DNA of 64,000 nucleotides, taken from the sequence record LT603033.1; one strand, written 5' to 3'. The position numbers and the translations under genes were made by a program. This document shows, piece by piece, positions 1-64,000 of the stretch. The notes under the pieces are model-generated. The model was given only the letters and a program-made list of their open reading frames with translations. It did not search any database and was not told the DNA's origin. How positions within the stretch are numbered: position 1 is the stretch's first letter; each line of letters begins with the position of its first letter.

Positions 1-966
1 ATAACTACTGGCATTTAAACCAGTTGCATATACACCAGTACTCGTAACTAGTATACTAGATTGTGTTGGGTATCCTGTATGAATTGAATACAAAGTTCCA
101 GTTGGTAATGTCGTACTATTGCTCCCTAATACAGCAAGTGCCGAACTGGTTGTGGTATTGTTACCCCATGCACCATTACTCGCTAAACCACCAACTAGAA
201 ACTGACGTGCACCAGAACTTGGATTCTCAACCAAAGCACTGACTGCACCACTTGAGCATCCAGTGTATTGTAACGTTTTTGTGTATGTTGTACTTGGTTT
301 ATATAAAGTATATTCATTAAATGGTGTCCATGTGGTACTGGTACTTATACCTGACGTACCACCACCAATATATAAATTATTTTGTGTATCAAAAAACATT
401 ACACAGTTATTTGTTGACTGTATTTGTGCAATATCAACATTAGGCGTGACAGCTTTTACAAATGATCCATCTGTTATTTGTTGAGTACTACCAGTACCAT
501 CAGCGAATTGTCTAGCCCCACTCCAACCAGTACTCCATATTGTATTATTATCCATTAATACCGTAAACCACGTAGTACCTCCATACATCTGTTTAATTGA
601 AGTACTTGAACTTTGCGTGTACAAATTTTCAATATATTGGTTATAACTTAAAAACGTAGTAGTACTAGTTGGTAAACCAACATGATCACCATATCCACAA
701 TAAAAATAATTTGAGTCATTGTCTTTTACTAATAAAGTTCCTTGTGTAAGCCAGCAATCGTTAACGTTTTCTCTAATTAATGTCCATGATTTTAATGCAG
801 TGTTGTTTCCTCTACCGAATTTCCCAAAACTATTATTCCCACGTGCATATAGTTGACCATCCGTATACAGAACCACAACATCTAAATCAGTTGGGATTAT
901 TTTCTTAATTTGAAGTGGTACTGGGGCAATATTCCCATAATTCATCATTCTTGCAAAAGGTAACAT
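1..966 (-). CDS. RCC1/BLIP-II-like repeat protein (3' end outside window)
   Basis: ATG at 966 after GGAGG RBS; reads MLPFARMMNYGNIAPVPLQIKKIIPTDLDVVVLYTDGQLYARGNNSFGKFGRG; same N-terminus as the 7 neighbours; missed by the ORF track because the stop is off-window. Confidence 0.85.
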   Translation of the reverse strand, partial: MLPFARMMNYGNIAPVPLQIKKIIPTDLDVVVLYTDGQLYARGNNSFGKFGRGNNTALKSWTLIRENVNDCWLTQGTLLVKDNDSNYFYCGYGDHVGLPTSTTTFLSYNQYIENLYTQSSSTSIKQMYGGTTWFTVLMDNNTIWSTGWSGARQFADGTGSTQQITDGSFVKAVTPNVDIAQIQSTNNCVMFFDTQNNLYIGGGTSGISTSTTWTPFNEYTLYKPSTTYTKTLQYTGCSSGAVSALVENPSSGARQFLVGGLASNGAWGNNTTTSSALAVLGSNSTTLPTGTLYSIHTGYPTQSSILVTSTGVYATGLNASSY

Positions 967-1035
967 AAATTCCTCCTTTATTCATTATACTATATTTAAT
1001 ACAAATAAGAAAGCCAGTACAGTGTACTGGCATTA
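922..1035 (-). repeat. RCC1-array cassette repeat (terminator + promoter + RBS + first ~15 codons)
   Basis: Hairpin GCCAGTAC-AGT-GTACTGGC at 1013-1031 followed by a T-rich tract on minus, then TAAATATAGTATAAT and AAAGGAGG-ATG. Confidence 0.85.
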
Positions 1036-1037
1036 AA

Positions 1038-2186
1038 TCATTGTATAAATGACATATCAACTTCTGTATAACTAAGAATGTTTTGTCCAGCAATTCCCCC
1101 CATTACTACCATAGCATACCCACAATAATATAATTGCTCAGTGTCCGTAAGTATAAGTGAACCAGATGGAGTGCGTACCAAATTACACGAACTATTAAAC
1201 GAAGTATACGAAGGAGTATATGAGTACTGATTAATATTATTACCAACACCTAATTGACCAAATCCATTCGACCCAGATGCGTATAGAACTTCATCACCTT
1301 TAGCTATATGTGATGCCATGTTACTAACACACGTATATAGAGTATAAACTCCTGAACTCAATAATGTCGGAGTTTTGTATTGTATATCGGTAGATGAAGA
1401 AGTACCACCTGTGCCAAATTCGTTCCCGTATTGTGCACCGAACTGTTTACCACAAGCGTACAAATTATTATCCGATTTAATAAAAAATGTACTCTGATAA
1501 CTTACATCAAAATCTATAACATCTGAAGCAATCATCGTCACCCCAGTAATAGAAGTTTGATTACCTGTACCTAACTGATAGTAATAGTTAAAACCACAAC
1601 CCCATAAAGTATTATCTTCTTTTAGGTATATGTTACCAACTGCCTTTTTAACCGAAGTTATAGTATCTACCCTTTTGAATGTGTTAAAAGAATTAATGTT
1701 TGTACCATCACCAAATGATGATAGGTTCGAGTTATTGTTAACTCCACAACAATACAACGTACCATCGTTTGTTATCAAATTCACCTTCATATCATTAAAA
1801 CTACTCATGTATTTTATATCAGAAACATTAATACCACCTGATGTTATCCACGTAGTACAGTCCGTCCACAAAGTTTTTGTATCAGTTACACCAGTGAATG
1901 CCTTCGTGTTACCAGTGATAAAAACTTTTCCAGTACCTTTCTCTTCATACAATTGACAACTACTACTGTTATCTTCCAATAGAACTCGTTTAACATTCTC
2001 TGCACAAAGAATAAATTTACTCGATGCTACACCTGTTCCAGTACCCCAATTCGTCGCAGAAGATGCATACAACTTATTAGTATAAGTATCATGAAGATAC
2101 ATAGAATCACTTGAATATATTTTAAAACGCCTATCCTTACCAGGGGCAATATTCCCATAATTCATCATTCTTGCAAAAGGTAACAT
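1038..2186 (-). CDS. RCC1/BLIP-II-like beta-propeller repeat protein
   Basis: 382 aa; GxNxxGQLGxG repeats (GFNYYYQLGTG, GSNGFGQLGVG); MLPFARM N-terminus. Confidence 0.85.
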   Translation of the reverse strand: MLPFARMMNYGNIAPGKDRRFKIYSSDSMYLHDTYTNKLYASSATNWGTGTGVASSKFILCAENVKRVLLEDNSSSCQLYEEKGTGKVFITGNTKAFTGVTDTKTLWTDCTTWITSGGINVSDIKYMSSFNDMKVNLITNDGTLYCCGVNNNSNLSSFGDGTNINSFNTFKRVDTITSVKKAVGNIYLKEDNTLWGCGFNYYYQLGTGNQTSITGVTMIASDVIDFDVSYQSTFFIKSDNNLYACGKQFGAQYGNEFGTGGTSSSTDIQYKTPTLLSSGVYTLYTCVSNMASHIAKGDEVLYASGSNGFGQLGVGNNINQYSYTPSYTSFNSSCNLVRTPSGSLILTDTEQLYYCGYAMVVMGGIAGQNILSYTEVDMSFIQ

Positions 2187-2255
2187 ATTTCCCTCCTTTA
2201 TTCATTATACTATATTTAATACAAATAAGAAAGCCAGTACAGTGTACTGGCATTA
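2142..2255 (-). repeat. RCC1-array cassette repeat
   Basis: Near-identical to 922-1035; hairpin at 2233-2251. Confidence 0.85.
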
Positions 2256-2257
2256 TA

Positions 2258-3397
2258 TTATTTCCACGGTAGAAGTGAATCAGGAACCCTTGTTGGTACA
2301 GTAGTTGAAGACATTCCAGTAAGATTGGGTACACCACATGTGTATAAATTATTATATTCGTCAACTAACATCGTATAAGAATAGCTCTTACAAAAACTAC
2401 TAAGATTACTATCTTCTAATGCAGTAAGATCCATTTCAGCGAATGATGTTATATACATATCAGTTGTACCAATACCACATTGACCATTTGAATTAAGGCC
2501 ACATGAAAATAACTTATTATTATTATTAATTATACAGGATGGTCCGGTAAGGTTTGTCCCAAGCTCACCCACCAACTCCACTTCTCCTTGGAATGATAAA
2601 TTTGGAATTAATGTACTCATTGGGGCTACTGACCTATTTCCTGTACCTGCTTGTCCATAGTCGTTAATAGATGCAACTTTAACATTACCATCATTAAGAA
2701 ATATATAAGAAGTTTCATTTGTATTGACTGCTTTAATTGCATTACTAATCGAAGTATCTTGTGTAAATGTGAGCAAGTTTTGTGTCGTCGTTCCTGATAC
2801 AAACGTTCTACCTGCATACCAATATGAACCATCATTTAGTACTAATCCAGTACTATATATTGCACAACCAGCACTGATAACATTTTCTATTGTACTATAG
2901 GTGAATCGTGAAACGCTTGAAGTTGATCCATTCCCAAAAACACCACCAGTACCAGCACCACAGTAGAACCACTTTCCATTTTTTAAAAATACACGCATAC
3001 ACGAAGATATCACAACACTATCAATATCATCTGCACTGACACCGAAATCAGTAAAGTTCTGTGTTATATCAACCCAAACGCCGTTAGTGTTTGAAGATAG
3101 TATTGGAATAACAGTACGTCTACCAGTGTACCAAATAGTACCATCTTTCTTTATAGCAATTGTTCCTTGTACCCCACCCCAATATCGTGTAACATTTGAG
3201 TTGACAAGAGTCCATTCAGTTGAAGAGTCCAATGAACCATTACCACTTTGTCCATATGCTGAAGAACCAAACCAATATAGATTGCCATTTGTGTGTAAAT
3301 AAAATTTGGCATCAGCAGAACATTGTAACCTGTTTTTAGGTAGAATCAGTTCAGGTGCGATATTCCCGTACTTAACCATTCTTGCAAAAGGTAACAT
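2258..3397 (-). CDS. RCC1/BLIP-II-like beta-propeller repeat protein
   Basis: Start trimmed to the conserved MLPFARM ATG behind the RBS; repeats GSSAYGQSGNG, GLNSNGQCGIG. Confidence 0.85.
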   Translation of the reverse strand: MLPFARMVKYGNIAPELILPKNRLQCSADAKFYLHTNGNLYWFGSSAYGQSGNGSLDSSTEWTLVNSNVTRYWGGVQGTIAIKKDGTIWYTGRRTVIPILSSNTNGVWVDITQNFTDFGVSADDIDSVVISSCMRVFLKNGKWFYCGAGTGGVFGNGSTSSVSRFTYSTIENVISAGCAIYSTGLVLNDGSYWYAGRTFVSGTTTQNLLTFTQDTSISNAIKAVNTNETSYIFLNDGNVKVASINDYGQAGTGNRSVAPMSTLIPNLSFQGEVELVGELGTNLTGPSCIINNNNKLFSCGLNSNGQCGIGTTDMYITSFAEMDLTALEDSNLSSFCKSYSYTMLVDEYNNLYTCGVPNLTGMSSTTVPTRVPDSLLPWK

Positions 3398-3465
3398 ATT
3401 CCCTCCTTTATTTGTTATACTATATTTAATACAAATAAGAAAGCCAGTACAGTGTACTGGCATTA
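3352..3465 (-). repeat. RCC1-array cassette repeat
   Basis: Same cassette; hairpin at 3443-3461. Confidence 0.85.
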
Positions 3466-3467
3466 TG

Positions 3468-4577
3468 TTATTTTGGTAAATCAATTTTAGTAAAGACTGC
3501 AACATCCTCGATTGCACCTGGAATGGCGTAATACGATCCAGTACTATACACATCTCCATTTTTGGTTAATATCGATGTCAAACCATCACTAAAAAGAACA
3601 TCCCTAATCTCACTAACTTCAACGGGTAATTGTAAATTGGTAGCACTATATATAGCACCAGTTTGAGAATTGTTTAATCCCAAACCACGGTTCGCCCCAA
3701 CACCCTTCTGATATGTACTAGTAATTACCATTTGTGTAGCAGTATTTAAGGCAGGTGAATTCGTCATAAACAATGGAGAACTATTAGGCAAAGTACTTAA
3801 AGGAACTGCACGGAATGTAGTCGTACCTGAACTAAGAAAGTTTGGAGTTTGACCACATACGAAATATGATGTACCATTATAGTAATTTAATGCATTACCA
3901 CCAATGGCTGCATCGATTACACCAGAACTACGCAATCCCCAAGTGTTAATTTGTGTTTGGTTCCCCGTACCATGCTGCCCACTACTATTCCATCCAGAAC
4001 TATATAGCTTATTATCTAATGTAAGATACATACTATCATTCGCATTGGTCATTACTTTACGAACGTTCGTAGCACATTGAGTTAATGTGTAAATTGATGA
4101 GGAACCAATACCCAAAGAACCACGATATCCATTATCTCCTGCACCATAGAGTACTGAATTAGTGCTAAGTACAAATATTAAACCATTTGTACATACAATA
4201 TTAGCAATTTCACTTACTGGTATAGCATTGGTAAACCAATTAGTTCTTTCAACTAATACAGTACTGTAAGAAGTAGTTGTAGAAGATGAGAACCAGTACG
4301 TTTGACCTGATGTCCATATCGTATTATCATTTTTAATAATAACAAGTGTACGATCACCCACGAAAAAATTAGAAACATCTGCACTTACTAATGTCCACGA
4401 AGACACCGTGTTGGTATTACCATTTCCAGATTCACCACCTTGATTTCTACCTATGTAATATAAATCATGTGAATCAGTCAATAAGAATTGGCCTTGGGTA
4501 GAAGCACCAACTTTAATTATTTTTTTAGGACCAGGGACAATATTTCCATACCTAATCATTCTTCCAAAAGGTAACAT
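3468..4577 (-). CDS. RCC1/BLIP-II-like beta-propeller repeat protein
   Basis: Start trimmed to MLPFGRM; repeats GRNQGGESGNG, GWNSSGQHGTG. Confidence 0.85.
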   Translation of the reverse strand: MLPFGRMIRYGNIVPGPKKIIKVGASTQGQFLLTDSHDLYYIGRNQGGESGNGNTNTVSSWTLVSADVSNFFVGDRTLVIIKNDNTIWTSGQTYWFSSSTTTSYSTVLVERTNWFTNAIPVSEIANIVCTNGLIFVLSTNSVLYGAGDNGYRGSLGIGSSSIYTLTQCATNVRKVMTNANDSMYLTLDNKLYSSGWNSSGQHGTGNQTQINTWGLRSSGVIDAAIGGNALNYYNGTSYFVCGQTPNFLSSGTTTFRAVPLSTLPNSSPLFMTNSPALNTATQMVITSTYQKGVGANRGLGLNNSQTGAIYSATNLQLPVEVSEIRDVLFSDGLTSILTKNGDVYSTGSYYAIPGAIEDVAVFTKIDLPK

Positions 4578-4585
4578 ATTCCCTC

Positions 4586-5788
4586 CTATTGTTGCCATAA
4601 CTGCGTTGGCATTAATGTTAGTGTAGTAATACTATAAGTACCATTAGGTAATCTACCACCATTTCCATTCCAGCCACCACATGCATATAATTTATAATCT
4701 TTAGTAATTATTATGGTTCTGCTCCAATCTTTAGATGCCATAAGAACATTGTCATAACCACCACTTATTGCACTAAGATTAAAAATATTCCAAGTTCTAA
4801 CTAATGTATTAGTTCCATTACCTTCTTGACCATATGAGTTAGCACCACTACTTCTAACATATGGTGCGTATTGTGCCATAGGTGCACCAATTGATGCATT
4901 TCCCATATTACTTGGACAAATAAAAGTACTGTACTTACTTACATCAACCGTGACCGATGTGTTCCTAATTGGTGTTAGCTGATTTACCGATGTAGTCGTA
5001 CCATTACCAGCTTGTCCAGTACTGTTAGCCCCGCTATAATATACAGACCCACCAGTAGTAAACCACCAAGTAACATCGTATGTAGTACTAATATGTTCTA
5101 CATTACTAATCACGAATTTGTTCAAATATACAACAGAACTACCACCACATCCACTTTCACCAAAGTTATCCTTACCACAAAACCATGCATCTTTATTTGA
5201 TTTGATATAGTGCGTTCCTTGTAATGAACATGCCATATGTGTAACTTCACCCATATTAGTCATAACTGTGAGTGTAGGGATGGAATTTTTATTACCAGAG
5301 CCACATTCACCATTGGTATTTCTTCCACACGCAATTACTCTACCATCGGTTAATAATATTCTAGTACTTTCACCTATATATACACTCTTGATCATATTAG
5401 CCATAACACCTATTTTATTAAATGCAACAGTAACATCAGTCCATGTTGTCAAATAACCATTAACAGGTGTTGCATCTCCATAATCAGAAAATGCACCCAC
5501 AGACCCAGTGTAGTATATTTTATTATCCAAATCAATCATCAATGAACCTTGAACACCAAGCCAAAAGGCTGCACAGTTCCTTGCAAGTACTGTAAATGAC
5601 GAAACTGCTGCTGAATTCCCAAGACCAAATTGATAAAAGTTATTACTACCATAACCATATAAAGTATTAGTTGGGTTATGGAGATACATACAGTTTGTAT
5701 AATGTTGTTGTAAAACATCTGAGAACTCTACAGGTTCTGGACCTGGTGCAATATTTGCGTACTTAACCATTCTTCCAAAAGGTAACAT
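4586..5788 (-). CDS. RCC1/BLIP-II-like beta-propeller repeat protein
   Basis: 400 aa; repeats GSNNFYQFGLG, GRNTNGECGSG, GANSYGQEGNG. Confidence 0.85.
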   Translation of the reverse strand: MLPFGRMVKYANIAPGPEPVEFSDVLQQHYTNCMYLHNPTNTLYGYGSNNFYQFGLGNSAAVSSFTVLARNCAAFWLGVQGSLMIDLDNKIYYTGSVGAFSDYGDATPVNGYLTTWTDVTVAFNKIGVMANMIKSVYIGESTRILLTDGRVIACGRNTNGECGSGNKNSIPTLTVMTNMGEVTHMACSLQGTHYIKSNKDAWFCGKDNFGESGCGGSSVVYLNKFVISNVEHISTTYDVTWWFTTGGSVYYSGANSTGQAGNGTTTSVNQLTPIRNTSVTVDVSKYSTFICPSNMGNASIGAPMAQYAPYVRSSGANSYGQEGNGTNTLVRTWNIFNLSAISGGYDNVLMASKDWSRTIIITKDYKLYACGGWNGNGGRLPNGTYSITTLTLMPTQLWQQ

Positions 5789-5855
5789 ATTTCCCTCCTT
5801 TATTCATTATACTATATTTAATACAAAAAGAAATGCCAGTATCAAGTACTGGCAT
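5741..5855 (-). repeat. RCC1-array cassette repeat
   Basis: Same cassette; hairpin ATGCCAGTA-TCAAG-TACTGGCAT at 5833-5855. Confidence 0.85.
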
Positions 5856-5859
5856 AATA

Positions 5860-7038
5860 TTATCGGTTAAATTTAAAATCTGTTATGTGTGTCCATGTAT
5901 GATTTAATGGGGTACTCATTGGTGTAAAGCCAGCAGGGTCTGACCACGTTGAACCACATGCGTACATAAATTGATTGCCAGTACAATCCATTATAGCATA
6001 AGAACGTGTTGCTGTACCACATTTGAATCCAACTGCACTACTTGGGGTCGGTAATACTTCAAATGTAGGTGCATTTGAAGTATTACCCCCATTTTTTGTT
6101 CCAGCTATGTACAGAACTCCATTAGTATCAATGATTAAGTTAGTCCAATATGCTTGTTCTCGACCAGCATAAAAATATGTTAAATCACCGGGTACAAATG
6201 GTAACGTACCTTTATATAGTGTAGTATTAACATCCACTGGTGCTCCAGATACACCCCATGAACTCATATAGTTTCTCCCACTTGCGTAGAATGTAGTTCC
6301 TTTACCGTAAAGTATTAATGTTGCATGACTTGTTCGCATTGCATTATATTCAAACTCAGGATCATCAGTAGCGTCCTTAAAAATCTGTGTCCATGTTGTT
6401 ATATAGCCAGTAGTTGTAACACCCATTTGATAATAATAATTATCACCAGTAGCATAGAATTGTTTAGGGCCAGTTTGTACAATTGCATTCCTATTAGTTA
6501 ACCAAAAATCTAATGTATTAGTCATGATCTTGGTGGGTGTGAAATTCGCCACGGTATTTCCTTTTCCGAAATAACCCTTAGCGTTATCTCCATGACCCCA
6601 TAAATCACCATTAGTTGTGCGTAGGAATAATGTACCAGAATTGAATACAACTTTTTCTATAGTACTTATATCAATACCAACAGAAGTGTAATTCGTTGTA
6701 AAATCTTGAAAAGTACCCCAAAAATTAGATGAACCCTTAAACATGACTTGACTACCAGCGTACTTCACTTTATTATCTTTAGTGATAAGTAATGTCCCCC
6801 ACGATGCCGCGAACATTAACTTAACATTTTCCATAACAAAGTATGGCTTACCGTATGCTGACGCGGTAGAGTTCAAACCTAATAGTTGTCTATTATTACT
6901 ACAACCCCATACTTCGCCGTTATCCAAAAGCATCAACATAGTAGGTTTACCAGATAATACAGACAAAAAGAAATCTTTTGGTGTTGGTACACCAGGTGCA
7001 ATATTCCCATAATCAAACATTCTAACAAAAGGTAACAT
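5860..7038 (-). CDS. RCC1/BLIP-II-like beta-propeller repeat protein
   Basis: Start trimmed to MLPFVRM; repeats GDNAKGYFGKG, GDNYYYQMGV. Confidence 0.8.
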   Translation of the reverse strand: MLPFVRMFDYGNIAPGVPTPKDFFLSVLSGKPTMLMLLDNGEVWGCSNNRQLLGLNSTASAYGKPYFVMENVKLMFAASWGTLLITKDNKVKYAGSQVMFKGSSNFWGTFQDFTTNYTSVGIDISTIEKVVFNSGTLFLRTTNGDLWGHGDNAKGYFGKGNTVANFTPTKIMTNTLDFWLTNRNAIVQTGPKQFYATGDNYYYQMGVTTTGYITTWTQIFKDATDDPEFEYNAMRTSHATLILYGKGTTFYASGRNYMSSWGVSGAPVDVNTTLYKGTLPFVPGDLTYFYAGREQAYWTNLIIDTNGVLYIAGTKNGGNTSNAPTFEVLPTPSSAVGFKCGTATRSYAIMDCTGNQFMYACGSTWSDPAGFTPMSTPLNHTWTHITDFKFNR

Positions 7039-7103
7039 AATTCCTCCTTTATTCATTATACTATATTTAATCAAAAAGAAAAGCCAGTATCAAGTACTGG
7101 CAT
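6991..7103 (-). repeat. RCC1-array cassette repeat
   Basis: Same cassette; hairpin at 7083-7101. Confidence 0.85.
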
Positions 7104-7107
7104 CGTA

Positions 7108-8217
7108 TTACTTGGGTAATGGAATTGTGGTCCATCTATTTGCGGCAACGTCACCTGGTACATATGTAGGACTACCACTTACAGCAATAGTTTCATTACC
7201 ATCATATACAACACTGAAGTTTGTGCACGTATACAACGCTGCGGCATCTGGATTGTAATTTTCAAGTGTTAGTGTATTGGTGAACAAATTCAATGCAGTA
7301 GTTGAGCCGTTTTTACCATATGCACCTGTAGTATATATCTTTCCTTCTGTTGTTGAGTACATATTAACATATGACCCAGATGATGATTTAGCAATTTTAT
7401 CTATCTTGCTATCTATTGTTTTAGAGTTAAATTGAAATGGATATACCTGTACGTTAGTATCTAAACCATTTCCCAGTTCCCCATTTAACTGCCACCCTGT
7501 GTGGTACATTCCCGCATTTGTATATGCAAGCGTACTATACGCATTACCACCCATTATTTTAGTGCCAGATAATTTTAAACCAAACGATGTCCACTTACCA
7601 GTTTCATTTCCTATGGAACCATAAGCACTTGTACCACACGCACGAAGCTCGCCATTTGACGTTAGAAGCACTGTATTATTAACGTTACCAAATATATCAA
7701 TAACCTGATTAGTGCCATTATTCAGTACTGAAGTAAAAGTACTCTGTGAGTAAGTACTACCTGAACCAACAGAACCATTTGTGTTCATACCTCTTCCATA
7801 TACAATTTTACCATCAGCACTAACATAGTGCATTGAATCAAAACCAATGGATATCATTTTAATATCAGATATATCTGGAAATGAAGAAGTTACATCTACT
7901 CCACCTAGTGGAATTGTATTATTTCCTAAACCTAATGAGACATTAGTTCCGTGCATTATAAATTTATCTTCTTTAAAATATAAAATATTATATCCACCAG
8001 CCCATGCATTATTAACGCCATTTGTAATCAGTACCCATTTATTTTGTGTAGTAGTTCCAGTAATATTTAACTGTTGATAGTTATTGATTCCACAACCATA
8101 TAGCGATCCATCACCATATAGTACATATAAATTATCATATCCTGCAATAACTTTCTTTATTTTTTTGGGTACAGGTGCTACATTCCCATACTTTAACATT
8201 CTTCCAAAAGGTAACAT
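7108..8217 (-). CDS. RCC1/BLIP-II-like beta-propeller repeat protein
   Basis: 369 aa; repeats GINNYQQLNI, GMNTNGSVGSG, GWQLNGELGNG. Confidence 0.85.
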   Translation of the reverse strand: MLPFGRMLKYGNVAPVPKKIKKVIAGYDNLYVLYGDGSLYGCGINNYQQLNITGTTTQNKWVLITNGVNNAWAGGYNILYFKEDKFIMHGTNVSLGLGNNTIPLGGVDVTSSFPDISDIKMISIGFDSMHYVSADGKIVYGRGMNTNGSVGSGSTYSQSTFTSVLNNGTNQVIDIFGNVNNTVLLTSNGELRACGTSAYGSIGNETGKWTSFGLKLSGTKIMGGNAYSTLAYTNAGMYHTGWQLNGELGNGLDTNVQVYPFQFNSKTIDSKIDKIAKSSSGSYVNMYSTTEGKIYTTGAYGKNGSTTALNLFTNTLTLENYNPDAAALYTCTNFSVVYDGNETIAVSGSPTYVPGDVAANRWTTIPLPK

Positions 8218-8282
8218 TATTTTCTCCTTTATTCATTATACTATATTTAATACAAAAAGAAATGCCAGTATCAAGTACTGGC
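8171..8282 (-). repeat. RCC1-array cassette repeat
   Basis: Same cassette; hairpin at 8264-8282. Confidence 0.85.
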
Positions 8283-8288
8283 CTGTAT

Positions 8289-9425
8289 TTAAATTATTGT
8301 TGGTAATGGTAATGGTATAAATTCATCACTCGATGGCAAACCATATAACGTAGTTGCATTTCCAGAATAATACCATCCCGTTGAATCTTGCACTATAGAT
8401 AGATAGGCTAACGATGCCGCCTTTGTTATATCATTAAACCCGTGTGGTACTTCTTTAAATGTAGATGAATATTCAACACCAGGGTCACCAGAAGATAGTG
8501 TAGTGTTAGTACCAGCATAATATAAAGTATTGCCATCTGTGCTTATAGCAAAAGAAAGAACAGAGTTATTCATATCACTCCACAAATCCCTAAACCTGCC
8601 TCTATATCCGGTTAATTCTGTATACGAATATACGTTTGTGGTATTTGAAGAAGAATTACCTAGTTGATAATTTCTATTTTGACCTGCTATAACATATCTA
8701 GTGCTACCATTAGTATCATAATATAATATACCAGAGTTTAATGTTGACATACCAACTGCACATTCGGATGCAAATTCGGGAGCAGAGTACAAATTATAAG
8801 AAGTTAAATTTGTGCTAGTACCCAATGCTCCAGTATTGCTTATACCACAGCGGTAGTAACCACCAGTAGTACTAGAATATATAGTACCAGGTAGAGAAGT
8901 GTAGAATTTTGAAACATTTGACGCAACTAATACAGCATTAACTTTGCTTGTTGAACCACCAAATGTTTGGTTATTATCATATCCTTTAGCATATAATCTA
9001 TTATCATTTGTAAGTAATCCTACACAATAATAAGTCATTTTCATTTCACGTACTGTGCTTAGATTCACTGCACTAAATTGTGTCGTAACATCTTTCCATG
9101 TAACAACTTTAGAACTTGTCGAACCACCAGATTCAAACCATTCATCACCACAGTAGAAAATTTTATTATCTACAGTTAATACAACGCATACTAAATTACT
9201 AGCACAAGCAAACTTAACATCATCTCTAACTTTAGTCCACTCGGTTACATTCACTATAGTATCAGTTCCTATACCTAATTTGCCATACGCATTATTACCA
9301 CGCACCCATAATTCATTATCCTCGGTTATTAGTAATAATGAATTAGTACCTGCAACAATATCACGAACTTTTAGTTTTTCTGGTGCTACGTTCCCATAAT
9401 TTAACATTCTAACAAAAGGTAACAT
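8289..9425 (-). CDS. RCC1/BLIP-II-like beta-propeller repeat protein
   Basis: Start trimmed to MLPFVRM; repeats GNNAYGKLGIG, GQNRNYQLGN. Confidence 0.85.
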   Translation of the reverse strand: MLPFVRMLNYGNVAPEKLKVRDIVAGTNSLLLITEDNELWVRGNNAYGKLGIGTDTIVNVTEWTKVRDDVKFACASNLVCVVLTVDNKIFYCGDEWFESGGSTSSKVVTWKDVTTQFSAVNLSTVREMKMTYYCVGLLTNDNRLYAKGYDNNQTFGGSTSKVNAVLVASNVSKFYTSLPGTIYSSTTGGYYRCGISNTGALGTSTNLTSYNLYSAPEFASECAVGMSTLNSGILYYDTNGSTRYVIAGQNRNYQLGNSSSNTTNVYSYTELTGYRGRFRDLWSDMNNSVLSFAISTDGNTLYYAGTNTTLSSGDPGVEYSSTFKEVPHGFNDITKAASLAYLSIVQDSTGWYYSGNATTLYGLPSSDEFIPLPLPTII

Positions 9426-9473
9426 AAATCCCTCCTTATTCATTATATCATATTTACCCCATAAAGAAAACCC

Positions 9474-9502
9474 TTGACATCCTTTCAGTACTGGTGTACT
9501 AT
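9474..9502 (+). promoter_or_regulatory. sigma70-type promoter for the family A cluster
   Basis: TTGACA-17 nt-TACTAT, divergent from the RCC1 array. Confidence 0.7.
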
Positions 9503-9527
9503 AGAAGGAATATAAGGAGAACTACAC

Positions 9528-9755
9528 ATGACAAATACTCTTAAGTACTACCTCAATACTCTAAATGAACTAGAGTACGGGGAATTTCTCGCGGATAGTT
9601 CGTGGCTAATTGAGCTAAAAAATTATAATAGTCCAGGATGCACCCTTATGATGAACAATGCAATTGATACCCTCATTGTGAGTATTTTACACAGCAACAT
9701 CTGCGGGGATAGCAATAAACAATTATCAAAAATCTTAGTACTGCTATCTATATGA
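9528..9755 (+). CDS. small hypothetical protein, family A (divergent)
   Basis: AGGAG RBS; KYYLNTL N-terminus, hydrophobic C-terminus. Confidence 0.75.
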   Translation: MTNTLKYYLNTLNELEYGEFLADSSWLIELKNYNSPGCTLMMNNAIDTLIVSILHSNICGDSNKQLSKILVLLSI

Positions 9756-9955
9756 ATATCGAACAGTACTACATCGATGCACTACCAACAAAAGGTCTAC
9801 GTGAAAGCCTACTGCATACACAAACTAATTTCAAACACCTCAAACGTAGCCCTAAACTCCTGAACTCGTACAGGAATAATAACATAAGAAATGCTTTACA
9901 AGGGGTAGAATGTATGCAATACTATTACATCCTTACCCTATTAATCGAGTACTAA
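9752..9955 (+). CDS. small hypothetical protein, family A
   Basis: EQYYIDALP ... YYYILTLLIEY; ATGA overlap. Confidence 0.8.
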   Translation: MNIEQYYIDALPTKGLRESLLHTQTNFKHLKRSPKLLNSYRNNNIRNALQGVECMQYYYILTLLIEY

Positions 9956-9956
9956 T

Positions 9957-10166
9957 ATGAATACTGAACATAAAGAATTCTACACCAAATACCTTAGCAA
10001 CGAAGAACAATTGTTTCTAAGGAGTGTATCACCTGTAAGTACCAATACTCAATTCGGTAGAGATTGCTTTAATAATTGTATACGTAGTACTCTAGAAGCA
10101 ATCGAATGCAATAACAAAAATATTATGTACTCAGGTTTAATAGGACTAATATATTTCTATGAATAA
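9957..10166 (+). CDS. small hypothetical protein, family A
   Basis: HKEFY; close paralog of 13333-13542. Confidence 0.8.
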   Translation: MNTEHKEFYTKYLSNEEQLFLRSVSPVSTNTQFGRDCFNNCIRSTLEAIECNNKNIMYSGLIGLIYFYE

Positions 10167-10353
10167 TCATAAAGATTTCTATTGTAGTAAACTACCCAAA
10201 CAAGAACAGCTATCATTCTCTTTAGCACCACCTATGAGAAAGGATAATCTGTATTATAATTACGATTTCAGGATAGAGACACGTGATGCAATAGAACATA
10301 CGTTCCCTGCAACTAAGTACCGCTCTATCCTGAACCTCATCTTTAAGTTCTAA
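10159..10353 (+). CDS. small hypothetical protein, family A
   Basis: MNNHKDFY ... ILNLIFKF. Confidence 0.8.
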   Translation: MNNHKDFYCSKLPKQEQLSFSLAPPMRKDNLYYNYDFRIETRDAIEHTFPATKYRSILNLIFKF

Positions 10354-10363
10354 AAGGTGCTAT

Positions 10364-10573
10364 ATGAAAACTACAAACATTCATCAGTACTACATAGATA
10401 TTCTCCCTAAAGATGTACAGTTCATACTTAAACAAGAATTCAGTACTTTAAAAAAACTAAAAAGAACCGCACCTTCAGCAATCATCCAGCACCAAAAAAA
10501 TGTCGTGCGTAATATACTACAAGGTACACCAGGGACCGAGTACTTTAATATAGTAAGGCTAATTACATTATAA
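10364..10573 (+). CDS. small hypothetical protein, family A
   Basis: HQYYIDILP; paralog of 9752-9955. Confidence 0.8.
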   Translation: MKTTNIHQYYIDILPKDVQFILKQEFSTLKKLKRTAPSAIIQHQKNVVRNILQGTPGTEYFNIVRLITL

Positions 10574-10758
10574 TGAATCATATAAGCTACTACTACCAAC
10601 AACTATCCGACAGAGACAAGTACAGTCACAACTCTCATGTGTGGTACTACAAACGCGGCAGTATAAGAGACAAACAACATTACTTCTGTGTTTCTATTAA
10701 AGAAGCACTTACAACTAAGTACACGTACCGAGCAGTACTTAAACTTATTGAAATGTAA
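10573..10758 (+). CDS. small hypothetical protein, family A
   Basis: SYYYQQL ... YTYRAVLKLI. Confidence 0.8.
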   Translation: MNHISYYYQQLSDRDKYSHNSHVWYYKRGSIRDKQHYFCVSIKEALTTKYTYRAVLKLIEM

Positions 10759-10765
10759 GGAAGAC

Positions 10766-10954
10766 ATGAACACTTTTGAGTACTACTTCAATAAACTAAG
10801 CTCCATAGAACAACAGATGCATAACTCATATATTAAGCACTATCAATCATCTGTACCTGAAATTAAAAACATATCGATTGAGGTTATCACTGACAGGGTA
10901 CTGTCATCGGAACGTTATATGTATATTGATGTACTGAAACTAATCTCTATATAA
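10766..10954 (+). CDS. small hypothetical protein, family A
   Basis: Start trimmed to MNTFEYYF behind AAGGA; ends VLKLISI. Confidence 0.8.
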   Translation: MNTFEYYFNKLSSIEQQMHNSYIKHYQSSVPEIKNISIEVITDRVLSSERYMYIDVLKLISI

Positions 10955-10962
10955 GGAATAAA

Positions 10963-11145
10963 ATGAACATAGAATTCTATTTAACTAAACTACAACACGC
11001 CGAAAGATTCAACTTCAATAAGTTCAATATTTTCTACAATTGCGGGAACAAAAAAGATAAACACACCTTCCTATATGTCGTCACAAGAGATGCACAAAAC
11101 GAAAAGTACACATACAGAGAAGTAATGAAACTAATCTCTATATAA
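10963..11145 (+). CDS. small hypothetical protein, family A
   Basis: MNIEFYL ... YREVMKLISI. Confidence 0.8.
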   Translation: MNIEFYLTKLQHAERFNFNKFNIFYNCGNKKDKHTFLYVVTRDAQNEKYTYREVMKLISI

Positions 11146-11153
11146 GGAATACT

Positions 11154-11333
11154 ATGCAACAATTCTATATAGAACGTATAACCATAAAAGACCGTTTCAT
11201 GTACGACACATTCGTTGATTACTACAAACTAGGAACAAAAAGTACTAAAAATATTAATCTCAATAGCTGCATTTATGCTGTACTAACACAAGATAATCCC
11301 TACAGGGAAATCCTCGCCCTGGCATCTATATAA
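11154..11333 (+). CDS. small hypothetical protein, family A
   Basis: 59 aa, below the ORF-track cutoff; MQQFYIE ... YREILALASI; AAGGA RBS. Confidence 0.75.
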   Translation: MQQFYIERITIKDRFMYDTFVDYYKLGTKSTKNINLNSCIYAVLTQDNPYREILALASI

Positions 11334-11343
11334 AGGAAACCAA

Positions 11344-12015
11344 ATGAAACTTAATGCACACAGCAAACAATACCTTAAGCACTTTAAGTACCTCAATAGT
11401 ATTCAGGCAGAATCAGTTACATCTGCATATACGTATCACCCGAATGTACTAAAGAAACGAAATAAAAAGGAAAAATCCAGTACAAATGGAGTTAACGTAT
11501 CAAAGAACCTTGAATTGTACATGAAGAAAAATAATATAGCTGTTCATTATATGAATATCTATAATACTGATTTAAAAGTATTGAGTACTAATACGAGCAC
11601 AAAGGTACTAAAGAACGCATCCTTCATCATCAATATGCAGTTGGATAATACCCCGTGCACTTTAATGCTATACTTCGGGAATACATACTTCTTCGGGAAT
11701 TGTAACACCTCCCACGATGTCAATACAGCACAATTCCAAATGGGTGGCATATACTCTACTGATGCAGAAAAAGTACACGAGAATATGCACTTCTGGCAAG
11801 CACAACGTACAGAAGAAACTGATACAGTACTGCAATTCCTCAAAGAACTAGAACACAAAGAACTACAGGAAGAAGAACTATTCATGTACAGTACTGTAAT
11901 CGATAATCCAGTACTCTATAAAAACGCGTACAATCTGACAAAACATGTACAGGAAATTATCAGTACTAATAAGAAAATGCATCACCTCATTACGTATATT
12001 ACAAACTATGTATAA
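11344..12015 (+). CDS. hypothetical protein carrying the family C motif (EEELFMYSTV)
   Basis: 223 aa; motif near the C-terminus as in the 40.9-64 kb proteins. Confidence 0.8.
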   Translation: MKLNAHSKQYLKHFKYLNSIQAESVTSAYTYHPNVLKKRNKKEKSSTNGVNVSKNLELYMKKNNIAVHYMNIYNTDLKVLSTNTSTKVLKNASFIINMQLDNTPCTLMLYFGNTYFFGNCNTSHDVNTAQFQMGGIYSTDAEKVHENMHFWQAQRTEETDTVLQFLKELEHKELQEEELFMYSTVIDNPVLYKNAYNLTKHVQEIISTNKKMHHLITYITNYV

Positions 12016-12190
12016 AGAATACTACCAAGAACATCTCCCAATGCATCTCCAACACCTTGTACCCAAAGAACCAATAGGAATAAAAGATCACGCAAAAATA
12101 ATGTTCCAACAATGTACTAAGTACACGCTCATATACGATGATAATCCATATATGCTGTACTACGTAGTAATGCTAACATTCAGGTACTAA
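12008..12190 (+). CDS. small hypothetical protein, family A
   Basis: Start trimmed to MYKEYY; ends LTFRY. Confidence 0.8.
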   Translation: MYKEYYQEHLPMHLQHLVPKEPIGIKDHAKIMFQQCTKYTLIYDDNPYMLYYVVMLTFRY

Positions 12191-12191
12191 T

Positions 12192-12371
12192 ATGCACAAA
12201 CATAAAGAATTCTACCTCTCGTACCTTAATTCCGATATAGTAACATCCAATACCTTCAGTACTAAAATTATCTATAATGAATTAATAAAAGAATGTATTA
12301 AAGGTGCTATTAACCCTAAAGATACGTATGACTTGTACTATGCAGTACTAACCCTTGTTTTCACGAAATAA
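12192..12371 (+). CDS. small hypothetical protein, family A
   Basis: 59 aa, not in track; MHKHKEFYL ... YYAVLTLVFTK. Confidence 0.75.
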   Translation: MHKHKEFYLSYLNSDIVTSNTFSTKIIYNELIKECIKGAINPKDTYDLYYAVLTLVFTK

Positions 12372-12379
12372 CACATAAT

Positions 12380-12571
12380 ATGAATAACCACAAAGAATAC
12401 TACATAGAGAAACTCCCAATGTATCTCCAACACCTTGTACCAAACGTTGCATTGGGTATAGAAAAAAACTACGAAAAAGACTACTTCATTCAGTGCACTA
12501 AATCCTCGATATATATTGACGACTATAATCGAGTACTGTATCACATCCTTTTACTAATATATAGGTACTAA
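12380..12571 (+). CDS. small hypothetical protein, family A
   Basis: MNNHKEYY ... LLLIYRY. Confidence 0.8.
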   Translation: MNNHKEYYIEKLPMYLQHLVPNVALGIEKNYEKDYFIQCTKSSIYIDDYNRVLYHILLLIYRY

Positions 12572-12572
12572 T

Positions 12573-12755
12573 ATGCACAAAGAATACTACACACAATTTC
12601 TCCCCAGCATTTTTGAACACTACGCCAGATACAAAGTCCCTATGGATAACGATTTGGCAGTACTGGGATTCAATAACTGCATAGAACGAAGTATAGAAAA
12701 TAGTAGTAGTTATGACCAGCTATATAACACTATCCTACTTATATTCAGGTACTAA
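12573..12755 (+). CDS. small hypothetical protein, family A
   Basis: MHKEYY ... LLIFRY. Confidence 0.8.
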   Translation: MHKEYYTQFLPSIFEHYARYKVPMDNDLAVLGFNNCIERSIENSSSYDQLYNTILLIFRY

Positions 12756-12756
12756 C

Positions 12757-12945
12757 ATGCATAAAGAATACTACACAAAATATTTCCCAATGTACCTCAG
12801 AACTAATCTATTAGATAAACCTCGCGGTATCAATGCACAAAATGATAAAGTGTACTTTACTATGTGCACTAAAGCATGTATACTAGATTTTGACAGCTAT
12901 CATCGAGTACTGTATCATACCCTGTACCTAGCTTTCGTATTCTAA
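12757..12945 (+). CDS. small hypothetical protein, family A
   Basis: Start trimmed to MHKEYY. Confidence 0.8.
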   Translation: MHKEYYTKYFPMYLRTNLLDKPRGINAQNDKVYFTMCTKACILDFDSYHRVLYHTLYLAFVF

Positions 12946-12954
12946 GAGAACAAT

Positions 12955-13140
12955 ATGCATAAAGAATTCTACTTAAGCCATCTCGATCTAAACTCCCAAA
13001 TGCTTATACCACTAATCCCAATAGATATCAAGGATAAGAAAAATACCGAACAATTCATTTACCATACACAGTGTGCGATCACCCCAAATTACATTCCATA
13101 TGAATTGTACTACATTATCGCCCTAATATATAGGTACTAA
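12955..13140 (+). CDS. small hypothetical protein, family A
   Basis: MHKEFY ... ALIYRY. Confidence 0.8.
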   Translation: MHKEFYLSHLDLNSQMLIPLIPIDIKDKKNTEQFIYHTQCAITPNYIPYELYYIIALIYRY

Positions 13141-13141
13141 T

Positions 13142-13327
13142 ATGCATAGAGAATACTACACACAATTTGTTAAAGGGAACTACAAACATGCCGTACCCAG
13201 AACCCCTTTAAATTCTCATGACCCAAGTACTATATTCTTGTTCCATGACGCAATACGTACAGTACTCAATACTAAAGATGAAGATGTGCAGTACGTATTC
13301 TTACTATTACTTATATACAGACACTAA
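13142..13327 (+). CDS. small hypothetical protein, family A
   Basis: MHREYY ... LLIYRH. Confidence 0.8.
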   Translation: MHREYYTQFVKGNYKHAVPRTPLNSHDPSTIFLFHDAIRTVLNTKDEDVQYVFLLLLIYRH

Positions 13328-13332
13328 CTAAT

Positions 13333-13542
13333 ATGAATAAAGAACATAAAGAATTCTACTCCAAATACATAAGCCCCTCAGAACAAATGTTTCTAAGGAC
13401 TACTCCACCTTTAAGTACTAATACATTTTTCGGCAGAGTATGCTACAATAATTGTATTCAAATGACTTTAAACGCAAACGAAGATGGTAACAGTACTAAC
13501 CTGTACTCAGGTATCATAGGTATACTATTCCTGTATGAATAA
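13333..13542 (+). CDS. small hypothetical protein, family A
   Basis: MNKEHKEFY; close paralog of 9957-10166. Confidence 0.8.
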   Translation: MNKEHKEFYSKYISPSEQMFLRTTPPLSTNTFFGRVCYNNCIQMTLNANEDGNSTNLYSGIIGILFLYE

Positions 13543-13723
13543 TTACAAAGACTTCTATTTGAATACACTACCTACTGTACTTTCTCTAAGTGCTCAATGT
13601 AAAATCCCCCTGGATAATGCTTACGCCAGATATAGCTATTCCATAACTGTTAATCGATGTATAGAGAATCATTGCAGTACTAACCAGTACTATAACATAA
13701 TCCTACTTATATTCAGGTACTAA
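13535..13723 (+). CDS. small hypothetical protein, family A
   Basis: MNNYKDFY ... LLIFRY. Confidence 0.8.
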   Translation: MNNYKDFYLNTLPTVLSLSAQCKIPLDNAYARYSYSITVNRCIENHCSTNQYYNIILLIFRY

Positions 13724-13724
13724 T

Positions 13725-13907
13725 ATGAATAAAGAACATAAAGAATTCTATATACGAAAACTAACATTCGTCCCCGTAAGAATATATAAAGAATGCGACC
13801 CAAGATTATACCTATGGCACTTCAATGAGTGCATAAAAGATTCTATATACCCTAAGAACTATAAAGAACAATTGTGCTCAGTACTAACACTAGTACTATC
13901 ATATTAA
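13725..13907 (+). CDS. small hypothetical protein, family A
   Basis: MNKEHKEFY. Confidence 0.8.
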   Translation: MNKEHKEFYIRKLTFVPVRIYKECDPRLYLWHFNECIKDSIYPKNYKEQLCSVLTLVLSY

Positions 13908-13922
13908 TTAATAGAGAATACT

Positions 13923-14123
13923 ATGTATAAAAACTTCTATATAAGTAAACTAAAAGAAAATGAACAAGTATGGATTAGATCTATAATTCCACTGGCATTT
14001 AATAGATATGCATTTAACAGATGTACCGAGATTGCTATAGACCCTTATAATATTAAAGAGAATGTACAGTATAATCAGTATAATCAGTACTACTATATCT
14101 TAATGATTATATATAGGAAGTAA
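13923..14123 (+). CDS. small hypothetical protein, family A
   Basis: MYKNFY ... MIIYRK. Confidence 0.8.
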   Translation: MYKNFYISKLKENEQVWIRSIIPLAFNRYAFNRCTEIAIDPYNIKENVQYNQYNQYYYILMIIYRK

Positions 14124-14314
14124 TATAGCTAGGGGAAGCTCCGTAGTGGAAGCATTATACAGGCTTTAACATATGTTGCATATGTTAAAATTCAGCCTGG
14201 ACAAATGCGATCACTAGGATTCTCCCCAGGCTAAACCCCGTAATCATAGGTAGTCATAAGTAATCATATATAAACATTTATATGAGCACCGTAGAATCAC
14301 AGAATGATTATATA

Positions 14315-14509
14315 TGATTCAGTACTGATTAGTATAGACAAGATTGCTCAAGAATGCACGGAAATGTGTGTGAATGATTCAGTACTGATTAGTATAGACA
14401 AGATTGCTCAAGAATGCACGGAAATGTGTGTGAATGATTCAGTACTGATTAGTATAGACAAGATTGCTCAAGAATGCACGGAAATGTGTGTGAATGATTC
14501 AGTACTGAT
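14315..14509. repeat. 60-bp exact tandem repeat, 3.25 copies
   Basis: Unit TGATTCAGTACTGATTAGTATAGACAAGATTGCTCAAGAATGCACGGAAATGTGTGTGAA at 14315, 14375, 14435 and partial at 14495. Confidence 0.95.
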
Positions 14510-14655
14510 ATGCCACTAAGTAGGCAGAGGAAGTCTGCCGTACTTTGTAGTTTCCAAGCTCCTTTTCCATTTTGCAAATTACATCAAATGTAATCAAAAG
14601 TAATCACGCAATGATTAGTACTGAATTATTACTTTCACCTTAATTACAATTACCC

Positions 14656-14675
14656 TTTTACCCTTCGGGGTAAAA
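14656..14675. terminator. bidirectional hairpin with cUUCGg tetraloop
   Basis: TTTTACCC-TTCG-GGGTAAAA. Confidence 0.6.
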
Positions 14676-14883
14676 TTCAATTACCCCTTGAGGCTCCAGC
14701 AAAAAGTTGGTTAGTACTCCATCCTAAATCTCGATCCTAAAAATTTTGGAGTACCTATGAAATAAAAGTTGGATCTTCGAAAGTTGAAATTTACGTTGGG
14801 ACGTTTATGATTTGTGGGATATAATGATGTTTGTAGTCGGGTAGTTCTCAAGAATATCAGTACTGAATAATGAAAGAAAGCTA

Positions 14884-14911
14884 TTGACATTATGATTCAG
14901 TACTGTATAAT
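14884..14911 (+). promoter_or_regulatory. sigma70 promoter with no downstream ORF
   Basis: TTGACA-16 nt-TATAAT. Confidence 0.75.
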
Positions 14912-14917
14912 GTTCTA

Positions 14918-15215
14918 CATAGCTTCAAGGGGTGATGAGTTGCTGCGAACAATTCATTTACTCTACCTCCTGTCGTGAGACAGTACAGAAAAGATAGTTC
15001 CTCCTGTGGTGGTACATCTTTTTGAACCTCATATGAAAATCGTAATAACAGTACTGATATTAACAGAATGGTGTCAGTACTGATTTTAATCTAAAGCATT
15101 ATACCACCAGCTTGTGCTGGTGGATTCCCTCTAACAGTATTCAGTACTACATGATGGTCTTCATCCTCCTAGGGTAACATAGTGAGGGCTATGATGGCAG
15201 TACTGAATACTCCCT
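14918..15215 (+). ncRNA. candidate structured non-coding RNA
   Basis: Follows the 14884 promoter; successive hairpins CTGTC-GTGA-GACAG, CCACCAGC-TTGT-GCTGGTGG and AGTATTCAGTACT...AGTACTGAATACT; no ORF longer than about 20 codons seen. Confidence 0.4.
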
Positions 15216-15308
15216 TTCAAAAGATAGATCTATGGTATAGTACTGACGGATTTTGGGTGTAGTTACCCTGGATGGATTTTGGGCGTAGATATGTCTAGCC
15301 CTCCAGAA

Positions 15309-15434
15309 GTCTGGAAGTAAAGATGGCTATCCATCTAGACGGCTAAACGGCTAGATTTCTGGATGGCTGGATGGCTAGACGTTTGGACGGCTAAACGGCT
15401 AGATGGTTACACGTCTGGAAGTATAGACGGCTAA
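15309..15434. repeat. short direct-repeat cluster (YGGCTA units)
   Basis: About 8 YGGCT(A) units; GACGGCTAAACGGCTAGAT at 15338 and 15386; GTCTGGAAGTA at 15309 and 15413. Confidence 0.85.
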
Positions 15435-15589
15435 ATCAAAATTTTATTTTGTTTTTCCAATAGTTCCCCTACCGCGTGGGGATAGTTTCCCCGCAGTATC
15501 TGGAGTTAGATTTTTCTGAATCTGGAATCATTATCTTATAAACTGGGGGCAATGTCAACGACCTGGACGGATATTTTTAAAAATTTTTT

Positions 15590-15649
15590 CAGTACTGAAT
15601 TTTGGGCGTAACTATGCACCCGGTGGGCTTGAGTCTTTCTCGACTTGAT
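15590..15649 (-). ncRNA. candidate two-hairpin RNA/leader element, family R1
   Basis: Minus-strand TTGCTT-16-TATAAT promoter, AGTC-GAGAAA-GACT hairpin, AGCCCACCGGGTGC at 15616-15629. Confidence 0.5.
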
Positions 15650-15749
15650 GGAACTATTATACAGTACTGGAAAAATAAAGCAATACCCTGGATGAAAAAA
15701 GTTTTAATTAATTTGCTTGCCATCCTGGGCCGGACTATGGTACTATAAT

Positions 15750-15797
15750 TCAGTACTGAGAAAGTGCGTTAACCTGCTAGGGTGCGGGAGTGTATCC
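15750..15797 (+). ncRNA. candidate R1 element (degenerate)
   Basis: AACCTGCTAGGGTGCGGGAGTGTATC at 15771; tail matches the 17766 copy. Confidence 0.4.
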
Positions 15798-16060
15798 TTT
15801 TTTTATATCTTGAATTTTGGACGGATCTTCCCACCCCCTGGGGTATCCGCTTTCTCGCGTCTATGTAGTAATTATACGCTTTTTCAGGATCAAGTCAATA
15901 CCTAAAAACAAAATAATTGAAAATAATTTAACGCGTTTAAACGGCCCGTAAAGCCCTGGAATGATTGGAATGGTGCAAATGTATAGCTTGGGTGTATTAA
16001 TGCGTTAGAATGCGTCTGAGGCCGTTTTACGGGGTGTAGTAGTGATTTGGTGGATTGATT

Positions 16061-16200
16061 CAGTACTGAATAATAGTACTCCTATATAGAAAGATAGTTC
16101 CCCTGGATGGTTGCAGTACTGAATAATAGTACTCCTATATAGAAAGATAGTTCCCCTGGATGGTTGCAGTACTGAATAATAGTTCCCCTATATAGAAAGA
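16061..16200. repeat. 53-bp tandem repeat, about 2.6 copies
   Basis: Unit CAGTACTGAATAATAGTACTCCTATATAGAAAGATAGTTCCCCTGGATGGTTG at 16061 and 16114, partial at 16167. Confidence 0.95.
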
Positions 16201-16231
16201 AAACTATTTTAAAAGTATTTGTAGAAAGTAC

Positions 16232-16259
16232 TTGCAAACTATGTTTAACGGCGTATAAT
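16232..16259 (+). promoter_or_regulatory. first early-type sigma70 promoter
   Basis: AAAGTAC-TTGCAA-16-TATAAT-GTTTTACAT; near-copies recur before 16771, 17453 and at about 17930. Confidence 0.8.
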
Positions 16260-16314
16260 GTTTTACATCGAGAGCGGGAACACTTCCCGCTACATATTAC
16301 GAGAGATTAAAACG

Positions 16315-16677
16315 ATGGCGACTCAAATCACTAAAATTATTGCTAACCTGGTTAACTTTCGCGACGAGATGAAAGATCTTCCGGCAGAAACGGTAAAAAT
16401 TCACATTGCAGCTTATCGGGAACTTATTGCAATGTTACCTCTTAAGCGTGAACAATACGCCGCTACCGTGATGCTTGATGCGATGATCCATAAGATGATC
16501 GCCAGTGATTTAACGATGGTTTATCAGTATATGGGCGAAAATTTCGCGGTGTATAGTAAACCAGTACCAGGAATGGAAAGTACAGAAGTATTACACGGTT
16601 TAAATTTAAAACAAGATGCATGGGATAATATGCCTCGTTTCCTGGTATGGGCTGACAGTGGCAAAATTTACGAATAA
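16315..16677 (+). CDS. hypothetical early protein
   Basis: Start trimmed to MATQITK after promoter, hairpin and GAGAG RBS. Confidence 0.75.
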   Translation: MATQITKIIANLVNFRDEMKDLPAETVKIHIAAYRELIAMLPLKREQYAATVMLDAMIHKMIASDLTMVYQYMGENFAVYSKPVPGMESTEVLHGLNLKQDAWDNMPRFLVWADSGKIYE

Positions 16678-16770
16678 GTTTAATAAAGTACTTGCAAACT
16701 ATGTTTAATGGCGTATAATGTTTTACATCAGGTGGGGAATAGTTCCCCACTATATAAGAGGATTAAAAAA

Positions 16771-17010
16771 ATGGCTAAATCAAAAATGTTCTTAGGTCAC
16801 AAAAACAAAACTCATTGGAATGTAAGCCTTTGGATTAATAACGATGAATCATTATACCGGTTGGCCCTGGACTTTATTGCCGCCAATACTAATCGCAATG
16901 ATGCGGCCCGTCATATGATGTTATTTTTAGAACAGACTGGACAAGATAAAACACCGGACGGATTCAAATATAGCACTACTGCGATCCGTGCGGCAATGGT
17001 TGGAATGTAA
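16771..17010 (+). CDS. conserved phage hypothetical protein (HWNVSLWINNDE motif)
   Basis: GAGGA RBS; motif recognisable from many phage early proteins; function unknown. Confidence 0.75.
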   Translation: MAKSKMFLGHKNKTHWNVSLWINNDESLYRLALDFIAANTNRNDAARHMMLFLEQTGQDKTPDGFKYSTTAIRAAMVGM

Positions 17011-17098
17011 TAGAATAGAATTTATTTAAAGTACTATTGCACGGGGATAGTACTTTATAATAGTGTTTTATTCATACACCAACGATAAGGGCAACAGC

Positions 17099-17365
17099 AT
17101 GAATATTAAGTATTTTGCGACGCGTGAACAAGCTCGGATCGCCGCACGCCAGGACGGGGCAACGTTTAAAGATATGGGCGTACAATCGGAACGTGGTAAA
17201 CGTTGGGCCATTGTAAAGCGTAGTACCGCCAGATCATTACAGTACTGGTTAGCGGCCTTAAAAAGACCCGATAGTGTATCGCGACGAGTGGTAGAAATAA
17301 AGCTCGACCGAAAGGGCAACCGCGTGACCGTGTACCGTACTAAAAAGATTGCAGTACTTGAATAA
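17099..17365 (+). CDS. hypothetical early protein, paralog of 28556-28951
   Basis: Shared ATRE-AR-AR-G-FKDMG, RWA and DRKGNRVTVY. Confidence 0.75.
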   Translation: MNIKYFATREQARIAARQDGATFKDMGVQSERGKRWAIVKRSTARSLQYWLAALKRPDSVSRRVVEIKLDRKGNRVTVYRTKKIAVLE

Positions 17366-17452
17366 AAAGTACTTGCAAACTATGTTTAAAGGCGTATAAT
17401 GTTTTACATCGAGAGCGGGAACTCTTCCCGCCTATAACCTGGAGTAATAAAA

Positions 17453-17683
17453 ATGACTAATATGTATATGACTGAAGTTAAAACCGTAAAAGATACTACC
17501 ACGAATAAAACTACTTACTTACAGCGGATCTGTGGTGTATGGCAACGTATCAGCAAATCAAAGTACTTTAAATTAACATCATATGCAAACCGTTCGGATT
17601 CATTCAGTACTGAAATAAAAGGTAATAAAGTACACCAATACGGCACTTATTATTATTATAGCCTGGACGCGATTGCAGTATAA
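17453..17683 (+). CDS. hypothetical early protein
   Basis: GGAG RBS, own promoter and leader hairpin. Confidence 0.75.
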   Translation: MTNMYMTEVKTVKDTTTNKTTYLQRICGVWQRISKSKYFKLTSYANRSDSFSTEIKGNKVHQYGTYYYYSLDAIAV

Positions 17684-17748
17684 GCAGTTTACAAATCTTT
17701 ACAATTGCCGGTATTGACTTATTTTGTCAGTACTGGCATAATGTATTC

Positions 17749-17795
17749 ATTGGCAGATAAGCCGTAGCCCATAGGGTGCGGGAGTGTATCTATAG
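17749..17795 (+). ncRNA. candidate R1 element
   Basis: TTGACT-17-CATAAT promoter; GGC-AGATAA-GCC hairpin; AGCCCATAGGGTGC at 17766-17779. Confidence 0.5.
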
Positions 17796-17804
17796 AAAAA
17801 GTAG

Positions 17805-17851
17805 TTTATTACAGTTACAATTGTGCACCCGGTGGGTTAGCTGTTGTCATG
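17805..17851 (-). ncRNA. candidate R1 element, convergent with the 17749 copy
   Basis: Minus-strand TTGACA-17-CATAAT; AACCCACCGGGTGC at 17825-17838. Confidence 0.5.
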
Positions 17852-17965
17852 GGGTATATTATGCCAGTACTGGATAGTGCTGTCAATACCTTTTTACTAT
17901 TCAGTACTGAAAACTATTTTTAAAAAGTACTTGCAAACTATGTTTAAAGGCGTATAATGTTTTAC

Positions 17966-18040
17966 ATCAGGACGGGGAACGAAATAAGTAACTCCCCATT
18001 AAGTAGCCCAGGAGTAAGGCACACGAAAAACTCCCCTGAT
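17966..18040 (+). ncRNA. candidate structured RNA, family R2
   Basis: ATCAGG/CCTGAT closing stem, GGGGA/TCCCC and GGAGT/ACTCC hairpins; promoter upstream, next promoter directly downstream. Confidence 0.55.
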
Positions 18041-18108
18041 AAAATAGTTTGAAAATTGTTTTTAAAAGCGTATAATACTTACATCAACTACTGAATGAGG
18101 GTTACAAA

Positions 18109-18720
18109 ATGAAAACTATCACTACTACTACTTTCGTTATGGATTTTTCTGAATTGAACGCAGAACAAAAAACGTCAGCTATCGAACTGGTTCGGGAACG
18201 TGAAAAAAACTCAAACGACAATTATTTTTCTGAAAGTGAAATTGAATACTATAAAGAAACAGTACTACCGGAATATGGCATTAATGACGCTGAAATACAA
18301 TTCAGTGGTTTTTGGTCCCAGGGTGACGGTGCATCAATCAGTACTGACCACGTTGACGCAGTGAAGTTTTTACGCAAGGTAAGAGCATTAACTAAGTATC
18401 GCTCAATCCGTCACCTGCTGAATGAAGATGATTTGGCGATGAGTGTAAAGCGTTCTCACTCTCACTACTCGCATGAGAACACTGTAAGCGGGTACATTGA
18501 ATCGGCTTACACTGATTTAACCGCAAAACAAGAAACGTTAGTTAATGAGCTTGAGGAACTACTCACTGAAACTATTCGTGAATTGTCACGCAAGTTGTAC
18601 CGTGATTTAGAGAATGCATATGAGGATCAATTCACTACTGAAAACATCGTAGCACTGATTGAGGGTAACGAGTATCAATTCAATGTTATTGATGGCGTAG
18701 TAGAATCAATCGAATATTAA
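18109..18720 (+). CDS. acidic phage protein with FSGFWSQGDGAS motif
   Basis: 203 aa; motif recalled from a phage family often auto-annotated as antitoxin; function unverified. Confidence 0.7.
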   Translation: MKTITTTTFVMDFSELNAEQKTSAIELVREREKNSNDNYFSESEIEYYKETVLPEYGINDAEIQFSGFWSQGDGASISTDHVDAVKFLRKVRALTKYRSIRHLLNEDDLAMSVKRSHSHYSHENTVSGYIESAYTDLTAKQETLVNELEELLTETIRELSRKLYRDLENAYEDQFTTENIVALIEGNEYQFNVIDGVVESIEY

Positions 18721-18812
18721 TTCAAAAAGTACTGGACACTAAGCAATAAAGGCGTATAATACTTTATATCGAGAGCGGGAATAGTTCCCGCTACTAATGA
18801 GGAATACTACAA

Positions 18813-18977
18813 ATGAATACTTTTACCTTCGCTCAATTGAACGCCCTGGATGTATTGTCTGATGCTTTGCGGGATGCAACTGAAAGCGGTTTATTTGACA
18901 ATGTTGACATTCACCCTGATGTAATTAATAATTTTTGTGATGCTATCGCAGAAGTACTGGAAGATCTAAAAAAATAA
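18813..18977 (+). CDS. small acidic hypothetical protein (54 aa)
   Basis: GAGGA RBS, own promoter and hairpin; not in track. Confidence 0.65.
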   Translation: MNTFTFAQLNALDVLSDALRDATESGLFDNVDIHPDVINNFCDAIAEVLEDLKK

Positions 18978-18987
18978 TAGAAAGTAC

Positions 18988-19015
18988 TTGCAATTAGTTT
19001 TTAGTACTGTATAAT
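18988..19015 (+). promoter_or_regulatory. early sigma70 promoter
   Basis: TTGCAA-16-TATAAT with AGTACT in the spacer. Confidence 0.8.
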
Positions 19016-19065
19016 AGTTTACATAGAGGGGAGAAATGGTTCTCCCTGGTAATGAGGAAAATAAA

Positions 19066-19287
19066 ATGGCTAATATCACTACTCTTTCTCAACTGGAAGC
19101 ACTGGTTAAATCTATGCGGGAACATGCAGACAATATCGGCGTAAAAGATCCAGCCGTTTGCTTCTGCGACGAAATGAATGATGATACACTGGTAATAGCA
19201 GAAGTACAAGATATTTCTAACTATTCATCGCGTTACACTGGCGGCGTAGCAAATAAAGGTGACTTCTGTTTATACCTTACCAAATAA
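19066..19287 (+). CDS. hypothetical early protein
   Basis: Start trimmed to MANITTL; GAGGA RBS. Confidence 0.75.
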   Translation: MANITTLSQLEALVKSMREHADNIGVKDPAVCFCDEMNDDTLVIAEVQDISNYSSRYTGGVANKGDFCLYLTK

Positions 19288-19334
19288 CAACGCGGGGAGA
19301 TAATAACTCCCCGTTACTTTTTCAGTACTGAATC

Positions 19335-19387
19335 ATTTAATAGACGGATCTCGGCACCCTGTGGGTTAGTGACTGTATCGTCTTTAT
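19335..19387 (-). ncRNA. candidate R1 element (antisense)
   Basis: Minus-strand TTGACA-17-CATAAT; GAC-GATACA-GTC hairpin; AACCCACAGGGTGC at 19354-19367. Confidence 0.5.
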
Positions 19388-19529
19388 GTAGTAATTATGC
19401 CAGTACTGGATGCACTTGTCAACAACTATTTTTCAAATACTTTTTATTAAAATACTTGCTAATAGTTTTTAAACGCGTATAATGTTTTGCATAGGGGAGC
19501 GGTTCCCCTGGTAACTAAGGAATAAGAAA

Positions 19530-19766
19530 ATGCTTGAACAAATCAAATCAACGTCTGCTAATGTAACGGGAACGGTATCACACTTTATTGGTGATGAATC
19601 GCGGGGCGTTCCCTATTGTGCTGTACATGTAAACACTGAGGGTAACTACTGGTTTACGGTTTACGGATCATATTCATTTGGACGGCCAGGGCATCAAAAA
19701 ATTCTGGATAAAGTACAACCAACGGGTAAAAATATCACTGCCGAAATGTTTTATAAAAAATCATAA
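19530..19766 (+). CDS. hypothetical early protein
   Basis: AAGGA RBS, promoter, hairpin. Confidence 0.75.
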   Translation: MLEQIKSTSANVTGTVSHFIGDESRGVPYCAVHVNTEGNYWFTVYGSYSFGRPGHQKILDKVQPTGKNITAEMFYKKS

Positions 19767-19850
19767 AGTACTTGATAATAGTTTTTAGTACTGTACAATA
19801 TTTTACATCGCACGGGGGAGCGGTTCCCCCTGGTAACTAAGGATAATCAA

Positions 19851-20150
19851 ATGAAAATTGCAATCATCGCCCTGGCTTTATCTGTTTCCTCTTTCGCTGT
19901 TAACGCGTCGTTAGATGTACCTAGTGAAAAATTCATTCAGTGTACTGTTGCGATGACAGATGAAAGTACTGGCGAGATTGTTTTAAAGGATTTAGAGATC
20001 CAGTCAGAAGCATTTAAAAGCGGCCCGTTCCATGAAGAAGACGAAAAAGGTAGCACGACAATTTATTACGATGTAAGTACTAAGCGTGGATCGGTCACGG
20101 TTATGGATACTGAGAAAGTAACGCACACCGGAGTAATTAACTGTTTATAA
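19851..20150 (+). CDS. putative exported protein
   Basis: Sec-type signal MKIAIIALALSVSSFAVNA; acidic mature part with 2 Cys. Confidence 0.7.
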   Translation: MKIAIIALALSVSSFAVNASLDVPSEKFIQCTVAMTDESTGEIVLKDLEIQSEAFKSGPFHEEDEKGSTTIYYDVSTKRGSVTVMDTEKVTHTGVINCL

Positions 20151-20167
20151 TATAGTACTGAATCACT

Positions 20168-20195
20168 AGCCCACCTTAAACAGTGGGCTTTTTTG
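20168..20195 (+). terminator. Rho-independent terminator
   Basis: AGCCCAC-CTTAAACA-GTGGGCT-TTTTT; identical copy at about 20894. Confidence 0.8.
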
Positions 20196-20273
20196 TTTTG
20201 TAGTACTGCATACTTTAAAAATAGTTTTAAAAAAGTAGTTGACATTACCACAAAAAGGCGTAGAATGTATTAC

Positions 20274-20335
20274 ATCAAGACGGGGAGCACTAAGTAGACC
20301 GCCAGTAAGTCGAACGAAAAACTGGACACGTCGAT
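20274..20335 (+). ncRNA. candidate R2 structured RNA (short variant)
   Basis: Same TAAGTAG linker and 14-nt AAGNCRNANGAAAA loop, closed by CCAGT/ACTGG; promoter TTGACA-16-TAGAAT at 20239-20266. Confidence 0.45.
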
Positions 20336-20389
20336 AAAACTTTGATACACTAATAAACGTAAACTAAACTTTAATTGAGGATTTATAAA

Positions 20390-20872
20390 ATGGCTAATGT
20401 AAAATCATTCCTGAAAGCACTGATTTCAAACGATACTGTTATTGCTGCTGAATTGCTGGCTGAACTGGATAACGATACAATGAAAGCGGTACGCAACAAT
20501 TTTAACATTGCGTACAGTGAAGCTAAAGAACTGCAAGCCAAAAAGGTAGCAGAACTGGAAGAACAGAAAAAAGCCCGTGAAGCAGAACTACAAGCAACAA
20601 TTGAAAGTATTCAGGCGGCAGTGTCTGGATTGGATCTGGAAGTGGTTGTAGAAATGGCACATAAAGCCCTGGCGGTTAAGTACGGTGAAGATAAGCCGGA
20701 ATCTAAACCTAAAAAATGGATTCAAGAACGTGTTACTGTAGTACTTGATAACGGTGAAGAACATTTGATTCCTGTACGCGGTAACTGCATTGCGGTAGTA
20801 CTGGACGCTATCAAAGAAAGCGGTATGACTCGCGAGGAATGGATCGAAGCTCATCGCAAAGTTGAAGCATAA
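20390..20872 (+). CDS. H-NS-like nucleoid protein
   Basis: Coiled-coil N-half; C-terminus VVLDNGEEHLIPVRGNCIAVVLDAIKESGMTREEWI aligns by eye with E. coli H-NS [36 protein letters not shown]. Confidence 0.6.
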   Translation: MANVKSFLKALISNDTVIAAELLAELDNDTMKAVRNNFNIAYSEAKELQAKKVAELEEQKKAREAELQATIESIQAAVSGLDLEVVVEMAHKALAVKYGEDKPESKPKKWIQERVTVVLDNGEEHLIPVRGNCIAVVLDAIKESGMTREEWIEAHRKVEA

Positions 20873-20893
20873 CAATTAAAGTACTGAATCAAT

Positions 20894-20920
20894 AGCCCAC
20901 CTTAAACAGTGGGCTTTTTT
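20894..20920 (+). terminator. Rho-independent terminator
   Basis: AGCCCAC-CTTAAACA-GTGGGCT-TTTTT. Confidence 0.8.
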
Positions 20921-21156
20921 GTGTCTATAGTATTCCAGTCCACTAGCACCGCCTAGAATCGATTCTAACGCATTAAACTGATTATCTGATACATCGCCCT
21001 AGCTGGTGGCGTTAAGGTCGTTAGAAAGCGATTGAGAGTGTTTAAAGTATTTTGCAAAAAGTAATAAAAAGTACTTGCATGATTAAGAGATTAGCGTATA
21101 ATGTTTTACATCGAAAGGGGAAACGGTTCTCCTTCCAAATCAAAGGAATCAAAACA

Positions 21157-21384
21157 ATGGCTATTATCATTACTCGCGTATCTGGTACTACTGGCAATTC
21201 TTCTACTGTTGCAGTCATTACTAACAAGGCAGGTGCGGAATTGCAAAATGCAATGAATACCTGGGCCGTTAATGAGTTCGGTCAGTGGGCAAGTGTAGCA
21301 TACATTGAAACCTATCAAGTGCCGACCATTAGTTTAACGGATCTTGGTGTGGAACGTATCCTTTGCTTGGATGAATTAAATTAA
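21157..21384 (+). CDS. hypothetical early protein
   Basis: Start trimmed to MAIIITR; AAGGA RBS. Confidence 0.75.
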   Translation: MAIIITRVSGTTGNSSTVAVITNKAGAELQNAMNTWAVNEFGQWASVAYIETYQVPTISLTDLGVERILCLDELN

Positions 21385-21469
21385 AAAAGTACTTGCAAAG
21401 TAAATCGAATAAAGTATAATACATTACATCAAGGGGAGAAATGATTCTCCCCACTACAAGGAAACTAAT

Positions 21470-21613
21470 ATGAAAACTTGTCAATGTGGTAAAAAATCTA
21501 TTACTGGTTTAAAGCGGGGCGTTGCTCTTTGCCAGTACCATTATAATTTACAAGTATGGGGTAAAGAATGGGCCGACCAGGTGGAAGCAATTAAGAAAGC
21601 AAAAAGTAAGTAA
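21470..21613 (+). CDS. small Cys/His (putative Zn-binding) protein, 47 aa
   Basis: CQC...CQYH; own promoter TTGCAA-16-TATAAT at 21393-21420. Confidence 0.6.
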   Translation: MKTCQCGKKSITGLKRGVALCQYHYNLQVWGKEWADQVEAIKKAKSK

Positions 21614-21702
21614 AAATATTATCACAGTACTATTGACATAGTTTGATAGTACTGGCATAATAGATTTTATCAAGACAACATATTAATTTAAGGAATACTA
21701 AA

Positions 21703-22026
21703 ATGGCTAAAACTATCATTAACACCGTTTCCCTGGCTGCAATCCGTGCAATCAATGTTGACGGTAAACGTTGGACTGATTCATATGGCAATACTTATCA
21801 TTCTTGTCATGTAAGCGTCGAACTGGATAACGGTTTGAATGTTCTGGCGGTTGAATCATTTACTTATGGCTATGAAGATGCATATCAACAAACGGCGTTA
21901 GATCTATTAAAGGAATCAGTAGACGGGCTTAATACTGATGAAACCTCCCTTACTCGTTTGTGCAATGATCTTAATATCCCGTTGCATTGTACTGTACAGA
22001 ATGTTAAACGCAAAAAAGATCTTTAA
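21703..22026 (+). CDS. hypothetical early protein, paralog of 28137-28460
   Basis: Shared RWTDSxGNTYHSC and FTYGY motifs, ends VKRKKD. Confidence 0.8.
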   Translation: MAKTIINTVSLAAIRAINVDGKRWTDSYGNTYHSCHVSVELDNGLNVLAVESFTYGYEDAYQQTALDLLKESVDGLNTDETSLTRLCNDLNIPLHCTVQNVKRKKDL

Positions 22027-22106
22027 TTAGCTTTACTTTATGCAGATACTTTGATATAGTGTCTGCATAGGGGAAAGAAATTAAATTAACTTAAGAGGAT
22101 CGTATA

Positions 22107-22376
22107 ATGAAAAATATCAGTACTTTAATCGATGCAGGTACACATGTTCGGCGGTCTATGGTTGCAACCAGTACTACAAAACAAGTAGCAAGCGGTTATC
22201 TTGTATTTGTGCACGATGGTAAACTCCTGGAACGTTCAATCAATTTTGATGTTAAAAACAATTGCCGTTTTATTATCTTTAAGCGTGAACAATATAAAAT
22301 TGATTTGCCAGCGAAGCCCATTAGCGGGGCGTACAACGTGCAATCATTGTTTGAGCGTCAACCATACACCTATTGA
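22107..22376 (+). CDS. hypothetical early protein
   Basis: GAGGA RBS. Confidence 0.7.
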   Translation: MKNISTLIDAGTHVRRSMVATSTTKQVASGYLVFVHDGKLLERSINFDVKNNCRFIIFKREQYKIDLPAKPISGAYNVQSLFERQPYTY

Positions 22377-22427
22377 TCAAATCATCGTTAGTGGTCGATT
22401 TAGGCCGCTTATATTGGGGATTATACC

Positions 22428-22700
22428 ATGAACGTTAATCAAGTACTAAATGAAGTTGAAAGCATCATTAAACCAATGAAACGTATTGATGCAATGCTAA
22501 CACCGGAAGAATGCCGCCTTTATGAGCGTTACAGCGTCGAACAAGTCCAGGCGATGGCTATGGCTACCCCTGCCGTTAAACAGCCTGAGAATGCGTTACA
22601 GGACGTTACAGGGGATTATATCATTAATCCAGTACTAGGGAAGATTACACCAATCACCGAAGAAGAAAAAGACTACTTAAGCCAGTACTTAAAAGGTTAA
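22428..22700 (+). CDS. hypothetical protein
   Basis: GGGGA RBS. Confidence 0.65.
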   Translation: MNVNQVLNEVESIIKPMKRIDAMLTPEECRLYERYSVEQVQAMAMATPAVKQPENALQDVTGDYIINPVLGKITPITEEEKDYLSQYLKG

Positions 22701-22705
22701 TTAAT

Positions 22706-22915
22706 ATGCTTACTGTACAGGATAAGATCGACATCTTAAAGGTTAATATGTATGTGATTGATGCAGATCCTGAAAAAGTATTTGCATACGATGATTCTAA
22801 TCGTAGTCCTTTTTATTGTAGTCATGTAGTTGGATACGTGCCGTTAGCGTATGTTATCGAAAGAGTGGTTGATTCAGCATACAAACATTTTTTAGAAAAT
22901 AATACTTGCAATTAG
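22706..22915 (+). CDS. hypothetical protein
   Basis: Follows the previous gene closely. Confidence 0.65.
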   Translation: MLTVQDKIDILKVNMYVIDADPEKVFAYDDSNRSPFYCSHVVGYVPLAYVIERVVDSAYKHFLENNTCN

Positions 22916-22984
22916 TTTTTAGTACTGTATAATAGTTTACATGAAGTGGAGAAATAGTTCTCCCCACTAATTAAGGAATATGAA

Positions 22985-23131
22985 ATGAAAGCATCAAAAA
23001 AGAGTACTAATAAGAAAGCACGTTCAACTTTAGATGGGGTATTCCCTTTGCGTTTTGTGGATGAAGTGGTTTCCTACCCGCTGGGGCTTACTCCTGAGAT
23101 GGTAGAAAGTTTACGTAAATCTAAAAAATAA
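22985..23131 (+). CDS. small basic hypothetical protein (48 aa)
   Basis: Own promoter, hairpin and AAGGA RBS. Confidence 0.55.
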   Translation: MKASKKSTNKKARSTLDGVFPLRFVDEVVSYPLGLTPEMVESLRKSKK

Positions 23132-23212
23132 TACTTGCAATTAGTTTTTAGTACTGTATAATAGTTTACATGAAGGGGAGAAATGATTCTCCCCAAGAAC
23201 AGGAGAAATAAA

Positions 23213-23365
23213 ATGAAACAATATAATGCTCGGTTTGATGTTACTATCGGTAACGGTAAAGGTCAATTTTCTTTCAGTACTCGACGCAGTTATACAGAAA
23301 ACTTCCTGCGTAATTGTGCACTGACCGCCGCTCAAATTAAACATTATTTTCAGGCTAAAAAATGA
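23213..23365 (+). CDS. small hypothetical protein
   Basis: Start trimmed to MKQYNARF; AGGAG RBS. Confidence 0.65.
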   Translation: MKQYNARFDVTIGNGKGQFSFSTRRSYTENFLRNCALTAAQIKHYFQAKK

Positions 23366-23451
23366 AATCATTAGCTTATTACAGTTCGGCCCTGGTCGTT
23401 GCATTGATCGCGGCGTTGTTAGTAACCTATCTATTCTTTATGGTGATTTAA
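23362..23451 (+). CDS. small membrane peptide (29 aa)
   Basis: ATGA overlap; SSALVVALIAALLVTYLFFMVI. Confidence 0.45.
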   Translation: MKSLAYYSSALVVALIAALLVTYLFFMVI

Positions 23452-23589
23452 ATGAATCCTAACGGTATAATTTACAGTACTCCTAAAACGAAAGCAGACA
23501 AGGTAAACGCTAAAAAAGCGAAAGTAAAGGAGTACATCAAGCAAGGCATGACGCGAAAGGCGGCGATTCTAAAAGCTAAAAATAAATGA
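23452..23589 (+). CDS. small Lys-rich protein (45 aa)
   Basis: Adjacent to the upstream stop; KTKADKVNAKKAKVKEYIKQG. Confidence 0.5.
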   Translation: MNPNGIIYSTPKTKADKVNAKKAKVKEYIKQGMTRKAAILKAKNK

Positions 23590-23591
23590 AA

Positions 23592-23627
23592 AAAGTGGTT
23601 GACTTCGGTCAGCCATTTTGCTATTAT
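23592..23627 (+). promoter_or_regulatory. composite terminator hairpin / promoter
   Basis: AAAAGTGGTTGAC-TTCG-GTCAGCCATTTT hairpin contains -35 TTGACT, then 17 nt to TATTAT. Confidence 0.7.
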
Positions 23628-23633
23628 ATATTC

Positions 23634-23682
23634 ATTGAGAGATAGCTCACTAGCCCACAGGGTGCAGGAGTGTATCTATTGT
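23634..23682 (+). ncRNA. candidate R1 element
   Basis: TGAG-AGATAG-CTCA hairpin; AGCCCACAGGGTGC at 23652-23665. Confidence 0.5.
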
Positions 23683-23800
23683 ATAATGTTTGAGTACTGA
23701 AAACTATTTTTAAAAAAGTACTTGAAAACTATCTCAATTGGCGTATAATGTTTTACATCGCAAGGGGAAACGGTTTCCCCTGGTAATAAGGAAACGAATC

Positions 23801-24142
23801 ATGACTATCTCAATTGCTCAATCTAACTTTGAAAATGAAATCATCGCCCAGGTACTGCGTTTAAATGATGGTCGGGCCGAAATTAATTACGGTTTCAATT
23901 CAGGCGGTTGTGAAAACTATCAGTACTTTGTAACGGCTGATGGCGGTGTCCTGGGCATCAATACAGTTATTGTAAACATCCAAAAAATTAATTTCAATGA
24001 TCCAGACGATAGCCAGTTTTACATCACTGGCGTAGACGTGAACTATGAGGATGACTCACTAACTGATGATTACACTGGTGAGCGGTTAGAAAGTGCTTAT
24101 GGTGAAGATGATTATCAGTCAGTACCGGAAGATTTCGAATAA
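23801..24142 (+). CDS. acidic hypothetical early protein
   Basis: Start trimmed to MTISIAQ; D/E-rich C-terminus. Confidence 0.75.
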   Translation: MTISIAQSNFENEIIAQVLRLNDGRAEINYGFNSGGCENYQYFVTADGGVLGINTVIVNIQKINFNDPDDSQFYITGVDVNYEDDSLTDDYTGERLESAYGEDDYQSVPEDFE

Positions 24143-24234
24143 TATAAAAAATAGTTTGACAATAGATTATAGTACTGTATAATAGTTTACATCAAGGGGA
24201 GAATAGTTCTCCCCACTAACAGAGAAAAAACAAA

Positions 24235-24447
24235 ATGGCTAATATCCGCACTGTACTGAAAAATGCAAAACAAGTTTTATTTTCTGATCATGATACTTTC
24301 AACAAGGATATTACTGGCGTTCGGAATATCAAAGATGTAAAAAGTGTTATGGGTATCTATTGCAATATGAAACGTGTTGGAACGTTCGGCGACAAAGTAC
24401 TATACCAGGCAGGGGATTACAATTTTACACTGACTATCATTAACTAA
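24235..24447 (+). CDS. hypothetical early protein
   Basis: Promoter TTGACA-16-TATAAT at 24156-24183, hairpin. Confidence 0.75.
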   Translation: MANIRTVLKNAKQVLFSDHDTFNKDITGVRNIKDVKSVMGIYCNMKRVGTFGDKVLYQAGDYNFTLTIIN

Positions 24448-24530
24448 AAATATTATCACAGTACTATTGACATAGTTTGATAGTACTGACATAATAAGTT
24501 TTATCAACTACACTACTAAGGAATTAAAAA

Positions 24531-24710
24531 ATGGCTATCATCGCAAAAACTGAAATCATCGGCCTGGATTCTATCATCATGACGTTTGAAGATCAAAAAG
24601 GTATGTATGTGGTTTCCTATGGTGATTATGTTCGGGAGTATGAAACGGTAGACGAAGCCTTTGAAAGTTACATTCGCCAGGTGAATAAAGCATACGACGA
24701 CTACCGCTAA
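24531..24710 (+). CDS. small acidic hypothetical protein (59 aa)
   Basis: AAGGA RBS, own promoter; not in track. Confidence 0.65.
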   Translation: MAIIAKTEIIGLDSIIMTFEDQKGMYVVSYGDYVREYETVDEAFESYIRQVNKAYDDYR

Positions 24711-24809
24711 AATATATTACCAGTACTATTAAAGATATTGACAACGTTTGATAGTACTGTATAATAAGTTTTATCAACAGTAGTTAACTTAACCTAAGAG
24801 AGAAACAAA

Positions 24810-24953
24810 ATGATCGCACTGGATTCATTCATCGACGCAGTACTGGCAAAAACTGGCGAGGATCTGACCGCAGAACAATACGCAATGATCGAGCAATGCC
24901 AGCAAGACGGTAAATCGGTGAAAGATACTGTTAAGATTATCCGCAAGATGTAA
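24810..24953 (+). CDS. small hypothetical protein (47 aa)
   Basis: GAGAG RBS, own promoter, terminator at about 24960-24988. Confidence 0.6.
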   Translation: MIALDSFIDAVLAKTGEDLTAEQYAMIEQCQQDGKSVKDTVKIIRKM

Positions 24954-25058
24954 GATTATAGCCCACTGGTTAACGCTGGTGGGCTTTAATTCATTACCCT
25001 ATACAATGCCAGTACTAAACCGTTTATCTCCTTAGAATGCGTTACAGGACGTTTGACA

Positions 25059-25256
25059 ATGATTAGCATGAAATCAGTACAAAAACAAATAGAAACATTA
25101 TCAAAAATTAAACGTAAACAGTACTCGTTAGAATATACAATCAATGGTAACTATCATCTAATGAAAGAGAATAATTTCATTGTCATTGATGAATCATTGC
25201 AAATCATTAGTATAGTACTGAAAGCATTAATCAATGACAGAAAAAAATTAAAATAA
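25059..25256 (+). CDS. hypothetical protein
   Basis: ORF with AGGA upstream. Confidence 0.55.
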   Translation: MISMKSVQKQIETLSKIKRKQYSLEYTINGNYHLMKENNFIVIDESLQIISIVLKALINDRKKLK

Positions 25257-25295
25257 TATATTGACAATATCCTCCAGTACTGGCATAATACTTAC

Positions 25296-25345
25296 ATCAA
25301 GACGAGAACGTCACTAACCCATAGGGTGCACAAATGTAACTGTAT
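25296..25345 (+). ncRNA. candidate R1 element
   Basis: TTGACA-17-CATAAT at 25261-25289; GACG-AGAA-CGTC hairpin; AACCCATAGGGTGC at 25316-25329. Confidence 0.5.
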
Positions 25346-25587
25346 AATATTGATCAAAAAATGATCTGATCAATACTTGATCAATTTGCGTAAAGTAGTA
25401 TAATTCTATGCAGTTGGTTAGACGAAAGGTTATGATTAGTAGTGCAAGTGTATAAAAATTTTCATGGTGTATCGTTTCGCACATATGGGGATGAATATGT
25501 GGTATCATGTGGATTGGAAAAAGTAAGAACAAGTAATATTATTGTCGCATTACAGTACTATAGTATTTTTATAATGAGGTTAAAATA

Positions 25588-25845
25588 ATGGCTGTAGGAT
25601 TCGCGAAAGATGGGGCCGAACAAGACGAGATTAACGCAGTGATTCAGGCCGCCGTTAACCACGCTAGAAAGCAAATTAACGCACAAATAGAATCACTGAT
25701 ACATTGCCTCGACTGCGGCGATATAATCCCTGAGAAACGACGCCAGGCCGTTAAGGGGTGTAAGTACTGCATAACTTGCCAGGAGGATCATGATAGTACT
25801 TTTAAACGTCCCCCGCGTAATTGTTGGCATAGATCTATGAGATAA
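25588..25845 (+). CDS. DksA/TraR-family C4 zinc-finger protein (YbiI-like)
   Basis: MAVGFAKDGAEQDEI...CLDCGDIIPEKRRQAVKGCKYCITCQ: canonical TraR/YbiI pattern. Confidence 0.9.
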   Translation: MAVGFAKDGAEQDEINAVIQAAVNHARKQINAQIESLIHCLDCGDIIPEKRRQAVKGCKYCITCQEDHDSTFKRPPRNCWHRSMR

Positions 25846-25920
25846 AAAGTATTGACAGTACTATCCAGTAGTGTTATAGTACTTACATCAAGGGGAAACA
25901 TCTTCCCCTACTAAGAGGAA

Positions 25921-26115
25921 ATGAAAATGGAAAACTTATCAAGTATTTTAGTACAAGATGATTTCGGTAATCCTGGAAGTGCTATCATTGTTCGGGGTAA
26001 TAAAGCAACATTTGTTATTGCTGGTGGACCTGTACAGCGTAGCATTAAAAATAATGCTGTTACCATTAATAATGTACGCTATCGCTTAGATAAAGAATTG
26101 ATTCATAAACTGTAA
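25921..26115 (+). CDS. hypothetical early protein
   Basis: Promoter at 25852-25880, hairpin, GAGGA RBS. Confidence 0.7.
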   Translation: MKMENLSSILVQDDFGNPGSAIIVRGNKATFVIAGGPVQRSIKNNAVTINNVRYRLDKELIHKL

Positions 26116-26142
26116 TATTAATTTAATAGAGGATAACAATAA

Positions 26143-26466
26143 ATGTACATTCATACTACTATCACAAAGGAAGTCCGTTGCCAGTTCGAAAGTATTCCGG
26201 GCGTATGTTTCATCACTGGTACGTTTTCCCCTGGTGATCGTGATAATCCAGTACTGTTACAATTACGCCATCCATCATGGGATAAAGCATTTGATCTACC
26301 GTTGAATGAATTCGCAACTACTGCTGAAAAGTACATTAAAAATATTCGCGAGAATGATCGACTATTCATTAATGCTTTTAGTGATTCCGCGTTAAGCGAG
26401 ATCCACGGCGTATTGGTTGCAATCATGGAATCAATGGAGAAAACTAAATTCAAACAAGGTGAATAA
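26143..26466 (+). CDS. hypothetical protein
   Basis: GAGGA RBS. Confidence 0.75.
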   Translation: MYIHTTITKEVRCQFESIPGVCFITGTFSPGDRDNPVLLQLRHPSWDKAFDLPLNEFATTAEKYIKNIRENDRLFINAFSDSALSEIHGVLVAIMESMEKTKFKQGE

Positions 26467-26549
26467 AAACTATTGACAAGATAATCTAGTACTGTATAAT
26501 AAGTTACATGAAGGGGAGAAATGATTCTCCCCACTAAGAGGAAAGAAAA

Positions 26550-26762
26550 ATGCAAGGTCAACTAATCGTTCGTAAATGGTCTGATACTAACGAAAAACCG
26601 TGGGATGTACAATACATCGGACCGGATGGGGTATCACGTTATCAGCCAGGCGTAACGCATAGTACTGAGCAATATGCCGCCGCTCACCGCGAACGCCTGT
26701 TAGAATCCATGAAACAGGGATTCTGTGAAAAATTCATTCAAGATCATTGGCTGAAAGATTAA
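26550..26762 (+). CDS. hypothetical early protein
   Basis: Promoter TTGACA-16-TATAAT at 26473-26500. Confidence 0.75.
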   Translation: MQGQLIVRKWSDTNEKPWDVQYIGPDGVSRYQPGVTHSTEQYAAAHRERLLESMKQGFCEKFIQDHWLKD

Positions 26763-26779
26763 TAGAAGGAGTACAGCTT

Positions 26780-26872
26780 ATGCAAATGAATCCGATGATT
26801 ATTGTTTTAGCTGTACTTATGATCATTCATGCAATAGTAGAAGTATTAACGCAATCAGGAGTAATAAAATGA
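26780..26872 (+). CDS. small membrane peptide (30 aa)
   Basis: AAGGAG RBS; hydrophobic core. Confidence 0.45.
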   Translation: MQMNPMIIVLAVLMIIHAIVEVLTQSGVIK

Positions 26873-27042
26873 TTCAAGTAGAATTATCAGTACTAAAAGA
26901 TCTGTTTTATCGGATTGGTACTACTGGCGAATATCCGAAGGGTGATAATGCAAAACTTTACGTATCACTCGACTTATGGCAACGCGAACAATTAGCAACG
27001 GCCTGGCGTAAAGGCAAAGCAGATAGCGAGGTGAAAGCATGA
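26869..27042 (+). CDS. small hypothetical protein (57 aa)
   Basis: AGGAG RBS, ATGA overlap. Confidence 0.6.
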   Translation: MIQVELSVLKDLFYRIGTTGEYPKGDNAKLYVSLDLWQREQLATAWRKGKADSEVKA

Positions 27043-27188
27043 AAGAATTCTTATTTGAAGTAGTGTTTCAAGGTGTCGGTAATAACCAACTGATTCGCTC
27101 AAGTGGTTACAATGTTAACCAGGCATGGAATAACATTAAACAAATGTACCCGAACGCTATCACATATCGCAACCCGAAAGAAGTTTAA
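27039..27188 (+). CDS. small hypothetical protein (49 aa)
   Basis: GAGG RBS, ATGA overlap. Confidence 0.55.
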   Translation: MKEFLFEVVFQGVGNNQLIRSSGYNVNQAWNNIKQMYPNAITYRNPKEV

Positions 27189-27240
27189 AAATAATTGAAA
27201 AAGGGATTGACTCCGGTCAGTCCCTTTGCTATTATATACG

Positions 27241-27285
27241 CATAGAAACAAATCAGCCCACCGGGTGCATAAATGTATCTATTAT
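27241..27285 (+). ncRNA. candidate R1 element
   Basis: Composite hairpin/promoter AAAGGGATTGAC-TCCG-GTCAGTCCCTTT; AGCCCACCGGGTGC at 27255-27268. Confidence 0.5.
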
Positions 27286-27360
27286 ATGCTGGTGGCTAGT
27301 ACTGAAAACTATTTTTAAAAAGTACTTGCATTGTACTTAGAATCAAGTATAATGTTTTAC

Positions 27361-27433
27361 ATCAGGACGGGGAACGAAACAAGTAACCCCGTTAAGTAGT
27401 CCAGGAGTAAGACATAAGAAAACCTCCCCTGAT
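27361..27433 (+). ncRNA. candidate R2 structured RNA
   Basis: ATCAGG/CCTGAT, ACGGGG/CCCCGT and GGAG/CTCC stems; paralog of 17966-18040. Confidence 0.55.
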
Positions 27434-27502
27434 AAAATAGTTTGACAATAGAAAGTAAACGAGTATAATACTTACATCAACCACTGATAAGGAAACATAA
27501 AA

Positions 27503-27778
27503 ATGCGGATTCTACTGACAGCTAACGAAATCGAACAAGTACTGACTACTAACCTGGAAGACTGGAAACGTGAAGCAGATATCCAGGCGGTTCAACGGCT
27601 TAACGATGAGTTAACGCCGGATGACTTAAGCAAGATTGTAGATCCTCAATTCTACGAAGATATCCACGACACCGCGTTAAGCGTCGAGGATGTACTAGAT
27701 AAGCACTACATTGATATTGATTTGCAGGTTTACGGTCGTAAAAACTTTATCACTATTCACGACATTTACAATAATTAA
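27503..27778 (+). CDS. acidic hypothetical early protein
   Basis: AAGGA RBS; D/E-rich. Confidence 0.75.
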   Translation: MRILLTANEIEQVLTTNLEDWKREADIQAVQRLNDELTPDDLSKIVDPQFYEDIHDTALSVEDVLDKHYIDIDLQVYGRKNFITIHDIYNN

Positions 27779-27865
27779 GTATTGACAAAGTATCTTAGTA
27801 CTGTATAATAGTTTACATCAAGCGAGGGGAATGGTTCCCCTCCTAACTAAAAGAGAGAAATAAAA

Positions 27866-28048
27866 ATGGCTAAGTGCACTATCTGCAAGAAAGAAATAGT
27901 ATTAGTTCCAAGTGCCCGTGAACGTGCCGCTCGGTTCGGTGGCAAAGCGTCAGACTATACAAAAATGTTTACTACCCATACAGCTTGCCAGGTAGCAAAA
28001 CGTTCACAAGAAAGCGTAGAATTAATGCGTAAACTTTCCAAAAAATAA
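27866..28048 (+). CDS. small Cys/His (putative Zn-binding) protein
   Basis: CTIC...HTAC; promoter at 27782-27809. Confidence 0.7.
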   Translation: MAKCTICKKEIVLVPSARERAARFGGKASDYTKMFTTHTACQVAKRSQESVELMRKLSKK

Positions 28049-28136
28049 GTATTGACAAAGTATCTTAGTACTGTATAATAGTTTACATCAAGTGAGGGGA
28101 AACGGTTCCCCTCCTAACAAAGAGAGAGAAATAAAA

Positions 28137-28460
28137 ATGGCTATGATCCTTGCCCAGAAAGTGGAACTGAAAATTGTAACCTCCTTTGACATTAATGTTA
28201 ATCGGTGGACTGATTCACACGGCAATACTTACCACTCTTGCTACGTGTCTGCGTTAATTGGCGACCGCTGGGAAGACCTGGGACACGAAACCTTTACATA
28301 CGGTTACGGTACACAAGGCGAATACACGGGCTTGGAGATCATTAAAGAAACCGTTATAGGTTTCAACCCGAAAGAAAAAGTTATTCACCGCATCGAGGAA
28401 GAGATCAACAAAGAAATAACAGTTCGCTACCACGATGTAAAACGTAAGAAAGACATGTAA
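28137..28460 (+). CDS. hypothetical early protein, paralog of 21703-22026
   Basis: RWTDSHGNTYHSC, FTYGYG. Confidence 0.8.
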   Translation: MAMILAQKVELKIVTSFDINVNRWTDSHGNTYHSCYVSALIGDRWEDLGHETFTYGYGTQGEYTGLEIIKETVIGFNPKEKVIHRIEEEINKEITVRYHDVKRKKDM

Positions 28461-28555
28461 TAGAATCCATTTAAAGTACTATTTGACATTGCCCAGATAG
28501 TACTTTATAATAGACTCTAACTTGTAGTACTAACTCAACTAATAGGATGTATACC

Positions 28556-28951
28556 ATGATTACTAAATTCTACGCTACCCGTGAAGCTGCCCGTATTGTT
28601 GCACGCGAGGAAGGAGCAGCATTTAAAGACATGGGCAAAGATGCACCGAAAGGTCAACGCTGGGCCGTACAGTTCAAAGAAATCTCTGATATCGTGAATT
28701 CACCGGAGCCAGTACTAACAGCAGCAGAACTAAAACGAGCGGATTTACTGGCGGCAGTACTTAACGCACAAGATGAATTTATCGCTGATTCTGATATCAA
28801 AGTACAGACAAACCATACCGCTTGGACTCACGCGGATCACCTGGCAAACCTTAAGCGTCCAAGTGAACTGGTTCGCAACCAGAAAGAGATCCGACACGAC
28901 CGTAAGGGTAATCGTGTAACAGTATACAGTAAACGCCGCCAGGTTATCTAA
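28556..28951 (+). CDS. hypothetical early protein, paralog of 17099-17365
   Basis: KFYATREAAR...FKDMG...DRKGNRVTVY; terminator GGCGGGA-TCAGT-TCCCGCC-T6 follows. Confidence 0.8.
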   Translation: MITKFYATREAARIVAREEGAAFKDMGKDAPKGQRWAVQFKEISDIVNSPEPVLTAAELKRADLLAAVLNAQDEFIADSDIKVQTNHTAWTHADHLANLKRPSELVRNQKEIRHDRKGNRVTVYSKRRQVI

Positions 28952-29013
28952 TAACTTGCAGTACTAACAACACGGCGGGATCAGTTCCCGCCTTTTTTAT
29001 AGGATAAACTAAA

Positions 29014-29268
29014 ATGATTAAGGTACAACTATCTAAAGATAATATCTTGCGGGTACACTATAAAGCACCACAGAGAATCATCACAAAGGCCGTACAGCTT
29101 GCTAATGAGTTTATTAATGGTAACCTATTACCAAGGAAGTTAAGCAACGGAAAACTGCGTGTAATCGATGTAGATACTAACAACAGAATAGTAATTGAGA
29201 ACACAGGAAAGATAAACCTATATGAACACCAACAATATAATAAGAAAATAAAACTAATATCACGTTGA
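29014..29268 (+). CDS. basic protein resembling RelE/ParE-fold phage proteins
   Basis: PRKL...VIDV...RIV...LYEHQQYNK pattern; recalled resemblance only. Confidence 0.5.
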   Translation: MIKVQLSKDNILRVHYKAPQRIITKAVQLANEFINGNLLPRKLSNGKLRVIDVDTNNRIVIENTGKINLYEHQQYNKKIKLISR

Positions 29269-29321
29269 CAGTACTCAATTGTTTTAGTATTATGTACACA
29301 TACCAACACGGGAGAAACAAA

Positions 29322-29540
29322 ATGAAATTATCTAAAATCGAAAAGAAAACTATTGATGAAGCAGTTAAGCACGGTTATACCTTTCGTAATGATTCACATT
29401 TTACCAATTTTCAACAAGGCCAAAGGACTATTAAAAAACTAATTGACAAAGGTTTATTAGTTAAAGTAGATAACGGTAACGGCATTGAGTATCAGCCAAC
29501 CCAAGACACATTATCTTTAAAGAAATATGCAATTATCTAA
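29322..29540 (+). CDS. hypothetical protein (possible winged helix)
   Basis: GGAG RBS; TIKKLIDKGLL. Confidence 0.7.
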   Translation: MKLSKIEKKTIDEAVKHGYTFRNDSHFTNFQQGQRTIKKLIDKGLLVKVDNGNGIEYQPTQDTLSLKKYAII

Positions 29541-29597
29541 TTGACAGTACTCAAATGTTTTAGTACTATATGTACATACCAACACGGGGAAAACAAA

Positions 29598-29840
29598 ATG
29601 ATTACTTTAGAAAAACGTATCAAAGAAACTACATCGCTGGTGGAACTGTTAACAGTACTGAAATGCCGTACTACTCGGTTTAGTACACCGGACTTTATTA
29701 ATATGGTTGATGTTAACGGTCGTTATCGCATTGCAGTAGAACAAGGAACAGCGAAAGTATTCAGTACTAAAAACACTAAGGAAGTGATTCACGCTGTAAG
29801 TGTTAAAAAAGTAGTTGCCATTGATAGTAAAGTACTGTAA
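29598..29840 (+). CDS. hypothetical early protein
   Basis: Upstream region duplicates that of 29322. Confidence 0.7.
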   Translation: MITLEKRIKETTSLVELLTVLKCRTTRFSTPDFINMVDVNGRYRIAVEQGTAKVFSTKNTKEVIHAVSVKKVVAIDSKVL

Positions 29841-29871
29841 GATAGTTTCATTAACTCAAGGAGAACATGCA

Positions 29872-30456
29872 ATGCGTAATTATACTAAATTCATCCGTAC
29901 ACTGTCAGAAATGGAAACCAACAAAGAGATCCTTTCAGCTTGTCGGTTAGCTGGTCTGGAGATCATCGGTGCGGGTTCTTCCCGTATTGTATTCGCTTTA
30001 AATGATCGGTTAGTGATCAAGGTCGCGAATTGTGATGCGGGTGTAGAACAAAATGAAACTGAATGTAAGGTATGGAATTTTTTAGATTATGACCGCCCTC
30101 AATTGAAACAGTACTTTGCAAAGGTGCATATGCATTTATGCGATCCTGATAATATGTTTATCGTTATGGATCGGTTGAGTACTGCAAGTAAAGGCAGTGT
30201 GAAGCACGTTAACGCGTGCAACGAATTAAAGTACAATATTAAACGTAATGCCATTGAACGCCAGCACCGCTTTGCTGATGCACTACAACACGTCGATGAT
30301 ACATTATCAACACTAACGATAAGAGATATCAGAAAACAGAATATCGGCCAGGATCGTAATGGCCTTATTAAAGTACTTGATTACGGTTTAACCCGCAATA
30401 TCTGGAATCAGTACTATAAAAAGCGTGATGTAAAAGCCGTAACTATAACACGATAA
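29872..30456 (+). CDS. protein kinase-like protein (Ser/Thr type)
   Basis: Ordered motifs: IGAGSSRIVF (Gly loop), VIK, QNETE (alphaC Glu), RDIRKQN (catalytic D...N), DYG; AAGGAG RBS. Confidence 0.8.
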   Translation: MRNYTKFIRTLSEMETNKEILSACRLAGLEIIGAGSSRIVFALNDRLVIKVANCDAGVEQNETECKVWNFLDYDRPQLKQYFAKVHMHLCDPDNMFIVMDRLSTASKGSVKHVNACNELKYNIKRNAIERQHRFADALQHVDDTLSTLTIRDIRKQNIGQDRNGLIKVLDYGLTRNIWNQYYKKRDVKAVTITR

Positions 30457-30508
30457 AAAAGATTAAAAAAGGGATTGACTCCGGTCAGTCCCTTTGCTAA
30501 TATATATT

Positions 30509-30557
30509 CATTGAGAGATAACTCACTGACCCACAGGGTGCATAAGTGTATCTATTA
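30509..30557 (+). ncRNA. candidate R1 element
   Basis: Composite hairpin/promoter at about 30468; TGAG-AGATAA-CTCA; GACCCACAGGGTGC at 30528-30541. Confidence 0.5.
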
Positions 30558-30687
30558 TATAAGTATTCAGTACTGAAAACTATTTTAAAGTATTTGATAA
30601 AAAGTACTTGCATTGTACTTAGAATCAAGTATAATGTTTTATATCGAGAGGGGGAAATGGTTCTCCCTGGCAATAAGGAATAAAATC

Positions 30688-30909
30688 ATGACTACAATGA
30701 CTTGCATTTACGCTTCCAATCTTCTGAATGATGCGGCCTTTAATGTTGATTCAGAATATCAATGTTATCGGGATGAAAATAAAAAAGTTTTTGTAGTTGA
30801 TAATAATGGTTTCCATATTGAATTACAATCCGGTTTCACTGGTGTTGATGGTAAATCAGTATGGGGCGTACAGGATGATAAAGGCACATATCATTTTAAA
30901 CGTAATTAA
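30688..30909 (+). CDS. hypothetical early protein
   Basis: Promoter TTGCAT-16-TATAAT at 30608-30635; start trimmed. Confidence 0.75.
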   Translation: MTTMTCIYASNLLNDAAFNVDSEYQCYRDENKKVFVVDNNGFHIELQSGFTGVDGKSVWGVQDDKGTYHFKRN

Positions 30910-30993
30910 GTATTGACAAAGTATCTTAGTACTGTATAATAGTTTACATCAAGGGGAGAATAGTTCTCCCCGATACTAAAAGGAAACAAAATT

Positions 30994-31266
30994 ATGTCCA
31001 GCTACTCCGCTACTATGATCATTAAAGATATGAACGGTAATCCTACTTCTGCTGGTGGATCATTTGGAAACATTAACTTAGATGGTCGGTTATCAATTGA
31101 ATCAGCCATCAATGCAGCGAAAGAAGTTTTTAAGAATGAATGTACTGTTAGTAAGCTGGATTATATGGGATTCGCTATCGAGAAAACTACTCGTTTTGTG
31201 AACTACAAAAATCCACTGATGATTGATACTAACCTGAAAGCTAACGAAGTGGGGTACTTATTATGA
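30994..31266 (+). CDS. hypothetical early protein
   Basis: Own promoter, hairpin, AGGA RBS. Confidence 0.75.
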   Translation: MSSYSATMIIKDMNGNPTSAGGSFGNINLDGRLSIESAINAAKEVFKNECTVSKLDYMGFAIEKTTRFVNYKNPLMIDTNLKANEVGYLL

Positions 31267-31454
31267 CAGTTGAAGAAGTTAAAAAAGTACTGGCAGTACT
31301 ACGCTATCATAACCATTGCAAGGTTAAGAATGATCCTGATTATGTTGATTCATCCCTGGAGGAAGACACATTAAACGCAATAAGCCATATGCAAACATTA
31401 GCAAAGCGTATGACCGAAAAGAATAGACCGGACTATATCGGAAATAAAATTTAA
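31263..31454 (+). CDS. hypothetical protein
   Basis: ATGA overlap. Confidence 0.7.
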   Translation: MTVEEVKKVLAVLRYHNHCKVKNDPDYVDSSLEEDTLNAISHMQTLAKRMTEKNRPDYIGNKI

Positions 31455-31540
31455 AAAGTACTTGCATTGTAGTTAGATTAACGTATAATGTTTTACATAG
31501 AGCGGGGGAATAGTTCTCCCGCCAGTCCGGGAGATACACC

Positions 31541-31807
31541 ATGAACACTATCGAAATCACTATCAATGCACACGTATACGACAACGTAGTACTGCAAACT
31601 ACTATGACCGCTAATGATACCAGTACTTTGCGGAATACCGTTGTAAGTGCTGTATGTGCTGCAATCGGTGATGTAGCCCTGGAAAATGCAGAACACATCA
31701 ACAACGGTTTCACTATGTGCAAACGTGATAACGCAAAACATATCATCTTAGAAGGTTACGGCGGTGTAGAATATAATCTTTATATGAAAAAAGTACTTGC
31801 AAAGTAA
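31541..31807 (+). CDS. hypothetical early protein
   Basis: Promoter at 31462-31489, GGAG RBS. Confidence 0.75.
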   Translation: MNTIEITINAHVYDNVVLQTTMTANDTSTLRNTVVSAVCAAIGDVALENAEHINNGFTMCKRDNAKHIILEGYGGVEYNLYMKKVLAK

Positions 31808-31872
31808 CTAAAACAAAGTATAATGTTTTGCATAGGGGGAGATATCCTCCCCCACTAATAAGGAGTACTAAA

Positions 31873-32097
31873 ATGGCTAACTTTGATGAACTGATGCGGG
31901 AAGTAGCTAACCTGGCAGAAGAGAAGAAATCATTCGATTCTATCTATAACACCGCTTACAGTGATTCAGTACTGGCATGTACTCAGGATCAAAAAGATGA
32001 ACTAATCGCCACATATCATGAAGCATGGAAGTACTACCGCCAATGGGAGAAAGAAGAAAGCGAGTCTACCATCAACGGCATCAATAATCTAATCTAA
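31873..32097 (+). CDS. hypothetical early protein
   Basis: Promoter at 31797-31824, AAGGAG RBS. Confidence 0.75.
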   Translation: MANFDELMREVANLAEEKKSFDSIYNTAYSDSVLACTQDQKDELIATYHEAWKYYRQWEKEESESTINGINNLI

Positions 32098-32172
32098 AGT
32101 TTTATTTCAGTACTATTGACATAGCTTGATAGTACTGATATGATAACTTTACTAACTACAAGGGGAAACATC

Positions 32173-32430
32173 ATGGAACAATTCACACAATATCGGGTAA
32201 ATCCTCAAGCTATGGCCTACGTAGAAGACCATAAAACGTTACCAGTACTGCAACCAGTTAAAGGCCATATCTATCGTGCGATGGCGTGGAGTACTGCCCA
32301 GGATGGCTATAAAACCGTTGCCGTTGGTATGTACTGCGGTAATGGTGAATGGTTTGATCCAAATAATCCGGTAGCAATTGACAGTACTGAAAAAATGAAA
32401 TGGGCCGACTACATCGAAGATATTTCATAA
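32173..32430 (+). CDS. hypothetical early protein
   Basis: Start trimmed to MEQFTQY. Confidence 0.75.
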   Translation: MEQFTQYRVNPQAMAYVEDHKTLPVLQPVKGHIYRAMAWSTAQDGYKTVAVGMYCGNGEWFDPNNPVAIDSTEKMKWADYIEDIS

Positions 32431-32520
32431 AAACTATTTGACAGTACTAACCAGTAATGTATAATGTTTTACATAGAGCGGGGGAATAGTTCTCCCGCCA
32501 ATAGTTTGGAGTAAAACATT

Positions 32521-32721
32521 ATGTCTATCGCTCTCGCCCTGGTTGAAGTACTGAAAGAAGCTAAAGCCAACCTTATCGATGTACAGATTAAGGAATTGCA
32601 AAATGGTTTAATCGGCTGTACTTGTACCGCTGGTGGAGCGGCAGACTATCGAGAACACGAATCACTAGAATCGTTGGTCCGGTATCTTACAATCATCGTA
32701 GAAGATTGGAGAATCATCTAA
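32521..32721 (+). CDS. hypothetical early protein
   Basis: Promoter at 32438-32465, GGAG RBS. Confidence 0.75.
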   Translation: MSIALALVEVLKEAKANLIDVQIKELQNGLIGCTCTAGGAADYREHESLESLVRYLTIIVEDWRII

Positions 32722-32776
32722 CAAAAAAGAATAAAAAAGGGATTGACTCCGGTCAGTCCCTTTGCTATTATATACG

Positions 32777-32820
32777 CATAGACAAAAACTAGCCCACAGG
32801 GTGCATAGGTGTATCTAAAA
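32777..32820 (+). ncRNA. candidate R1 element
   Basis: Composite hairpin/promoter at about 32738; AGCCCACAGGGTGC at 32791-32804. Confidence 0.5.
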
Positions 32821-32964
32821 TATATAGTTAATAACGGTGAGTAACTATCTGCTGGTGGAGTGAAAACTATTAATAAAAAGTATTGACAAAGTATATCAGT
32901 ACTGCAATAATGTATCTCGTAGGGCGGCAATGGTGCGACGGTCCACAAAGTTAGGAGATTCAAA

Positions 32965-33297
32965 ATGAGTACTTCAATCGCTATCGTTAAAGCTTTCATC
33001 CGTACCAATGTTTCATCTGTATTCATCGACGGTCTGGATCGGGAAGTAGAATACTCAATCATTATCGCACAGACTGCAAACGGTGCTCGGTATATCCTTA
33101 ATGATAGTGAAGCAAATCACTACTACTTCACTAAAGCTACTGGCTTTAAACGCATCGATGCTGACGTAGTATACGCTAAGATGAATAAGCTGGTAGACAA
33201 GATTAACGCGAAAGGTACTATCGATTTACAGTACTGGACCGAAACCGATCCAGAATATGGATCTCACCGCTACCTGAATCCAGGTATTAAAATGTAA
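32965..33297 (+). CDS. hypothetical early protein
   Basis: AGGAG RBS; YWTETDPEYGS motif. Confidence 0.75.
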   Translation: MSTSIAIVKAFIRTNVSSVFIDGLDREVEYSIIIAQTANGARYILNDSEANHYYFTKATGFKRIDADVVYAKMNKLVDKINAKGTIDLQYWTETDPEYGSHRYLNPGIKM

Positions 33298-33386
33298 AAA
33301 GTACTTGCATAGTACTTAGAATCAAGTATAATGTTTTACATAGAGAGGGGGAAATGGTTCTCCCTCCTAAATTAAGGAGTTTTATC

Positions 33387-33788
33387 ATGACCTTCTCAAT
33401 CAATTCCTTCGCTGACGTTTTAGTACTGGCTCGGACTTTTGGTAAAGATGCACTGGAGTACGCTGTAAGTAATGGTACTATCCAACCGGAACAGTGCCGC
33501 ATCATTGGAAACTGCAAACGTTGGGCGGTATCCAATACTATTGCACTGGAAAACTTCCACGATGGCAACAATGAATATTCTGTTGATGTAGTATTCGAAG
33601 CCGTTGATCTCGGCGGTATCTATAATACTAACCTGAATGATGTGCGTATCGTTCGCACGGGGTTCGGTGCTTATGATGTATCTATTCGTGAAGCTATGAA
33701 CACCGGATACATTAGCAAGGACTTACTTGCTCACATCATGCAGCTGTGTACGGAACGTAACGAAGCACGCACTATCTTAGGACTGTAA
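33387..33788 (+). CDS. hypothetical early protein
   Basis: Promoter at 33305-33332, AAGGAG RBS. Confidence 0.75.
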   Translation: MTFSINSFADVLVLARTFGKDALEYAVSNGTIQPEQCRIIGNCKRWAVSNTIALENFHDGNNEYSVDVVFEAVDLGGIYNTNLNDVRIVRTGFGAYDVSIREAMNTGYISKDLLAHIMQLCTERNEARTILGL

Positions 33789-33856
33789 GCGTTACACATC
33801 ACCAAACATCATAGGCCGCCTTGTAGCGGCCTTAACTATATCAGGAGGGCATACAT

Positions 33857-34066
33857 ATGTTCTATACAGTATACAGCGTTCTAGGTACTATTGCAGGCGT
33901 ACATGATAACGTCAATGATGCTATGCGTACAGTACTGCAACAGGTTCCACTAAAGCCTAAGACCATTAAGCAGATGACAGCACGACTAACCAGGGCGACC
34001 GATGGCGTGGAAGTATGGCAGGACTACGGGGATACACAGATAATCGTTAGCGTAACGAAGGATTAA
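33857..34066 (+). CDS. hypothetical protein
   Basis: AGGAGG RBS. Confidence 0.7.
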   Translation: MFYTVYSVLGTIAGVHDNVNDAMRTVLQQVPLKPKTIKQMTARLTRATDGVEVWQDYGDTQIIVSVTKD

Positions 34067-34257
34067 TGCGTAAAGGGATCTAGTACTGATTCAGAAAAAA
34101 GTCAAGGCGTTTTTAAAATTATGCGTTAAAAAAATGCATAGGTAATCCCTTGACTTTTTTGAAATAAAAGGGATTGGACTATGGCAAAATGCGTAGGGGG
34201 CTAAAGGGCGGGTAACCTTAGCGACTTCGATAAAGGGGTATTACGAATAAAATGTTA

Positions 34258-34285
34258 TTGACTTTTTATATGAATCGTATAAAAT
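34258..34285 (+). promoter_or_regulatory. sigma70 promoter for the family B operon
   Basis: TTGACT-16-TAAAAT. Confidence 0.6.
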
Positions 34286-34315
34286 ATGATTGATATTAAT
34301 TTTAAGGGAGTCCCT

Positions 34316-34513
34316 ATGCGTATTTTAACTAAAGAACAGCACCACGAAAGACTTATCAATAACATGGCTATGATAATGTATAAGTCCCATGACCGTGGTA
34401 TTGCCTATAAGCGTGAATTAATTATGGCACTATTCATTGGAACTAACTTTCAGGAAAGGTATGTCAACGATTGGATTTGGTATTTAATTGAAGATATAAC
34501 GAGTAAACTATGA
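34316..34513 (+). CDS. family B protein
   Basis: GTNFQE. Confidence 0.8.
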   Translation: MRILTKEQHHERLINNMAMIMYKSHDRGIAYKRELIMALFIGTNFQERYVNDWIWYLIEDITSKL

Positions 34514-34710
34514 AAATGCGTATTTTAAATAAAGAAGAATATCAATCACTGTTACGTAAAAACTACGTAAAGATTTACAACACAGACACACATGTAGAAC
34601 GAATGGAGTTATACCTTTTGATTACATTGGGAACAAACTATCAGGGTAGATGGGTGTGGCAATATATGGATACATTGAAAAATAAAATATTGTCCACGAG
34701 GAAACAATGA
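34510..34710 (+). CDS. family B protein
   Basis: GTNYQG. Confidence 0.8.
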   Translation: MKMRILNKEEYQSLLRKNYVKIYNTDTHVERMELYLLITLGTNYQGRWVWQYMDTLKNKILSTRKQ

Positions 34711-34916
34711 AAACTATAACACGAACCCAATCATACGGTCTTATCTTGAAATACATGGACTTAATGGTGGATATCAGCAAAGACCTGCCTAAAACTGAAA
34801 TTGAAGTTGCAAGAGCAGAGATCCGCATGTTGGCTGTACTGAACACAAACCATCAGGAAGATTATGTTGAAGAATGGATTCGATTTTTAATAGAAGATAT
34901 TAAGAGTAAAATATGA
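34707..34916 (+). CDS. family B protein
   Basis: NTNHQE. Confidence 0.8.
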   Translation: MKTITRTQSYGLILKYMDLMVDISKDLPKTEIEVARAEIRMLAVLNTNHQEDYVEEWIRFLIEDIKSKI

Positions 34917-35128
34917 TTATTATAGAAAACTCATATCAATATACTGAACGCATCGCTGCCAGACAACTTGAAATCCTCATAATATACGAAGAGACGTCTG
35001 ATTTAAACTTAGCCGAGGTATTGGAAAATGAAATACTTTTGGGTGCATTCTTGGGAACAGACTATCAGGAGTATTATGAGGAAAAGTATTTGTCATCTCT
35101 TGAGAAATACATCAGGAGCAAATTATGA
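34913..35128 (+). CDS. family B protein
   Basis: GTDYQE. Confidence 0.8.
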   Translation: MIIIENSYQYTERIAARQLEILIIYEETSDLNLAEVLENEILLGAFLGTDYQEYYEEKYLSSLEKYIRSKL

Positions 35129-35337
35129 TTATATTAACACCTGAAGAATATAAGAAACGTTTTAATTCTGTCCAGACTGAAATATTACTTATATACCTTT
35201 CAAATGCAGACCTTAACTTATCAAGGGCAATGGAGAAGGATTTACTTATGGGTGCATTTTTGGATACAGACTTTCAGGAGTATTATGTAGGGAAATACTT
35301 AATTGAACTTCAGAACTACATTAAGAGTAAACTATGA
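35125..35337 (+). CDS. family B protein
   Basis: DTDFQE. Confidence 0.8.
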   Translation: MIILTPEEYKKRFNSVQTEILLIYLSNADLNLSRAMEKDLLMGAFLDTDFQEYYVGKYLIELQNYIKSKL

Positions 35338-35561
35338 AACATTTAAGTAATATTGAGAAGATGAGAATTATCATTGATGCATTAAACAAATACGATACCC
35401 TTTTACAAATAAAAGGTTTAACTCGATTGGAACACAAGATAAACACCACCGATGTACGCATGTTGGCTGTACTGGGGACGAACTTCCAGGAAGAGTATGT
35501 TATTGCACACATAGTTGCACTCAAGAATTACATTATGGACAAATGTAATGAACATCATTAA
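35334..35561 (+). CDS. family B protein
   Basis: GTNFQE. Confidence 0.8.
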   Translation: MKHLSNIEKMRIIIDALNKYDTLLQIKGLTRLEHKINTTDVRMLAVLGTNFQEEYVIAHIVALKNYIMDKCNEHH

Positions 35562-35772
35562 TAACTTTGAATACGAGGCCCGTGCTAAGAGTGCCAGAAA
35601 AAAAGAGAACACCATTTACTTCACTATGATGTACTTACAATGGACTGAAATTGAAGAAAAGGTTGCTGAAGTATGGATGTTGGAATTCATGGGGACGCAG
35701 TATCAGAATAGGTTTGCGGGTGAGTATATCGATGTTCTTATGAAACAAATAGAAAGAAAGGAAAAGAACTAA
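35548..35772 (+). CDS. family B protein
   Basis: GTQYQN. Confidence 0.8.
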   Translation: MNIINNFEYEARAKSARKKENTIYFTMMYLQWTEIEEKVAEVWMLEFMGTQYQNRFAGEYIDVLMKQIERKEKN

Positions 35773-35930
35773 TGGTTTTCATTAACATATCTGACCAACT
35801 CGATACTAAACTAGAAGTCGAGCAGAGTGAGGGATGGATGCTGTACTTTCTTGGAACTTCTCATCAAAATTTTTATATCCATGAACACATAGTTGCACTC
35901 ACAAATCTAATAAGGGATAAATGTAAATGA
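35772..35930 (+). CDS. family B protein (short, 52 aa)
   Basis: GTSHQN; TAATG overlap; not in track. Confidence 0.7.
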   Translation: MVFINISDQLDTKLEVEQSEGWMLYFLGTSHQNFYIHEHIVALTNLIRDKCK

Positions 35931-36184
35931 AACACTTGACGGACGATGAATATTCACTTAGAATTCGAAAGCTCACCCCAGAAGCAAGAGTAATCTACGA
36001 TGACGATGCACTTTCATGGAACGAGATGAAAGTTAAAGTTCATGAGCTATGGTTGCTGTACTTTGTGGGAACCCAATATCAAGAGAAATATTGTACCGAT
36101 TATCTTGAACAACTAATGGATTTTATACAGATAAAACTAAATGAACGAATTGTGGAAAAATATGAAAACTTTATCAAGCACTGA
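35927..36184 (+). CDS. family B protein
   Basis: GTQYQE. Confidence 0.8.
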   Translation: MKHLTDDEYSLRIRKLTPEARVIYDDDALSWNEMKVKVHELWLLYFVGTQYQEKYCTDYLEQLMDFIQIKLNERIVEKYENFIKH

Positions 36185-36413
36185 GTATCAGACTGCCCTC
36201 TTCTCTCTTCTAAACACCCTTCGCACTAACAATAAACTTTATAATTCCCGTGAAGCTGATATCGTCAACGCTGATGTATATCTTAATAAATTCATAGGGA
36301 CTAACTATCAAGAACTGTTCACTCTACGATATATCTCTGCATTGAGAAACGAAATATCAGATAAAACCCGCCAAGCCAGAAGAGAATGGAATAAACAATG
36401 CGACAAAGACTAA
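36162..36413 (+). CDS. family B protein
   Basis: GTNYQE. Confidence 0.8.
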   Translation: MKTLSSTEYQTALFSLLNTLRTNNKLYNSREADIVNADVYLNKFIGTNYQELFTLRYISALRNEISDKTRQARREWNKQCDKD

Positions 36414-36646
36414 ATCACAAAATGTATTGTAAACTATTGCAGACACTGGCACAGAAACACTATGACACGGTATCTGAAATATTACCCTATGATATCATGC
36501 GTTTACTTCACTGTGAAGCCGAGATGCTTGTACTGATGACAGGCACTGATAAAACAGCAATCGCCAGATCGATAGAGCAATATATTGATGCACACTACCA
36601 ACACATGAGAACCGAAATCTGGAGGAAAGAGAATGATAATTCTTAA
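36398..36646 (+). CDS. family B protein (divergent)
   Basis: GTDKTA. Confidence 0.75.
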   Translation: MRQRLNHKMYCKLLQTLAQKHYDTVSEILPYDIMRLLHCEAEMLVLMTGTDKTAIARSIEQYIDAHYQHMRTEIWRKENDNS

Positions 36647-36848
36647 TGAGTATCAGTATCATTGGAGGTTACAAACTATCAAATCAAAAGTGTATAGTAT
36701 TGTGTTAAACAAATCTATTGCACAAGAGGACAAATGTGTTATAATAGCTGAAATGAAGTTGGGTGTATTCGTAGGGACAAACTATCAAAACATCTACACT
36801 GACGTATTATTAAGTTCCTTACGTAACAAGGTGGTATCCAAAATATGA
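36633..36848 (+). CDS. family B protein
   Basis: GTNYQN. Confidence 0.8.
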   Translation: MIILNEYQYHWRLQTIKSKVYSIVLNKSIAQEDKCVIIAEMKLGVFVGTNYQNIYTDVLLSSLRNKVVSKI

Positions 36849-37063
36849 GAAATTTACAAGGCTTTGAATACATCAGACTCCTGAAAACATGTGGAAGCAG
36901 AAGGAGAATGATATCAAGCGATAAGAGCATCCAAGCTAACCTTAAGCACGCACTAGTAACTGAACTCTATGTAGGTGCACTCTTAGGCACAAACTATCAA
37001 CAAATGTATGTAGATCTATGGATTGACGCTCTACAGAAAGAGGTTAAAAGTAAATGCAAATGA
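36845..37063 (+). CDS. family B protein
   Basis: GTNYQQ. Confidence 0.8.
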   Translation: MRNLQGFEYIRLLKTCGSRRRMISSDKSIQANLKHALVTELYVGALLGTNYQQMYVDLWIDALQKEVKSKCK

Positions 37064-37272
37064 TTAATTTAAGTAAAGACGAATTTTATGTTATACTGGC
37101 GAAAACTTATCCAGCACGTAAGGCCGTTTATGATAGTCACATTATTGAACCCTCAAAGAAGTTGATTTTAGTAAATGAGATAAAGATGCTTTCAGTCTTA
37201 GGAACAAACTATCAAGAGAATGCTGTACTGATGTTAATTGATGCCCTCCAGCGAGAGGTTAAACGTAAATGA
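37054..37272 (+). CDS. family B protein
   Basis: GTNYQE. Confidence 0.8.
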   Translation: MQMINLSKDEFYVILAKTYPARKAVYDSHIIEPSKKLILVNEIKMLSVLGTNYQENAVLMLIDALQREVKRK

Positions 37273-37499
37273 AAATGATTCATTTAACTTACCATGAATA
37301 TCAAAAACGTTTAAATGCATCCAGAGATATAAGGATTCAAATATTCAATAACAAAAGATTGAAGCCTGATATCAGAAAAATCAAAATTATAGAAGCAGAG
37401 TTATGCAACTTTCTAGGGACCAACTATCAGGCAGGTAAGGTAAAAAACTATCTTAGAGAACTAATGAATAGTATTGAAAATAAATGTAAGGGTAATTAA
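37269..37499 (+). CDS. family B protein
   Basis: GTNYQA. Confidence 0.8.
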   Translation: MKMIHLTYHEYQKRLNASRDIRIQIFNNKRLKPDIRKIKIIEAELCNFLGTNYQAGKVKNYLRELMNSIENKCKGN

Positions 37500-37500
37500 C

Positions 37501-37740
37501 ATGAAAATGATTAAATTATCTCAAGCAAAATATAAAGAACGCCTGGTAAAAATTGCACCTGGACTTAATGAAATCCATCACGGAGAAGTCATTAAACACG
37601 GAAATAAGATGATTATGAAACTTGAGTTAAAGGTGGGTGCATTCATAGGAACAAACTATCAGGAGTATTATGTAGATGAATACATAATCGCACTTAAGAG
37701 ATATATTGGAAGAAAACTATATCTACAAACTAAAGAATAG
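37501..37740 (+). CDS. family B protein
   Basis: GTNYQE. Confidence 0.8.
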   Translation: MKMIKLSQAKYKERLVKIAPGLNEIHHGEVIKHGNKMIMKLELKVGAFIGTNYQEYYVDEYIIALKRYIGRKLYLQTKE

Positions 37741-37769
37741 TATTGAAAATAAATGTGAGGTTGATGAAC

Positions 37770-38033
37770 ATGCAAATGATCAATTTAAGTAAAGATGAAT
37801 ATACCGAGCGTATGACAAAAATTACGCACAAACGTAATACAATCTATCACAACCCAGAAATTCAACACAGTAAGAAAATGATTATGATGCGTGAGTTAAA
37901 GATGGGTGTATTCTTAGGAACAAACTATCAAGATACAGAAGTAAATCGCTTAATCGCGGAGTTACTACTGGAAATCAGAGGTAAGCTGTACTTTCATCAA
38001 ATGACCCAACCACTGAGGTGTACTAAGAAATGA
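37770..38033 (+). CDS. family B protein
   Basis: GTNYQD. Confidence 0.8.
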   Translation: MQMINLSKDEYTERMTKITHKRNTIYHNPEIQHSKKMIMMRELKMGVFLGTNYQDTEVNRLIAELLLEIRGKLYFHQMTQPLRCTKK

Positions 38034-38245
38034 TCAACATCACATTGCAAGAAAGATTCATCCGAATCAACTATGCAATTACCAAATTAGATGCTACTAT
38101 AGGATTCCAAAGTCTACCATACAAAACCAGATTGTTATTAGAGTGTGAAGCTAAGTTGGGTGTACTGTTAGGGACGCAACACCAACAACGATATGTGGAA
38201 ATCTGGATTGACCTTTTAACCCAAAATATATATGAGAGAATGTAA
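38030..38245 (+). CDS. family B protein
   Basis: GTQHQQ. Confidence 0.8.
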   Translation: MINITLQERFIRINYAITKLDATIGFQSLPYKTRLLLECEAKLGVLLGTQHQQRYVEIWIDLLTQNIYERM

Positions 38246-38476
38246 ATGCAAAATGAAATGATATACTTAACGAATGAAGAATTTCAAGAGAAGATGTTAA
38301 AAACCAAAAACATTACTCTTAAGTTCGGTCCAAATCAATCAATATCTGAAGTATCTGCAAATGTATTGTTTCAGAAGCTACCATACGTTCTTGGAACTGA
38401 TAAACAAGAATTTATGGTTCAAAATATGATTGAACATCTTATGATGAGTATTAAGGAAAAAGTAAATGCAAAATGA
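38246..38476 (+). CDS. family B protein
   Basis: GTDKQE. Confidence 0.8.
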   Translation: MQNEMIYLTNEEFQEKMLKTKNITLKFGPNQSISEVSANVLFQKLPYVLGTDKQEFMVQNMIEHLMMSIKEKVNAK

Positions 38477-38720
38477 AATGATATACTTAACCTATAATGA
38501 ATACGTCGAGAGATTAGTTCGTGCCAAGAGATATACCAATAAACGTCCAATTGACCTAAACCAAACCCCAGCAGAAAGGAGTGCAGAAGTATTATTCCAA
38601 TCACTACCATACCTTCTTGGAACTGATAGACAAGAGGAATATGTTGCACGTATGATTAGATATCTTAAAATCACTATTAAGGAAAAAGTAAATGCAAATG
38701 AAATACTTAACAGACGATGA
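38466..38720 (+). CDS. family B protein
   Basis: GTDRQE. Confidence 0.8.
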   Translation: MQNEMIYLTYNEYVERLVRAKRYTNKRPIDLNQTPAERSAEVLFQSLPYLLGTDRQEEYVARMIRYLKITIKEKVNANEILNRR

Positions 38721-38943
38721 GTTAAAAGAACGACTAATTAAATCAAGAAAACATACAAATCAACTTCCAAACGACACAAACAAGTCTCCAGCGGAAAGGA
38801 GTGCAGAAGTTTTATACATTCAACTCATGTACTTTCTTGGCACTGACAGACAAGAGTATTACATTGAAAGTATGCTTCGATATCTTAAATTCTCTATAAA
38901 GGAAAAGATACATGATCAAGTATTTAAAAATCCTAACAGTTAA
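38692..38943 (+). CDS. family B protein
   Basis: GTDRQE. Confidence 0.8.
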   Translation: MQMKYLTDDELKERLIKSRKHTNQLPNDTNKSPAERSAEVLYIQLMYFLGTDRQEYYIESMLRYLKFSIKEKIHDQVFKNPNS

Positions 38944-39154
38944 TGAATATCATAAGATTGTAATGAAAACTAATAGTGATTACGCTAAAAAATCAAACCC
39001 AAAGTACATACTGGAACACACATTTGAAGAACGTCAATTAGCTTTAGTTGAAGCAAAACTTCTTGCACTCCTAGGAACAAACTATCAGGAAGAATACATC
39101 AGAAAACTAATATACCTTTTAACTAAACATATAAGAAAAAGAAAAAATGCATGA
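38912..39154 (+). CDS. family B protein
   Basis: GTNYQE. Confidence 0.8.
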   Translation: MIKYLKILTVNEYHKIVMKTNSDYAKKSNPKYILEHTFEERQLALVEAKLLALLGTNYQEEYIRKLIYLLTKHIRKRKNA

Positions 39155-39381
39155 AACACTTGACAGATGATGAACATGGACTTATAGTAATGGATGTAAT
39201 CAACATCGAATACAAAAAGTTGATACGCTACCGTTGTTATGAAGATAAGCAACTCGTTCTAGCAGAACAGAAGTTGTTTCGACTCTTAAACACAAACTTC
39301 CAAGCACAATACGAAGAATCGTATATGTACCTTTTGGCGAGGAAAGCAAAAAGAGATTATGAAAATTTTAAGCAAAGGTGA
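39151..39381 (+). CDS. family B protein
   Basis: NTNFQA. Confidence 0.8.
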   Translation: MKHLTDDEHGLIVMDVINIEYKKLIRYRCYEDKQLVLAEQKLFRLLNTNFQAQYEESYMYLLARKAKRDYENFKQR

Positions 39382-39580
39382 TTCAGTAATATTACTTATA
39401 GAGAGTTCAAGTAAATTCTTAAACATAACACTGTCTGATATAGATGAAGATGACAAAGAAGTACTGAGAGCAGATTTAAGAGTACTGTTACATATCGGAA
39501 CAAACCTACAAGAAGAATATGTAGAGTGCTACATTAATGAACTTAAAGAATCAGTACTGAGAAAATGCAAATGCAAATGA
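39359..39580 (+). CDS. family B protein
   Basis: GTNLQE. Confidence 0.8.
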   Translation: MKILSKGDSVILLIESSSKFLNITLSDIDEDDKEVLRADLRVLLHIGTNLQEEYVECYINELKESVLRKCKCK

Positions 39581-39804
39581 AAATCATTTCACCCACAGAA
39601 TACAACCAACTATTAAGTAGTTTAATTCTAAAGCTGTTTATAACAAAAAGCATGAAATTACCAGATGATGAAATAAGTATTCTAGTAAGTGAAATCTATG
39701 TTCAAGCTACACTAGGGACTAACTATCAAGAATGCAATATTAATGATTACATCAATGAACTAAAAAGGTTTATCCAATGCAAATGCGAATCATTACCGAA
39801 GTAG
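39565..39804 (+). CDS. family B protein
   Basis: GTNYQE. Confidence 0.8.
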   Translation: MQMQMKIISPTEYNQLLSSLILKLFITKSMKLPDDEISILVSEIYVQATLGTNYQECNINDYINELKRFIQCKCESLPK

Positions 39805-40019
39805 AATACCTAACAATCATAAATGGACTGTTTTCGAAGTTATTTGCCATTAACACATCAAAACTTCCAGATTCTGATAAAATTATTAAGTTAAATGAAA
39901 TCTACGTTCAAGCTACTCTAGGAACAAACTATCAAGAAGCCAATGTGTATAATTACATTAATACACTCAAAAGGGTAATACAATTAAAATGCACAGACAG
40001 CACACACACAAACCCCTAG
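39777..40019 (+). CDS. family B protein
   Basis: GTNYQE. Confidence 0.8.
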   Translation: MQMRIITEVEYLTIINGLFSKLFAINTSKLPDSDKIIKLNEIYVQATLGTNYQEANVYNYINTLKRVIQLKCTDSTHTNP

Positions 40020-40219
40020 GAACAGCAGAATACATTGAACTAATGGCTGCAAACTTCTCATCCTTTAAGAAACTGATGCAAGAATCAAAGAATGATTTAG
40101 AATATCACATCAAAAGTTCAGATTTAAGATTGCTACTCACTCTAGGAACAGATTCCCAAGAGCGATTTGTCAATGAGCATATTAGAGCACTTTTAAATGG
40201 CATCAGGAATAAACTATGA
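39989..40219 (+). CDS. family B protein
   Basis: GTDSQE. Confidence 0.8.
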   Translation: MHRQHTHKPLGTAEYIELMAANFSSFKKLMQESKNDLEYHIKSSDLRLLLTLGTDSQERFVNEHIRALLNGIRNKL

Positions 40220-40431
40220 AGGAAATATCAAATCAAGAGTACTTGGCACTATTCAGGAAGAATAATCACAAATATATGGCACTTGATTCAAGAACTGATA
40301 TAAGTGAACTTGAAAAAAATCTTTTGCGTTCAGAGATGATAGTACTGACACTCTTAGGAACACAGCATCAAGAGAGAACTGTTAATTCACACATAGGGAT
40401 TCTTATGCAGATAGTTCAGGAAAAGATATGA
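40216..40431 (+). CDS. family B protein
   Basis: GTQHQE. Confidence 0.8.
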   Translation: MKEISNQEYLALFRKNNHKYMALDSRTDISELEKNLLRSEMIVLTLLGTQHQERTVNSHIGILMQIVQEKI

Positions 40432-40649
40432 GAATCATAACACAACAAGATATTCTTAAGTTCACAAGGGTTCATGCATCTGAATTTGATGCTATATTAT
40501 CAAAAAGTTACAACAACCCTTATACACAAGATGTACATTACAGTGAATTATGGATGTATATACTTTTAGGTACAAATAAGCAAGAGCAAGCCGTACAGAA
40601 GTATTTGACAGCTTTACGTGATGCTACTGCTAATGGAGTATGTGTTTAA
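40428..40649 (+). CDS. family B protein
   Basis: GTNKQE. Confidence 0.8.
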   Translation: MRIITQQDILKFTRVHASEFDAILSKSYNNPYTQDVHYSELWMYILLGTNKQEQAVQKYLTALRDATANGVCV

Positions 40650-40650
40650 T

Positions 40651-40893
40651 ATGAAAGTACTGACAGAACTAGAAATGTATCATAGATTTAATAAGTACTA
40701 TCATTTACTTAAGCCTATACAGAGGATTAAATGTCCATTTGAAGAGAAACAGGTTTTAATCTATGAGCACAAGTTCTTTGTATCATTAGGTACAGATCAA
40801 CAAGAGTACTATTTGACGTTGTACTTGATTACATTAATAGATTTAATTCACTATAAAACCAAACAAGCTAATAAAGAGAAATATGAAAACTAA
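40651..40893 (+). CDS. family B protein
   Basis: GTDQQE. Confidence 0.8.
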   Translation: MKVLTELEMYHRFNKYYHLLKPIQRIKCPFEEKQVLIYEHKFFVSLGTDQQEYYLTLYLITLIDLIHYKTKQANKEKYEN

Positions 40894-41227
40894 TATACAA
40901 CTCAAGGTATATAAATCATTTGAACATACATATATCAAAAGTAGTCTATGTAGAGATGTAATGGATTACAAGGGTAAGCCATTCACAATTACCTATGATT
41001 CTTATGTTAGTGATTTATATATATCATTTGTTAATTACGAAAATAAAATATACAAGCACGTTGATATTAAAGATTTAAGTACTTTATCACCAGAGGAATA
41101 CTTTCAGGAATCATTAGTATGGGATTTAGAGTTTCCTATGCCATTAGTACATAAGATGATAGTACTAATGAAAGAATCTAAACAGGAGCCTAATGGTGAT
41201 TATGAAGAACACACAGTTGAGTACTGA
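40883..41227 (+). CDS. family C protein
   Basis: LSPEEYFQESLVWD. Confidence 0.8.
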   Translation: MKTNIQLKVYKSFEHTYIKSSLCRDVMDYKGKPFTITYDSYVSDLYISFVNYENKIYKHVDIKDLSTLSPEEYFQESLVWDLEFPMPLVHKMIVLMKESKQEPNGDYEEHTVEY

Positions 41228-41588
41228 TAATATTAAGAGTTATACAAGCTCAAGTACTGTGACAATCGAAGTGAATTCTATTAATGCTGGTAATGCAGTA
41301 GATAAGTTCTTTATTGCTCAAGGGTACAGGAAAGATATTCATCAATATTGTTCAGTATATGGGGAGTACAATAGTACTGAAGATATAATTTATTGGTCAA
41401 CACATCAAGATTATCTAACTAAAATTGGCGTTCCAGATGTTAGTACTTTATCTGAAGAAGAATACTTTCAGTACAGCTTAGTACATGATGTACCTATACC
41501 TTTAGGGTTAATCAAGGGTATACAGGAAGAGGTTCATAAGCTTAAATCCATGAGTAAAGGTACTTTCATTAGAACAGTGCAATACTAG
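41193..41588 (+). CDS. family C protein
   Basis: LSEEEYFQYSLVHD. Confidence 0.8.
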   Translation: MVIMKNTQLSTDNIKSYTSSSTVTIEVNSINAGNAVDKFFIAQGYRKDIHQYCSVYGEYNSTEDIIYWSTHQDYLTKIGVPDVSTLSEEEYFQYSLVHDVPIPLGLIKGIQEEVHKLKSMSKGTFIRTVQY

Positions 41589-41589
41589 C

Positions 41590-41618
41590 TTGACAGTACT
41601 TTTCATTACTGATATAGT
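41590..41618 (+). promoter_or_regulatory. sigma70 promoter, extended -10
   Basis: TTGACA-17-TGaTATAGT. Confidence 0.7.
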
Positions 41619-41649
41619 ACCTGTACGTTAATCATTAGGGTAGAAAATT

Positions 41650-41895
41650 ATGTTAAATTTTTTAAATTTCCTTATCGTCTTGTGTATTGTTCTTGGGATT
41701 GCACCATTTGTATTATATTTCATGGATTCAGATGAAATGCAGAAGATGAATTGCACAAGGACAGGACAGAGTAGAGTAGAGACGATTCTTATGCCTGTTA
41801 CGGTTATTGTTAACAACATGCCCATTACGAACATGGTCCCTACCCTAACGACAACGTACCAGTACTCTTGTGCTGACGGAGAGAGGTGGAGATGA
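41650..41895 (+). CDS. membrane-anchored hypothetical protein
   Basis: N-terminal hydrophobic helix; Cys pair in the soluble part. Confidence 0.7.
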   Translation: MLNFLNFLIVLCIVLGIAPFVLYFMDSDEMQKMNCTRTGQSRVETILMPVTVIVNNMPITNMVPTLTTTYQYSCADGERWR

Positions 41896-42203
41896 AATTT
41901 AATATAGCAAAAACATCTAATATATGTATATTTGGTTATGCCGAAGAGTTGGGTGATATTGACATTCTTTTGTACAAAAAGGATGGTGTTATGCATTTCA
42001 AGTACCAGGATGAAGAGGCAGACAATTATCTTTTACCTAATTTAGTACAAATGCAGGAAGATGAATTATTCCAGTACAGCTTAGTATACGACATTGATAT
42101 TTGCACGATGCCAGTACTAATTAGTATTCAAAAAGTGATGCTCGATATGTATGATAAGCTAATACAAGGTATGTCAGGGAGGATCATTGAAATTGACATA
42201 TAA
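41886..42203 (+). CDS. family C protein
   Basis: MQEDELFQYSLVYD. Confidence 0.8.
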   Translation: MEMKFNIAKTSNICIFGYAEELGDIDILLYKKDGVMHFKYQDEEADNYLLPNLVQMQEDELFQYSLVYDIDICTMPVLISIQKVMLDMYDKLIQGMSGRIIEIDI

Positions 42204-42399
42204 GAATATACCTAATGCATATGAAATGAAGTACAGGGAGTTTATTAAAAATGTACACACCGATCCTTTTAATATCAAAATATCAGATTTTGATGTATTA
42301 TTTTATCTAGGGACAATAGCACAGGATCAATGCGTTGATAAGCTCATATGGTCCTTGAAAATGGAGATACAATGCAGACCCAAATATATAAAAAGGTAG
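42187..42399 (+). CDS. family B protein (dispersed)
   Basis: FYLGTIAQD. Confidence 0.75.
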   Translation: MKLTYKNIPNAYEMKYREFIKNVHTDPFNIKISDFDVLFYLGTIAQDQCVDKLIWSLKMEIQCRPKYIKR

Positions 42400-42635
42400 A
42401 TTCTTTATTGTACGCTTCAAAGTACAGGGATTTTTGTTTACGAGGGGGAGAGGAAGATTTCTCTCTGAGATTATCTGAATTTAATATGTTATTTTATCTT
42501 GGTACAAAAGATCAAGAAGATACAGTACAGAAATTTATCAAGCACCTTGAACAAAAAATTCATATGCAAATTTTTATGCTTAAGGTACATAATGAGATAA
42601 ACAAATATGAACCCAACAATAGTACAGGATCTTAA
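42348..42635 (+). CDS. family B protein (dispersed; start uncertain)
   Basis: FYLGTKDQE. Confidence 0.7.
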   Translation: MVLENGDTMQTQIYKKVDSLLYASKYRDFCLRGGEEDFSLRLSEFNMLFYLGTKDQEDTVQKFIKHLEQKIHMQIFMLKVHNEINKYEPNNSTGS

Positions 42636-42993
42636 AAAAGTAATATTTCTTTTGAATACCAGAAGTGAATTGTATACAGAGTTAAAAGAGATTAATGCAT
42701 TTTATCAGAATTTTGTAATCCAAGAGATCAGTGATTTAATTACAGATGCATTATTTGAATTATCGGAGAAATACAAAGGTTCAGAGTTCAGTGTTAAGAA
42801 TGTTATTCGTCCAAGTGCAAGGAAAATTATATTATCACATTTTACATTTGACAATAAAGATTTATTCAGTCATAATCCAAGTACAGCTTTATATTTTATT
42901 CCTGATTCAGACAAAAATCATCCTATTCATTACGGATGGATTTTGTCATATATAGTACAAGGAAAGGAGTATCCTATTAAATGGAAAGATTAG
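42607..42993 (+). CDS. hypothetical protein
   Basis: 128-aa ORF in the operon. Confidence 0.7.
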   Translation: MNPTIVQDLKKVIFLLNTRSELYTELKEINAFYQNFVIQEISDLITDALFELSEKYKGSEFSVKNVIRPSARKIILSHFTFDNKDLFSHNPSTALYFIPDSDKNHPIHYGWILSYIVQGKEYPIKWKD

Positions 42994-43142
42994 GGCGATT
43001 AGATTATTACACAATTAATACAAATTATTTGTTGCGTAATATAAAATCCGATTACAAAATATGGATAAAGAACAGAGATAGCATGTGTTATGAATTTTAT
43101 TTAGATTATGCTATCAAACGATTTTTAAGAGAAGAACATTAA
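42981..43142 (+). CDS. small hypothetical protein (53 aa)
   Basis: AAGGAG RBS; fills the operon gap. Confidence 0.55.
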   Translation: MERLGRLDYYTINTNYLLRNIKSDYKIWIKNRDSMCYEFYLDYAIKRFLREEH

Positions 43143-43345
43143 TGCAAAAGATTAATACGATAACATTAAATGCATTACAGGATTCATTATTAGATAGTAT
43201 TAAGATGTATTACAATATACATTTGAAGGGTGGTATTGATAATTACGATTATTATTTGAGTTTAATTACATTTGAGCACCTTTCAGTACAGGACAGGATT
43301 TTACATCCTACAAATCCTAGGTATCCATCGATAGGTAAATTATGA
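43142..43345 (+). CDS. hypothetical protein
   Basis: TAATG coupling. Confidence 0.65.
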   Translation: MQKINTITLNALQDSLLDSIKMYYNIHLKGGIDNYDYYLSLITFEHLSVQDRILHPTNPRYPSIGKL

Positions 43346-43890
43346 ATGAGATAGAGTTATTAGCACACAAGATAAGTACAATAATGCTTATCCTCAATAA
43401 CAACCATCCTATATCGCATATAGATGGAATCCTGAGTCAGAGGACAGGTGGTAGTTTATATTTGTCCATAAACGCAGATATCGCAAGGAAATACATTGAT
43501 ATTGATGTTGAAATCGAATATGATACAACGGGGATTGTTGATGTAGGTGCATTAATCAGTTCAAATCCAGTATCAGCATCCCCATTGACCAAAGATGTTA
43601 GTACAGGATTCGAAGGATATTTGTGGTACAATACCAATGATGATTATTTTATATATCAGCATTCCAATACAAATTATGATGAAGACAAATTTCAGTTCAT
43701 AGACCCTTATGATGAAGCTGAAGTATTTCAAAAATCATTAATCACAAAACCGCATGAGATGATGTATCTAATGTTATTCAGTACAATGCATTTGAATCCA
43801 TTAATTAAAGGTTTAAAATTTTATATTCAATTAAATTTAGTCCATGTAGTTTATGATTTATTAATGCAAGGATATAGTTATGAAGTATAA
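43342..43890 (+). CDS. family C protein
   Basis: DEAEVFQKSL; duplicate of 43962-44468. Confidence 0.8.
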   Translation: MNEIELLAHKISTIMLILNNNHPISHIDGILSQRTGGSLYLSINADIARKYIDIDVEIEYDTTGIVDVGALISSNPVSASPLTKDVSTGFEGYLWYNTNDDYFIYQHSNTNYDEDKFQFIDPYDEAEVFQKSLITKPHEMMYLMLFSTMHLNPLIKGLKFYIQLNLVHVVYDLLMQGYSYEV

Positions 43891-43938
43891 AATGATGTAT
43901 ACCCCAAGATATGATTTATGTTGAATTAGAAGATGATG
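43880..43938 (+). pseudogene. frameshifted 5' fragment of the 44458 gene (duplication scar)
   Basis: ATGAAGTATAAAATGATGTATACCCC(A)AGATATGATTTATGTTGAATTAGAAGATGATG matches 44458 onward with one extra A. Confidence 0.75.
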
Positions 43939-43961
43939 CATCCATCAATAGGTAATAATAT

Positions 43962-44468
43962 ATGAATGAGATAGAATTATTAGCACACAAGATTAGTACA
44001 GTAATGCTTATGCTCAAGAATAATCATTCTATGCATAAGTACATTTATATAGGTGATTTACGCATAGAAGATAGATATGATAAATTATCGTTTTTGTTTA
44101 AAGATGAAAGTAATGCAAAAGTTTGTTTTGCAGCATTTGCCCAAGGCAATCCAGAACAAGCATCTCCTGTTATATACGAAAATAGTGAAGGGTATTTGTG
44201 GGTCAACACAAACGATTATTTCTTTTATGATTTGAAACAAAATGATGAAGTAGAAGCACGAATTGATTTAATTGATATTAGTTCAGATTGTAGTTCTGAA
44301 TTATTTCAGAAATCGTTATTATACAGTCCTCGTCAAATACATTATCTAAAGTTATTCAGTTCATTGTACGCGAATCCTTTAATTAAGGGTTTTAAATTTT
44401 ATATCAAAATTCCGTACCTTTCAAACGTTTATGATATTTTGATGCAAGGATATAGTTATGAAGTATAA
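43962..44468 (+). CDS. family C protein
   Basis: SSELFQKSLLYS. Confidence 0.8.
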   Translation: MNEIELLAHKISTVMLMLKNNHSMHKYIYIGDLRIEDRYDKLSFLFKDESNAKVCFAAFAQGNPEQASPVIYENSEGYLWVNTNDYFFYDLKQNDEVEARIDLIDISSDCSSELFQKSLLYSPRQIHYLKLFSSLYANPLIKGFKFYIKIPYLSNVYDILMQGYSYEV

Positions 44469-44769
44469 AATGATGTATACCCCAGATATGATTTATGTTG
44501 AATTAGAAGATGATGACGATGGGTGGAATTTGATTTATTCAAGAAGTTCAGGTTGGTACATGGCACATTTAAATGATTCGATAGTTACAGATTATTTTGT
44601 AGATTTCAATACATTATCCGATGAAGAATTGTTCCAACAGCAATTAGTGATTGACACGGGTGGTTATGATGTCTTATTATTAAAAAAGATACAGAAAGCT
44701 GTTATTGATTTTAAGCCCATGATATGGCAAAGGAAATATTATGACCTCGAAGTACCGTACCAGCAATGA
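44458..44769 (+). CDS. family C protein
   Basis: LSDEELFQQQLVID. Confidence 0.8.
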   Translation: MKYKMMYTPDMIYVELEDDDDGWNLIYSRSSGWYMAHLNDSIVTDYFVDFNTLSDEELFQQQLVIDTGGYDVLLLKKIQKAVIDFKPMIWQRKYYDLEVPYQQ

Positions 44770-45307
44770 AATTCAGTACACCTACGCTAATGCAATCCTT
44801 ATGGGACAAAAGTTAGCTTGTATTGTTGCAGCCTTATATAATGCACAGAAATATCACAAGCGTCATTTCCACAAATGTATTGGTATTATTCCATCGAAGT
44901 ACAATACATATATTGCGTGCACGAGTCATTTTGATAAACGATTCAATACACCTGATACCCCAAATTCCCGTAGTGTTATTGGTCTTTTGGATTTCGCACC
45001 TGGTGCTGTTATTGGAAAGAATGATTTAGAGTACGCATGGTATAATAAAAATGCCCCGTTAGTAATGGTAAAATATGATACAGAAACGAACAAAACAATA
45101 GAGTACAATACATATAAATCAGAGGAAGAATTTTTCCAAGGTTCATTGCTTGTGCCAGTGCGTTTGTTGTTTTATAATGTCCTTATTAGTACAGTACACA
45201 ATAGTCCATTACACAAGAATCACAAAATTAATTTCAATTTTTGTGCTTATGCAATTGATGGTGTGTATGAGTGTTTAATGGAGGTATTGAGTTATGAAGC
45301 TGAATAA
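44741..45307 (+). CDS. family C protein
   Basis: SEEEFFQGSLL. Confidence 0.8.
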   Translation: MTSKYRTSNEIQYTYANAILMGQKLACIVAALYNAQKYHKRHFHKCIGIIPSKYNTYIACTSHFDKRFNTPDTPNSRSVIGLLDFAPGAVIGKNDLEYAWYNKNAPLVMVKYDTETNKTIEYNTYKSEEEFFQGSLLVPVRLLFYNVLISTVHNSPLHKNHKINFNFCAYAIDGVYECLMEVLSYEAE

Positions 45308-45635
45308 TACATTTGATATTAATAAGTTAAGAGAATGGTTTTATAGTATTGAAATTGAAGCCATCCCGTATCATAGATATGAACAATATAATTTAACCAG
45401 TATTGATATCAGTGAGTTGTACGCGTATTATCAAAGTGCATTAGAGATGCATAAGTTATTTTTGAGTACAGATTTTGTTCTAAATTACAATTTTGAGGAA
45501 TTTAATAATTATAATTTAGTACAGAAATATGTAGTAGCAAAGTATATGTACCTTCAAGGAATTACAAGTAATTTGGAATTCAATACAGTCCTTGCTTTAG
45601 TTGAGGTAATTTTATGCAGTACATGTATGATTTAG
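45294..45635 (+). CDS. hypothetical protein
   Basis: GGAGG RBS; no family C motif seen. Confidence 0.7.
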   Translation: MKLNNTFDINKLREWFYSIEIEAIPYHRYEQYNLTSIDISELYAYYQSALEMHKLFLSTDFVLNYNFEEFNNYNLVQKYVVAKYMYLQGITSNLEFNTVLALVEVILCSTCMI

Positions 45636-46120
45636 AGTTTAGTTTAGATGCTGCATTTAAATATGTTCACAAGATAGAAACAATATACAGTACATTATGT
45701 GCAATACAATCAGTATCATCTGAGTTTGATGTTGGTGAAAAATATCAGGTATGGAATAATACATTTCTAAACAAAGAACGTTGCTCTACGGGGTTTAATA
45801 TTTTAACATTTAATCCCAGCAATTGTTACCCAGAGAAGCATGAACGTTATCCGAATGACGACATGTGGTTTGATTACACAAAAGATGGTGATATGTCATC
45901 CCTTGTAGTTCCTGATGATTTTAATGCCGAAGATTTAACGGAAGAGTGGTGGTTTCAACAGAATTTAGTACACGATGATATTGATTTATTTTTTTATGTA
46001 GTATTTAAAATGCTTTACCACAACAATATATTAAAAGATAGTGTGTTTTTTTCATGTCTATATATTGATGATTTGTACAATGAAATCCAAATCAACATTC
46101 CCAGCACGCCTGTATCGTAA
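45614..46120 (+). CDS. family C protein
   Basis: LTEEWWFQQNLVHD. Confidence 0.8.
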   Translation: MQYMYDLEFSLDAAFKYVHKIETIYSTLCAIQSVSSEFDVGEKYQVWNNTFLNKERCSTGFNILTFNPSNCYPEKHERYPNDDMWFDYTKDGDMSSLVVPDDFNAEDLTEEWWFQQNLVHDDIDLFFYVVFKMLYHNNILKDSVFFSCLYIDDLYNEIQINIPSTPVS

Positions 46121-46135
46121 GATATGGGCTTTTTT
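46108..46135 (+). terminator. Rho-independent terminator
   Basis: GCCTGTATC-GTAA-GATATGGGC-TTTTTT; followed by promoter TTGACA-17-TATCAT at 46146-46174. Confidence 0.75.
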
Positions 46136-46202
46136 CGTTTTGGTATTGACAAAGAAGTGCAAAGCTGTTATCATGTGTAATCATTTTAAAGGAGAACATA
46201 TA

Positions 46203-46715
46203 GTGAGTTTCATAATCCCAAGTACATACGAAGATGCATCAAGTGCAGTTCATAAGATTCATTATATTTTTAATTTAATTATTAGATCTGCAAAAAATAA
46301 AATGTATGCACCTCTTGTGGAATACGATAAAAATGAGGAAATTTTTGTTAGCACAGACCAAATTATTTTTCCATATTTCAATGAAGATAGATTGTGGTTC
46401 ATGCATTTAGCTGCATTACAAAAATATAAAATGTCAATTCGTAATAATTTGGATATACCGTTATATCATCCTGATATTGGAGAGGATGAATATTTTCAGT
46501 ACAGTACAGTACACCGCCATGAAGATATCTTTGTTGCTATGCTTATTGCTAAATTGAATACCGTTGATTTGGAGCAGTACAAATACAATAATAAATCATG
46601 TAAGATCATAATCCCTGCATTCATAGCTCTTTATGATTATGTGGTGCATAACAAAAAAGATGATACATATGCTTTCAATGAAGAGTATTTGAATTTTTTT
46701 AAGGAGAACATATGA
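46203..46715 (+). CDS. family C protein
   Basis: GTG start behind GGAG; GEDEYFQYSTVH. Confidence 0.75.
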   Translation: MSFIIPSTYEDASSAVHKIHYIFNLIIRSAKNKMYAPLVEYDKNEEIFVSTDQIIFPYFNEDRLWFMHLAALQKYKMSIRNNLDIPLYHPDIGEDEYFQYSTVHRHEDIFVAMLIAKLNTVDLEQYKYNNKSCKIIIPAFIALYDYVVHNKKDDTYAFNEEYLNFFKENI

Positions 46716-47239
46716 GCAGTGACGTGCAGAAATCAATGACATTCAATGAAATTGGTGCATTTAAAGATAAGATCATTGATTGTCTTGAATACATGATTTG
46801 TAGTAATATCGAAAGTATCGAGATATTTAACAAGACAAATCGCTCTTACCATATGATGTACATTGCAAACAATAATGGTATCATTCCATTTATTTCGGAT
46901 AGTACAATATGGTACGCATGTGATACGAAAAAAACCACAATAGGTTTACATTTATTTGAGACACATTATGATCTAATTATTCCTGAACATTGTATGCAAG
47001 AAGAAGAATATTTTCAAATGCAATGTATACATTCACCATTAGTGTTGTTTAGTTTATATATTATACCTTATATCACCAAATGTGTTCATGAGAATAAAGC
47101 TCCGTGGAATCATGAATTTGTATCGTTGAAGTTATTGTATAATGTATTAGTAGAATATTATGATTACAGGCACAATGGTACAATCAGTGATGTATGGGAT
47201 TTTGAATCGCTAAGGGTGAAAACATACACAGGTGAATGA
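46712..47239 (+). CDS. family C protein
   Basis: MQEEEYFQMQCIH. Confidence 0.8.
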   Translation: MSSDVQKSMTFNEIGAFKDKIIDCLEYMICSNIESIEIFNKTNRSYHMMYIANNNGIIPFISDSTIWYACDTKKTTIGLHLFETHYDLIIPEHCMQEEEYFQMQCIHSPLVLFSLYIIPYITKCVHENKAPWNHEFVSLKLLYNVLVEYYDYRHNGTISDVWDFESLRVKTYTGE

Positions 47240-47855
47240 TATGACCAGAATTAAAATGTATGATTTGATGCAGTACAGTAAAATTGCCATTCCGGTGCTT
47301 AATAAAGTGCTGGATGCATTCATTGCCAAATACCCTGAGAATTCAGTGTTATGTATTCCATTTAGTGTTCCAGATAAAGATGATATATTTCAAGTGAATG
47401 TCAGTACACGTGGTATTACATTGCAGCAGAAATACATGGATACGGAATATTATGGAATAAAGTTGGATTCAGTACAGGGTTCTAAATCAGCCTATGATTT
47501 TTTTGTTCCTAATAACATCGAGTCATGGGAAACAAACATTTCAAAGAAAGATGAAAATGATGTTCCTATTAGTGGTGTGTTCAACAATAAAGTTTTTTAT
47601 TATTACGAAACCGACAAATTCCCTGAAGAGTTATATTACAATTCAGAAATGAATGAAGATGTAGATGCATTCATGTTTCAATTATCTTTAGTACATGATA
47701 TCATTGATGTTCAAGAGTTAAGAGCAGAAATCAATTTAGCTAAAGAGTTATCGGACATGCTGCCACCGTTTAGTATGCTTTTTTGTGAAGGTGGTTATTT
47801 TTCAAAAGAAGTGTTTGAACATTTCGTAGATGTTGTAAAAGGGTTGGATATATAG
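47232..47855 (+). CDS. family C protein
   Basis: DAFMFQLSLVHD. Confidence 0.8.
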   Translation: MNDMTRIKMYDLMQYSKIAIPVLNKVLDAFIAKYPENSVLCIPFSVPDKDDIFQVNVSTRGITLQQKYMDTEYYGIKLDSVQGSKSAYDFFVPNNIESWETNISKKDENDVPISGVFNNKVFYYYETDKFPEELYYNSEMNEDVDAFMFQLSLVHDIIDVQELRAEINLAKELSDMLPPFSMLFCEGGYFSKEVFEHFVDVVKGLDI

Positions 47856-47856
47856 T

Positions 47857-48051
47857 ATGCTTACAGTTGATGTTAAACAAAAATACCGTAAGTTTGATTG
47901 GTTCACCGATAGTTTCCAGCTTGAATTATTACATATGAATATCAGTGAAACATTATGTGCAGAAACACAAGATGAATTTGATGATAGAGTGATGAACATA
48001 GTAATGCTTTCTTGCTTTAAACATTTTGGTTATTTTTTCGGACAGAATTGA
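47857..48051 (+). CDS. small hypothetical protein
   Basis: ORF in the operon. Confidence 0.65.
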   Translation: MLTVDVKQKYRKFDWFTDSFQLELLHMNISETLCAETQDEFDDRVMNIVMLSCFKHFGYFFGQN

Positions 48052-48059
48052 GGTAAAAA

Positions 48060-48575
48060 ATGCATCAACACAAGCATCATTCATATGATTTTGCAATTAA
48101 CATTATGAAGTTCATTCGAGCGTTGGAGGATGGGAAGCTTAGTCATAAGTACAGGAAAGAGGGTAACAATTGGTTCAGAAATGATTCCGAGTTCAGTTGT
48201 CATAAAATCGTGTATAGTAATCAGTACAGTGCCAATTACCTACAAGATGTAGTGATGTGTTTTGAATACGTGTTGCAGTTCAGGGGTTCAATCCAAGATG
48301 AGTTGATGGAGAACATGTACATCAGATACCTTCCAATGCTCAAAGATGAAAATGTATTATTAAATTCAATATACCAACGAGTTCGTGAAATTGAGTGCAG
48401 GGATATATTAGATACAGAAGAATCGTATTTCCAGCAATCCCTGATTTATTCACCTGATTTATTACAGGTACATAATTTGTTTAATACATTACGTCAGAAC
48501 ATCAGTACAGACATATTTTTGTCATTATCGGATTATGATACATTTGTCAAAGATTTAGAGGAAATAGGATTATGA
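48060..48575 (+). CDS. family C protein
   Basis: TEESYFQQSLIY. Confidence 0.8.
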   Translation: MHQHKHHSYDFAINIMKFIRALEDGKLSHKYRKEGNNWFRNDSEFSCHKIVYSNQYSANYLQDVVMCFEYVLQFRGSIQDELMENMYIRYLPMLKDENVLLNSIYQRVREIECRDILDTEESYFQQSLIYSPDLLQVHNLFNTLRQNISTDIFLSLSDYDTFVKDLEEIGL

Positions 48576-48916
48576 GTAGATTTTCAGTTTATATAGTAAA
48601 CGTCAGTAAAGATGGTAGTTTAATTGAATTTGATGTAGTTGATAACAATGATAATTCATATGGTATTAAGGTACAGGACAATGTAGTGCAGTTCAGTACA
48701 AGGACAAATTTTGAGAATCCAGTCCAAGTTCCGAATTTCATAGAAGATGAAGCTGCACGATTCCAATACGAAACGGCCTTTGATAATATGCATATGCATA
48801 TTATTATGCAACAAAGTTTAGTTCAATTGCTTCAGGTATTCAGACAAAATATATATGTACATGAAGTGTCGATTAATGGCATTCAAAGTTCCGTATTGTT
48901 CGGTACAAATATGTAA
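48572..48916 (+). CDS. family C protein
   Basis: EDEAARFQYETAFD. Confidence 0.75.
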   Translation: MSRFSVYIVNVSKDGSLIEFDVVDNNDNSYGIKVQDNVVQFSTRTNFENPVQVPNFIEDEAARFQYETAFDNMHMHIIMQQSLVQLLQVFRQNIYVHEVSINGIQSSVLFGTNM

Positions 48917-48926
48917 GGAAAGTACA

Positions 48927-49478
48927 ATGAGTTCAATGAGTTTATTAGATACATTAGAAAAAGACAGAAGTGCAATTAAGCGTTTAAAAGAGCAAGTACA
49001 AAAGATTGTATACAACGTTGATAAGTTTGAAGTCCCAGGAAGATTTGGTGATATTTCCCATACGGAGATCAAATCCCTTAAGTCAGATTTGTTGATTAAA
49101 AATAAAAATGGGTTGATTTTAGTTTTGAGTTCAGATATGATGGGGGCAACACATAGTTATAATGCAGTATCGGTGCGTTCAGAGTGTGAAGGTATATATC
49201 TATCACAGGGTTTCAATAGCGAGACACAGGTTTGTTTTTGTGATGCAGTACATGACCCTATGAAGTTCACGAGAAGTGAAGCCCAAGCGTTATTAGAGCT
49301 ATCAGACGAGAGTTTGTTTCAGTACAGTACAATGTATGACAATGATAAGCTTCGTTGTATGTACGCTGTAAAGCATTATACACAGGAGTTCTCTGGATTT
49401 GCATACCTTTTAGTTAGAACCAATACCAGATATATTGATATGTTAGAAGATTACATCGATAAAGTTGTTAATGTATGA
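48927..49478 (+). CDS. family C protein
   Basis: Start trimmed; LSDESLFQYSTMYD. Confidence 0.8.
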   Translation: MSSMSLLDTLEKDRSAIKRLKEQVQKIVYNVDKFEVPGRFGDISHTEIKSLKSDLLIKNKNGLILVLSSDMMGATHSYNAVSVRSECEGIYLSQGFNSETQVCFCDAVHDPMKFTRSEAQALLELSDESLFQYSTMYDNDKLRCMYAVKHYTQEFSGFAYLLVRTNTRYIDMLEDYIDKVVNV

Positions 49479-49493
49479 TTATGTGATGGGATA

Positions 49494-49670
49494 ATGCTGA
49501 TGAAAGAGTTATTTGAAGATCAGTTCAATACATATGTGGATAATATTCTTTATTCCAGCCGTGCTAGTCAACGAGGAAATCGTGCTTACAATATAGATTA
49601 CCTATTAGTGGTGCTGAGTTCACAGTACACCAATGCGGTACAAAGGGTTTATTATGAAAAGTGCAAGTAA
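49494..49670 (+). CDS. small hypothetical protein (58 aa)
   Basis: Fills the operon gap; not in track. Confidence 0.55.
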   Translation: MLMKELFEDQFNTYVDNILYSSRASQRGNRAYNIDYLLVVLSSQYTNAVQRVYYEKCK

Positions 49671-49863
49671 TAGTGATATTGCAAAGGAGAAGTTGGAGTG
49701 CAGTTTAGATTACGGTTTAAATGATTTTCTTACATGCACAATGTACAGGAATGATGATTATGAGCAATCCGTAATTTCGTTGCACAGATATTTCGAAATA
49801 ATTTACGCAAGATATCTTAGAAGGTTAGAGGGAATAGGGGATTGGAATTATGATTACGTTTGA
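49654..49863 (+). CDS. small hypothetical protein
   Basis: Start trimmed to MKSASNS. Confidence 0.6.
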   Translation: MKSASNSDIAKEKLECSLDYGLNDFLTCTMYRNDDYEQSVISLHRYFEIIYARYLRRLEGIGDWNYDYV

Positions 49864-50074
49864 AGAGCCGGAAGTGGTATATTGCTATAGTGTGAAAGGT
49901 TTTGAATACATGATGGATTCTATTTTGAAGGATACATATTTGGTTCAGATTGCAGTTGCAGATAATACAGATAATGCATTACAGCGAGTATTGAATATAT
50001 ACGAGAAGACGAGTCGAAGGCTTTGTGCAATGAAAAGGATTGAAGAAATCAAGCTTTCTAGGCTGAATAAATAG
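49850..50074 (+). CDS. small hypothetical protein
   Basis: Overlaps the previous stop. Confidence 0.65.
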   Translation: MITFEEPEVVYCYSVKGFEYMMDSILKDTYLVQIAVADNTDNALQRVLNIYEKTSRRLCAMKRIEEIKLSRLNK

Positions 50075-50105
50075 AGACGTTTCATTTTGACAGGCCGCAG
50101 GGGGT

Positions 50106-50160
50106 NNNNNNNNNNNNNNNNNNNNNNNNNNNNNNNNNNNNNNNNNNNNNNNNNNNNNNN
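50106..50160. other. assembly gap (55 N)
   Basis: Run of N flanked by GC-rich tracts. Confidence 0.99.
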
Positions 50161-50276
50161 TATTGTGTTTTTCAGAGTACAGTTCATGTTTCCTGAAACA
50201 AAAAATACCCCGCCCCCGCAACGTGCTCCTTATATTGGAGTTTACCTTATTAATTACAGTAGAGATTACAATTGAA

Positions 50277-50660
50277 ATGAAGATGCAAATAAAATATAAT
50301 GAATTTTGTGCAAGGACATGGATGTACACTGGTGAGTTAGTTACGCACTGTAACTTATACAAGGGTGATTTAAACTACGCCAGGGACAAGATTTTAAAGT
50401 ACTGGAATGCTGACTTTTATTTGATGGATTTTAGTACTGGGTTTCATGGGATATCTATCGAGATGCCGGACTATACAGTACTTGATGATGCTGCACTGTT
50501 TCAGGAGGCATTAGTATTTGATAAGAAGTACATCTGTACATTAGAAGAGATGATTGAATTACAGCGTAGAATTAAATGTATTCACAGGGAATGTATAGAT
50601 ATCTGGTGCAGTACTGGTGAGGCCGATTTATGGAAATTTTTTAATCTAGGAGAAGAGTGA
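50277..50660 (+). CDS. family C protein
   Basis: Start trimmed; LDDAALFQEALVFD. Confidence 0.75.
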   Translation: MKMQIKYNEFCARTWMYTGELVTHCNLYKGDLNYARDKILKYWNADFYLMDFSTGFHGISIEMPDYTVLDDAALFQEALVFDKKYICTLEEMIELQRRIKCIHRECIDIWCSTGEADLWKFFNLGEE

Positions 50661-50821
50661 TGGAATTTGATTTTTTAATATCAGTACATTCTTTTAAGCA
50701 CAGTTATCAGTACTTTTGTAATTTAAACAAAGGTGATTTGATTATGGATACAGATACAGAGGCTGTATACAGTTCTAATATTCTGTACAAATTCAGTACT
50801 AATCTGAAGGAGATTTTATGA
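50660..50821 (+). pseudogene. truncated copy of the 51186 gene 5' end (53-aa ORF)
   Basis: First 27 codons nearly identical to 51186 onward, then unrelated sequence; lacks the family C motif. Confidence 0.65.
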
Positions 50822-51186
50822 AAAAAGAAATTAGAATTCAATTCGGTATGAGGAAAAAAGAGGTCATCTGTACACTGAATCATGCGGACGTGGAAATGGG
50901 TGGTGCATTACAAAAATTCTCACATTTTGTTCTTGTACTATATGAAAATGGGTCTTTTAAAATCTTCACATATGATGATTCAAAAAATTACCGTAATGAT
51001 TTTGTAAATCTTACAGTACTGTCAGAAGAGGAATTCTTTCAGGAAAGTACTGTCTGGAATTTACCAGGAGCACCAATTGAATACGTCCGTGCTACACAGG
51101 TAGAGATGATCAAAACAATGCAGAACTATCCAGAAGATTATATGACTAAGTTTCCTGAATCTTTTAATGTAGAGGTTGAGTACTGA
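50818..51186 (+). CDS. family C protein
   Basis: LSEEEFFQESTVWN. Confidence 0.8.
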   Translation: MKKEIRIQFGMRKKEVICTLNHADVEMGGALQKFSHFVLVLYENGSFKIFTYDDSKNYRNDFVNLTVLSEEEFFQESTVWNLPGAPIEYVRATQVEMIKTMQNYPEDYMTKFPESFNVEVEY

Positions 51187-51542
51187 TGGAATTTGATTTT
51201 TTAATATCAGTACATACTTTCAAGCACAGTTATCAGTACTTTTGTAATTTAAACAAAGGTGATTTAATGCACAGTGCGAATGAGTATATTCATTACACTC
51301 AGGGTAAATTTACATTCATTGATTACAGTTCATTACAGTATCCACACCAAGATATGCCGGACTATACATTAATGGATACCGCAGAACTATTCCAAGAATC
51401 ATTAGTATTTGATAAGAAGTACTTGTGTACATTTGAAGAAGTTATTGCAATACAAAATGAAATGAAAGAGTATGCTGCTTTGCATAAACCCAATGCAAGT
51501 ATTAATCAAGAATACAAATTCAATTTAGGAATTCAAGAATGA
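51186..51542 (+). CDS. family C protein
   Basis: MDTAELFQESLVFD. Confidence 0.8.
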   Translation: MEFDFLISVHTFKHSYQYFCNLNKGDLMHSANEYIHYTQGKFTFIDYSSLQYPHQDMPDYTLMDTAELFQESLVFDKKYLCTFEEVIAIQNEMKEYAALHKPNASINQEYKFNLGIQE

Positions 51543-51898
51543 CATATGATTATTCTATGTACTATTATAAGTTACCTAAAGGATGGGACTTGTGCTGTAA
51601 TCTTATTAAGGGCGACTCGGAACATGAGTTGAGTTTATATATGCATTACAAAGATTCTTGTTTTAAATTTATTCATGTATTACATGATGGCTATGACTAT
51701 GAATCTGAGAGTCTTATAGATTATACAGTACTGGACGATGGTGAACTATTTCAGGAAGCATTAGTGTTTGATAAGAATAAGTACTCCTGTACATTTGAAG
51801 AAATGGTTTCTTTGCAAAATGAAATGAAGAGATTTGAAAAAGAAAACGTATTTAATCCATCCCCATCAAGAACGAATAATTATTATTTCAATATATGA
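51539..51898 (+). CDS. family C protein
   Basis: LDDGELFQEALVFD. Confidence 0.8.
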   Translation: MTYDYSMYYYKLPKGWDLCCNLIKGDSEHELSLYMHYKDSCFKFIHVLHDGYDYESESLIDYTVLDDGELFQEALVFDKNKYSCTFEEMVSLQNEMKRFEKENVFNPSPSRTNNYYFNI

Positions 51899-51907
51899 GA
51901 TTATAAA

Positions 51908-52402
51908 ATGACATTACAGAGTTCATTGGAAAAAGCAAAGAAGATTCATGAGTACATGAATATGGCAAAAGAAGGTTCAGTTTACGGTGTTTTCAAAGAC
52001 ACAAGTACTCAATATTATGTGCCGGATAACCTCCTTTATAATGACTGCTCAGATACAGAAACGTGCGTACTGGATACAGAAACATGCATACTAGATACCG
52101 ACCCTAATGATTATGAATGTTTCATTGATATGCATAATGAGTACATGGTCTATATTAATGATGCAGATATTACCATATACAGTACTGACAGCGATTCCGA
52201 TGACATTATAATTCCGAGTGAAGTACTAGAAGGTCAGTGGGATAGTGAAGAGTATTACTTCCAACAAAGTACTGTTTACGATGATGAAGTACTTGATGTT
52301 ATTATAATTATGTGGTACTTTAAAAGTATTGGTTCTGGGAACTTCTATTTCGATTACAAATACGTAAAGAAAACAGTAGATAACGGTATTAACAGGGGTT
52401 GA
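51908..52402 (+). CDS. family C protein (acidic subfamily)
   Basis: GQWDSEEYYFQQSTVYD. Confidence 0.8.
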   Translation: MTLQSSLEKAKKIHEYMNMAKEGSVYGVFKDTSTQYYVPDNLLYNDCSDTETCVLDTETCILDTDPNDYECFIDMHNEYMVYINDADITIYSTDSDSDDIIIPSEVLEGQWDSEEYYFQQSTVYDDEVLDVIIIMWYFKSIGSGNFYFDYKYVKKTVDNGINRG

Positions 52403-52403
52403 A

Positions 52404-52874
52404 ATGAGTTTAGAAAGAGCATTAGAGATTGCGAAGTTAATTGATTTATGCAGCAAAGAAATTGTAGCAAATTGTCTCAATGGATATCTATTCAAGGAAG
52501 GTAAATCTTATTGTCGAATGAGATACGATGACAGTAGTGAGTACATTCACATGTACGATGAAAACTTAGATTCTTCTGAAACAACACTCAATGGGTGTGA
52601 TGTTAATTTGGAAGATAATTACATGTACTTCTGTCGTGATGCTGATATTTTAATACAAGATTCTGACATTCTAACTGGTGGTGAAGAGAAACATCTTCCG
52701 TATTCAGTACTGGATAATAACTGGGGTAGTGAAGATTACTATTTCCAGCAGAGTACTATATATAATGAAGATATACTTGACAAACTTGTTATTTCTTGGT
52801 ACTTTCATAACACGGATTATAGTAGCTTCTACATAGACTTGGATCTACTAAGAGTACTTAAAGAGGATATATGA
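52404..52874 (+). CDS. family C protein (acidic subfamily)
   Basis: WGSEDYYFQQSTIYN. Confidence 0.8.
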   Translation: MSLERALEIAKLIDLCSKEIVANCLNGYLFKEGKSYCRMRYDDSSEYIHMYDENLDSSETTLNGCDVNLEDNYMYFCRDADILIQDSDILTGGEEKHLPYSVLDNNWGSEDYYFQQSTIYNEDILDKLVISWYFHNTDYSSFYIDLDLLRVLKEDI

Positions 52875-53311
52875 GTTTAGAAAAAGCACTAGAACTAGCC
52901 AACAAAATACATCAGTACCATGATAAAATAAAAAGTGGGTTCTATGCTGATAAAGTACATGCATATGGGAATGAATATTACCTCACTGGAGTAAAGAGAT
53001 ACTCTAATGATATTTTACTTATGGGTCATGATAAAGACAATAATATACAGTACTCTTCATGTAGTCAATATACTAGTTTTATGGTATATATTCCTGGTAC
53101 TAAGATTACTTTTGACACATCAAATACACCTGTTGACTTCGGAGTACTTGATGGCCCGTGGGGTACTGAAGAGTATTACTTCCAACAGAGTCTCATTTTT
53201 AACCAAGAAATGCTTGATTCCTTGGTTGTGTTGTGGTACTTTAAGGAATTGAATTTTGAACCATTCTTTCTTGACTGGGGATCATGTGAGTATTTAATTT
53301 CAGGGGAATAA
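52871..53311 (+). CDS. family C protein (acidic subfamily)
   Basis: WGTEEYYFQQSLIFN. Confidence 0.8.
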   Translation: MSLEKALELANKIHQYHDKIKSGFYADKVHAYGNEYYLTGVKRYSNDILLMGHDKDNNIQYSSCSQYTSFMVYIPGTKITFDTSNTPVDFGVLDGPWGTEEYYFQQSLIFNQEMLDSLVVLWYFKELNFEPFFLDWGSCEYLISGE

Positions 53312-53313
53312 TA

Positions 53314-53802
53314 ATGTCATTACAAAGTGCGTTGAAAGAAGCAAAGAAGATTCATGAGTACATGATTATGGTACAGGAAGGTTCAGTACCAGGTGTATAC
53401 AAAACATCAGATACGGAATTCTTCGTTAAGGATAGAGATGATTATGACGATTCAGAGGTATGTGCAGAAACATTAGTACTGCACACTGATACTGGTGACA
53501 GTGATAACTGTGAATATCATATGTACAACCAGTACATTAGTTATTGCCGTAATGAAGATATTACCATCTACAACACAGATAGTGATGCTGATGACACTAT
53601 CATTCCTTATTCAGTACTGGAAGGTCAGTGGGATAGTGAAGAATATTACTTCCAGAATAGTACTATCTACAATGAAGAAGAACTGGATGTTATTGTGATT
53701 ATGTGGTATTTCAAAAGTATTGACTCCAGTAGTTTCTATTTTGATTATGAATATGTAGAGAATACAGTAGGAGAAGGTAATGTCATTACAAAGTGCTCTT
53801 GA
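53314..53802 (+). CDS. family C protein (acidic subfamily)
   Basis: GQWDSEEYYFQNSTIYN. Confidence 0.8.
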   Translation: MSLQSALKEAKKIHEYMIMVQEGSVPGVYKTSDTEFFVKDRDDYDDSEVCAETLVLHTDTGDSDNCEYHMYNQYISYCRNEDITIYNTDSDADDTIIPYSVLEGQWDSEEYYFQNSTIYNEEELDVIVIMWYFKSIDSSSFYFDYEYVENTVGEGNVITKCS

Positions 53803-54232
53803 AAAAGCAAAAGAACTACATGGATACTTTGAAGATATAAAGGCCGGAAAGTTCAAAGAAGTGTACAAAGCCGAGAACGGTAACTACTACAAAGATGAAA
53901 TGTATAATAACTCCGTTGGTGTAAGGGTTATTCTTGGGTTGAATTCCAATAGTCCTATATCGTTTTCTGAATACAATAGAGATGCAGAATTTATTAGTTA
54001 TGTTGAAAATGGTAGCATTCGTTTTATTAATAGACAAAAACCATTAATTTTGAATTATGAAGTACTGGATGGTCAGTGGGATAGTGAAGAGTATTACTTC
54101 CAAAACAGTACTGTATATGATGATGAAGTACTTGAAGCATTAGTTATTATGTGGTACTTCAAGAGTATTAGCTTCCCTCGATTTTATTTGGATTTCGAAG
54201 ATCTTCGTAAAGATCCAGAAGGTATAGAATGA
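53780..54232 (+). CDS. family C protein (acidic subfamily)
   Basis: GQWDSEEYYFQNSTVYD. Confidence 0.8.
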   Translation: MSLQSALEKAKELHGYFEDIKAGKFKEVYKAENGNYYKDEMYNNSVGVRVILGLNSNSPISFSEYNRDAEFISYVENGSIRFINRQKPLILNYEVLDGQWDSEEYYFQNSTVYDDEVLEALVIMWYFKSISFPRFYLDFEDLRKDPEGIE

Positions 54233-54543
54233 AAAACTTATTCAGTGTTCAGTACGTTCCTGGTGAAATTGGTTTATTGTATCTATTTGACCATGATAAT
54301 TCATTATTACTAGTAGTGAAGAAATGCCAAGCTAGTTCGTTTGTTGAATACATTCACGATAGTGAATACATTCCTGATTTCCTAGAGTGTGATTATCACG
54401 ATGAACATGAATCATTTATTTTTCAGGAATCACTAGTATGGGATAAATCGATCAACTTCTTTACGTTAATTGAATTACAAAAGCAGGTGAAGTATTATTG
54501 GGATTACTTAATTACACAGGATTACATTGAGATTGAAACATAA
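54229..54543 (+). CDS. family C protein
   Basis: HESFIFQESLVWD. Confidence 0.8.
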   Translation: MKNLFSVQYVPGEIGLLYLFDHDNSLLLVVKKCQASSFVEYIHDSEYIPDFLECDYHDEHESFIFQESLVWDKSINFFTLIELQKQVKYYWDYLITQDYIEIET

Positions 54544-54851
54544 TGACAAAAAATGAATTTGATTCACTTTGTACGGTTTATAATTCATTGACAGAAATAC
54601 CTGACTTTATTAATTACGTTTCAGCTTTAAATCAAATTATGAATAGTTTTGAACAATCGTTTGAAGAGAAATATGCAGGTAGAAAAGTTCTATGTCATAT
54701 GTCAATGTACTTGGGAGATGGTGAGCCTTACACTACCAGTACTACATGTGAAATAAAAAAATATAATATATTATTGGGCACGATAGAATTCACAGTATCC
54801 AATGGTGGTAGTTATATGTACTTTAGAGATGGAGTGGTTGAATTATTATGA
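54543..54851 (+). CDS. hypothetical protein
   Basis: TAATG coupling; no family motif. Confidence 0.7.
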   Translation: MTKNEFDSLCTVYNSLTEIPDFINYVSALNQIMNSFEQSFEEKYAGRKVLCHMSMYLGDGEPYTTSTTCEIKKYNILLGTIEFTVSNGGSYMYFRDGVVELL

Positions 54852-55297
54852 GTTACGAAAGTGCAATCAAGAAAGCAAATGATATTCTAAAAGTTGTTCA
54901 GTTCTTCAAAGAAAATCCTGAATACTTAGCTGATGAAAACCATGATCACGATGAGAGATTGAGACGAAAAATTGTCGCTTTATTTGACACTAATGCGGAT
55001 AATTATAGTCTAATTGAGTTAGCATACGATTATATTTCATTGAACCGAAACGGACATTTAGTTAATATAGAAAGACATGCGAGTGAAGAATCTTTTAAAA
55101 TTTCAGACATTTTATCCCTGAGTACTGAAGAAGGGTACTTCCAGGGTAGTACTGTTTATGAACAAGGAACACTTGACAATCTATGCACATTCAGTGTAAT
55201 ATATCAGAAATCAGTACTGGATGTATTTTATCTTGACACTGCTGAACTGGATACACTAATCAATTTTGTTACTACTGAAGAGGCCACATTTGAGTGA
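54848..55297 (+). CDS. family C protein
   Basis: STEEGYFQGSTVYE. Confidence 0.8.
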   Translation: MSYESAIKKANDILKVVQFFKENPEYLADENHDHDERLRRKIVALFDTNADNYSLIELAYDYISLNRNGHLVNIERHASEESFKISDILSLSTEEGYFQGSTVYEQGTLDNLCTFSVIYQKSVLDVFYLDTAELDTLINFVTTEEATFE

Positions 55298-55830
55298 TGA
55301 AAGTTAACATCAATGACTTTGATGCATTACAAGATTTATCAAAAAAGATTCGTATCATCGTACCAGTACTCAAAAAATGTAGTACTGGTTTAATTGATCC
55401 TAGTACTGTTGTTAATGAGAAGTACAATTTTCATCGTGTATTACAGGGTACAGGTGCATTTCAGAAGTGTGATGTACGTGAGAAACACGTAATTGATACA
55501 TCATTGTTTTCTATTGGTGCACCTGTGTCGAATAATTCTATTTTCCTGGATAACGCAGGAAATATTCAACAATTAACATTTAAGAAAAGGAAAAAGAACA
55601 ATAACATTGGTGTATACGCGATGAAGTGGGGTCAACCTGATTTGAAGCGTGAAATTCACATCCCTAAGTACAATTACAATGCATTTGACGAACAGTGTTT
55701 TCAACTATCGTGTACTGACCCTGACTATGCAATCATTCAGTTCTATATGGAATTGCAGATAGCATTTAACAGTAATTTATATATTAACTTGTTGGCGATG
55801 AACATCGATGAAGTATTCAAAAACATTTAA
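55294..55830 (+). CDS. family C protein
   Basis: FDEQCFQLSC. Confidence 0.75.
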   Translation: MMKVNINDFDALQDLSKKIRIIVPVLKKCSTGLIDPSTVVNEKYNFHRVLQGTGAFQKCDVREKHVIDTSLFSIGAPVSNNSIFLDNAGNIQQLTFKKRKKNNNIGVYAMKWGQPDLKREIHIPKYNYNAFDEQCFQLSCTDPDYAIIQFYMELQIAFNSNLYINLLAMNIDEVFKNI

Positions 55831-56026
55831 TCGAATTGAATACATGAGAACTGTGAGTGCAGTGTGGGACATATGGTTCACTACTAAACCAAAAATGGAT
55901 TACCATGACTTTAAGCTCTTGTTCTTCGTTGGCTCTAACAAACAGGATGTTGCAATGAAGGGTTATATTCAGCACTTACAGGAACTAATCCAGAAGAGAA
56001 TATATGAAAATAATAGACCAAAATGA
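55808..56026 (+). CDS. family B protein (dispersed)
   Basis: FFVGSNKQD. Confidence 0.75.
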   Translation: MKYSKTFNRIEYMRTVSAVWDIWFTTKPKMDYHDFKLLFFVGSNKQDVAMKGYIQHLQELIQKRIYENNRPK

Positions 56027-56195
56027 CATTGCTAAACTATTCAATATATATTCTACTAGAATGATGCAAACAGACTCATATAGTACTGAATTCAAAGAGT
56101 TGAAAGTCCTGATGTACTTGGGAACCCAATATCAGGAACAAGTTATTTTGGAATATATTAATTCGCTGAAGAAGGATATCCGTTATGTACGATGA
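56004..56195 (+). CDS. family B protein (dispersed)
   Basis: YLGTQYQE. Confidence 0.8.
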   Translation: MKIIDQNDIAKLFNIYSTRMMQTDSYSTEFKELKVLMYLGTQYQEQVILEYINSLKKDIRYVR

Positions 56196-56745
56196 TTTAG
56201 ATATTGCGTTTGAACGTATGGTAATTTTAATGCAATGTGCAGAAATGCATGAAACAATCCGTCGCACCAAAGGGATTGAATATACAAGTAAACTATTCTC
56301 ATACGAAAGTCGTCGAGGGATGGATCATTTTTACTGCACTGATTGTTCAAAGTTTTCAGTACTGAAATATTATCATCCTACTGTTTCCAATAATAGTTTA
56401 ATATCCACATATGACGGTGATCTGTTTAGTGTAATGTATGACACATTACATCCATCAATTTCAATCTATAAAGATTGCGATAGTAGTTTATCGTATATAA
56501 TTGAAGATTACTTATCTCCTAATACTGAAGAGAATATTTTTCAGAACAGTGTGTTGCATGATGAATTAAGTATAAAATGCATCTATATGTTCAATAAGTT
56601 AAAAGAGTACGCCGATAATAATTACTTAATTGATAAGTTAGCAGTATTGTCTGTTTCCGTTTTTAATACAAATGACATTGATATGAAATACTATAATGAG
56701 ATTTGTAAAGTACATCATATGTATAAGGAATTACTATGTTATTAA
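56185..56745 (+). CDS. family C protein
   Basis: NTEENIFQNSVLHD. Confidence 0.8.
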   Translation: MYDDLDIAFERMVILMQCAEMHETIRRTKGIEYTSKLFSYESRRGMDHFYCTDCSKFSVLKYYHPTVSNNSLISTYDGDLFSVMYDTLHPSISIYKDCDSSLSYIIEDYLSPNTEENIFQNSVLHDELSIKCIYMFNKLKEYADNNYLIDKLAVLSVSVFNTNDIDMKYYNEICKVHHMYKELLCY

Positions 56746-57338
56746 ATGCAAATAAATGTTGTAGTGCAGATGTGCATTTGTTTTTTAAGAAATTAGCAAA
56801 TGATATTATATATATGCAGGAAATGATTTATCACAAACGAGCGGATTTAGAAAAAGCATTAGTACAGTTCTCATTTATGCTTGATGGTGATATATTTCTA
56901 GAGAGTGATGCATTGCGAATAGTATTAGACAAAAATGCTAAAAGATTTTTATTTCATATAGATAATAAATTATGTTCCTCCGTATGTCGTACTTTTTATA
57001 ATCGTGATTCGGACTTATATCAATTCCTTTATTCTAAAGGTGCAGTAGAAGCATCATATGGTGATGGTTATGCCCTAGGAAAGAGTATTCCATTTATGAA
57101 ATCATTTAAAATAGAACACATCAGTACTGATGAAGATGCAATGTTCACAAATGATATAACTATGGGACGTGAAGATGCAATGCGATATATTACAAATTCT
57201 ATGCATACATTCTTTCAACGAACAGAATTTGATAATGTATATATATCAAATGTAAATATTTTCAATGACCTGTGTCAGTACTTGAGAAGTGTTTGTGATT
57301 TTGATGAAAGCTATTGTAAGCTTTATACTGAGGTATAA
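56736..57338 (+). CDS. family C protein (degenerate motif)
   Basis: STDEDAMFTNDI. Confidence 0.7.
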   Translation: MLLNANKCCSADVHLFFKKLANDIIYMQEMIYHKRADLEKALVQFSFMLDGDIFLESDALRIVLDKNAKRFLFHIDNKLCSSVCRTFYNRDSDLYQFLYSKGAVEASYGDGYALGKSIPFMKSFKIEHISTDEDAMFTNDITMGREDAMRYITNSMHTFFQRTEFDNVYISNVNIFNDLCQYLRSVCDFDESYCKLYTEV

Positions 57339-57343
57339 AACAA

Positions 57344-57706
57344 ATGAACACATTAAGTATTACATACTATACAACTAAAAAATTAGTTACTTGTTTAATA
57401 TCATTGAAGACAAACCATGATGATATGTTTGATATGGCTGCATATGAATTAGAATTATCAGAAGATGGCTTCAAGAGCTATGAAGTATATAGCTATGTTC
57501 GTGAAGATGTAATTGACACTACACTAATGCAAGAGGATGAGTTATTCCAAGAAAGTTTAGTATGGGATAATAAGTACGATTGTAACTTTGATTTCTTATG
57601 TTTAATCCAGAAAGAAATGAAAAGAATCTTTGATAATTATCCAGTGAAGAGATTGAGTACTGGACCGGAGCAGTACAGGAGAATTTTATTCCGTTATGAA
57701 GACTGA
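57344..57706 (+). CDS. family C protein
   Basis: MQEDELFQESLVWD. Confidence 0.8.
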   Translation: MNTLSITYYTTKKLVTCLISLKTNHDDMFDMAAYELELSEDGFKSYEVYSYVREDVIDTTLMQEDELFQESLVWDNKYDCNFDFLCLIQKEMKRIFDNYPVKRLSTGPEQYRRILFRYED

Positions 57707-58031
57707 ATTAGTGAAAGTAATGTACGCTACTCATATTAAACTACTACTTGTGAAATTTGATTATAATAAAAAACATAATGATTTCTATACTTTAATTCGT
57801 GATGAAAATACATTCTCCTTGCGATGCAACAATATACCGTTGAAGATAAATGATTTTACTTCACTTGACGAGGGTGAATTATTTCAAGAATCATTAGTTT
57901 TTAATAGTAATATAAAAATTGATATAGAAGTTATTAAAAAATACCAGATTTTATTGAACAAAATTATGAATTGTTATCCATGTGAAATAGGAGGTCATAT
58001 GCAGTTCAAATCAAAAATGTATGAATTATGA
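57696..58031 (+). CDS. family C protein
   Basis: LDEGELFQESLVFN. Confidence 0.8.
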   Translation: MKTELVKVMYATHIKLLLVKFDYNKKHNDFYTLIRDENTFSLRCNNIPLKINDFTSLDEGELFQESLVFNSNIKIDIEVIKKYQILLNKIMNCYPCEIGGHMQFKSKMYEL

Positions 58032-58575
58032 GGTTTATATGTTAGATGAAAAAATGAACAATGGAACACAATATAATCATCTTAAGTTGGATACATTCGA
58101 ATCAGCTATCAGTACAGCACAAGATATAATTGATATTATCAAGTTCATTAAAGAAGATAAGTTCAAATGTTTGAAAATACTAAATCGTTCAATGTACCGT
58201 GATAACAATATTCATGTATCAGTACGTAGACCGAAAGATAAAGAAAGTGGGAGAGATTTCTATAACAACAGTGAGCAGTTCGAATGTGAATATGATCCAG
58301 AATTCAGAGGCGGTTTCATGTGTTACAGTATAAAGGATACCTCACACATTGAGATACGTTCATCGAAAGGTGGCATACGTACATTAGAGTTCATTGATAT
58401 AGTTTTAAATCAGGAATACTACTTTCAACTATCATTATTGTTTCCTGCATACGATTTAGGAGTTCTATTCATGTATAAGTACTTTCATGAGCACTGGAAT
58501 GAAGACTTCTATCTGGACTTAGAAGATTACCAATTAGTTTGGAAAGAAATGGTAGAACTTCGCAATCCCTCTTGA
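58021..58575 (+). CDS. family C protein
   Basis: NQEYYFQLSLLFP. Confidence 0.8.
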   Translation: MNYEVYMLDEKMNNGTQYNHLKLDTFESAISTAQDIIDIIKFIKEDKFKCLKILNRSMYRDNNIHVSVRRPKDKESGRDFYNNSEQFECEYDPEFRGGFMCYSIKDTSHIEIRSSKGGIRTLEFIDIVLNQEYYFQLSLLFPAYDLGVLFMYKYFHEHWNEDFYLDLEDYQLVWKEMVELRNPS

Positions 58576-58601
58576 CACCCACCGATTCTTTGTGATATAA
58601 T
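58572..58601 (+). promoter_or_regulatory. sigma70 promoter, extended -10
   Basis: TTGACA-18-TGaTATAAT. Confidence 0.7.
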
Positions 58602-58634
58602 CCCTTTATATTAATTGTAAAGGGTTATAACACA

Positions 58635-59111
58635 ATGTCCAACGAACTCACATTCACCAATGCACAAAAAATAGCAAAAGACATTATCAGGGTTTATAAA
58701 TTCCTTGCGAATGTTACTGAAGATTTTTCCGTGGGGGAACATAAAGTTATTAAACGAAATGGATACCTTTCATTTATGGATGGGTTACTCTATAGTTCAG
58801 ATGAATCAACTTGTAGCATTAGAGTTCTTGATGAAGTACCAAGTGGTGATTTTATTTCATACCATTTTCCAAGTTCAGATAATTTCAAATACTACAATCA
58901 TCTTCTTATAAATGAAGCATTTAATACGATTGTAATTAACACTGAAGAAGAGTTCTTCCAGTACAGTACTGTGTATCCAGAGAGGATTGTTTTCAGTTCA
59001 GTGATTTACACTGCCCTTAAAAATGAACTAAATTCCGATAGTGATCATTTCTACTTGGACCTGAACAATGTCGATTGTATTATTGAGTACATGGAGAAAA
59101 ATGGTTTATGA
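58635..59111 (+). CDS. family C protein
   Basis: NTEEEFFQYSTVYP. Confidence 0.8.
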   Translation: MSNELTFTNAQKIAKDIIRVYKFLANVTEDFSVGEHKVIKRNGYLSFMDGLLYSSDESTCSIRVLDEVPSGDFISYHFPSSDNFKYYNHLLINEAFNTIVINTEEEFFQYSTVYPERIVFSSVIYTALKNELNSDSDHFYLDLNNVDCIIEYMEKNGL

Positions 59112-59602
59112 TTACTACAGAATATGATTACTATGGTGTTTTAGAATTTACAGAAAATATCTATCGCATTGCAAAGGAGTTCAGAAGTCCTAAGCCTTTT
59201 GGTGGTATGTTTCAATACGATGAGTTCAGTTCATCTAAAGGAAGACTTGCATTTACTAATGTTAGAGGTAATCAAATCTACGCGGAGTACTTTGATGATA
59301 ATGACTTTCATTACAAAACCGAATACATTTCATATTGCCCTGGGTCTGATTTGAAGATTAATATTGATACCTTTAGAGATTCAGTGCTTGTCCCTTATAG
59401 TGAGTTAGTTTTCATGACAGAAGAAATGTACTTTCAAGAGTCTTGTATTCATGATGTAAAAGTACTTAATGCTATGTTATTTTATGGTGCACTACTTCAT
59501 CATTACAAATACAATCAACGATTCTTTTTAGATTTAGTAGTATACTATAAATGTGTGGATTATTTGAATGCAAAATACGACAACAATTCAGTACATGACT
59601 GA
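59108..59602 (+). CDS. family C protein
   Basis: MTEEMYFQESCIHD. Confidence 0.8.
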   Translation: MITTEYDYYGVLEFTENIYRIAKEFRSPKPFGGMFQYDEFSSSKGRLAFTNVRGNQIYAEYFDDNDFHYKTEYISYCPGSDLKINIDTFRDSVLVPYSELVFMTEEMYFQESCIHDVKVLNAMLFYGALLHHYKYNQRFFLDLVVYYKCVDYLNAKYDNNSVHD

Positions 59603-59930
59603 TGGTTCTGAATACTTTGTTTCAAGATATGTAATCACACACAACCATTATGTAACCTATATTCCAGAGTACAATCAATTTTATATTCAGATTTATCAAA
59701 ATAATGGAAAGATAAATGATATATATTCAGAAATAAAAATCCCTGATTATAGTACTTTATCAGAAGAGGAATTGTTTCAGGAGAACACTATAAGTACTGA
59801 AGATGTGTACGAAATAATGGAATACCAGAAGGTACTTAAACATTTTCATGAAACAAATGATATACAAATAGATATTGTTAAACCGTGGTGTTACAATACA
59901 TATGAGGTAAATTATGTTAGAAATGATTAA
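59595..59930 (+). CDS. family C protein
   Basis: LSEEELFQENTI. Confidence 0.8.
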   Translation: MTDGSEYFVSRYVITHNHYVTYIPEYNQFYIQIYQNNGKINDIYSEIKIPDYSTLSEEELFQENTISTEDVYEIMEYQKVLKHFHETNDIQIDIVKPWCYNTYEVNYVRND

Positions 59931-60327
59931 AATTATGCAACGCTGTCTTGTTGATCAACACGGGGTATATGGATATCGTTTAAGTGCTCCTATTGACAAA
60001 AATAAAACAACCTATGTAAGCTATAATGCTGTACAAGGATTTGATATATTCATTAGTACTAATTATCAAATCAAACAAGCTAAAGATGTGTCTATAATGA
60101 CCCCTGATGAGTTATTTCAGTACAGCTTAGTCTTTCCTACATGTATCGATTTACAACGTCTAGGAGCGATACAGAAGGTTTTACGCGAACATAAAGTACA
60201 ACCCAATAAAGTCACACACATTCCAGAAACAATCTTCAAAACCATAGAAGTAGAAACTCCTGATTATATGTTAAGTGATGATGAGTACTACGAGAAACAC
60301 TTCCCTGGTAAAGTTTGGAGAGACTAA
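59914..60327 (+). CDS. family C protein
   Basis: MTPDELFQYSLVFP. Confidence 0.8.
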   Translation: MLEMIKIMQRCLVDQHGVYGYRLSAPIDKNKTTYVSYNAVQGFDIFISTNYQIKQAKDVSIMTPDELFQYSLVFPTCIDLQRLGAIQKVLREHKVQPNKVTHIPETIFKTIEVETPDYMLSDDEYYEKHFPGKVWRD

Positions 60328-60818
60328 TGAACCGAAAGTACAGAGAAACTATGAAGTTCGCTAGGGAGTGTTTAGAAGTGTTTGAGTTCATCAATGCTCA
60401 TAAAGATTTACTCCATAGATACATTGCAATCAGTGAGACAGATGACCATAGGTACATATGTTCTCGAATTCAAGATAAGATATATAAGATTGTGTTCTCG
60501 GAAACATACACAGATACATCTAATTCACTATATGATTTTGCACGTACTGATTACGTTTCATACAAATCTTGGTCTGATAGTATTAAAATTGTGCACAAGC
60601 AAAATACATTTTATTCTTTTCTTACGGACATTTCCGAAGAAAGTTACTTTCAAAACAGTTTAATTTATACAGAAAAAGAACTCAAAATGTTATATATTAT
60701 GTCGTACTTTAAAAAGTACTGCAAATTTAATACATTATCTTTTGAGATTTCTGCAATGAAAGTATTCATTAAAAATGTAAAAGAACTAAAGAGGGCTTTT
60801 AATGTACATAGAAAATGA
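60327..60818 (+). CDS. family C protein
   Basis: ISEESYFQNSLIY. Confidence 0.8.
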   Translation: MNRKYRETMKFARECLEVFEFINAHKDLLHRYIAISETDDHRYICSRIQDKIYKIVFSETYTDTSNSLYDFARTDYVSYKSWSDSIKIVHKQNTFYSFLTDISEESYFQNSLIYTEKELKMLYIMSYFKKYCKFNTLSFEISAMKVFIKNVKELKRAFNVHRK

Positions 60819-61344
60819 GAATGTAAAATGCATTACTGAAATTTGTATAAAATTAATGAAAATTTTCATTAACCCAAAATACAAAAAACGTTCATTACAT
60901 CATAATATTGATGAGCATTGTACCATTAATATACTAGGTAGTATTCTTGATGTAAAATATGATGGTAGAATGTTATTTGGCATAAGAGAAGAGAAAATAG
61001 ATGATGCATTCTTTTCCTGTAAAGATAAATTTGAACCTTCTGATTATAAAGTAATTATTCGTGATGATAGCATCTACATTAGTAGTGATTATTCAAATTA
61101 CTTCGATAAAATATACAATGAAAACGTTGACTACCATTATGAAATGATAGATTTACCAGTAACAGACATTGATATGGAGAGAATCAAATTTTCATTATCA
61201 GATAATGAGTACTTAGGTATACAAACATATTATTCACTACAAGGAAAGATTCCACCTGCTATGTATATAAGGATTGAGATTGGTAATGTATTCAATGATA
61301 AGGTTATATCTATTGCTGATAAAATATTGAGGGTTGAATTATGA
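60802..61344 (+). CDS. family C protein (degenerate motif)
   Basis: DMERIKFSLSD at the equivalent position. Confidence 0.7.
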   Translation: MYIENENVKCITEICIKLMKIFINPKYKKRSLHHNIDEHCTINILGSILDVKYDGRMLFGIREEKIDDAFFSCKDKFEPSDYKVIIRDDSIYISSDYSNYFDKIYNENVDYHYEMIDLPVTDIDMERIKFSLSDNEYLGIQTYYSLQGKIPPAMYIRIEIGNVFNDKVISIADKILRVEL

Positions 61345-61904
61345 ATATCAATGATTACCAATTTCATAGGCTTGAATTTCGTCATTGTGTTGCATTTGCA
61401 AAAACATTGATGTGCATCATTGACACTCTTTCATCCAAACAATTTCGTAAGGATAATGATTTATTTCTGAAAAAAGGTCGTGTAACATCAACCGATATCG
61501 GTATTGAACTATTTGTTGATATCAGTGTTGATACCGGAGACAGTACAAGGGTTGGTTGTATAGGTCATATTGGTACACATTGCTTCACATGGAATCCAAA
61601 TACAAGTCAAGTACGAGTTGATTATAGAAATTCACGTTGGGTTGATCTTAGTACTGAATCAGATTTAGAATCAGCTATGTTCCAGCTAAGTTTAATTCAC
61701 AATCCTAATGAACTTCTTTACATTATTACTTTCAGTTATCTGTTACAAAACTACGATAATCCATCAGGATTTTTCATAGAATCAGATATAGATGAAATTA
61801 TGGAAGAGATTCCCAGTTTAAAGAATATTCTCGAAGAAAAAGATTTCTATGAAGACTTCAGAGATTTATACGACATGCACTTGGAGTTATTTAAGAATGG
61901 ATAA
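61341..61904 (+). CDS. family C protein
   Basis: DLESAMFQLSLIHN. Confidence 0.8.
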   Translation: MNINDYQFHRLEFRHCVAFAKTLMCIIDTLSSKQFRKDNDLFLKKGRVTSTDIGIELFVDISVDTGDSTRVGCIGHIGTHCFTWNPNTSQVRVDYRNSRWVDLSTESDLESAMFQLSLIHNPNELLYIITFSYLLQNYDNPSGFFIESDIDEIMEEIPSLKNILEEKDFYEDFRDLYDMHLELFKNG

Positions 61905-62415
61905 AGATGATATTCTAATTAGACTAATTAATAGTTTAATAAAGTTCTCAAATAATGATGTCGATACATACAAAGTGGGGGATATTGAATTTAAATCATT
62001 TGGTATGTACGGTGAGGATAAAACATATTATGCGTCAATGAAATTTCAAGATTTTCACGAGATGTTAATATCGTTATCATATGAAGATGTTGATCCAAGA
62101 TGGAGTTCCAGTATTTCACTATCGAGAATGGTAATTCGTAGTAAGCATCGTTATATTTCGTCAAAGAATACTCCTAACTTGATTAATATTGTGTTGAATG
62201 AAAATACAAATCCCCTATCTAAACATGATATCGTACCGTTAACCGATGAAGTTCTTTTTCAATTGAGTACCATTTGTGATGAAGATGTGATATCATGTAT
62301 GAAAATTTATGAGAAGGTTGGGAGTGATATTCCCATGAACTATTACCTAACTATAGATGGAACGTACCTTCGAGATGAGGTTCTAGCGTACATTGACAGT
62401 GTTTTACCAAAATAA
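61897..62415 (+). CDS. family C protein
   Basis: LTDEVLFQLSTICD. Confidence 0.8.
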   Translation: MDKDDILIRLINSLIKFSNNDVDTYKVGDIEFKSFGMYGEDKTYYASMKFQDFHEMLISLSYEDVDPRWSSSISLSRMVIRSKHRYISSKNTPNLINIVLNENTNPLSKHDIVPLTDEVLFQLSTICDEDVISCMKIYEKVGSDIPMNYYLTIDGTYLRDEVLAYIDSVLPK

Positions 62416-62436
62416 AGACCCGTATGGGTCTTTTTG
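62415..62436 (+). terminator. Rho-independent terminator
   Basis: AAGACCC-GTAT-GGGTCTT-TTT; followed by promoter TTTACA-17-TATACT at 62447-62475. Confidence 0.8.
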
Positions 62437-62502
62437 TGTTTATGGCTTTACAAGAGCATTCAGGTGTGTTATACTTGATTTTAAATAGAGTTGGAGGAAT
62501 CT

Positions 62503-63069
62503 ATGAGTACTGAATTAATTAAAGAAGTCACATTACTTCTGAAGCATTGTTTTAAGTTCATTCCTGATACTGGCTCACGCCAGTACATTAAAGTTAATGA
62601 GAAATATAACATCAATATCCTTGTATCTGAAACTGCGAGCAGTTATGCTAACATTGAGTTGGATTCTGAAGAAAAATATACAGTATTACAAATCATAGCA
62701 GATGTACAACGTAAACAAGATTATCGTTCTTCATTTTACAACGATTATCTGTGTGTTTGCTCAAACTTCAGTGAGAATAAAATTGTGTATAAGAATTTAT
62801 ACACACATGAAGTGATTGATACATATAATTATAAAATTTCATCTGATGAATACAATGTTCTAATGTTCAACGCAAACCTTTTGTATGATGCCAGTACTGT
62901 ACGCTGTTTAGAGTTAGCATATAAAATTCCAAAGATCATGGAAAGAAAAGATTTGATTCACTTTAAAACTATTTTAAAATACAGTACAAAAGAATTAGAG
63001 GATTTAGTACAGGCTCTTAAGAATTTCATTAATGAACATGTACCTGTTAAATTCGAGGATGCACAATGA
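62503..63069 (+). CDS. family C protein (degenerate motif)
   Basis: GGAGG RBS; NVLMFNANLLYD. Confidence 0.75.
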   Translation: MSTELIKEVTLLLKHCFKFIPDTGSRQYIKVNEKYNINILVSETASSYANIELDSEEKYTVLQIIADVQRKQDYRSSFYNDYLCVCSNFSENKIVYKNLYTHEVIDTYNYKISSDEYNVLMFNANLLYDASTVRCLELAYKIPKIMERKDLIHFKTILKYSTKELEDLVQALKNFINEHVPVKFEDAQ

Positions 63070-63650
63070 ACCATATCAGAACTAAAATTTTGAGACTCAT
63101 GCATGACATTGCAGAACTTTCAGAGATTCATGACATTACGGAAATTGTTGAATTTGATAATTATCGACTGAAAATTGAAAACAAATCCAAACATCGTTTT
63201 GGTTCAGTTCAGTTGGATGTATATAAAACTTATGAATTTTCTAAAAAAATTAAAAGTTCATGGGATACGATTACTATGTACATTCGCACATCCAGAAATC
63301 GTGAACGTATTGGTTCTATTTCTTCTAATATGGTATTTGCGAATGCATTACATGAAAAAATGAATAAAATTGTAGAATCTGATTTCAGTGAAGATGATGG
63401 TTTTATTGGGTTGGATGTTCCACCAGAATTAGACCAAAGTGAAGATATTCGAGATGCATTCATTTTCCAGAAATCATTGTTGGACAATTACAAAGAATTC
63501 GAGTACTTAATGCTTTGTTACGATACTGCAAAAATTCTTGATTGTGGTGAACTAGTTATGTACAATGATTTTATCAATTGCAAGACTGATGTTCTGAATA
63601 CACTACTTCAAAATATAGAATCTGTTAAGGAAAAATATGAACGCTTATAG
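63066..63650 (+). CDS. family C protein
   Basis: RDAFIFQKSLLD. Confidence 0.8.
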   Translation: MNHIRTKILRLMHDIAELSEIHDITEIVEFDNYRLKIENKSKHRFGSVQLDVYKTYEFSKKIKSSWDTITMYIRTSRNRERIGSISSNMVFANALHEKMNKIVESDFSEDDGFIGLDVPPELDQSEDIRDAFIFQKSLLDNYKEFEYLMLCYDTAKILDCGELVMYNDFINCKTDVLNTLLQNIESVKEKYERL

Positions 63651-64000
63651 TTATATGACAGAACGCCATCAGTTATTATATGATATCAGTAAAAAAATGC
63701 TATCAATTGTTGGTAGTGCGAAAGAAATTGAAAAACAATATCTCATCCGTGATGTATCAATTTCATCTAAATGTTGGTCAAATGAATATTACGACCACGG
63801 TATTCTTACTATTTCTGGGGCCAGAAATATTTGTATTGTAAAAAATAAAAGTAAAAGTAATGAAGAGTGTGAGATTAGAACCGATATACAAATTAAGGAT
63901 GATGGAAGTTTTTCACATCACCCATTCCATATTAGTACTATTGGTGTTTTATATAATATTAAAGTACTATTCGGTGATGAAGAGTATGTGTTAAAAGCTA
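63637..64000 (+). CDS. hypothetical protein (3' end outside window)
   Basis: AAGGA RBS; open to the window end (MNAYSYMTERHQ...FGDEEYVLKA). Confidence 0.75.
   Translation, partial: MNAYSYMTERHQLLYDISKKMLSIVGSAKEIEKQYLIRDVSISSKCWSNEYYDHGILTISGARNICIVKNKSKSNEECEIRTDIQIKDDGSFSHHPFHISTIGVLYNIKVLFGDEEYVLKA

What the first reader, a model, noticed from the sequence alone, without database searches (positions are those of the whole stretch)
34316..40893. Family B: 30 consecutive ~75-aa paralogs with a GT(N/D/Q)xQE core
Seen: 30 tandem members plus 4 dispersed (42187, 42348, 55808, 56004), nearly all coupled by overlapping stop/start codons. The pattern is helix-variable linker-helix-L(G)T(N/D)YQExY(V/I)-helix. 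The core is conserved in DNA too (GGAACAAACTATCA(A/G)GA at about 37200, 37648, 37917, 39073, 39921), and recent duplications are visible (identical GTAAATGCAAAATGAAATGATATACTTAAC at about 38242 and 38462). Inference: a diversified library of small helical bundles with a constant face and a variable face, consistent with an arms-race inhibitor family or subunits of a hetero-oligomer.
Basis: partly seen in the sequence, partly recalled or inferred. Interest (0 to 1): 0.65.

Follow-up and report, generated by a model that had tools for sequence, protein, structure and literature searches.

The report
Thirty-gene mini-protein array in jumbo phage
A giant E. coli phage carries 30 back-to-back, strongly diverged copies of one tiny helical protein gene right next to its terminal repeat; the array is real and under selection, was noted in one line for a sister phage in 2017, and its function is still unknown, most plausibly early host manipulation.

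Summary
The window is Escherichia phage vB_Eco_slurp01 (Asteriusvirus, 348 kb). Positions 34316-40893 (+) hold 30 consecutive ORFs of 52-87 aa. Four dispersed copies lie at 42193, 42372, 55808 and 56004. These 34 are the only copies in the genome.

33 of 34 match phrog_4148 (function unknown). Pfam, NCBIfam, PADLOC and PDB give nothing. AlphaFold gives a confident four-helix mini-domain (pLDDT 96) with no fold relative outside the family.

The array starts about 100 bp beyond the end of the ~21-kb direct terminal repeat. A sigma-70-like promoter conserved across lineages precedes it, and 25 of 29 junctions overlap.

Orthologues give dN/dS of 0.35-0.42 (flanks 0.14-0.28), so the genes code for protein under relaxed purifying selection. 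No positive selection was detected. Conserved positions are the hydrophobic core and probable helix caps; the rest of the surface varies, and net charge runs from -8 to +9.

Copy number ranges from about 20 to 30 between isolates. The family is confined to Asteriusvirus and Alcyoneusvirus-like phages.

Hua et al. 2017 noted such an array in phage 121Q in one sentence. Best reading, by inference only: an early, non-virion multigene family of host-interaction proteins.

The parts
34169..34240 (.). Conserved non-coding block that contains the end of the ~21-kb direct terminal repeat (boundary maps to about 34218/34219)
   Evidence: The vB_Ec-M-J record annotates its DTR as 1-21525 and its array starts at 21624. 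Alignment of 7 lineages puts that boundary in an almost invariant block.
34258..34285 (+). Sigma-70-like promoter TTGACT-16-TAAAAT, followed by SD GGGAG and the first start codon at 34316
   Evidence: 10/12 match. The -35, -10, SD and start are kept in slurp01, G17, phAPEC6, UB, UE-S1, vB_Ec-M-J and the divergent Turkey5. Activity was not tested.
34316..40893 (+). Whole tandem array: 30 paralogous genes with almost no intergenic DNA, read as one translationally coupled operon that runs on to 41588
   Evidence: No convincing terminator inside. The next strong promoter-like site is at 41590-41618.
34316..34513 (+). member 1 (65 aa)
   Evidence: family HMM 71 bits; annotated PSLUR01_00215
34510..34710 (+). 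member 2 (66 aa)
   Evidence: HMM 70 bits; ATGA overlap
34707..34916 (+). member 3 (69 aa)
   Evidence: HMM 77 bits; ATGA overlap
34913..35128 (+). member 4 (71 aa, net charge -8)
   Evidence: HMM 68 bits; charge; exact unit-length deletion and duplication joints here in run X1
35125..35337 (+). member 5 (70 aa)
   Evidence: HMM 77 bits; 50% identical to member 4
35334..35561 (+). member 6 (75 aa)
   Evidence: HMM 79 bits
35548..35772 (+). member 7 (74 aa)
   Evidence: HMM 77 bits; start refined
35772..35930 (+). member 8 (52 aa, lacks the N-terminal helices)
   Evidence: HMM 58 bits; alignment A1
35927..36184 (+). member 9 (85 aa)
   Evidence: HMM 90 bits; phrog_4148 E 1.3e-23
36162..36413 (+). 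member 10 (83 aa)
   Evidence: HMM 69 bits
36398..36646 (+). member 11 (82 aa; divergent, insertion after GTD and Q replaced by T)
   Evidence: HMM 65 bits; alignment A1
36633..36848 (+). member 12 (71 aa)
   Evidence: HMM 80 bits
36845..37063 (+). member 13 (72 aa)
   Evidence: HMM 85 bits; phrog_4148 E 1.2e-21
37054..37272 (+). member 14 (72 aa)
   Evidence: HMM 81 bits
37269..37499 (+). member 15 (76 aa, net charge +9); the protein that was folded
   Evidence: HMM 90 bits; AlphaFold pLDDT 96.4
37501..37740 (+). member 16 (79 aa)
   Evidence: HMM 90 bits; phrog_4148 E 9.3e-27
37770..38033 (+). member 17 (87 aa)
   Evidence: HMM 86 bits; 226-nt direct repeat with member 16
38030..38245 (+). 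member 18 (71 aa)
   Evidence: HMM 72 bits
38246..38476 (+). member 19 (76 aa)
   Evidence: HMM 74 bits; 55% identical to member 20; shares the 30-mer at its start; no reciprocal-best orthologue in PBECO4, UB or vB_Ec-M-J
38466..38720 (+). member 20 (84 aa)
   Evidence: HMM 79 bits
38692..38943 (+). member 21 (83 aa)
   Evidence: HMM 86 bits; phrog_4148 E 2.5e-23
38912..39154 (+). member 22 (80 aa)
   Evidence: HMM 69 bits
39151..39381 (+). member 23 (76 aa; N instead of G in the core)
   Evidence: HMM 63 bits
39359..39580 (+). member 24 (73 aa)
   Evidence: HMM 78 bits
39571..39804 (+). member 25 (77 aa)
   Evidence: HMM 88 bits; phrog_4148 E 1.3e-17
39777..40019 (+). member 26 (80 aa)
   Evidence: HMM 85 bits; 53% identical to member 25
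39989..40219 (+). member 27 (76 aa); not annotated in the GenBank record
   Evidence: HMM 74 bits; gap in annotation between PSLUR01_00240 and 00241
40216..40431 (+). member 28 (71 aa)
   Evidence: HMM 74 bits
40428..40649 (+). member 29 (73 aa)
   Evidence: HMM 75 bits
40651..40893 (+). member 30 (80 aa)
   Evidence: HMM 75 bits
42193..42399 (+). dispersed member (68 aa)
   Evidence: HMM E 1.4e-7
42372..42635 (+). dispersed member (87 aa)
   Evidence: HMM E 5.8e-8; phrog_4148 E 6.1e-5
55808..56026 (+). dispersed member (72 aa; GS instead of GT)
   Evidence: HMM E 6.3e-7
56004..56195 (+). dispersed member (63 aa)
   Evidence: HMM E 6.5e-12; phrog_4148 E 1.2e-16

Best explanation
SHOWN. The stretch is a 6.6-kb operon of 30 anciently diverged paralogs (mean 25% identity) of one orphan four-helix mini-protein of about 75 aa (phrog_4148). 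It lies in the jumbo coliphage vB_Eco_slurp01, in the first unique DNA after the ~21-kb direct terminal repeat. It is transcribed in the same inward direction as the repeat's small, promoter-rich genes. A conserved sigma-70-like promoter stands in front of it, and overlapping stop and start codons couple the genes. The genes are under purifying selection that is relaxed on the variable, mostly polar positions. Each paralog is kept as a distinct orthologue across lineages. Copies are gained, lost and swapped between isolates in unit-length steps.

INFERRED. The host RNA polymerase transcribes the operon early. Its products stay in the cytoplasm and are not virion parts. They act as a multigene family of host-interaction proteins (host takeover or counter-defence). 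One stable scaffold presents about 30 different surfaces, so each paralog would bind its own host, or rival-phage, target. Tandem duplication with unequal recombination supplies new variants.
For: Identity and context:
- The window is 100% identical to LT603033.
- The DTR of vB_Ec-M-J ends about 100 bp before its array. DTRs of about 21 kb were determined by restriction digests or PhageTerm in relatives (PMC13070987, PMC11895373).
- The DTR-equivalent region is enriched in consensus promoters: 107 found against 75 expected, nine of them perfect.
- The array's promoter, SD and start are conserved in 7 lineages.

Coupling.

Coding and selection:
- Pooled dN/dS is 0.35-0.42 against 0.14-0.28 for flanking genes.
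- Conserved columns give omega 0.20 and variable columns 0.46.

Fold: pLDDT 96.4, pTM 0.80.

Surface diversity: pI runs from 4.3 to 9.9.

Paralogs kept as orthologues: 30 of 32 slurp01 members have a closer match in UE-S1 or vB_Ec-M-J than in their own genome. The same holds for 17 of 20 Turkey5 members against slurp01, in roughly collinear order.

Turnover:
- Copy number at the locus is about 20 to 30.
- Adjacent copies are more alike than distant ones (0.31 vs 0.25; none of 10,000 permutations reached it).
- Unit-length deletion and duplication joints appear in contigs of public runs.

Not virion: no gp46x-gp48x appears among the 62 virion proteins of phAPEC6 (PMC7247149).

Same layout, spaced small genes followed by a tight array, in an unclassified 101-kb metagenome contig.
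Against: - There is no direct evidence of transcription timing, translation or any binding partner.
- Wastewater metatranscriptome contigs carry fragments but cannot prove transcription.
- No similarity to any known anti-defence, takeover or other characterised protein was found.
- No site shows dN above dS, which weakens a classical arms-race reading.
- Synonymous divergence from Turkey5 is also much higher in the array (dS 0.85) than in the flanks (0.23). The array's divergence therefore reflects old alleles and mosaic history as much as fast protein evolution.
- Tight equimolar coupling would fit a multi-subunit complex equally well.
Confidence: 0.42

Rival explanations
1. The 30 proteins are subunits of one hetero-oligomeric or self-assembling intracellular structure. 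Translational coupling would serve to produce them in fixed ratios.
For: Twenty-five of 29 junctions overlap, which favours equimolar synthesis. Net charges range from -8 to +9, which could allow complementary pairing. All members share one scaffold.
Against: Copy number and member content differ between viable isolates (about 20 to 30). Single members are lost or replaced by alleles of 50-70% identity, which is hard to reconcile with an obligate stoichiometric assembly. RaK2 carries only small clusters of 1-3 members. The complex prediction could not be run, so there is no structural test either way.
Confidence: 0.15
2. The array is largely redundant, near-neutral 'filler'. Tandem duplication would have fixed it as the genome grew into a larger capsid, the ratchet idea of Hua et al. 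2017, and the individual copies would have little function of their own.
For: Hua et al. read the >30-gene array they reported in 121Q, probably this one, as genome expansion by tandem duplication (PMC5646251). Constraint is relaxed relative to flanking genes. Copy number varies. No positive selection was detected.
Against: All 30 frames are intact in an AT-rich genome. dN/dS stays well below 1 even at dS 0.26-0.85. Each paralog persists as a recognisable orthologue across lineages instead of decaying or homogenising. The core and turn positions have pN at or below 0.02. An array is present in every Asteriusvirus record with a match (36 records).
Confidence: 0.15
3. The proteins are small nucleic-acid-binding regulators, in the manner of HTH or ribbon-helix-helix proteins, that tune phage or host transcription or translation.
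For: The layout resembles such proteins on the surface: an N-terminal extended segment, helices, and a G-T/S-x turn before a long helix (my reading). About half of the members are basic. Phage G has an expansion of about 35 copies of a zinc ribbon that was proposed to act as transcription factors (PMC7824862).
Against: No HTH or RHH protein appears among significant fold or sequence matches. Twelve of 34 members have zero or negative net charge, down to -8. The conserved residues are core and cap positions, not a basic surface.
Confidence: 0.08
4. The ORFs are not translated, and the periodic pattern is a DNA-level or RNA-level repeat.
For: None beyond the absence of direct proteomic data.
Against: dN/dS is below 1, with the strongest constraint on hydrophobic core columns. 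SD-like motifs precede the starts. A confident, family-consistent fold comes from the paralog alignment. Nucleotide repeats are only 60-87% identical while the protein pattern is kept.
Confidence: 0.02

Closest known systems
[quoted passage not shown] 2017, mBio, PMC5646251; repeated in the 2026 review PMC13282480)
   Same: Same genus. 121Q carries the same family at the same kind of locus: 27 profile matches, 23 of them tandem at 155736-160754. 121Q proteins are the structural matches in BFVD. It is very probably the same array.
   Different: The paper gives one sentence, with no family definition, context, structure or selection analysis. 'Very similar' does not describe it well, since paralogs here average 25% identity. 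I could not confirm from the text which 121Q genes the authors meant.
phrog_4148 (with phrog_28039), PHROGs families of unknown function
   Same: 33 of 34 members match phrog_4148 at up to E 9.3e-27, and 11 also match phrog_28039.
   Different: The catalogue entry carries no function, structure or note on the tandem organisation.
Host-takeover / pre-early modules in or beside terminal repeats of large virulent phages (SPO1 terminal-redundancy module, T5 pre-early region; from my own knowledge, not tested here)
   Same: Many small genes of unknown function at a genome end, oriented inward and preceded by strong host-type promoters.
   Different: Those modules are sets of unrelated genes, each with its own promoter. 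Here one promoter-like site precedes 30 paralogs of a single fold, coupled as one operon. The array lies just outside the repeat, not inside it. Early timing is not shown.
Lineage-specific expansions in large viruses: the ~35-copy zinc ribbon of phage G (PMC7824862), poxvirus genomic accordions (cited in PMC13359090) and ASFV multigene families near genome ends (from my own knowledge, not tested here)
   Same: Tandem paralogs near a genome terminus, copy-number change between isolates, and unit-length recombination.
   Different: The copies are old and individually conserved, not recent amplifications of one gene. No positive selection was detected. The fold is unrelated to those families.

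Membership tests
phrog_4148 (PHROGs, unknown function) | Significant match to the family HMM over most of its length | tested here: met
   33 of 34 members match at E<=0.001, best 9.3e-27, covering profile positions 1-72 of 74
Any Pfam / NCBIfam / PADLOC family | A match shared by several members, at or near the curated threshold | tested here: not met
   Only single-member hits far below cut-offs
Terminal host-takeover / early gene module | Position in or next to the terminal repeat, oriented inward | tested here: met
   The array starts about 100 bp after the DTR end in vB_Ec-M-J, and the boundary maps to window ~34219
Terminal host-takeover / early gene module | Host sigma-70-type promoter upstream | tested here: met
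   TTGACT-16-TAAAAT at 34258-34285, conserved in 7 lineages. This is a sequence match only; activity was not measured
Terminal host-takeover / early gene module | Early transcription and an effect on host macromolecular synthesis | not testable with these tools
   Only assembled contigs of metatranscriptomes were available, and they cannot show timing or even transcription
Viral multigene family evolving by tandem duplication (accordion-like) | Tandem paralogs, neighbours more alike, copy number varying between isolates | tested here: met
   Adjacent identity 0.31 vs 0.25 overall, reached by none of 10,000 permutations. Copy number is about 20 to 30. Unit-length joints were seen
Arms-race (positively selected) inhibitor family | dN/dS above 1 at surface sites between orthologues | tested here: not met
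   Family omega 0.35-0.42. Variable columns give 0.46. No column has pN above the pooled pS of 0.137. Pairwise counts have low power for single sites
Virion / structural proteins | Detection in purified particles | tested here: not met
   No gp46x-gp48x among the 62 virion proteins of phAPEC6 (PMC7247149). Small proteins can escape MS
HTH or ribbon-helix-helix DNA-binding proteins | Fold or profile similarity to solved members, and a consistently basic surface | tested here: not met
   No such match. Net charge ranges from -8 to +9
Acb2 / Vs.4-type cyclic-nucleotide sponge | Significant structural match to T4 Vs.4 | tested here: not met
   7uq2_B appears only at E 4.6, probability 0.16, rmsd 17 A
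Hetero-oligomer subunits | Predicted or measured binding between members | not tested

The most novel reading that the evidence does not exclude
The array would be a germline-encoded repertoire of about 30 co-expressed binders built on one orphan four-helix scaffold. Each surface would be tuned to a different host defence or takeover target, and unequal recombination next to the terminal repeat would renew the set. That would be a phage counterpart of the multigene immune-evasion families of large eukaryotic viruses. The GTNxQE loop could dock all members onto one shared partner.
Probability: 0.18. Interest if true: 0.8.

Novelty: new member of a known kind. Interest (0 to 1): 0.5.

Why it matters
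Most genes of jumbo phages have no known function, and how they take over the host is largely unexplored outside the phiKZ group. This array is about 2% of the genome and was found in every Asteriusvirus record that gave a match. It is kept gene by gene under selection, and it sits where host-takeover genes lie in other large phages.

If the products are host-interaction proteins, the array offers 30 natural variants of one very small, confidently predicted scaffold. That is a compact system for finding new phage-host interfaces or counter-defence activities. It would also let one study how tandem duplication builds viral gene repertoires.

If the array proves dispensable, it would instead support the idea that jumbo genomes are partly filled by duplication.

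Tried and rejected
- Pfam, NCBIfam and PADLOC scans of all 34 members gave only singleton noise.
- A profile search of PDB sequences gave nothing below E 4.
- ESM Atlas gave a best score of 0.76, below a usable level, and holds no model of the protein.
- Foldseek against PDB found no match at E<=0.001.
- VIA-align against 48,161 chains gave a best Z of 7.1, on generic helical hairpins and membrane three-helix subunits. That is within the background for helical models, and the proteins are hydrophilic.
- BFVD returned only the family itself.
- The profile search of 1.84 billion representatives found 102 proteins. All are small single-domain proteins except one 269-aa fusion.
- That fusion (P0218, in UB-like phages) was followed as a guilt-by-fusion lead. 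Its C-terminal 200 aa have no relative in the word search, no Pfam family and no match in this window. The single-sequence fold failed at pLDDT 33.
- hhalign against the neighbouring ~60-aa 'MHKEYY' family showed no relation.
- Read laying returned only assembled contigs. Wastewater RNA libraries hold fragments of relatives, but transcription is not shown.
- No whole genome was held for the window, so the public record was searched instead.
- Literature searches for transcriptomics of Asteriusvirus found nothing relevant.
- Profile searches of GAP32, CBB, Munch and fHe-Yen9-04 found no members.

Full report
**Identity of the window.** Window 34000-41000 is 100% identical to Escherichia phage vB_Eco_slurp01 (LT603033.1, record 96000-103000). 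This is a 348-kb jumbo myovirus of the genus Asteriusvirus, species PBECO4. Window coordinate equals record coordinate minus 62000. All genes of the array are annotated 'hypothetical protein'. No whole genome was held for the window, so I searched the public record through its locus handle.

**Check of the observation.** Thirty consecutive + strand ORFs fill 34316-40893.
- An HMM built from them recovers four more in the window: 56004 (E 6.5e-12), 42348, 42187 and 55808 (E about 1e-7). The next hit has E 0.38.
- A profile search of the whole phage record finds the same 34 places and nothing else.
- The independent PHROGs model phrog_4148 matches 33 of 34.
- In the alignment (A1) the mean pairwise identity of the 30 is 25%, with a maximum of 55%.
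- The core is G 27/30, T 30/30, N/D/Q 29/30, Q 29/30, E 21/30.
- Both DNA-level statements are exact. The 17-mer occurs five times at the stated places, and the 30-mer occurs at 38242 and 38462. Neither is expected by chance.
- Direct repeats have a period of 206-269 nt at 60-87% identity.
- With start codons chosen by alignment and Shine-Dalgarno context, 25 of 29 internal junctions overlap (12 are ATGA), one abuts, and three have gaps of 1, 29 and 1 nt.
- The ORF 39989-40219 is a good family member that the GenBank record does not annotate.

**Genomic context.**
- In the related phage vB_Ec-M-J the direct terminal repeat is annotated as 1-21525, and the array begins at 21624.
- Terminal repeats of about 21 kb were confirmed by restriction mapping in fEgEco12 and by PhageTerm in Sharanji (PMC13070987, PMC11895373).
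- Aligning the intergenic region of seven lineages places the repeat's end at window ~34218/9, inside an almost invariant non-coding block.
- Forty bases further on lies a sigma-70-like promoter, TTGACT-16-TAAAAT (34258-34285). It is followed by GGGAG and the first start codon at 34316.
- The -35, -10, SD and start are kept in all seven lineages, including the divergent Turkey5, where the surrounding sequence differs.
- The region that corresponds to the repeat (about 12.7-34.2 kb of the window) holds small, spaced genes. It has a clear excess of consensus promoters on the same strand: 107 found against 75 expected, nine of them perfect 12/12.
- Inside the array there is almost no intergenic DNA and no convincing terminator. 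The next strong promoter-like site is at 41590, after two further overlapping genes.
- The array therefore reads as one long, translationally coupled operon, transcribed inward from the genome end directly behind the promoter-rich repeat.
- That the operon is early is an inference. It rests on promoter type, position and analogy with the terminal host-takeover regions of other large virulent phages, which is my own knowledge and not a test made here.

**What the protein is.**
- No Pfam, NCBIfam or PADLOC family is shared by the members.
- The profile finds nothing in PDB sequences, and ESM Atlas gives no usable lead.
- AlphaFold2 on the paralog alignment gives a very confident model for member 15: pLDDT 96.4, pTM 0.80. 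It has a short N-terminal extended segment bridged to residue 51 and helices at 8-17, 19-26, 33-47 and 54-73.
- Foldseek against PDB has no match at E<=0.001.
- The exhaustive VIA-align search peaks at Z 7.1 on generic helical hairpins, within the stated background for helical models.
- BFVD returns only uncharacterised proteins of 121Q, UB, PBECO4 and slurp01, which are the family itself.
- The proteins are hydrophilic. Their pI runs from 4.3 to 9.9 and their net charge from -8 to +9.

**Where the conservation lies.** Of the 26 columns I took as conserved between paralogs, 17 are hydrophobic.
- Their spacing is i, i+3/4, i+7 along helices 3 and 4 (alignment columns 45, 52, 55/56; then 71/72, 75/76, 79, 83). 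That is the pattern of a single buried stripe.
- The conserved polar residues fit structural roles. T7-x-x-E10 sits at the start of helix 1, a capping-box pattern. G50 ends helix 3. T51 makes the bridge to residue 4. N52-x-x-E55 sits at the start of helix 4.
- K72 lies in A/G-rich codons that are also the Shine-Dalgarno region of the next gene.
- The cap assignments are my reading of the pattern. I had no coordinates to compute burial.
- So the 'constant face' is mostly the inside and the joints of the fold, and nearly the whole solvent side varies.
- The near-invariance of T51 and Q54, kept as G-[TS]-x-x-Q-E in distant relatives, is stronger than caps usually need. It may mark a functional loop, which remains open.

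**Selection.** I fetched the homologous locus from seven relatives. I then assigned orthologues by reciprocal best hits and counted substitutions with Nei-Gojobori.
- Pooled dN/dS of the family is 0.35-0.42, at dS from 0.055 to 0.27.
- Flanking genes in the same loci give 0.14-0.28.
- Mapped onto family columns, paralog-conserved columns give omega 0.20 and variable columns 0.46.
- Core positions (L6, E10, Y11, F48, G50, T51, N52, Q54, Y61, L65, I69) have pN at or below 0.022.
- No column has pN above the pooled pS of 0.137.
- The genes are therefore translated and constrained, with relaxed surfaces. Positive selection was not detected, although pairwise counts have little power per site.

**Evolutionary dynamics.** Family members counted in the fetched loci, including a few nearby dispersed copies:

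| Phage | Members counted |
|---|---|
| slurp01 | 32 (30 tandem + 2) |
| G17 | 31 |
| PBECO4 | 31 |
| vB_Ec-M-J | 31 |
| phAPEC6 | 30 |
| UB | 28 |
| UE-S1 | 28 |
| Turkey5 | 20 |

121Q has 27 profile matches in its whole genome, 23 of them tandem.
- Neighbours in the array are more alike than distant members (0.31 vs 0.25; none of 10,000 permutations reached it). This is the mark of local tandem duplication.
- Contigs of public runs show joints that remove or duplicate whole units: a skip of 212 at 34907->35120, a step back of 421, and a skip of 438. Assembly across repeats can create such joints, which is a caveat.
- The expansion itself is old. For 30 of 32 slurp01 members the best match in UE-S1 or vB_Ec-M-J beats the best paralog in slurp01. 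Seventeen of 20 Turkey5 members are closer to a slurp01 paralog than to their own paralogs, in roughly collinear order.
- Divergence is mosaic. Within one genome pair some members are identical while neighbours are only 47-70% identical.
- Against Turkey5, the genes at the end of the repeat are 90-97% identical in protein, while array orthologues are 31-73% identical or unrecognisable.
- Synonymous divergence there is also far higher in the array (dS 0.85 vs 0.23). This points to old alleles shuffled by recombination, not simply faster protein evolution.

**Distribution.**
- tblastn finds the family in 36 phage records, all from Escherichia or Salmonella phages; every one whose taxonomy I read is Asteriusvirus or unclassified.
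- The profile finds 12-13 members in Klebsiella phage RaK2, in clusters of one to three. It finds none in GAP32, CBB, Munch or fHe-Yen9-04.
- The exhaustive profile search of 1.84 billion representatives returns only 102 proteins at E<=0.001. All are 52-122 aa except one 269-aa fusion.
- The distant hits I looked up come from RaK2/K64-1-type Klebsiella phages, JNE01/Turkey5-type coliphages and unnamed metagenome contigs.
- One 101-kb contig has the same layout of spaced small genes followed by a tight array: 12 tandem and 5 dispersed members.

**Prior knowledge.** Hua et al. [quoted passage not shown] A 2026 review repeats this (PMC13282480). 121Q carries this family as its large array, so the existence of the array was very probably already noted. 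I could not confirm from the text which genes were meant. I found no description of its family, context, structure, selection or function. The phAPEC6 virion proteome of 62 proteins lists none of the array's genes (PMC7247149).

**Interpretation.** The anatomy, the coding status, the fold prediction, the selection regime, the turnover and the restricted distribution are all shown. The function is inferred.
- Favoured reading (confidence about 0.4): an early, cytoplasmic multigene family of host-interaction proteins, with one scaffold and many surfaces. It rests on the position and promoter, the non-virion status, the gene-by-gene retention of 30 different surfaces, and the general rule that lineage-specific expansions in large viruses serve host interaction.
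- The hetero-oligomer reading is weakened by viable isolates that differ in member content.
- The 'filler' reading is weakened by purifying selection and the persistence of orthologues.
- A nucleic-acid-binding role is weakened by the charge spread and the lack of any HTH or RHH match.

Noticed in passing
window 1038-9443 (- strand): Seven large paralogous ORFs of 369-433 aa stand in tandem, and an eighth ORF is cut by the window start. The two I scanned match RCC1-repeat / RCC1-like domain models.
   Followed up: partly
window 9957-14123 (+ strand): A second tightly packed array of ~60-80-aa ORFs holds several small paralog groups. One is an 8-member family beginning M(N)HKEYY (alignment A3). 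It is unrelated to the finding's family by hhalign (probability 0.8%).
   Followed up: partly
window ~12700-34219 (+ strand): This region corresponds to the ~21-kb direct terminal repeat of relatives. It holds small, spaced genes with an excess of sigma-70 consensus promoters, nine of them perfect TTGACA-16/17-TATAAT. It also has more terminator-like hairpins than expected (23 vs 12).
   Followed up: partly
window 27200-27237, 32736-32773, 23592-23629: A repeated regulatory cassette: a 12-bp-stem hairpin (AAAGGGATTGACTCCGGTCAGTCCCTTT) that contains a TTGACT -35-like hexamer, followed by GCTATTATAT. Two copies are identical and one is a variant.
   Followed up: no
window 34169-34240: An almost invariant non-coding block spans the mapped end of the terminal repeat. 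It is conserved even in Turkey5, where the neighbouring sequence differs, and is a candidate site for terminus formation.
   Followed up: partly
window 40883-42203, 50163-51898, 57344-58031, 59914-60327: An 11-member paralog family of 54-165 aa follows the array directly and recurs downstream. The three members I scanned match phrog_13866 (unknown function).
   Followed up: partly
window 51908-55297, 59108-59602, 60315-60818: Another 8-member paralog family of 146-167 aa; the one member I scanned (51908-52402) has no Pfam match. The 34-64 kb part of the window consists largely of tandem paralog families.
   Followed up: no
window 39989-40219: A clear family member (74 bits) is not annotated in GenBank record LT603033.
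   Followed up: yes
L023:10184-10993 (phage UB); L027-L029:6001-6810: In UB-like phages a 269-aa gene downstream of the array fuses an N-terminal family domain to an orphan ~200-aa C-terminal part. That part has no relatives and gave no usable fold.
   Followed up: yes
window 41650-41895: A small hydrophobic ORF (81 aa, possibly membrane) lies in the gap after the operon; it was not examined further.
   Followed up: no
   Followed up: no
L031:5375-5626 (metagenome contig, 101 kb): In an unclassified relative, one of the spaced small genes upstream of its array carries a precomputed ParE_like Pfam hit.
   Followed up: no

What the first reader, a model, noticed from the sequence alone, without database searches (positions are those of the whole stretch)
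40883..64000. Family C: about 40 unrelated-looking proteins sharing one acidic EExxFQxS(L/T)(V/I)xD motif, a possible adaptor library
Seen: 38 ORFs of 100-210 aa in this span carry a clear (D/E)(D/E)xxFQx(S/A/N/Q)(L/T)(V/I) motif, with 3 more degenerate and 1 outlier at 11344. The motif lies roughly 30-65 aa from the C-terminus and is followed by a predicted amphipathic helix. The N-terminal 60-130 aa differ in length and sequence between subfamilies. Known by analogy: poxvirus ankyrin/F-box proteins and bacterial protease adaptors combine a constant docking motif with variable substrate-binding domains. Inference: one hub (phage or host protease, chaperone, RNA polymerase or a virion-loading site) is addressed by dozens of variable heads, which would be an undescribed modular host-takeover or anti-defence system occupying over a third of this window.
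Basis: partly seen in the sequence, partly recalled or inferred. Interest (0 to 1): 0.88.

Follow-up and report, generated by a model that had tools for sequence, protein, structure and literature searches.

The report
Giant-phage multigene family with FQ core
About 37 neighbouring genes in this stretch of a giant E. coli phage (65 or more genome-wide) encode small acidic proteins of one undescribed family, and their shared "EExxFQxS" signature appears to be part of the folded core of one compact domain rather than a detachable docking tag.

Summary
The window is Escherichia phage vB_Eco_slurp01 (Asteriusvirus, 348 kb), record bases 62001-126000. On the + strand of 40883-64000 there are 36 complete genes and one cut by the window end. 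All belong to one family with an invariant Phe-Gln, against fewer than 1 expected by chance.

The family is larger than reported:
- 65-68 genes in this phage, about 11% of its genes, all on the + strand.
- 46 in phAPEC6, 30 in Klebsiella phage RaK2, 24 in EJP2, and a few in GAP32 and CBB.
- Similar arrays occur on metagenome contigs.

Database searches gave little: no Pfam or NCBIfam match, 22 separate PHROGs of unknown function, and no structural match in the PDB or ESM Atlas.

AlphaFold models of a long and a short member are confident (pLDDT 90.5 and 85.7). Each is a single compact alpha/beta domain, and the motif is a well-ordered helix inside it. This argues against a linear docking motif joined to separate heads.

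The genes are under purifying selection (pN/pS 0.25) and still duplicate in tandem. They sit behind near-consensus sigma-70 promoters and are absent from the published virion proteomes of phAPEC6 and RaK2.

Best reading: an early-expressed, diversifying battery of small cytoplasmic binders for host takeover or anti-defence. Their function is untested. The single-hub idea is not excluded, but it has no support.

The parts
40883..41227 (+). family member, 114 aa, short class (SPEEYFQESLVWD)
   Evidence: profile hit and motif
41193..41588 (+). family member, 131 aa (SEEEYFQYSLVHD)
41590..41618 (+). sigma-70-like promoter, 11/12 with TG, in an intergenic gap
41892..42203 (+). family member, 103 aa (QEDELFQYSLVYD)
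43342..43890 (+). family member, 182 aa; older copy of a recent tandem pair
43962..44468 (+). family member, 168 aa; extra paralogue absent from phAPEC6; junction repeats 95-97% identical
44458..44769 (+). family member, 103 aa
44741..45307 (+). family member, 188 aa
45614..46120 (+). family member, 168 aa
46108..46129 (+). terminator-like hairpin plus T-run at the end of the preceding gene
46146..46174 (+). sigma-70-like promoter, 11/12 with TG, intergenic
46203..46715 (+). family member, 170 aa
46712..47239 (+). family member, 175 aa (FQMQCI variant)
47241..47855 (+). family member, 204 aa
48060..48575 (+). family member, 171 aa
48572..48916 (+). marginal degenerate member, 114 aa (RFQYETAF)
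   Evidence: E 7e-4 among 20 candidates
48927..49478 (+). family member, 183 aa
50106..50160 (.). run of N in an intergenic spacer; not part of any family gene
50272..50300 (+). sigma-70-like promoter, 11/12, intergenic
50322..50660 (+). family member, 112 aa, short class; lies wholly downstream of the N run
50658..50742 (+). 85-nt copy (96% identical) of the 5' end of gene 51186-51542: remnant of a partial duplication
50818..51186 (+). family member, 122 aa
51186..51542 (+). family member, 118 aa; short-class member that was modelled (F69, Q70)
51539..51898 (+). family member, 119 aa
51908..52402 (+). family member, 164 aa (WDSEEYYFQ subgroup)
52404..52874 (+). family member, 156 aa
52871..53311 (+). 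family member, 146 aa
53314..53802 (+). family member, 162 aa; long-class member that was modelled (F113, Q114)
53780..54232 (+). family member, 150 aa
54229..54543 (+). family member, 104 aa
54848..55297 (+). family member, 149 aa (EEGYFQGS)
55294..55830 (+). marginal degenerate member, 178 aa (EQCFQLSCT)
   Evidence: E 0.01 among 20 candidates
56185..56745 (+). family member, 186 aa
56736..57338 (+). possible decayed member, 200 aa (DEDAMFTNDIT); not significant by profile
57344..57706 (+). family member, 120 aa; phAPEC6 has one more paralogue after it
57696..58031 (+). family member, 111 aa
58039..58575 (+). family member, 178 aa
58572..58601 (+). perfect sigma-70 consensus promoter (12/12, TG) in the 60-nt gap
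58635..59111 (+). family member, 158 aa
59108..59602 (+). family member, 164 aa
59568..59930 (+). family member, 120 aa
59914..60327 (+). family member, 137 aa
60327..60818 (+). family member, 163 aa
60802..61344 (+). possible decayed member, 180 aa; not significant by profile
61341..61904 (+). family member, 187 aa
61897..62415 (+). family member, 172 aa
62491..63069 (+). possible decayed member, 192 aa (MFNANLLYD); not significant by profile
63066..63650 (+). family member, 194 aa
63637..64000 (+). family member cut by the window end (full gene 193 aa in the record; its motif lies beyond the window)

Best explanation
**Shown**
- Window 40883-64000 is most of a 29-kb tandem array (record 102883-131775). 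Its genes belong to one paralogous family of small (103-229 aa), mostly acidic, single-domain proteins.
- The family is specific to the RaK2-like jumbo phages (Asteriusvirus, Alcyoneusvirus, a few in Mimasvirus) and their metagenomic relatives.
- The genes are kept by purifying selection and still arise by tandem duplication.

**Shown by prediction**
- Each protein is one compact alpha/beta domain: a beta-meander, then the motif helix, then a long helix, then a closing strand. Long members add an N-terminal helix.
- The signature (S/T)EEx(Y/L/F)FQxS(L/T)(V/I)(Y/W/H/F)(D/N) is a highly confident helix-turn inside this domain.

**Inferred about the motif**
- It is the structural keystone of an orphan fold. 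S/T-E-E caps the helix. F, the residue before it, and L/T-V/I-aromatic pack into the core. Q and S make conserved polar contacts.
- It is not a portable docking peptide.

**Inferred about function**
- The genes are read early by the host RNA polymerase from sigma-70-type promoters. The products stay in the cytoplasm and are not packaged.
- The hypervariable sheet and loops give each paralogue its own binding surface. The array would then act as a battery of binders or inhibitors of different host proteins, for host takeover or counter-defence. Duplication and divergence would supply new specificities.
For: **Family and significance:**

**Size and spread**
- 65 profile hits plus 3 motif-only ORFs in the 348-kb genome, all on the + strand.
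- 46, 30, 24, 3 and 3 hits in phAPEC6, RaK2, EJP2, GAP32 and CBB.
- 19 consecutive members on a 28-kb metagenome contig.
- Only 174 representatives among 1.84 billion, all 55-208 aa (the best 150 listed), and 146 of those 150 carry FQ.

**Structure**
- pLDDT 90.5 / pTM 0.86 for the long member and 85.7 / 0.82 for the short one; the motif is helical, with block-mean pLDDT of 98 (long) and 91-93 (short).
- Conserved hydrophobic positions run along the whole chain.
- The motif is never found outside this size class or relative position.

**Orphan status**
- No Pfam or NCBIfam match. Members are split over 22 PHROGs of unknown function.
- No PDB sequence hit. Foldseek against the PDB finds nothing.
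- VIA-align best Z is 2.5 (long) and 4.8 (short). Atlas TM is 0.32 or less.
- BFVD returns only uncharacterised proteins of the same phage group.

**Real genes:** pN/pS is 0.25 over 34 genes against phAPEC6.

**Turnover:** one paralogue is gained here and one in phAPEC6; junction repeats are 95-97% identical; there is an 85-nt 5' gene fragment.

**Early expression (inferred)**
- 4 of the 7 best sigma-70 matches on the + strand fall in the 5.3% of sequence that is intergenic (P = 2.4e-4).
- These phages carry a sigma factor but no RNA polymerase is reported for them (PMC7247149).
- In CBB, sigma-70-like promoters cluster before the short hypothetical ORFs taken to be early genes (PMC5259590).

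**Not in virions**
- The phAPEC6 orthologues gp404c-gp466c are absent from its 62-protein virion list.
- The RaK2 array, ORF362-440, lies outside both of its structural clusters.

**Charge:** median pI is 4.9, against 7.8 for other small ORFs upstream.
Against: - No function has been tested, and no partner is known.
- Burial of F and Q was inferred from secondary structure, confidence and conservation. It was not measured, because coordinates are not returned.
- Absolute invariance of Phe-Gln across more than 200 sequences that otherwise share about 15% identity is stronger than most purely structural positions show. A functional role (shared partner, ligand or catalysis) therefore remains possible.
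- The long and short classes align only around the motif, and their models hit each other's relatives only weakly in BFVD. Common ancestry of the beta-sheets is therefore likely but not shown.
- Overall pN/pS of 0.25 shows no general positive selection, as a simple arms-race picture might predict. A pairwise average cannot detect selection at individual sites.
- Promoters are consensus matches, not mapped transcription starts.
- Virion mass spectrometry can miss small or rare proteins.
Confidence: 0.5

Rival explanations
1. The FQ segment, with its acidic cap, is a surface epitope by which every paralogue docks to one hub, such as a protease, chaperone, RNA polymerase or clamp. The variable sheet selects different clients. 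The array would then be an adaptor library.
For: - F and Q are invariant, and E, E and S nearly so, in sequences that are otherwise about 15% identical.
- Only 28 columns around the motif align between the long and short classes.
- The segment Q-x-S-L-(V/I)-aromatic loosely recalls the beta-clamp-binding motif QL[SD]LF. That consensus is recalled from my own knowledge and is only a lead.
Against: - The motif is a confident helix inside a compact single domain, not in a linker or a tail.
- Flanking conserved residues are hydrophobic, as in a protein core.
- The motif never occurs on any other protein architecture in the genome.
- The one complex test that was run, against the E. coli beta clamp, gave no answer and counts neither way.
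Confidence: 0.12
2. The conserved polar residues (E, E, Q, S) form a small-molecule, metal or nucleotide binding site, or a catalytic site. The family would then be, for example, sponges or modifying enzymes, with the variable remainder tuning specificity.
For: - Invariant Q and nearly invariant E and S lie close together in sequence.
- The proteins are small, acidic and cytoplasmic.
Against: - There is no similarity to any enzyme or sponge family in sequence or fold.
- 65 copies of one enzyme or sponge in a single genome would be unusual.
- No other conserved polar residues are available to complete a site.
Confidence: 0.1
3. ExxYFQ followed by S or G is a cleavage site for a protease that cuts after Gln, as with TEV NIa (ENLYFQ/S) or 3C (LEVLFQ/GP). 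Cleavage would release the C-terminal helix as a targeting peptide or propeptide.
For: Several members match the TEV consensus literally, for example EEGYFQGS at 54848-55297. The consensus is recalled from my own knowledge.
Against: - The site is helical and structured in both models.
- No trypsin-like hit was found in the phage genome. The 3C model also found nothing, but it failed in the control genomes too, so that search is uninformative.
- The residue after Q is highly variable (E, Y, Q, L, N and others).
- The proteins are not found in virions, where phage maturation proteases act.
Confidence: 0.02
4. The paralogues co-assemble with each other into a hetero-oligomer or lattice, and the conserved helix is the common interface. 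An example would be an intracellular scaffold or compartment of this phage group.
For: - There are many co-transcribed paralogues sharing one conserved element.
- RaK2-like phages are cytologically unexplored. This is an inference only.
Against: - Copy number and membership differ between close strains, which does not suit a fixed assembly.
- No oligomer test was run.
Confidence: 0.05

Closest known systems
PHROGs 12674, 13866, 9317, 15629, 34017 and 17 others (all 'unknown function')
   Same: These are the database's own entries for these very proteins and their orthologues. 36 of 36 members hit one or more of them.
   Different: PHROGs splits the family into 22 unlinked groups and records no function. 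The unifying FQ signature and the size of the superfamily are not captured.
[quoted passage not shown]
   Same: Both are massive amplifications of one small domain within one giant-phage lineage, with function unknown.
   Different: The fold here is different and has no match. There are about 65 copies, mostly in one co-oriented array. This family is not singled out in any paper I could find.
Poxvirus ankyrin/F-box (PRANC) proteins and bacterial protease adaptors
   Same: They are multicopy viral families with one constant element and a variable remainder.
   Different: In those families the constant element is a separate module that docks to a known hub (Skp1/cullin, ClpXP). Here the constant element is part of a single domain of 100-200 aa, and no hub is known.
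SUKH-type immunity protein arrays (own knowledge: Zhang, Iyer and Aravind 2011)
   Same: They are tandem arrays of small, divergent alpha+beta proteins thought to neutralise diverse partners. Functionally this is the closest analogy to the proposed binder battery.
   Different: No SUKH/SMI1_KNR4 Pfam hit was found. No solved chain of any fold exceeds Z 2.5 (long model) or 4.8 (short model).
Polo-box domain (six-stranded sheet plus helix)
   Same: It is the best structural match of the short model: 9fjg_A, Z 4.8, rmsd 3.8 over 73 residues.
   Different: The Z-score is well under the tool's own noise level of 7-8, identity is 6%, and the long model does not match. This is a common sheet-plus-helix arrangement, not evidence of kinship.
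Bacterial beta-clamp-binding motif QL[SD]LF / QLxLxL (own knowledge)
   Same: There is a Gln followed by a small or Ser residue, Leu and an aromatic: Q-x-S-L-(V/I)-(F/Y/W/H).
   Different: The spacing differs, position 2 is variable, and the segment is structured rather than terminal or disordered. The complex prediction gave no answer.

Membership tests
   The motif is helical, with block-mean pLDDT of 98 (long) and 91-93 (short), inside a compact domain with pTM 0.86 / 0.82.
   N-terminal parts are not alignable between classes. Both models nevertheless show one domain with the same order of elements. Cross-class fold matches are weak.
   All 56 motif occurrences in the genome are in proteins of 103-229 aa at the same relative position.
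   Only one complex job was available. The beta-clamp test returned 'no answer'.
Substrates of a Gln-specific (3C / NIa-like) protease | A cognate chymotrypsin-fold protease is encoded by the phage | tested here: inconclusive
   PF13365 (trypsin-like) gave no match while its controls rang. PF00548 (3C) gave no match, but its controls did not ring either.
Substrates of a Gln-specific (3C / NIa-like) protease | The site is extended and accessible, with a small residue after Gln | tested here: not met
   The site is helical in both models. The residue after Q is mostly E, Y, Q or L.
Virion-packaged internal or ejection proteins | Detected in purified virions | tested here: not met
   From the literature on close relatives: phAPEC6 gp404c-466c are absent from Table 1 of PMC7247149. 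RaK2 ORF362-440 lie outside the structural clusters.
Any Pfam, NCBIfam or PDB family | Significant sequence or fold match | tested here: not met
Beta-clamp-binding proteins | QL[SD]LF-type motif in an exposed terminus or loop that docks in the clamp pocket | tested here: inconclusive
   The sequence resemblance is only partial, the segment is structured, and the complex job gave no answer.
Early (host-RNA-polymerase-read) phage gene cluster | Sigma-70-type promoters in front of the transcription units | tested here: met
   Near-consensus sites lie in 5 of the 8 gaps of 25 nt or more. Enrichment P = 2.4e-4. These are consensus matches only, with no transcript data.

The most novel reading that the evidence does not exclude
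The invariant acidic-cap/Phe-Gln helix could be an exposed, structured epitope shared by all 65 or so paralogues. Through it each would engage one common host or phage machine, while its hypervariable beta-sheet recruits a different client. That would be a phage-encoded adaptor library built on a fold with no known relative, taking up about a tenth of the genes of a 348-kb virus.
Probability: 0.12. Interest if true: 0.85.

Novelty: new variant of a known kind. Interest (0 to 1): 0.55.

Why it matters
About 11% of the genes of a giant coliphage, and large arrays in its Klebsiella relatives and in metagenomic relatives, belong to one family. That family has no annotation, no Pfam model and no structural relative.

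These phages (PBECO4, 121Q, phAPEC6, RaK2) are used or proposed for therapy, yet over 80% of their genes have unknown function. Showing that dozens of these 'hypothetical proteins' are one diversifying early-gene family does two things:
- It reduces the amount of unexplained sequence.
- It gives a defined set of candidates for host-takeover and anti-defence screens.

If the members prove to be specific inhibitors of host proteins, the array would be a natural library of small binders on a new scaffold. The result also corrects an appealing but probably wrong reading, that the conserved motif is a docking tag.

Tried and rejected
- **Beta-clamp docking:** Complex prediction of the 118-aa member with DPO3B_ECOLI scored 0.00 in both runs, with the verdict 'no answer'. 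This is not evidence either way.
- **Protease-site idea:** there is no trypsin-like hit in the phage. The 3C model found nothing, but it also failed in the controls, so that search is uninformative.
- **Sequence searches of known families:** Pfam, NCBIfam and PDB profile searches found nothing.
- **Structure searches:** Foldseek PDB, VIA-align wide (both models) and Atlas by shape and by features gave no credible match.
- **Bacterial genomes:** A degenerate DNA pattern would give about 10^4 chance hits by my own estimate, so I did not run it.
- **The window's own assembly** is not held. I used the public record through a locus handle instead.
- **RNA runs:** only wastewater metatranscriptome contigs hold parts of the stretch. 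Contigs cannot show timing or level, so I did not lay reads.
- **Literature:** the Sharanji, jumbo-phage overview, RaK2, CBB and phAPEC6 papers do not describe this family. The Avs5/JADA paper, checked as a lead, concerns phages with infection vesicles and a nucleus-like compartment and was not pursued.
- **'Amidohydrolase 3' label:** phAPEC6 gp447c, the orthologue of 50322-50660, carries this label, but no Pfam hit supports it here.

Full report
**Where the window lies.** Megablast places the window at 100% identity on Escherichia phage vB_Eco_slurp01, LT603033.1. This is an Asteriusvirus (PBECO4 species) with a 348,043-bp genome. Window base 1 is record base 62001. Every gene under the finding is annotated 'hypothetical protein'.

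**The N run.** The gap at 50106-50160 starts 31 nt after the stop of ORF 49850-50074. It ends 161 nt before the annotated start, 50322, of the next family member; an alternative ATG lies at 50277. A near-consensus promoter lies between them at 50272-50300. No family gene crosses the gap, so no claim here depends on continuity across it. The public record that I fetched for a genome-wide count has no N. I did not print, inspect or use its letters at that place.

- The pattern FQx[SANQTG][LTIVM][VIL] occurs 34 times in the + frames of 40883-64000. Shuffles give 0.64 on average and at most 3.
- A profile built from the motif-bearing ORFs and iterated converges on 36 complete genes plus one cut by the window end. 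In their alignment the only invariant columns are the start Met, F and Q.
- Two interspersed ORFs (48572-48916 and 55294-55830) are marginal decayed members. Three others keep only vestiges of the motif.
- F lies 40-75 residues from the C-terminus.

**The family is much larger than the finding.**
- Over the whole phage genome the iterated profile finds 65 ORFs, all on the + strand. Three more ORFs carry the motif. That is about 11% of the 595 annotated features.
- The main array runs from record 102883 to 131775, so it continues 7.8 kb past the window.
- A second cluster of 15 members with shorter C-terminal tails lies at record 190-19908. Singletons are scattered elsewhere.
- The A1 profile finds 46 places in phAPEC6, 30 in Klebsiella phage RaK2 (mostly at 245-276 kb), 24 in the divergent Asteriusvirus EJP2, and 3 each in GAP32 and CBB.
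- A profile search of 1.84 billion representative proteins returns only 174 hits. The 150 listed are all 55-208 aa, and 146 of them carry the FQ signature.
- Distant members come from metagenome contigs that are themselves arrays. One example has 19 consecutive members in 10 kb of a 28-kb contig.
- The motif never occurs on a larger or different protein in this genome.

**What is it like? Databases.** Searches give nothing usable. There is no Pfam or NCBIfam family. Members fall into 22 separate PHROGs, all of unknown function. No PDB sequence match was found.

**What is it like? Models.** AlphaFold2 models built with family alignments are confident.
- The 162-aa member 53314-53802 has pLDDT 90.5 and pTM 0.86. 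Its elements are an N-terminal helix, seven short strands, a small helix, the motif helix (residues 109-115), a long helix (121-135), a strand and a last helix.
- The 118-aa member 51186-51542 has pLDDT 85.7 and pTM 0.82. Its elements are five strands, the motif helix (65-74), a long helix (83-99) and a closing strand.
- In both, the motif sits in a well-ordered part of a single compact domain (block-mean pLDDT 98 in the long member, 91-93 in the short one).
- Conserved hydrophobic positions run along the entire chain in heptad-like and alternating patterns, as expected of a globular core.
- Within the motif, the conserved residues apart from E, E, Q and S are hydrophobic: the residue before F, F itself, L/T, V/I and an aromatic.
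- The preceding S/T-x-E-E is a typical helix N-cap. This is my inference.

**What is it like? Fold searches.** No structure search finds a relative. Foldseek against the PDB finds nothing. VIA-align against 48,161 chains gives a best Z of 2.5 for the long model and 4.8 (polo box) for the short one, both under the tool's noise level. ESM Atlas TM is 0.32 or less. BFVD returns only uncharacterised proteins of 121Q, PBECO4, SP27, RaK2, Serratia phage BF, Yersinia phages fHe-Yen9-03/04, GAP32, an Erwinia phage and CBB.

N-terminal parts cluster by BLAST only into groups of 6, 3 and 2, and the rest are singletons, whereas the C-terminal parts link 33 of 41 members. A profile-profile comparison of the long class (81 sequences) with the short class (61) aligns only 28 columns around the motif. 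The two models share the order sheet, motif helix, long helix, strand. However, each model hits the other class's relatives only weakly. One ancestral domain is therefore likely but not proven.

**Are these working genes, and how do they evolve?**
- Against phAPEC6, 34 orthologous pairs give pS 0.073 and pN 0.018, a ratio of 0.25. This indicates purifying selection.
- The array is in flux. The window has an extra paralogue (43962-44468) whose junctions repeat at 95-97% identity. phAPEC6 has an extra one after 57706. An 85-nt copy of the 5' end of gene 51186 sits at 50658-50742.

**When and where are they made?** This part is inferred.
- Of the seven best sigma-70 consensus matches on the + strand, four fall in the 5.3% of the region that is intergenic (P = 2.4e-4). 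They include a perfect TTGACA-18-TATAAT with TG at 58572-58601, and one at 46146 just after a terminator-like hairpin.
- These phages encode a sigma factor and no RNA polymerase is reported for them (PMC7247149).
- In the relative CBB, sigma-70-like promoters cluster before the short hypothetical ORFs that its authors take to be early genes (PMC5259590).
- None of the phAPEC6 orthologues (gp404c-gp466c) is among its 62 virion proteins. The RaK2 array (ORF362-440) lies outside both structural gene clusters.
- The proteins are acidic, with median pI 4.9 against 7.8 for the other small ORFs upstream.

**Alternatives tested.**
1. A docking motif for one hub. The structural context argues against a linear motif, and the motif is not portable. 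The segment Q-x-S-L-(V/I)-aromatic loosely recalls the beta-clamp-binding motif, so I spent the single complex job on the E. coli clamp. It gave no answer (reported under tried and rejected).
2. A cleavage site for a Gln-specific protease. Some members read like a TEV site. However, the site is helical, the residue after Q is variable, and no trypsin-like protease is detectable in the genome. The 3C search was uninformative.
3. A ligand-binding or catalytic site. This is not excluded, but nothing supports it.
4. Virion proteins. The published proteomes contradict this.

**Most likely mechanism.**
- Shown: a lineage-specific, tandemly amplified, selectively maintained family of small single-domain proteins with an orphan predicted fold.
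- Inferred: the FQ signature is the keystone of that fold. The genes are early and the products cytoplasmic. The hypervariable sheet and loops give each paralogue a different binding surface, so the array works as a battery of host-directed binders or inhibitors that is renewed by duplication.

I put about 0.5 on this package. Within it I place roughly 0.7 on 'single domain, structural motif' and about 0.35 on the functional guess. The invariance of Phe-Gln is stronger than structure alone usually demands.

**Novelty.** That RaK2-like phages contain many paralogues has been noted in passing (PMC3622015; PMC5259590). Lineage-specific expansions in jumbo phages are a known phenomenon (PMC7824862). 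I found no description of this family, its signature, its size or its fold. The literature search was limited to the open library held here. I rate it a new variant of a known kind: a viral multigene expansion, built on an undescribed protein family.

Noticed in passing
window 1-9443, minus strand: There is a tandem array of eight 370-430-aa paralogues with RCC1-like repeats (PF25390, PF00415, PF13540). In phAPEC6, proteins annotated 'DNA condensation protein' (gp003-010, gp549, gp551) are virion-associated; I did not check that they are these paralogues' counterparts. This would be a second large paralogous family in the same window.
   Followed up: partly
window 14000-40883, + strand: There is a dense run of about 70 very small ORFs (mostly 60-90 aa) with median pI 7.8, in contrast to the acidic FQ family. 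None was examined further.
   Followed up: no
record LT603033.1 190-19908 (outside the window; locus L005): A second cluster holds about 15 FQ-family members with a shorter tail (30-46 aa after F). They are interleaved with a HaeIII-like cytosine methylase gene and seven tRNA genes.
   Followed up: partly
window 50658-50742 versus 51184-51268: An 85-nt segment is 96% identical to the first 28 codons of gene 51186-51542. It makes the annotated 54-aa ORF 50660-50821 look like a truncated duplicate rather than an independent gene.
   Followed up: partly
L004 12072-12449 (phAPEC6 gp447c): The orthologue of family member 50322-50660 is annotated 'amidohydrolase 3' in phAPEC6. No Pfam support for that label was found for the window's copy, so it is probably an annotation artefact.
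   Followed up: partly
L002 (metagenome contig from run ERR3179246, 28 kb; 12 kb fetched): 19 consecutive FQ-family genes lie on an uncultured contig of 32.6% GC that matched no phage record in the collection searched (tblastn of one member found none). This suggests undiscovered relatives of the RaK2-like phages that carry the same kind of array.
   Followed up: partly
window 50106-50160: The run of N in the window corresponds to a place where the public record has ordinary letters (N count 0 in the whole record). It is therefore masking rather than a true assembly gap. The letters were not read.
   Followed up: no
window 46108-46174: A terminator-like hairpin with a T-run is followed 17 nt later by an 11/12 sigma-70 promoter with TG. 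This is a clean transcription-unit boundary inside the array.
   Followed up: partly

Follow-up and report, generated by a model that had tools for sequence, protein, structure and literature searches.

Why does the hexamer AGTACT, which occurs 266 times in the window, disappear from one long block of it? The window is the whole 64,000-nucleotide stretch analysed, corresponding to record bases 62001-126000 of Escherichia phage vB_Eco_slurp01 (LT603033.1; genus Asteriusvirus; genome 348 kb). Between the AGTACT copies at 42113 and 50398, neither AGTACT nor GTACT (361 in the window) was counted in 42119-50397. The same block contains 43 of the 104 AGTACA in the window, all on the + strand, and none of the 52 copies of the reverse complement TGTACT. 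These strand-resolved counts bear out a sequence-only reading of the window, which had reported the loss of both words, the return of AGTACT at 50398 and about 40 + strand AGTACA without TGTACT; the density of AGTACT in the block, being zero, does not resemble that of the flanks. Genome-wide, the block is the longest AGTACT-free gap (8,285 bp), followed by one of 5,378 bp (window 34082-39460), and all others measure at most 2.1 kb. Positions 50106-50160 were treated as N in the motif-gap analyses, and one whole-genome hexamer count was performed on the unmasked record. The phenomenon is understated by the sequence-only reading, as the whole trinucleotide ACT is missing from the block and not just AGTACT.

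The strict ACT-free zone is bounded by ACT at 42116 and at 50328, a gap of about 8.2 kb (8,209-8,212 bp), and the next longest ACT-free gap of the genome measures 444 bp. Approximately 160 ACT are expected from the flanks, and none is observed in the 8,154 readable bases (log10 P about -65 at the genome rate or -79 at the local rate). The zone carries 20 annotated + strand CDS (42372-50074), all encoding hypothetical proteins. For the same proteins with the codon usage of the flanks, 112 +/- 9 ACT would be expected, with a minimum of 86 in 1000 resamplings. By reading frame, the block genes contain 0/0/0 ACT compared with 48/56/43 expected from the flank genes. Threonine content is unchanged (4.3% versus 5.0% in the flanks), with the residue encoded by ACA, ACC and ACG, and NAC codons as well as CTN leucine codons are less frequent. 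Because ACT is gone in all three frames while threonine use is kept, the constraint acts on the nucleic acid rather than on the protein or the tRNA pool, and the frame independence likewise argues for a constraint instead of a composition signature. Apart from the motif itself, no break in composition is seen in the block, and no second trinucleotide behaves like ACT. ACA is enriched 1.4-fold, GCT is not depleted, and ATT, the C-to-T product of ACT, is raised 1.4-fold. The antisense side is unconstrained, as the + strand of the zone carries 209 copies of AGT, the reverse complement of ACT; the rest of the genome has both triplets intermixed at about 20/kb each. A triplet absent from the sense strand in all frames with amino-acid content kept, together with an antisense strand free of constraint, is the pattern of an mRNA cleared of the sites of a toxin. 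The features of the locus are listed in the table.

Table. Coordinates of the features discussed, in window positions.
Feature	Position	Strand	Description or basis
Homologue of the fEgEco12 direct terminal repeat	14519..34218	+	Sequence mapping; PMC13070987
AGTACT-free block 1	34083..39459	+	Part of a tandem array; 29 paralogous genes of ~70 aa
Predicted sigma70-type promoter	41590..41618	+	TTGACA-17-TATAGT preceded by TG, 11/12 match; AGTACT overlaps the -35
AGTACT kept within the relaxed ACT-free zone (41611-50327)	41861..41866		ACT mapping
Last AGTACT before the strict zone	42113..42118		ACT mapping
Strict ACT-free zone	42119..50327	+	8,209 bases, 8,154 readable; 0 ACT and 209 AGT on the + strand
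43 AGTACA, 1 AGTACC and 1 AGTACG	42230..50181	all +	Motif count; context CAGTACAG
Predicted terminator-like hairpin, then promoter-like site	hairpin 46108-46129 and T run; promoter-like 46146-46174	+	Sequence prediction
Masked N run	50106..50160		Spacer 3' of the last block gene
Predicted promoter-like site for CDS 50322-50660, the next gene	50272..50300	+	Sequence prediction

That the block stems from another genome or strain, or reflects a polishing error at a modified site, is hardly credible. The N run at its right edge would suit such an origin, as would the lack of detectable homologues of the block genes in RaK2 or GAP32. The N run is a mask, however: the deposited LT603033.1 contains no N, and the window is letter-identical to the record on both sides of the run at the same offset of 62000, with exactly 55 bases left between. 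With the preceding CDS ending at 50074 and the next one starting at 50322, the run is intergenic and no reading frame is at issue. Both flanks join up with the deposited record, synteny holds to the left and to the right of the block, and composition breaks only at the motif itself. The block is matched at 80-100% identity in 34 records. It is contiguous and in the same state in 121Q, phAPEC6, Ecwhy_1, fEgEco12, Turkey5, Munch and the deposited slurp01 record, and this state recurs across records produced by independent laboratories on separate platforms and across metagenome runs of about 10 studies. The scaffolded chimera of two strains that had been proposed on account of the gap is thus refuted at the level of sequence data. 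Import from a relative, also proposed, fares no better, since the state is present in all Asteriusvirus lineages, persists at 24-57% protein identity and is accompanied by AGTACA sites gained and lost by lineage. A horizontally acquired island or strain chimera was likewise rejected as a class, the block being present, syntenic and contiguous in all Asteriusvirus records checked. The statement that the same gene families B and C run through the block receives weak support, as the block genes resemble those of the flanks only distantly (blastp E 1e-2 to 1e-5).

Comparison with related phages, which the sequence-only reading had suggested, revealed the ACT-free state in all Asteriusvirus records checked. 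The ACT-free runs measure 7,511 bp in 121Q, 7,626 bp in phAPEC6, 7,839 bp in Ecwhy_1 and 8,293 bp in fEgEco12, and smaller ones occur in Turkey5 (4,402 and 717 bp) and Salmonella phage Munch (1,955 and 434 bp). In divergent lineages the block proteins are down to 24-57% identical, and the zone genes of Munch have no recognisable homology to the block genes. The position of the zone is syntenic, lying beyond the terminal-repeat boundary by about 7 kb in slurp01 and about 4 kb in Munch. RaK2, GAP32 and CBB have no ACT-free zone; within the clade it is confined to phages of E. coli and Salmonella.

The ACT-free state starts just 3' of a predicted sigma70-type promoter. Between this promoter and 50328, ACT occurs in slurp01 only inside two AGTACT sites. 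The promoter sequence is conserved in 121Q, phAPEC6, Ecwhy_1 and fEgEco12, with a homologous promoter in Turkey5 (L082 10767), and the left edge of the zone coincides with the conserved predicted promoter in four lineages. In the PBECO4, 121Q, phAPEC6 and fEgEco12 lineages, ACT 3' of the promoter is found only inside 2-3 AGTACT sites. Ecwhy_1 has one stray ACT outside AGTACT, and phAPEC6 has one ACT located 3 nt past the -10, probably ahead of the transcript start. In each lineage checked, the final ACT ahead of the zone belongs to an AGTACT. The hairpin and promoter-like site at 46108-46174 probably split the zone into two transcription units. On the right, the site-free stretch runs beyond the last block gene into the next promoter and gene: in every lineage, the zone covers the 200-340-bp spacer past the last gene and then 6-139 nt of the next gene. 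In slurp01, ACT is next met at 50328 and AGTACT at 50398. The left edge in Munch falls some 125 nt into a gene, at a place where no promoter is predicted.

AGTACT itself, enriched roughly 8-fold, is a signature shared by all of the Rak2-like clade. The genome has 904 copies, where 118 are expected and the reversed control gives 136, and the hexamer occupies fixed positions in early promoters. An 8-fold excess over chance, seen clade-wide and at fixed promoter positions, marks AGTACT as a functional DNA signal, and its retention as degraded AGTACA shows that this signal is kept even where it conflicts with the ban on ACT. AGTACT is lost in the block because it contains ACT, and within the zone AGTACA substitutes for it. 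The density of AGTACA in the block (5.2/kb) is close to that of AGTACT outside (5.3/kb). The AGTACA sites occupy all three frames (18/11/11) as well as spacers, and some are in tandem (46498/46503/46508). Twenty-one are positionally conserved with Ecwhy_1, while about 20 per side are lineage-specific, and 0 of these are aligned to AGTACT. Half of the sites being conserved, with about 20 new ones per lineage and none aligned to AGTACT, ongoing selection is indicated. The earlier suggestion of a palindromic mark selected against thus holds in that the palindrome is excluded, but the excluded word is sense-strand ACT (0 versus ~160) and the loss of AGTACT is secondary. Similarly, the idea that the real signal is a polar AGTAC pentamer is right insofar as an AGTAC-bearing stand-in is kept on one strand. 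Outside record 100-130 kb, however, AGTAC[ACG] and [CGT]GTACT are balanced without polarity, and AGTACT is therefore not simply a hidden polar pentamer.

A strand-specific mutational process without selection on ACT, such as transcription-coupled deamination or error-prone repair, might convert ACT on the non-template strand if the unit is transcribed very strongly. The raised ATT and the strong promoters of the unit are in line with this, but the absence is total in several diverged lineages with intact ORFs, and the terminal-repeat early genes are equally promoter-rich yet full of ACT. Moreover, AGTACT is replaced by AGTACA, a T-to-A change, and not by AGTATT (43 versus 8, with flank-based expectations of 15.5 and 11.9). 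Such a process is consequently very improbable. Scarcely more plausible is an orientation rule for half-sites, in which a dimeric reader of AGTACT also binds single AGT/ACT half-sites. If these point in one direction only in the block, no inverted pair could form and hence no dimer, loop or cut, analogous to T7 with EcoP15I. The + strand ratios of ACT to AGT (0:209) and of AGTACA to TGTACT (43:0), AGTACA at full motif density, and the final ACT before the zone always being part of an AGTACT agree with such a rule. A half-site of 3 bp is too short for known orientation-dependent enzymes, though, ACT and AGT are mixed without harm elsewhere, and an apparent mirror polarity in block 1 reflects a coding motif conserved among paralogues.

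The best reading, to which a probability of about 0.5 is assigned, is that the mRNAs of the block are immune to a trans-acting shut-off factor that recognises ACU, probably an endoribonuclease; messages without ACU would probably escape something that recognises it. We infer the RNA as the level of action and a nuclease as the agent. The block would constitute one or two early/middle transcription units, in which the sense strand was purged of ACT by synonymous recoding and the choice of neighbouring codons, yielding mRNAs without ACU. The factor would recognise ACU on single-stranded sense RNA and would most probably be a triplet-specific endoribonuclease of the mRNA-interferase kind, made by the phage or derived from its E. 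coli or Salmonella hosts. It would cut or silence nearly every other message, with about 20 block proteins still being made. Separately, DNA-level selection would favour the palindrome (C)AGTACT(G), common to the whole Rak2-like clade; in the ACU-free unit AGTACT would be forbidden, and selection would keep the closest ACT-free form, AGTACA, in one orientation only. A more tentative proposal, short of an even chance, is a global ACU-specific RNA shut-off in Asteriusvirus infection, in which the ~20-gene block is an "immune regulon" that alone stays expressed, and (C)AGTACT(G) is a conserved DNA signal read by a protein throughout the Rak2-like jumbo phages.

A precedent is provided by ACA-less mRNAs, which MazF-arrested cells go on translating as their other transcripts are cleaved (PMC5408214). 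In this single-protein-production system and in the GCU-poor genes associated with MqsR, synonymous recoding clears the sense strand of a triplet read by a ribosome-independent endoribonuclease. The block has likewise lost a triplet from its sense strand, with neither the antisense strand nor the protein sequence affected, and on the present reading its messages would also stay translatable. By contrast, the triplet here is ACU, no enzyme being described that recognises it as a bare triplet, and the nuclease is hypothetical; the phage block is also natural, with about 20 genes over 8.2 kb, and a whole phage genus has kept it. Triplet RNases of E. coli and Salmonella include MazF (ACA), ChpB (AC[A/G/U]), MqsR (GCU) and Salmonella MazF-SEA (UAC[G/U]) (PMC5408214, PMC12151602, PMC10864209). 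The published specificities (ACA, AC[A/G/U], GCU, UAH/UUACU, UAC[G/U]) do not match and include no ACU-specific enzyme; known E. coli toxins do not fit because ACA, ACG and GCT remain in the block. A search of slurp01, fEgEco12, Turkey5 and Munch for a cognate MazF-like endoribonuclease (phrog_1936, E<=1) returned no gene. Neither the ACT-free block nor the AGTACT enrichment was found in the literature searched.

Other phages are known to lack short words locally or on one strand. The first-step-transfer DNA of T5 is not known to contain EcoRI sites, all known EcoP15I sites of T7 share one orientation, and RegB of T4 cuts GGAG in early mRNAs. In these cases the lack is explained by a sequence-specific nuclease, and they share with the present block a location near the genome end with early genes and the distinction of temporal message classes by a short motif. 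There, however, a handful of 4-6-bp sites is depleted, while one strand of the present block lacks every copy of a 3-nt word, against about 160 expected, and the rest of the genome uses ACT freely. Type III evasion in the manner of T7 and EcoP15I was rejected, the one-orientation state occurring only at record 100-130 kb and the excluded word having 3 nt. Avoidance of the ScaI type concerns the same hexamer, which is lost locally here, but genome-wide AGTACT is enriched rather than depleted (the 904 copies given above), and what is lost in the block is all ACT, on one strand only; this candidate was also discarded. With Chi, KOPS and uptake sequences AGTACT shares being a short, over-represented word found in all frames and conserved in a clade, and AGTACA being a regional one-orientation variant. 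Unlike them, AGTACT is a palindrome with fixed positions in early promoters, and its asymmetric variants exhibit no genome-wide polarity switch. A replication or translocation polarity of the Chi/KOPS type was dismissed on the balance of these variants outside record 100-130 kb.

A strand-specific reading of 5'-ACT-3' at the DNA level is unlikely, albeit worth weighing against ACU shut-off. The top strand would be freed of a short ssDNA site, for instance a primase start triplet (GTT/GCT in T4, GTC in T7), a nickase site or the motif targeted by a toxin that modifies ssDNA, such as DarT, and would be spared priming, nicking or modification over 8 kb near the left genome end. The zone overruns its last gene in all lineages, covering the spacer and next promoter, which fits a DNA-level site and counts against ACU shut-off, as pure mRNA protection does not require this coverage unless there is read-through. 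The same applies to the left edge inside a gene in Munch, where no promoter is predicted. The syntenic position relative to the terminal-repeat boundary also favours the DNA level, and so does the absolute absence, expected if one event on the strand is fatal. In addition, ACT is half of the AGT|ACT palindrome enriched at the DNA level, a coincidence with a chance of about 4/64 that weighs against ACU shut-off and hints at a shared DNA-level reader. A few AGUACU tolerated near the 5' end likewise count against ACU shut-off. On the other side, the left edge is at a conserved promoter in four lineages, the constrained strand is the sense strand for all zone genes, replication-linked polarity is not seen elsewhere, and no purpose can be named for a desert of priming or nicking.

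With 0 ACT against ~160 expected and conservation down to 24% protein identity, the zone is among the cleanest phage signatures of selection on raw nucleotide sequence. It predicts an ACU/ACT-specific nuclease or binder active during infection of E. coli or Salmonella, and marks about 20 orphan genes as those the phage must keep expressing while this agent is at work. Should a host toxin be the agent, recoding of a whole operon would be a new kind of counter-defence; if the agent is made by the phage, host shut-off would work by a new mechanism, and the agent could serve as a triplet-specific tool for RNA. If the global ACU-specific shut-off holds, the engineered ACA-less/MazF system would have in the block its first natural counterpart made up of several genes.

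The second AGTACT-free gap, block 1, is a different phenomenon, as ACT is not depleted there (133 versus ~106 expected). Its opposite orientation bias comes largely from the paralogue coding motif mentioned above. The terminal repeat, a direct repeat of 20,993 bp in fEgEco12 (PMC13070987), has its inferred right boundary about 140 bp from the start of block 1. In slurp01, the homologous stretch is an early region made up of short genes that each have a sigma70-type promoter, and AGTACT is at its densest there, with 137 copies in 20 kb.

The hexamer AGTACT is missing from window positions 42119-50397, with no copy in this block against 266 in the whole window, and resumes at 50398. GTACT (0 against 361) and TGTACT (0 against 52) are likewise absent, and AGTACA occurs 43 times on the + strand of the block (104 in the whole window), in agreement with the roughly 40 copies noted in a sequence-only reading that had described this exchange. 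At 8,285 bp, the block is the longest AGTACT-free gap of the genome of Escherichia phage vB_Eco_slurp01, followed by a gap of 5,378 bp (34082-39460) and then by gaps of 2.1 kb or less. The density of AGTACA in the block (5.2 per kb) equals that of AGTACT elsewhere in the window (5.3 per kb). Among the possible variants of AGTACT, only AGTACA is strongly raised in the block (43 copies, with 8 AGTATT, 9 AGTAAT, 1 AGTACC, and 1 AGTACG), and it is the closest form of AGTACT that is free of ACT. The observation thus holds, but it captures only a small part of a stronger feature, the missing trinucleotide ACT. AGTACT and every GTACT are lost from the block because both contain ACT, which is also the common core of words including TACTG, TACTA, ACTAA, ACTAT, ACTGA, and AAACT.

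The + strand has no ACT over the 8,212 bp that separate positions 42116 and 50328, of which 50106-50160 are masked as N. The slurp01 genome holds 6,729 copies of ACT, and its second-longest gap without this triplet measures 444 bp; none of the other trinucleotides behaves in a similar way. A Poisson estimate for the zone (42119-50327) gives a log10 P of about -65 with the genome rate of ACT and about -79 with the local rate; 159 copies are expected from the immediate flanks. The 20 genes annotated in the zone have 0/0/0 ACT in the three reading frames, compared with 48/56/43 scaled from flank genes. Threonine is retained at 4.3% (5.0% in the flanks) and is encoded by ACA, ACC, and ACG only. 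Codons of the types NAC and CTN (leucine) are reduced. When the zone proteins were re-encoded by flank codon usage, 112 +/- 9 ACT were obtained, and none of the 1000 trials gave fewer than 86. The complement AGT is present 209 times on the + strand of the zone. The frame-independent loss of ACT, together with the retention of threonine and AGT, indicates a constraint on nucleic acid that concerns one strand only, and the depleted strand is the sense strand for all genes in the zone. A cause at the protein level was rejected, as AGTACT, AGTACA, and the missing ACT are spread over all three frames. A scan of slurp01, 121Q, RaK2, GAP32, and CBB for other trinucleotide-free zones revealed none. 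The count of TCT is reduced in the zone as well (40, where the flanks predict 92), and that of GCT is not; the low TCT may be a by-product of recoding or a secondary preference shown by the same agent.

The last ordinary ACT before the zone, at 41608, lies inside the spacer of a predicted strong promoter. From there to 50328, ACT occurs only as part of AGTACT, at 41861 and 42113. 121Q, phAPEC6, Ecwhy_1, and fEgEco12 share both the promoter sequence and this pattern, except for one stray ACT in Ecwhy_1 and one ACT just past the -10 element in phAPEC6. In Turkey5, the homologous promoter is followed by a few ACTs and then by the ACT-free zone. An internal hairpin and promoter suggest that the zone comprises two transcription units. 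On the right side, the readable part of the spacer after the last gene, where the N run and the next promoter are located, is ACT-free as well, and the edge lies 6 nt inside the next gene in slurp01 and 45-139 nt inside it in other lineages. An unannotated open reading frame directly 3' of the upstream promoter is conserved in Turkey5.

Features in and around the ACT-free zone and the early region (window coordinates)
Feature	Position	Strand	Description
Tandem repeat	14314-14509		perfect, 60 bp x 3.3, CAGTACTG in every unit
Second repeat	16061-16200		53 bp x 2.6, in the same 2.2-kb non-coding stretch
Predicted strong promoter	41590-41618	+	TTGACA-17-TATAGT with TG; upstream of zone
Unannotated ORF	41650-41895		81 codons, hydrophobic N-terminal half
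Internal hairpin and promoter	46108-46174	+	within zone
N run	50106-50160		55 bases; in spacer between CDS end 50074 and CDS start 50322
Next promoter	50272-50300		spacer after last zone gene

The slurp01 genome (LT603033.1, Asteriusvirus PBECO4) comprises 348,043 bp, of which the window is the + strand of bases 62001-126000. Apart from the 55 N, every letter of the window equals the deposited record at one single offset. The N run is a mask rather than a scaffold join, since the deposited LT603033.1 carries no N; a join at the gap near 50.1 kb, as had been suspected, is thus not borne out. The corresponding 55 positions were set to N for the motif-gap analyses, and one whole-genome hexamer count included them. 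An ACT-free run is present at the homologous place in 121Q (7,511 bp), phAPEC6 (7,626 bp), Ecwhy_1 (7,839 bp), fEgEco12 (8,293 bp), and Turkey5 (4,402 bp and an adjoining 717 bp). Salmonella phage Munch has runs of 1,955 and 434 bp, with a single ACT between them, over four genes. This small zone (MK268344.1 25179-27566, + strand genes, lone ACT at 25612) contains 11 AGTACA, and its genes have no detectable similarity to the slurp01 block genes. No triplet-free zone for any triplet was found in RaK2, GAP32, and CBB. Within the clade, the ACT-free zone is restricted to phages of E. coli and Salmonella.

The zone is kept while its proteins diverge. A representative block protein (47241-47855) shows 99-100% identity within the PBECO4/121Q group and 54-57% in the Ecwhy_1 group; block proteins as a whole share 22 to 96% identity between slurp01 and Ecwhy_1, and 24-33% between slurp01 and Turkey5. 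When slurp01 and Ecwhy_1 are aligned (79% nucleotide identity), 21 AGTACA sites prove to be common and about 20 are private to each phage, and in no case does AGTACT stand opposite AGTACA. Likewise, none of the 41 alignable AGTACA sites of the block is AGTACT in 121Q. The block is also contained in DNA runs from about ten studies. Conservation of the zone despite protein divergence, together with these runs, excludes assembly chimerism, polishing artefacts, and recent import. The strain chimera and the segment from a relative proposed in the sequence-only reading are therefore abandoned, and an imported segment or artefact of any kind is given next to no weight. The conservation shows that the ban on ACT and the density of AGTACA are both under active maintenance. 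A strand-specific mutational process is considered very improbable.

The simplest account, to which a probability of about 0.5 is assigned, is the exclusion of ACU from the transcripts of the zone. This reading rests on a ban that is sense-strand, frame-independent, bounded by a predicted promoter, and absolute. Transcripts of the zone would have to be free of ACU, and some agent would cut, bind, or terminate at this triplet. Triplet-specific, ribosome-independent endoribonucleases of these hosts include MazF (ACA), ChpB (AC[A/G/U]), and MqsR (GCU), and the Salmonella enzyme MazF-SEA prefers UAC[G/U] (PMC5408214, PMC12151602, PMC10864209). MazF-arrested cells selectively translate ACA-free messages (PMC5408214). 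The limitation of the zone to E. coli and Salmonella phages fits a host-linked agent and a phage-lineage-specific agent alike. A phage-encoded MazF was rejected as the agent, as no MazF-like gene was found in four phage genomes. Against the ACU reading, the block shows no avoidance of ACA or GCT, and no enzyme with bare ACU specificity has been described. Furthermore, the zone extends past the last gene, and the Munch zone begins inside a gene. A less probable alternative places the ban on the top strand of the DNA, where ACT would be the site of a primase, a nickase, or a single-stranded DNA toxin. The banned triplet also forms one half of the AGT|ACT palindrome that the genome itself carries. 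This may be more than coincidence and counts against the ACU reading. Another rival, judged unlikely, is a rule on half-site orientation imposed by the reader of AGTACT. The ACT-free zone is a case of the known phenomenon of recognition-word avoidance, but stands apart by the length of the word, the completeness and scale of its loss, and the lack of a known agent. As far as the literature search shows, no conserved gene set of this kind, with about 20 genes over 8.2 kb and no sense-strand ACT, has been described.

The block proteins form an orphan family, with a handful of relatives among billions of proteins in two large protein searches. They fall into PHROGs families of unknown function only, and have no match in NCBIfam. 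A weak lead to DUF4303 was obtained for a block protein in an Atlas feature search (score 0.86, below trust level), and an AlphaFold model (pLDDT 75) has no fold match in the PDB (Foldseek, VIA best Z 3.9) or the Atlas. Thirteen genes are common to slurp01 and Munch and absent from RaK2, GAP32, and CBB, with no nuclease evident among them. One of the thirteen encodes a T7 gp0.7-like protein kinase (phrog_15752; LT603033.1 44018-44692, or 4018-4692 of the locus labelled L004), of a family whose annotated targets are RNase E and RNase III. Its presence in slurp01 and Munch, with no match in RaK2, GAP32, and CBB, equals the distribution of the ACT-free zone. Public RNA data consist of sparse, low-depth metatranscriptome contigs, which lie within the block as well as beyond it. 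Outside the window, at LT603033.1 15634-15725 (locus L002), ARAGORN predicts a tRNA-Ser whose anticodon, ACU, is unusual and reads AGU, the serine codon used most in these genes; a tRNA-Thr(UGU) is present too. The minus strand at 1038-9425 carries seven tandem paralogous genes of about 370-400 aa, related to GAP32_001 (similar to an RCC1-type protein according to the record note) and to several Munch genes.

The ACT-free gene set sits in a genome that also bears a clade-wide AGTACT signal. AGTACT occurs 904 times in slurp01, where composition predicts 118 copies and the reversed control TCATGA is found 136 times; this amounts to an approximately 8-fold over-representation. The extended form of the motif is the palindrome CAGTACTG. 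The excess is roughly 6-8-fold in all Rak2-like jumbo phages tested, with 903 copies in 121Q, 937 in RaK2, 940 in K64-1, 1011 in GAP32, 1235 in CBB, and 850 in Munch. The AGTACT-rich relatives counted have only a minority of genes in common with slurp01. In A4 and Turkey5, 214-224 copies of the extended palindrome were found, compared with 2-4 for the control. The sites occupy all three frames as well as spacers. In a comparison of slurp01 with 121Q, divergence is 2.3% at the six motif positions, approximately half of the 4.6% in their flanks, while the control hexamer diverges no more slowly than its flanks. In sigma70-type promoters of the early region, such as those at 16678-29600, AGTACT takes fixed places, abutting or overlapping the -35 element (AGTACTTGCAA, TTGACAGTACT) or abutting the -10 element (AGTACTGTATAAT). 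It is concluded that AGTACT is a selected double-strand DNA signal. VSP-like biased repair was rejected as its driver: the one-step neighbours all lie at 1.1-2.5 fold and none is depleted, which makes an origin by repair unlikely. The polar AGTAC pentamer proposed in the sequence-only reading is partly right, in that an AGTAC variant remains on one strand of the block, but AGTAC/GTACT shows no genome-wide polarity (replication or packaging) outside 100-130 kb of the record. No match for AGTACT and jumbo phages was found in the searchable literature, a search for the extended palindrome returned unrelated primers only, and the published genome papers on Sharanji, CBB, and fEgEco12 mention neither the motif nor the ACT-free zone. 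CTGGTG/CACCAG and TGGTGG/CCACCA, parts of the E. coli Chi octamer, exceed composition expectation 4-5-fold in slurp01, RaK2, and GAP32, which may be due to Chi itself or to protein motifs that are repeated.

Phage fEgEco12 has direct terminal repeats of 20,993 bp with experimental support (PMC13070987). By homology, its left end corresponds to window position 14519 and the right boundary of the repeat to about 34218. The circular slurp01 record probably collapses a long terminal repeat, because 14519-34218 is homologous to that of fEgEco12. This region, the promoter-dense early region, is where AGTACT is densest. In slurp01, the ACT-free zone begins about 7.4 kb past the repeat, and in Munch about 4 kb past the point equivalent to the repeat boundary. 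A second stretch without AGTACT, at 34083-39459, begins about 140 bp from the right boundary. It belongs to a tandem array in which 29 paralogues of about 70 aa each are encoded (34316-40893, plus one at 56004). Here ACT is not depleted and AGTACT is simply not enriched, with a chance expectation of about 1.8; this stretch is thus a separate matter from the ACT-free zone. Its GTACT sites fall mostly at one homologous coding position of the paralogue family, and a mirror-image polarity about a central origin was rejected on that account. Many early transcripts in 14519-34218 would begin with ACATC, followed by a GGGGA...TCCCC hairpin. The perfect tandem repeat stops 10 bp short of the homologue of the left fEgEco12 genome terminus, and both repeats of this non-coding stretch are candidate packaging or terminus signals.
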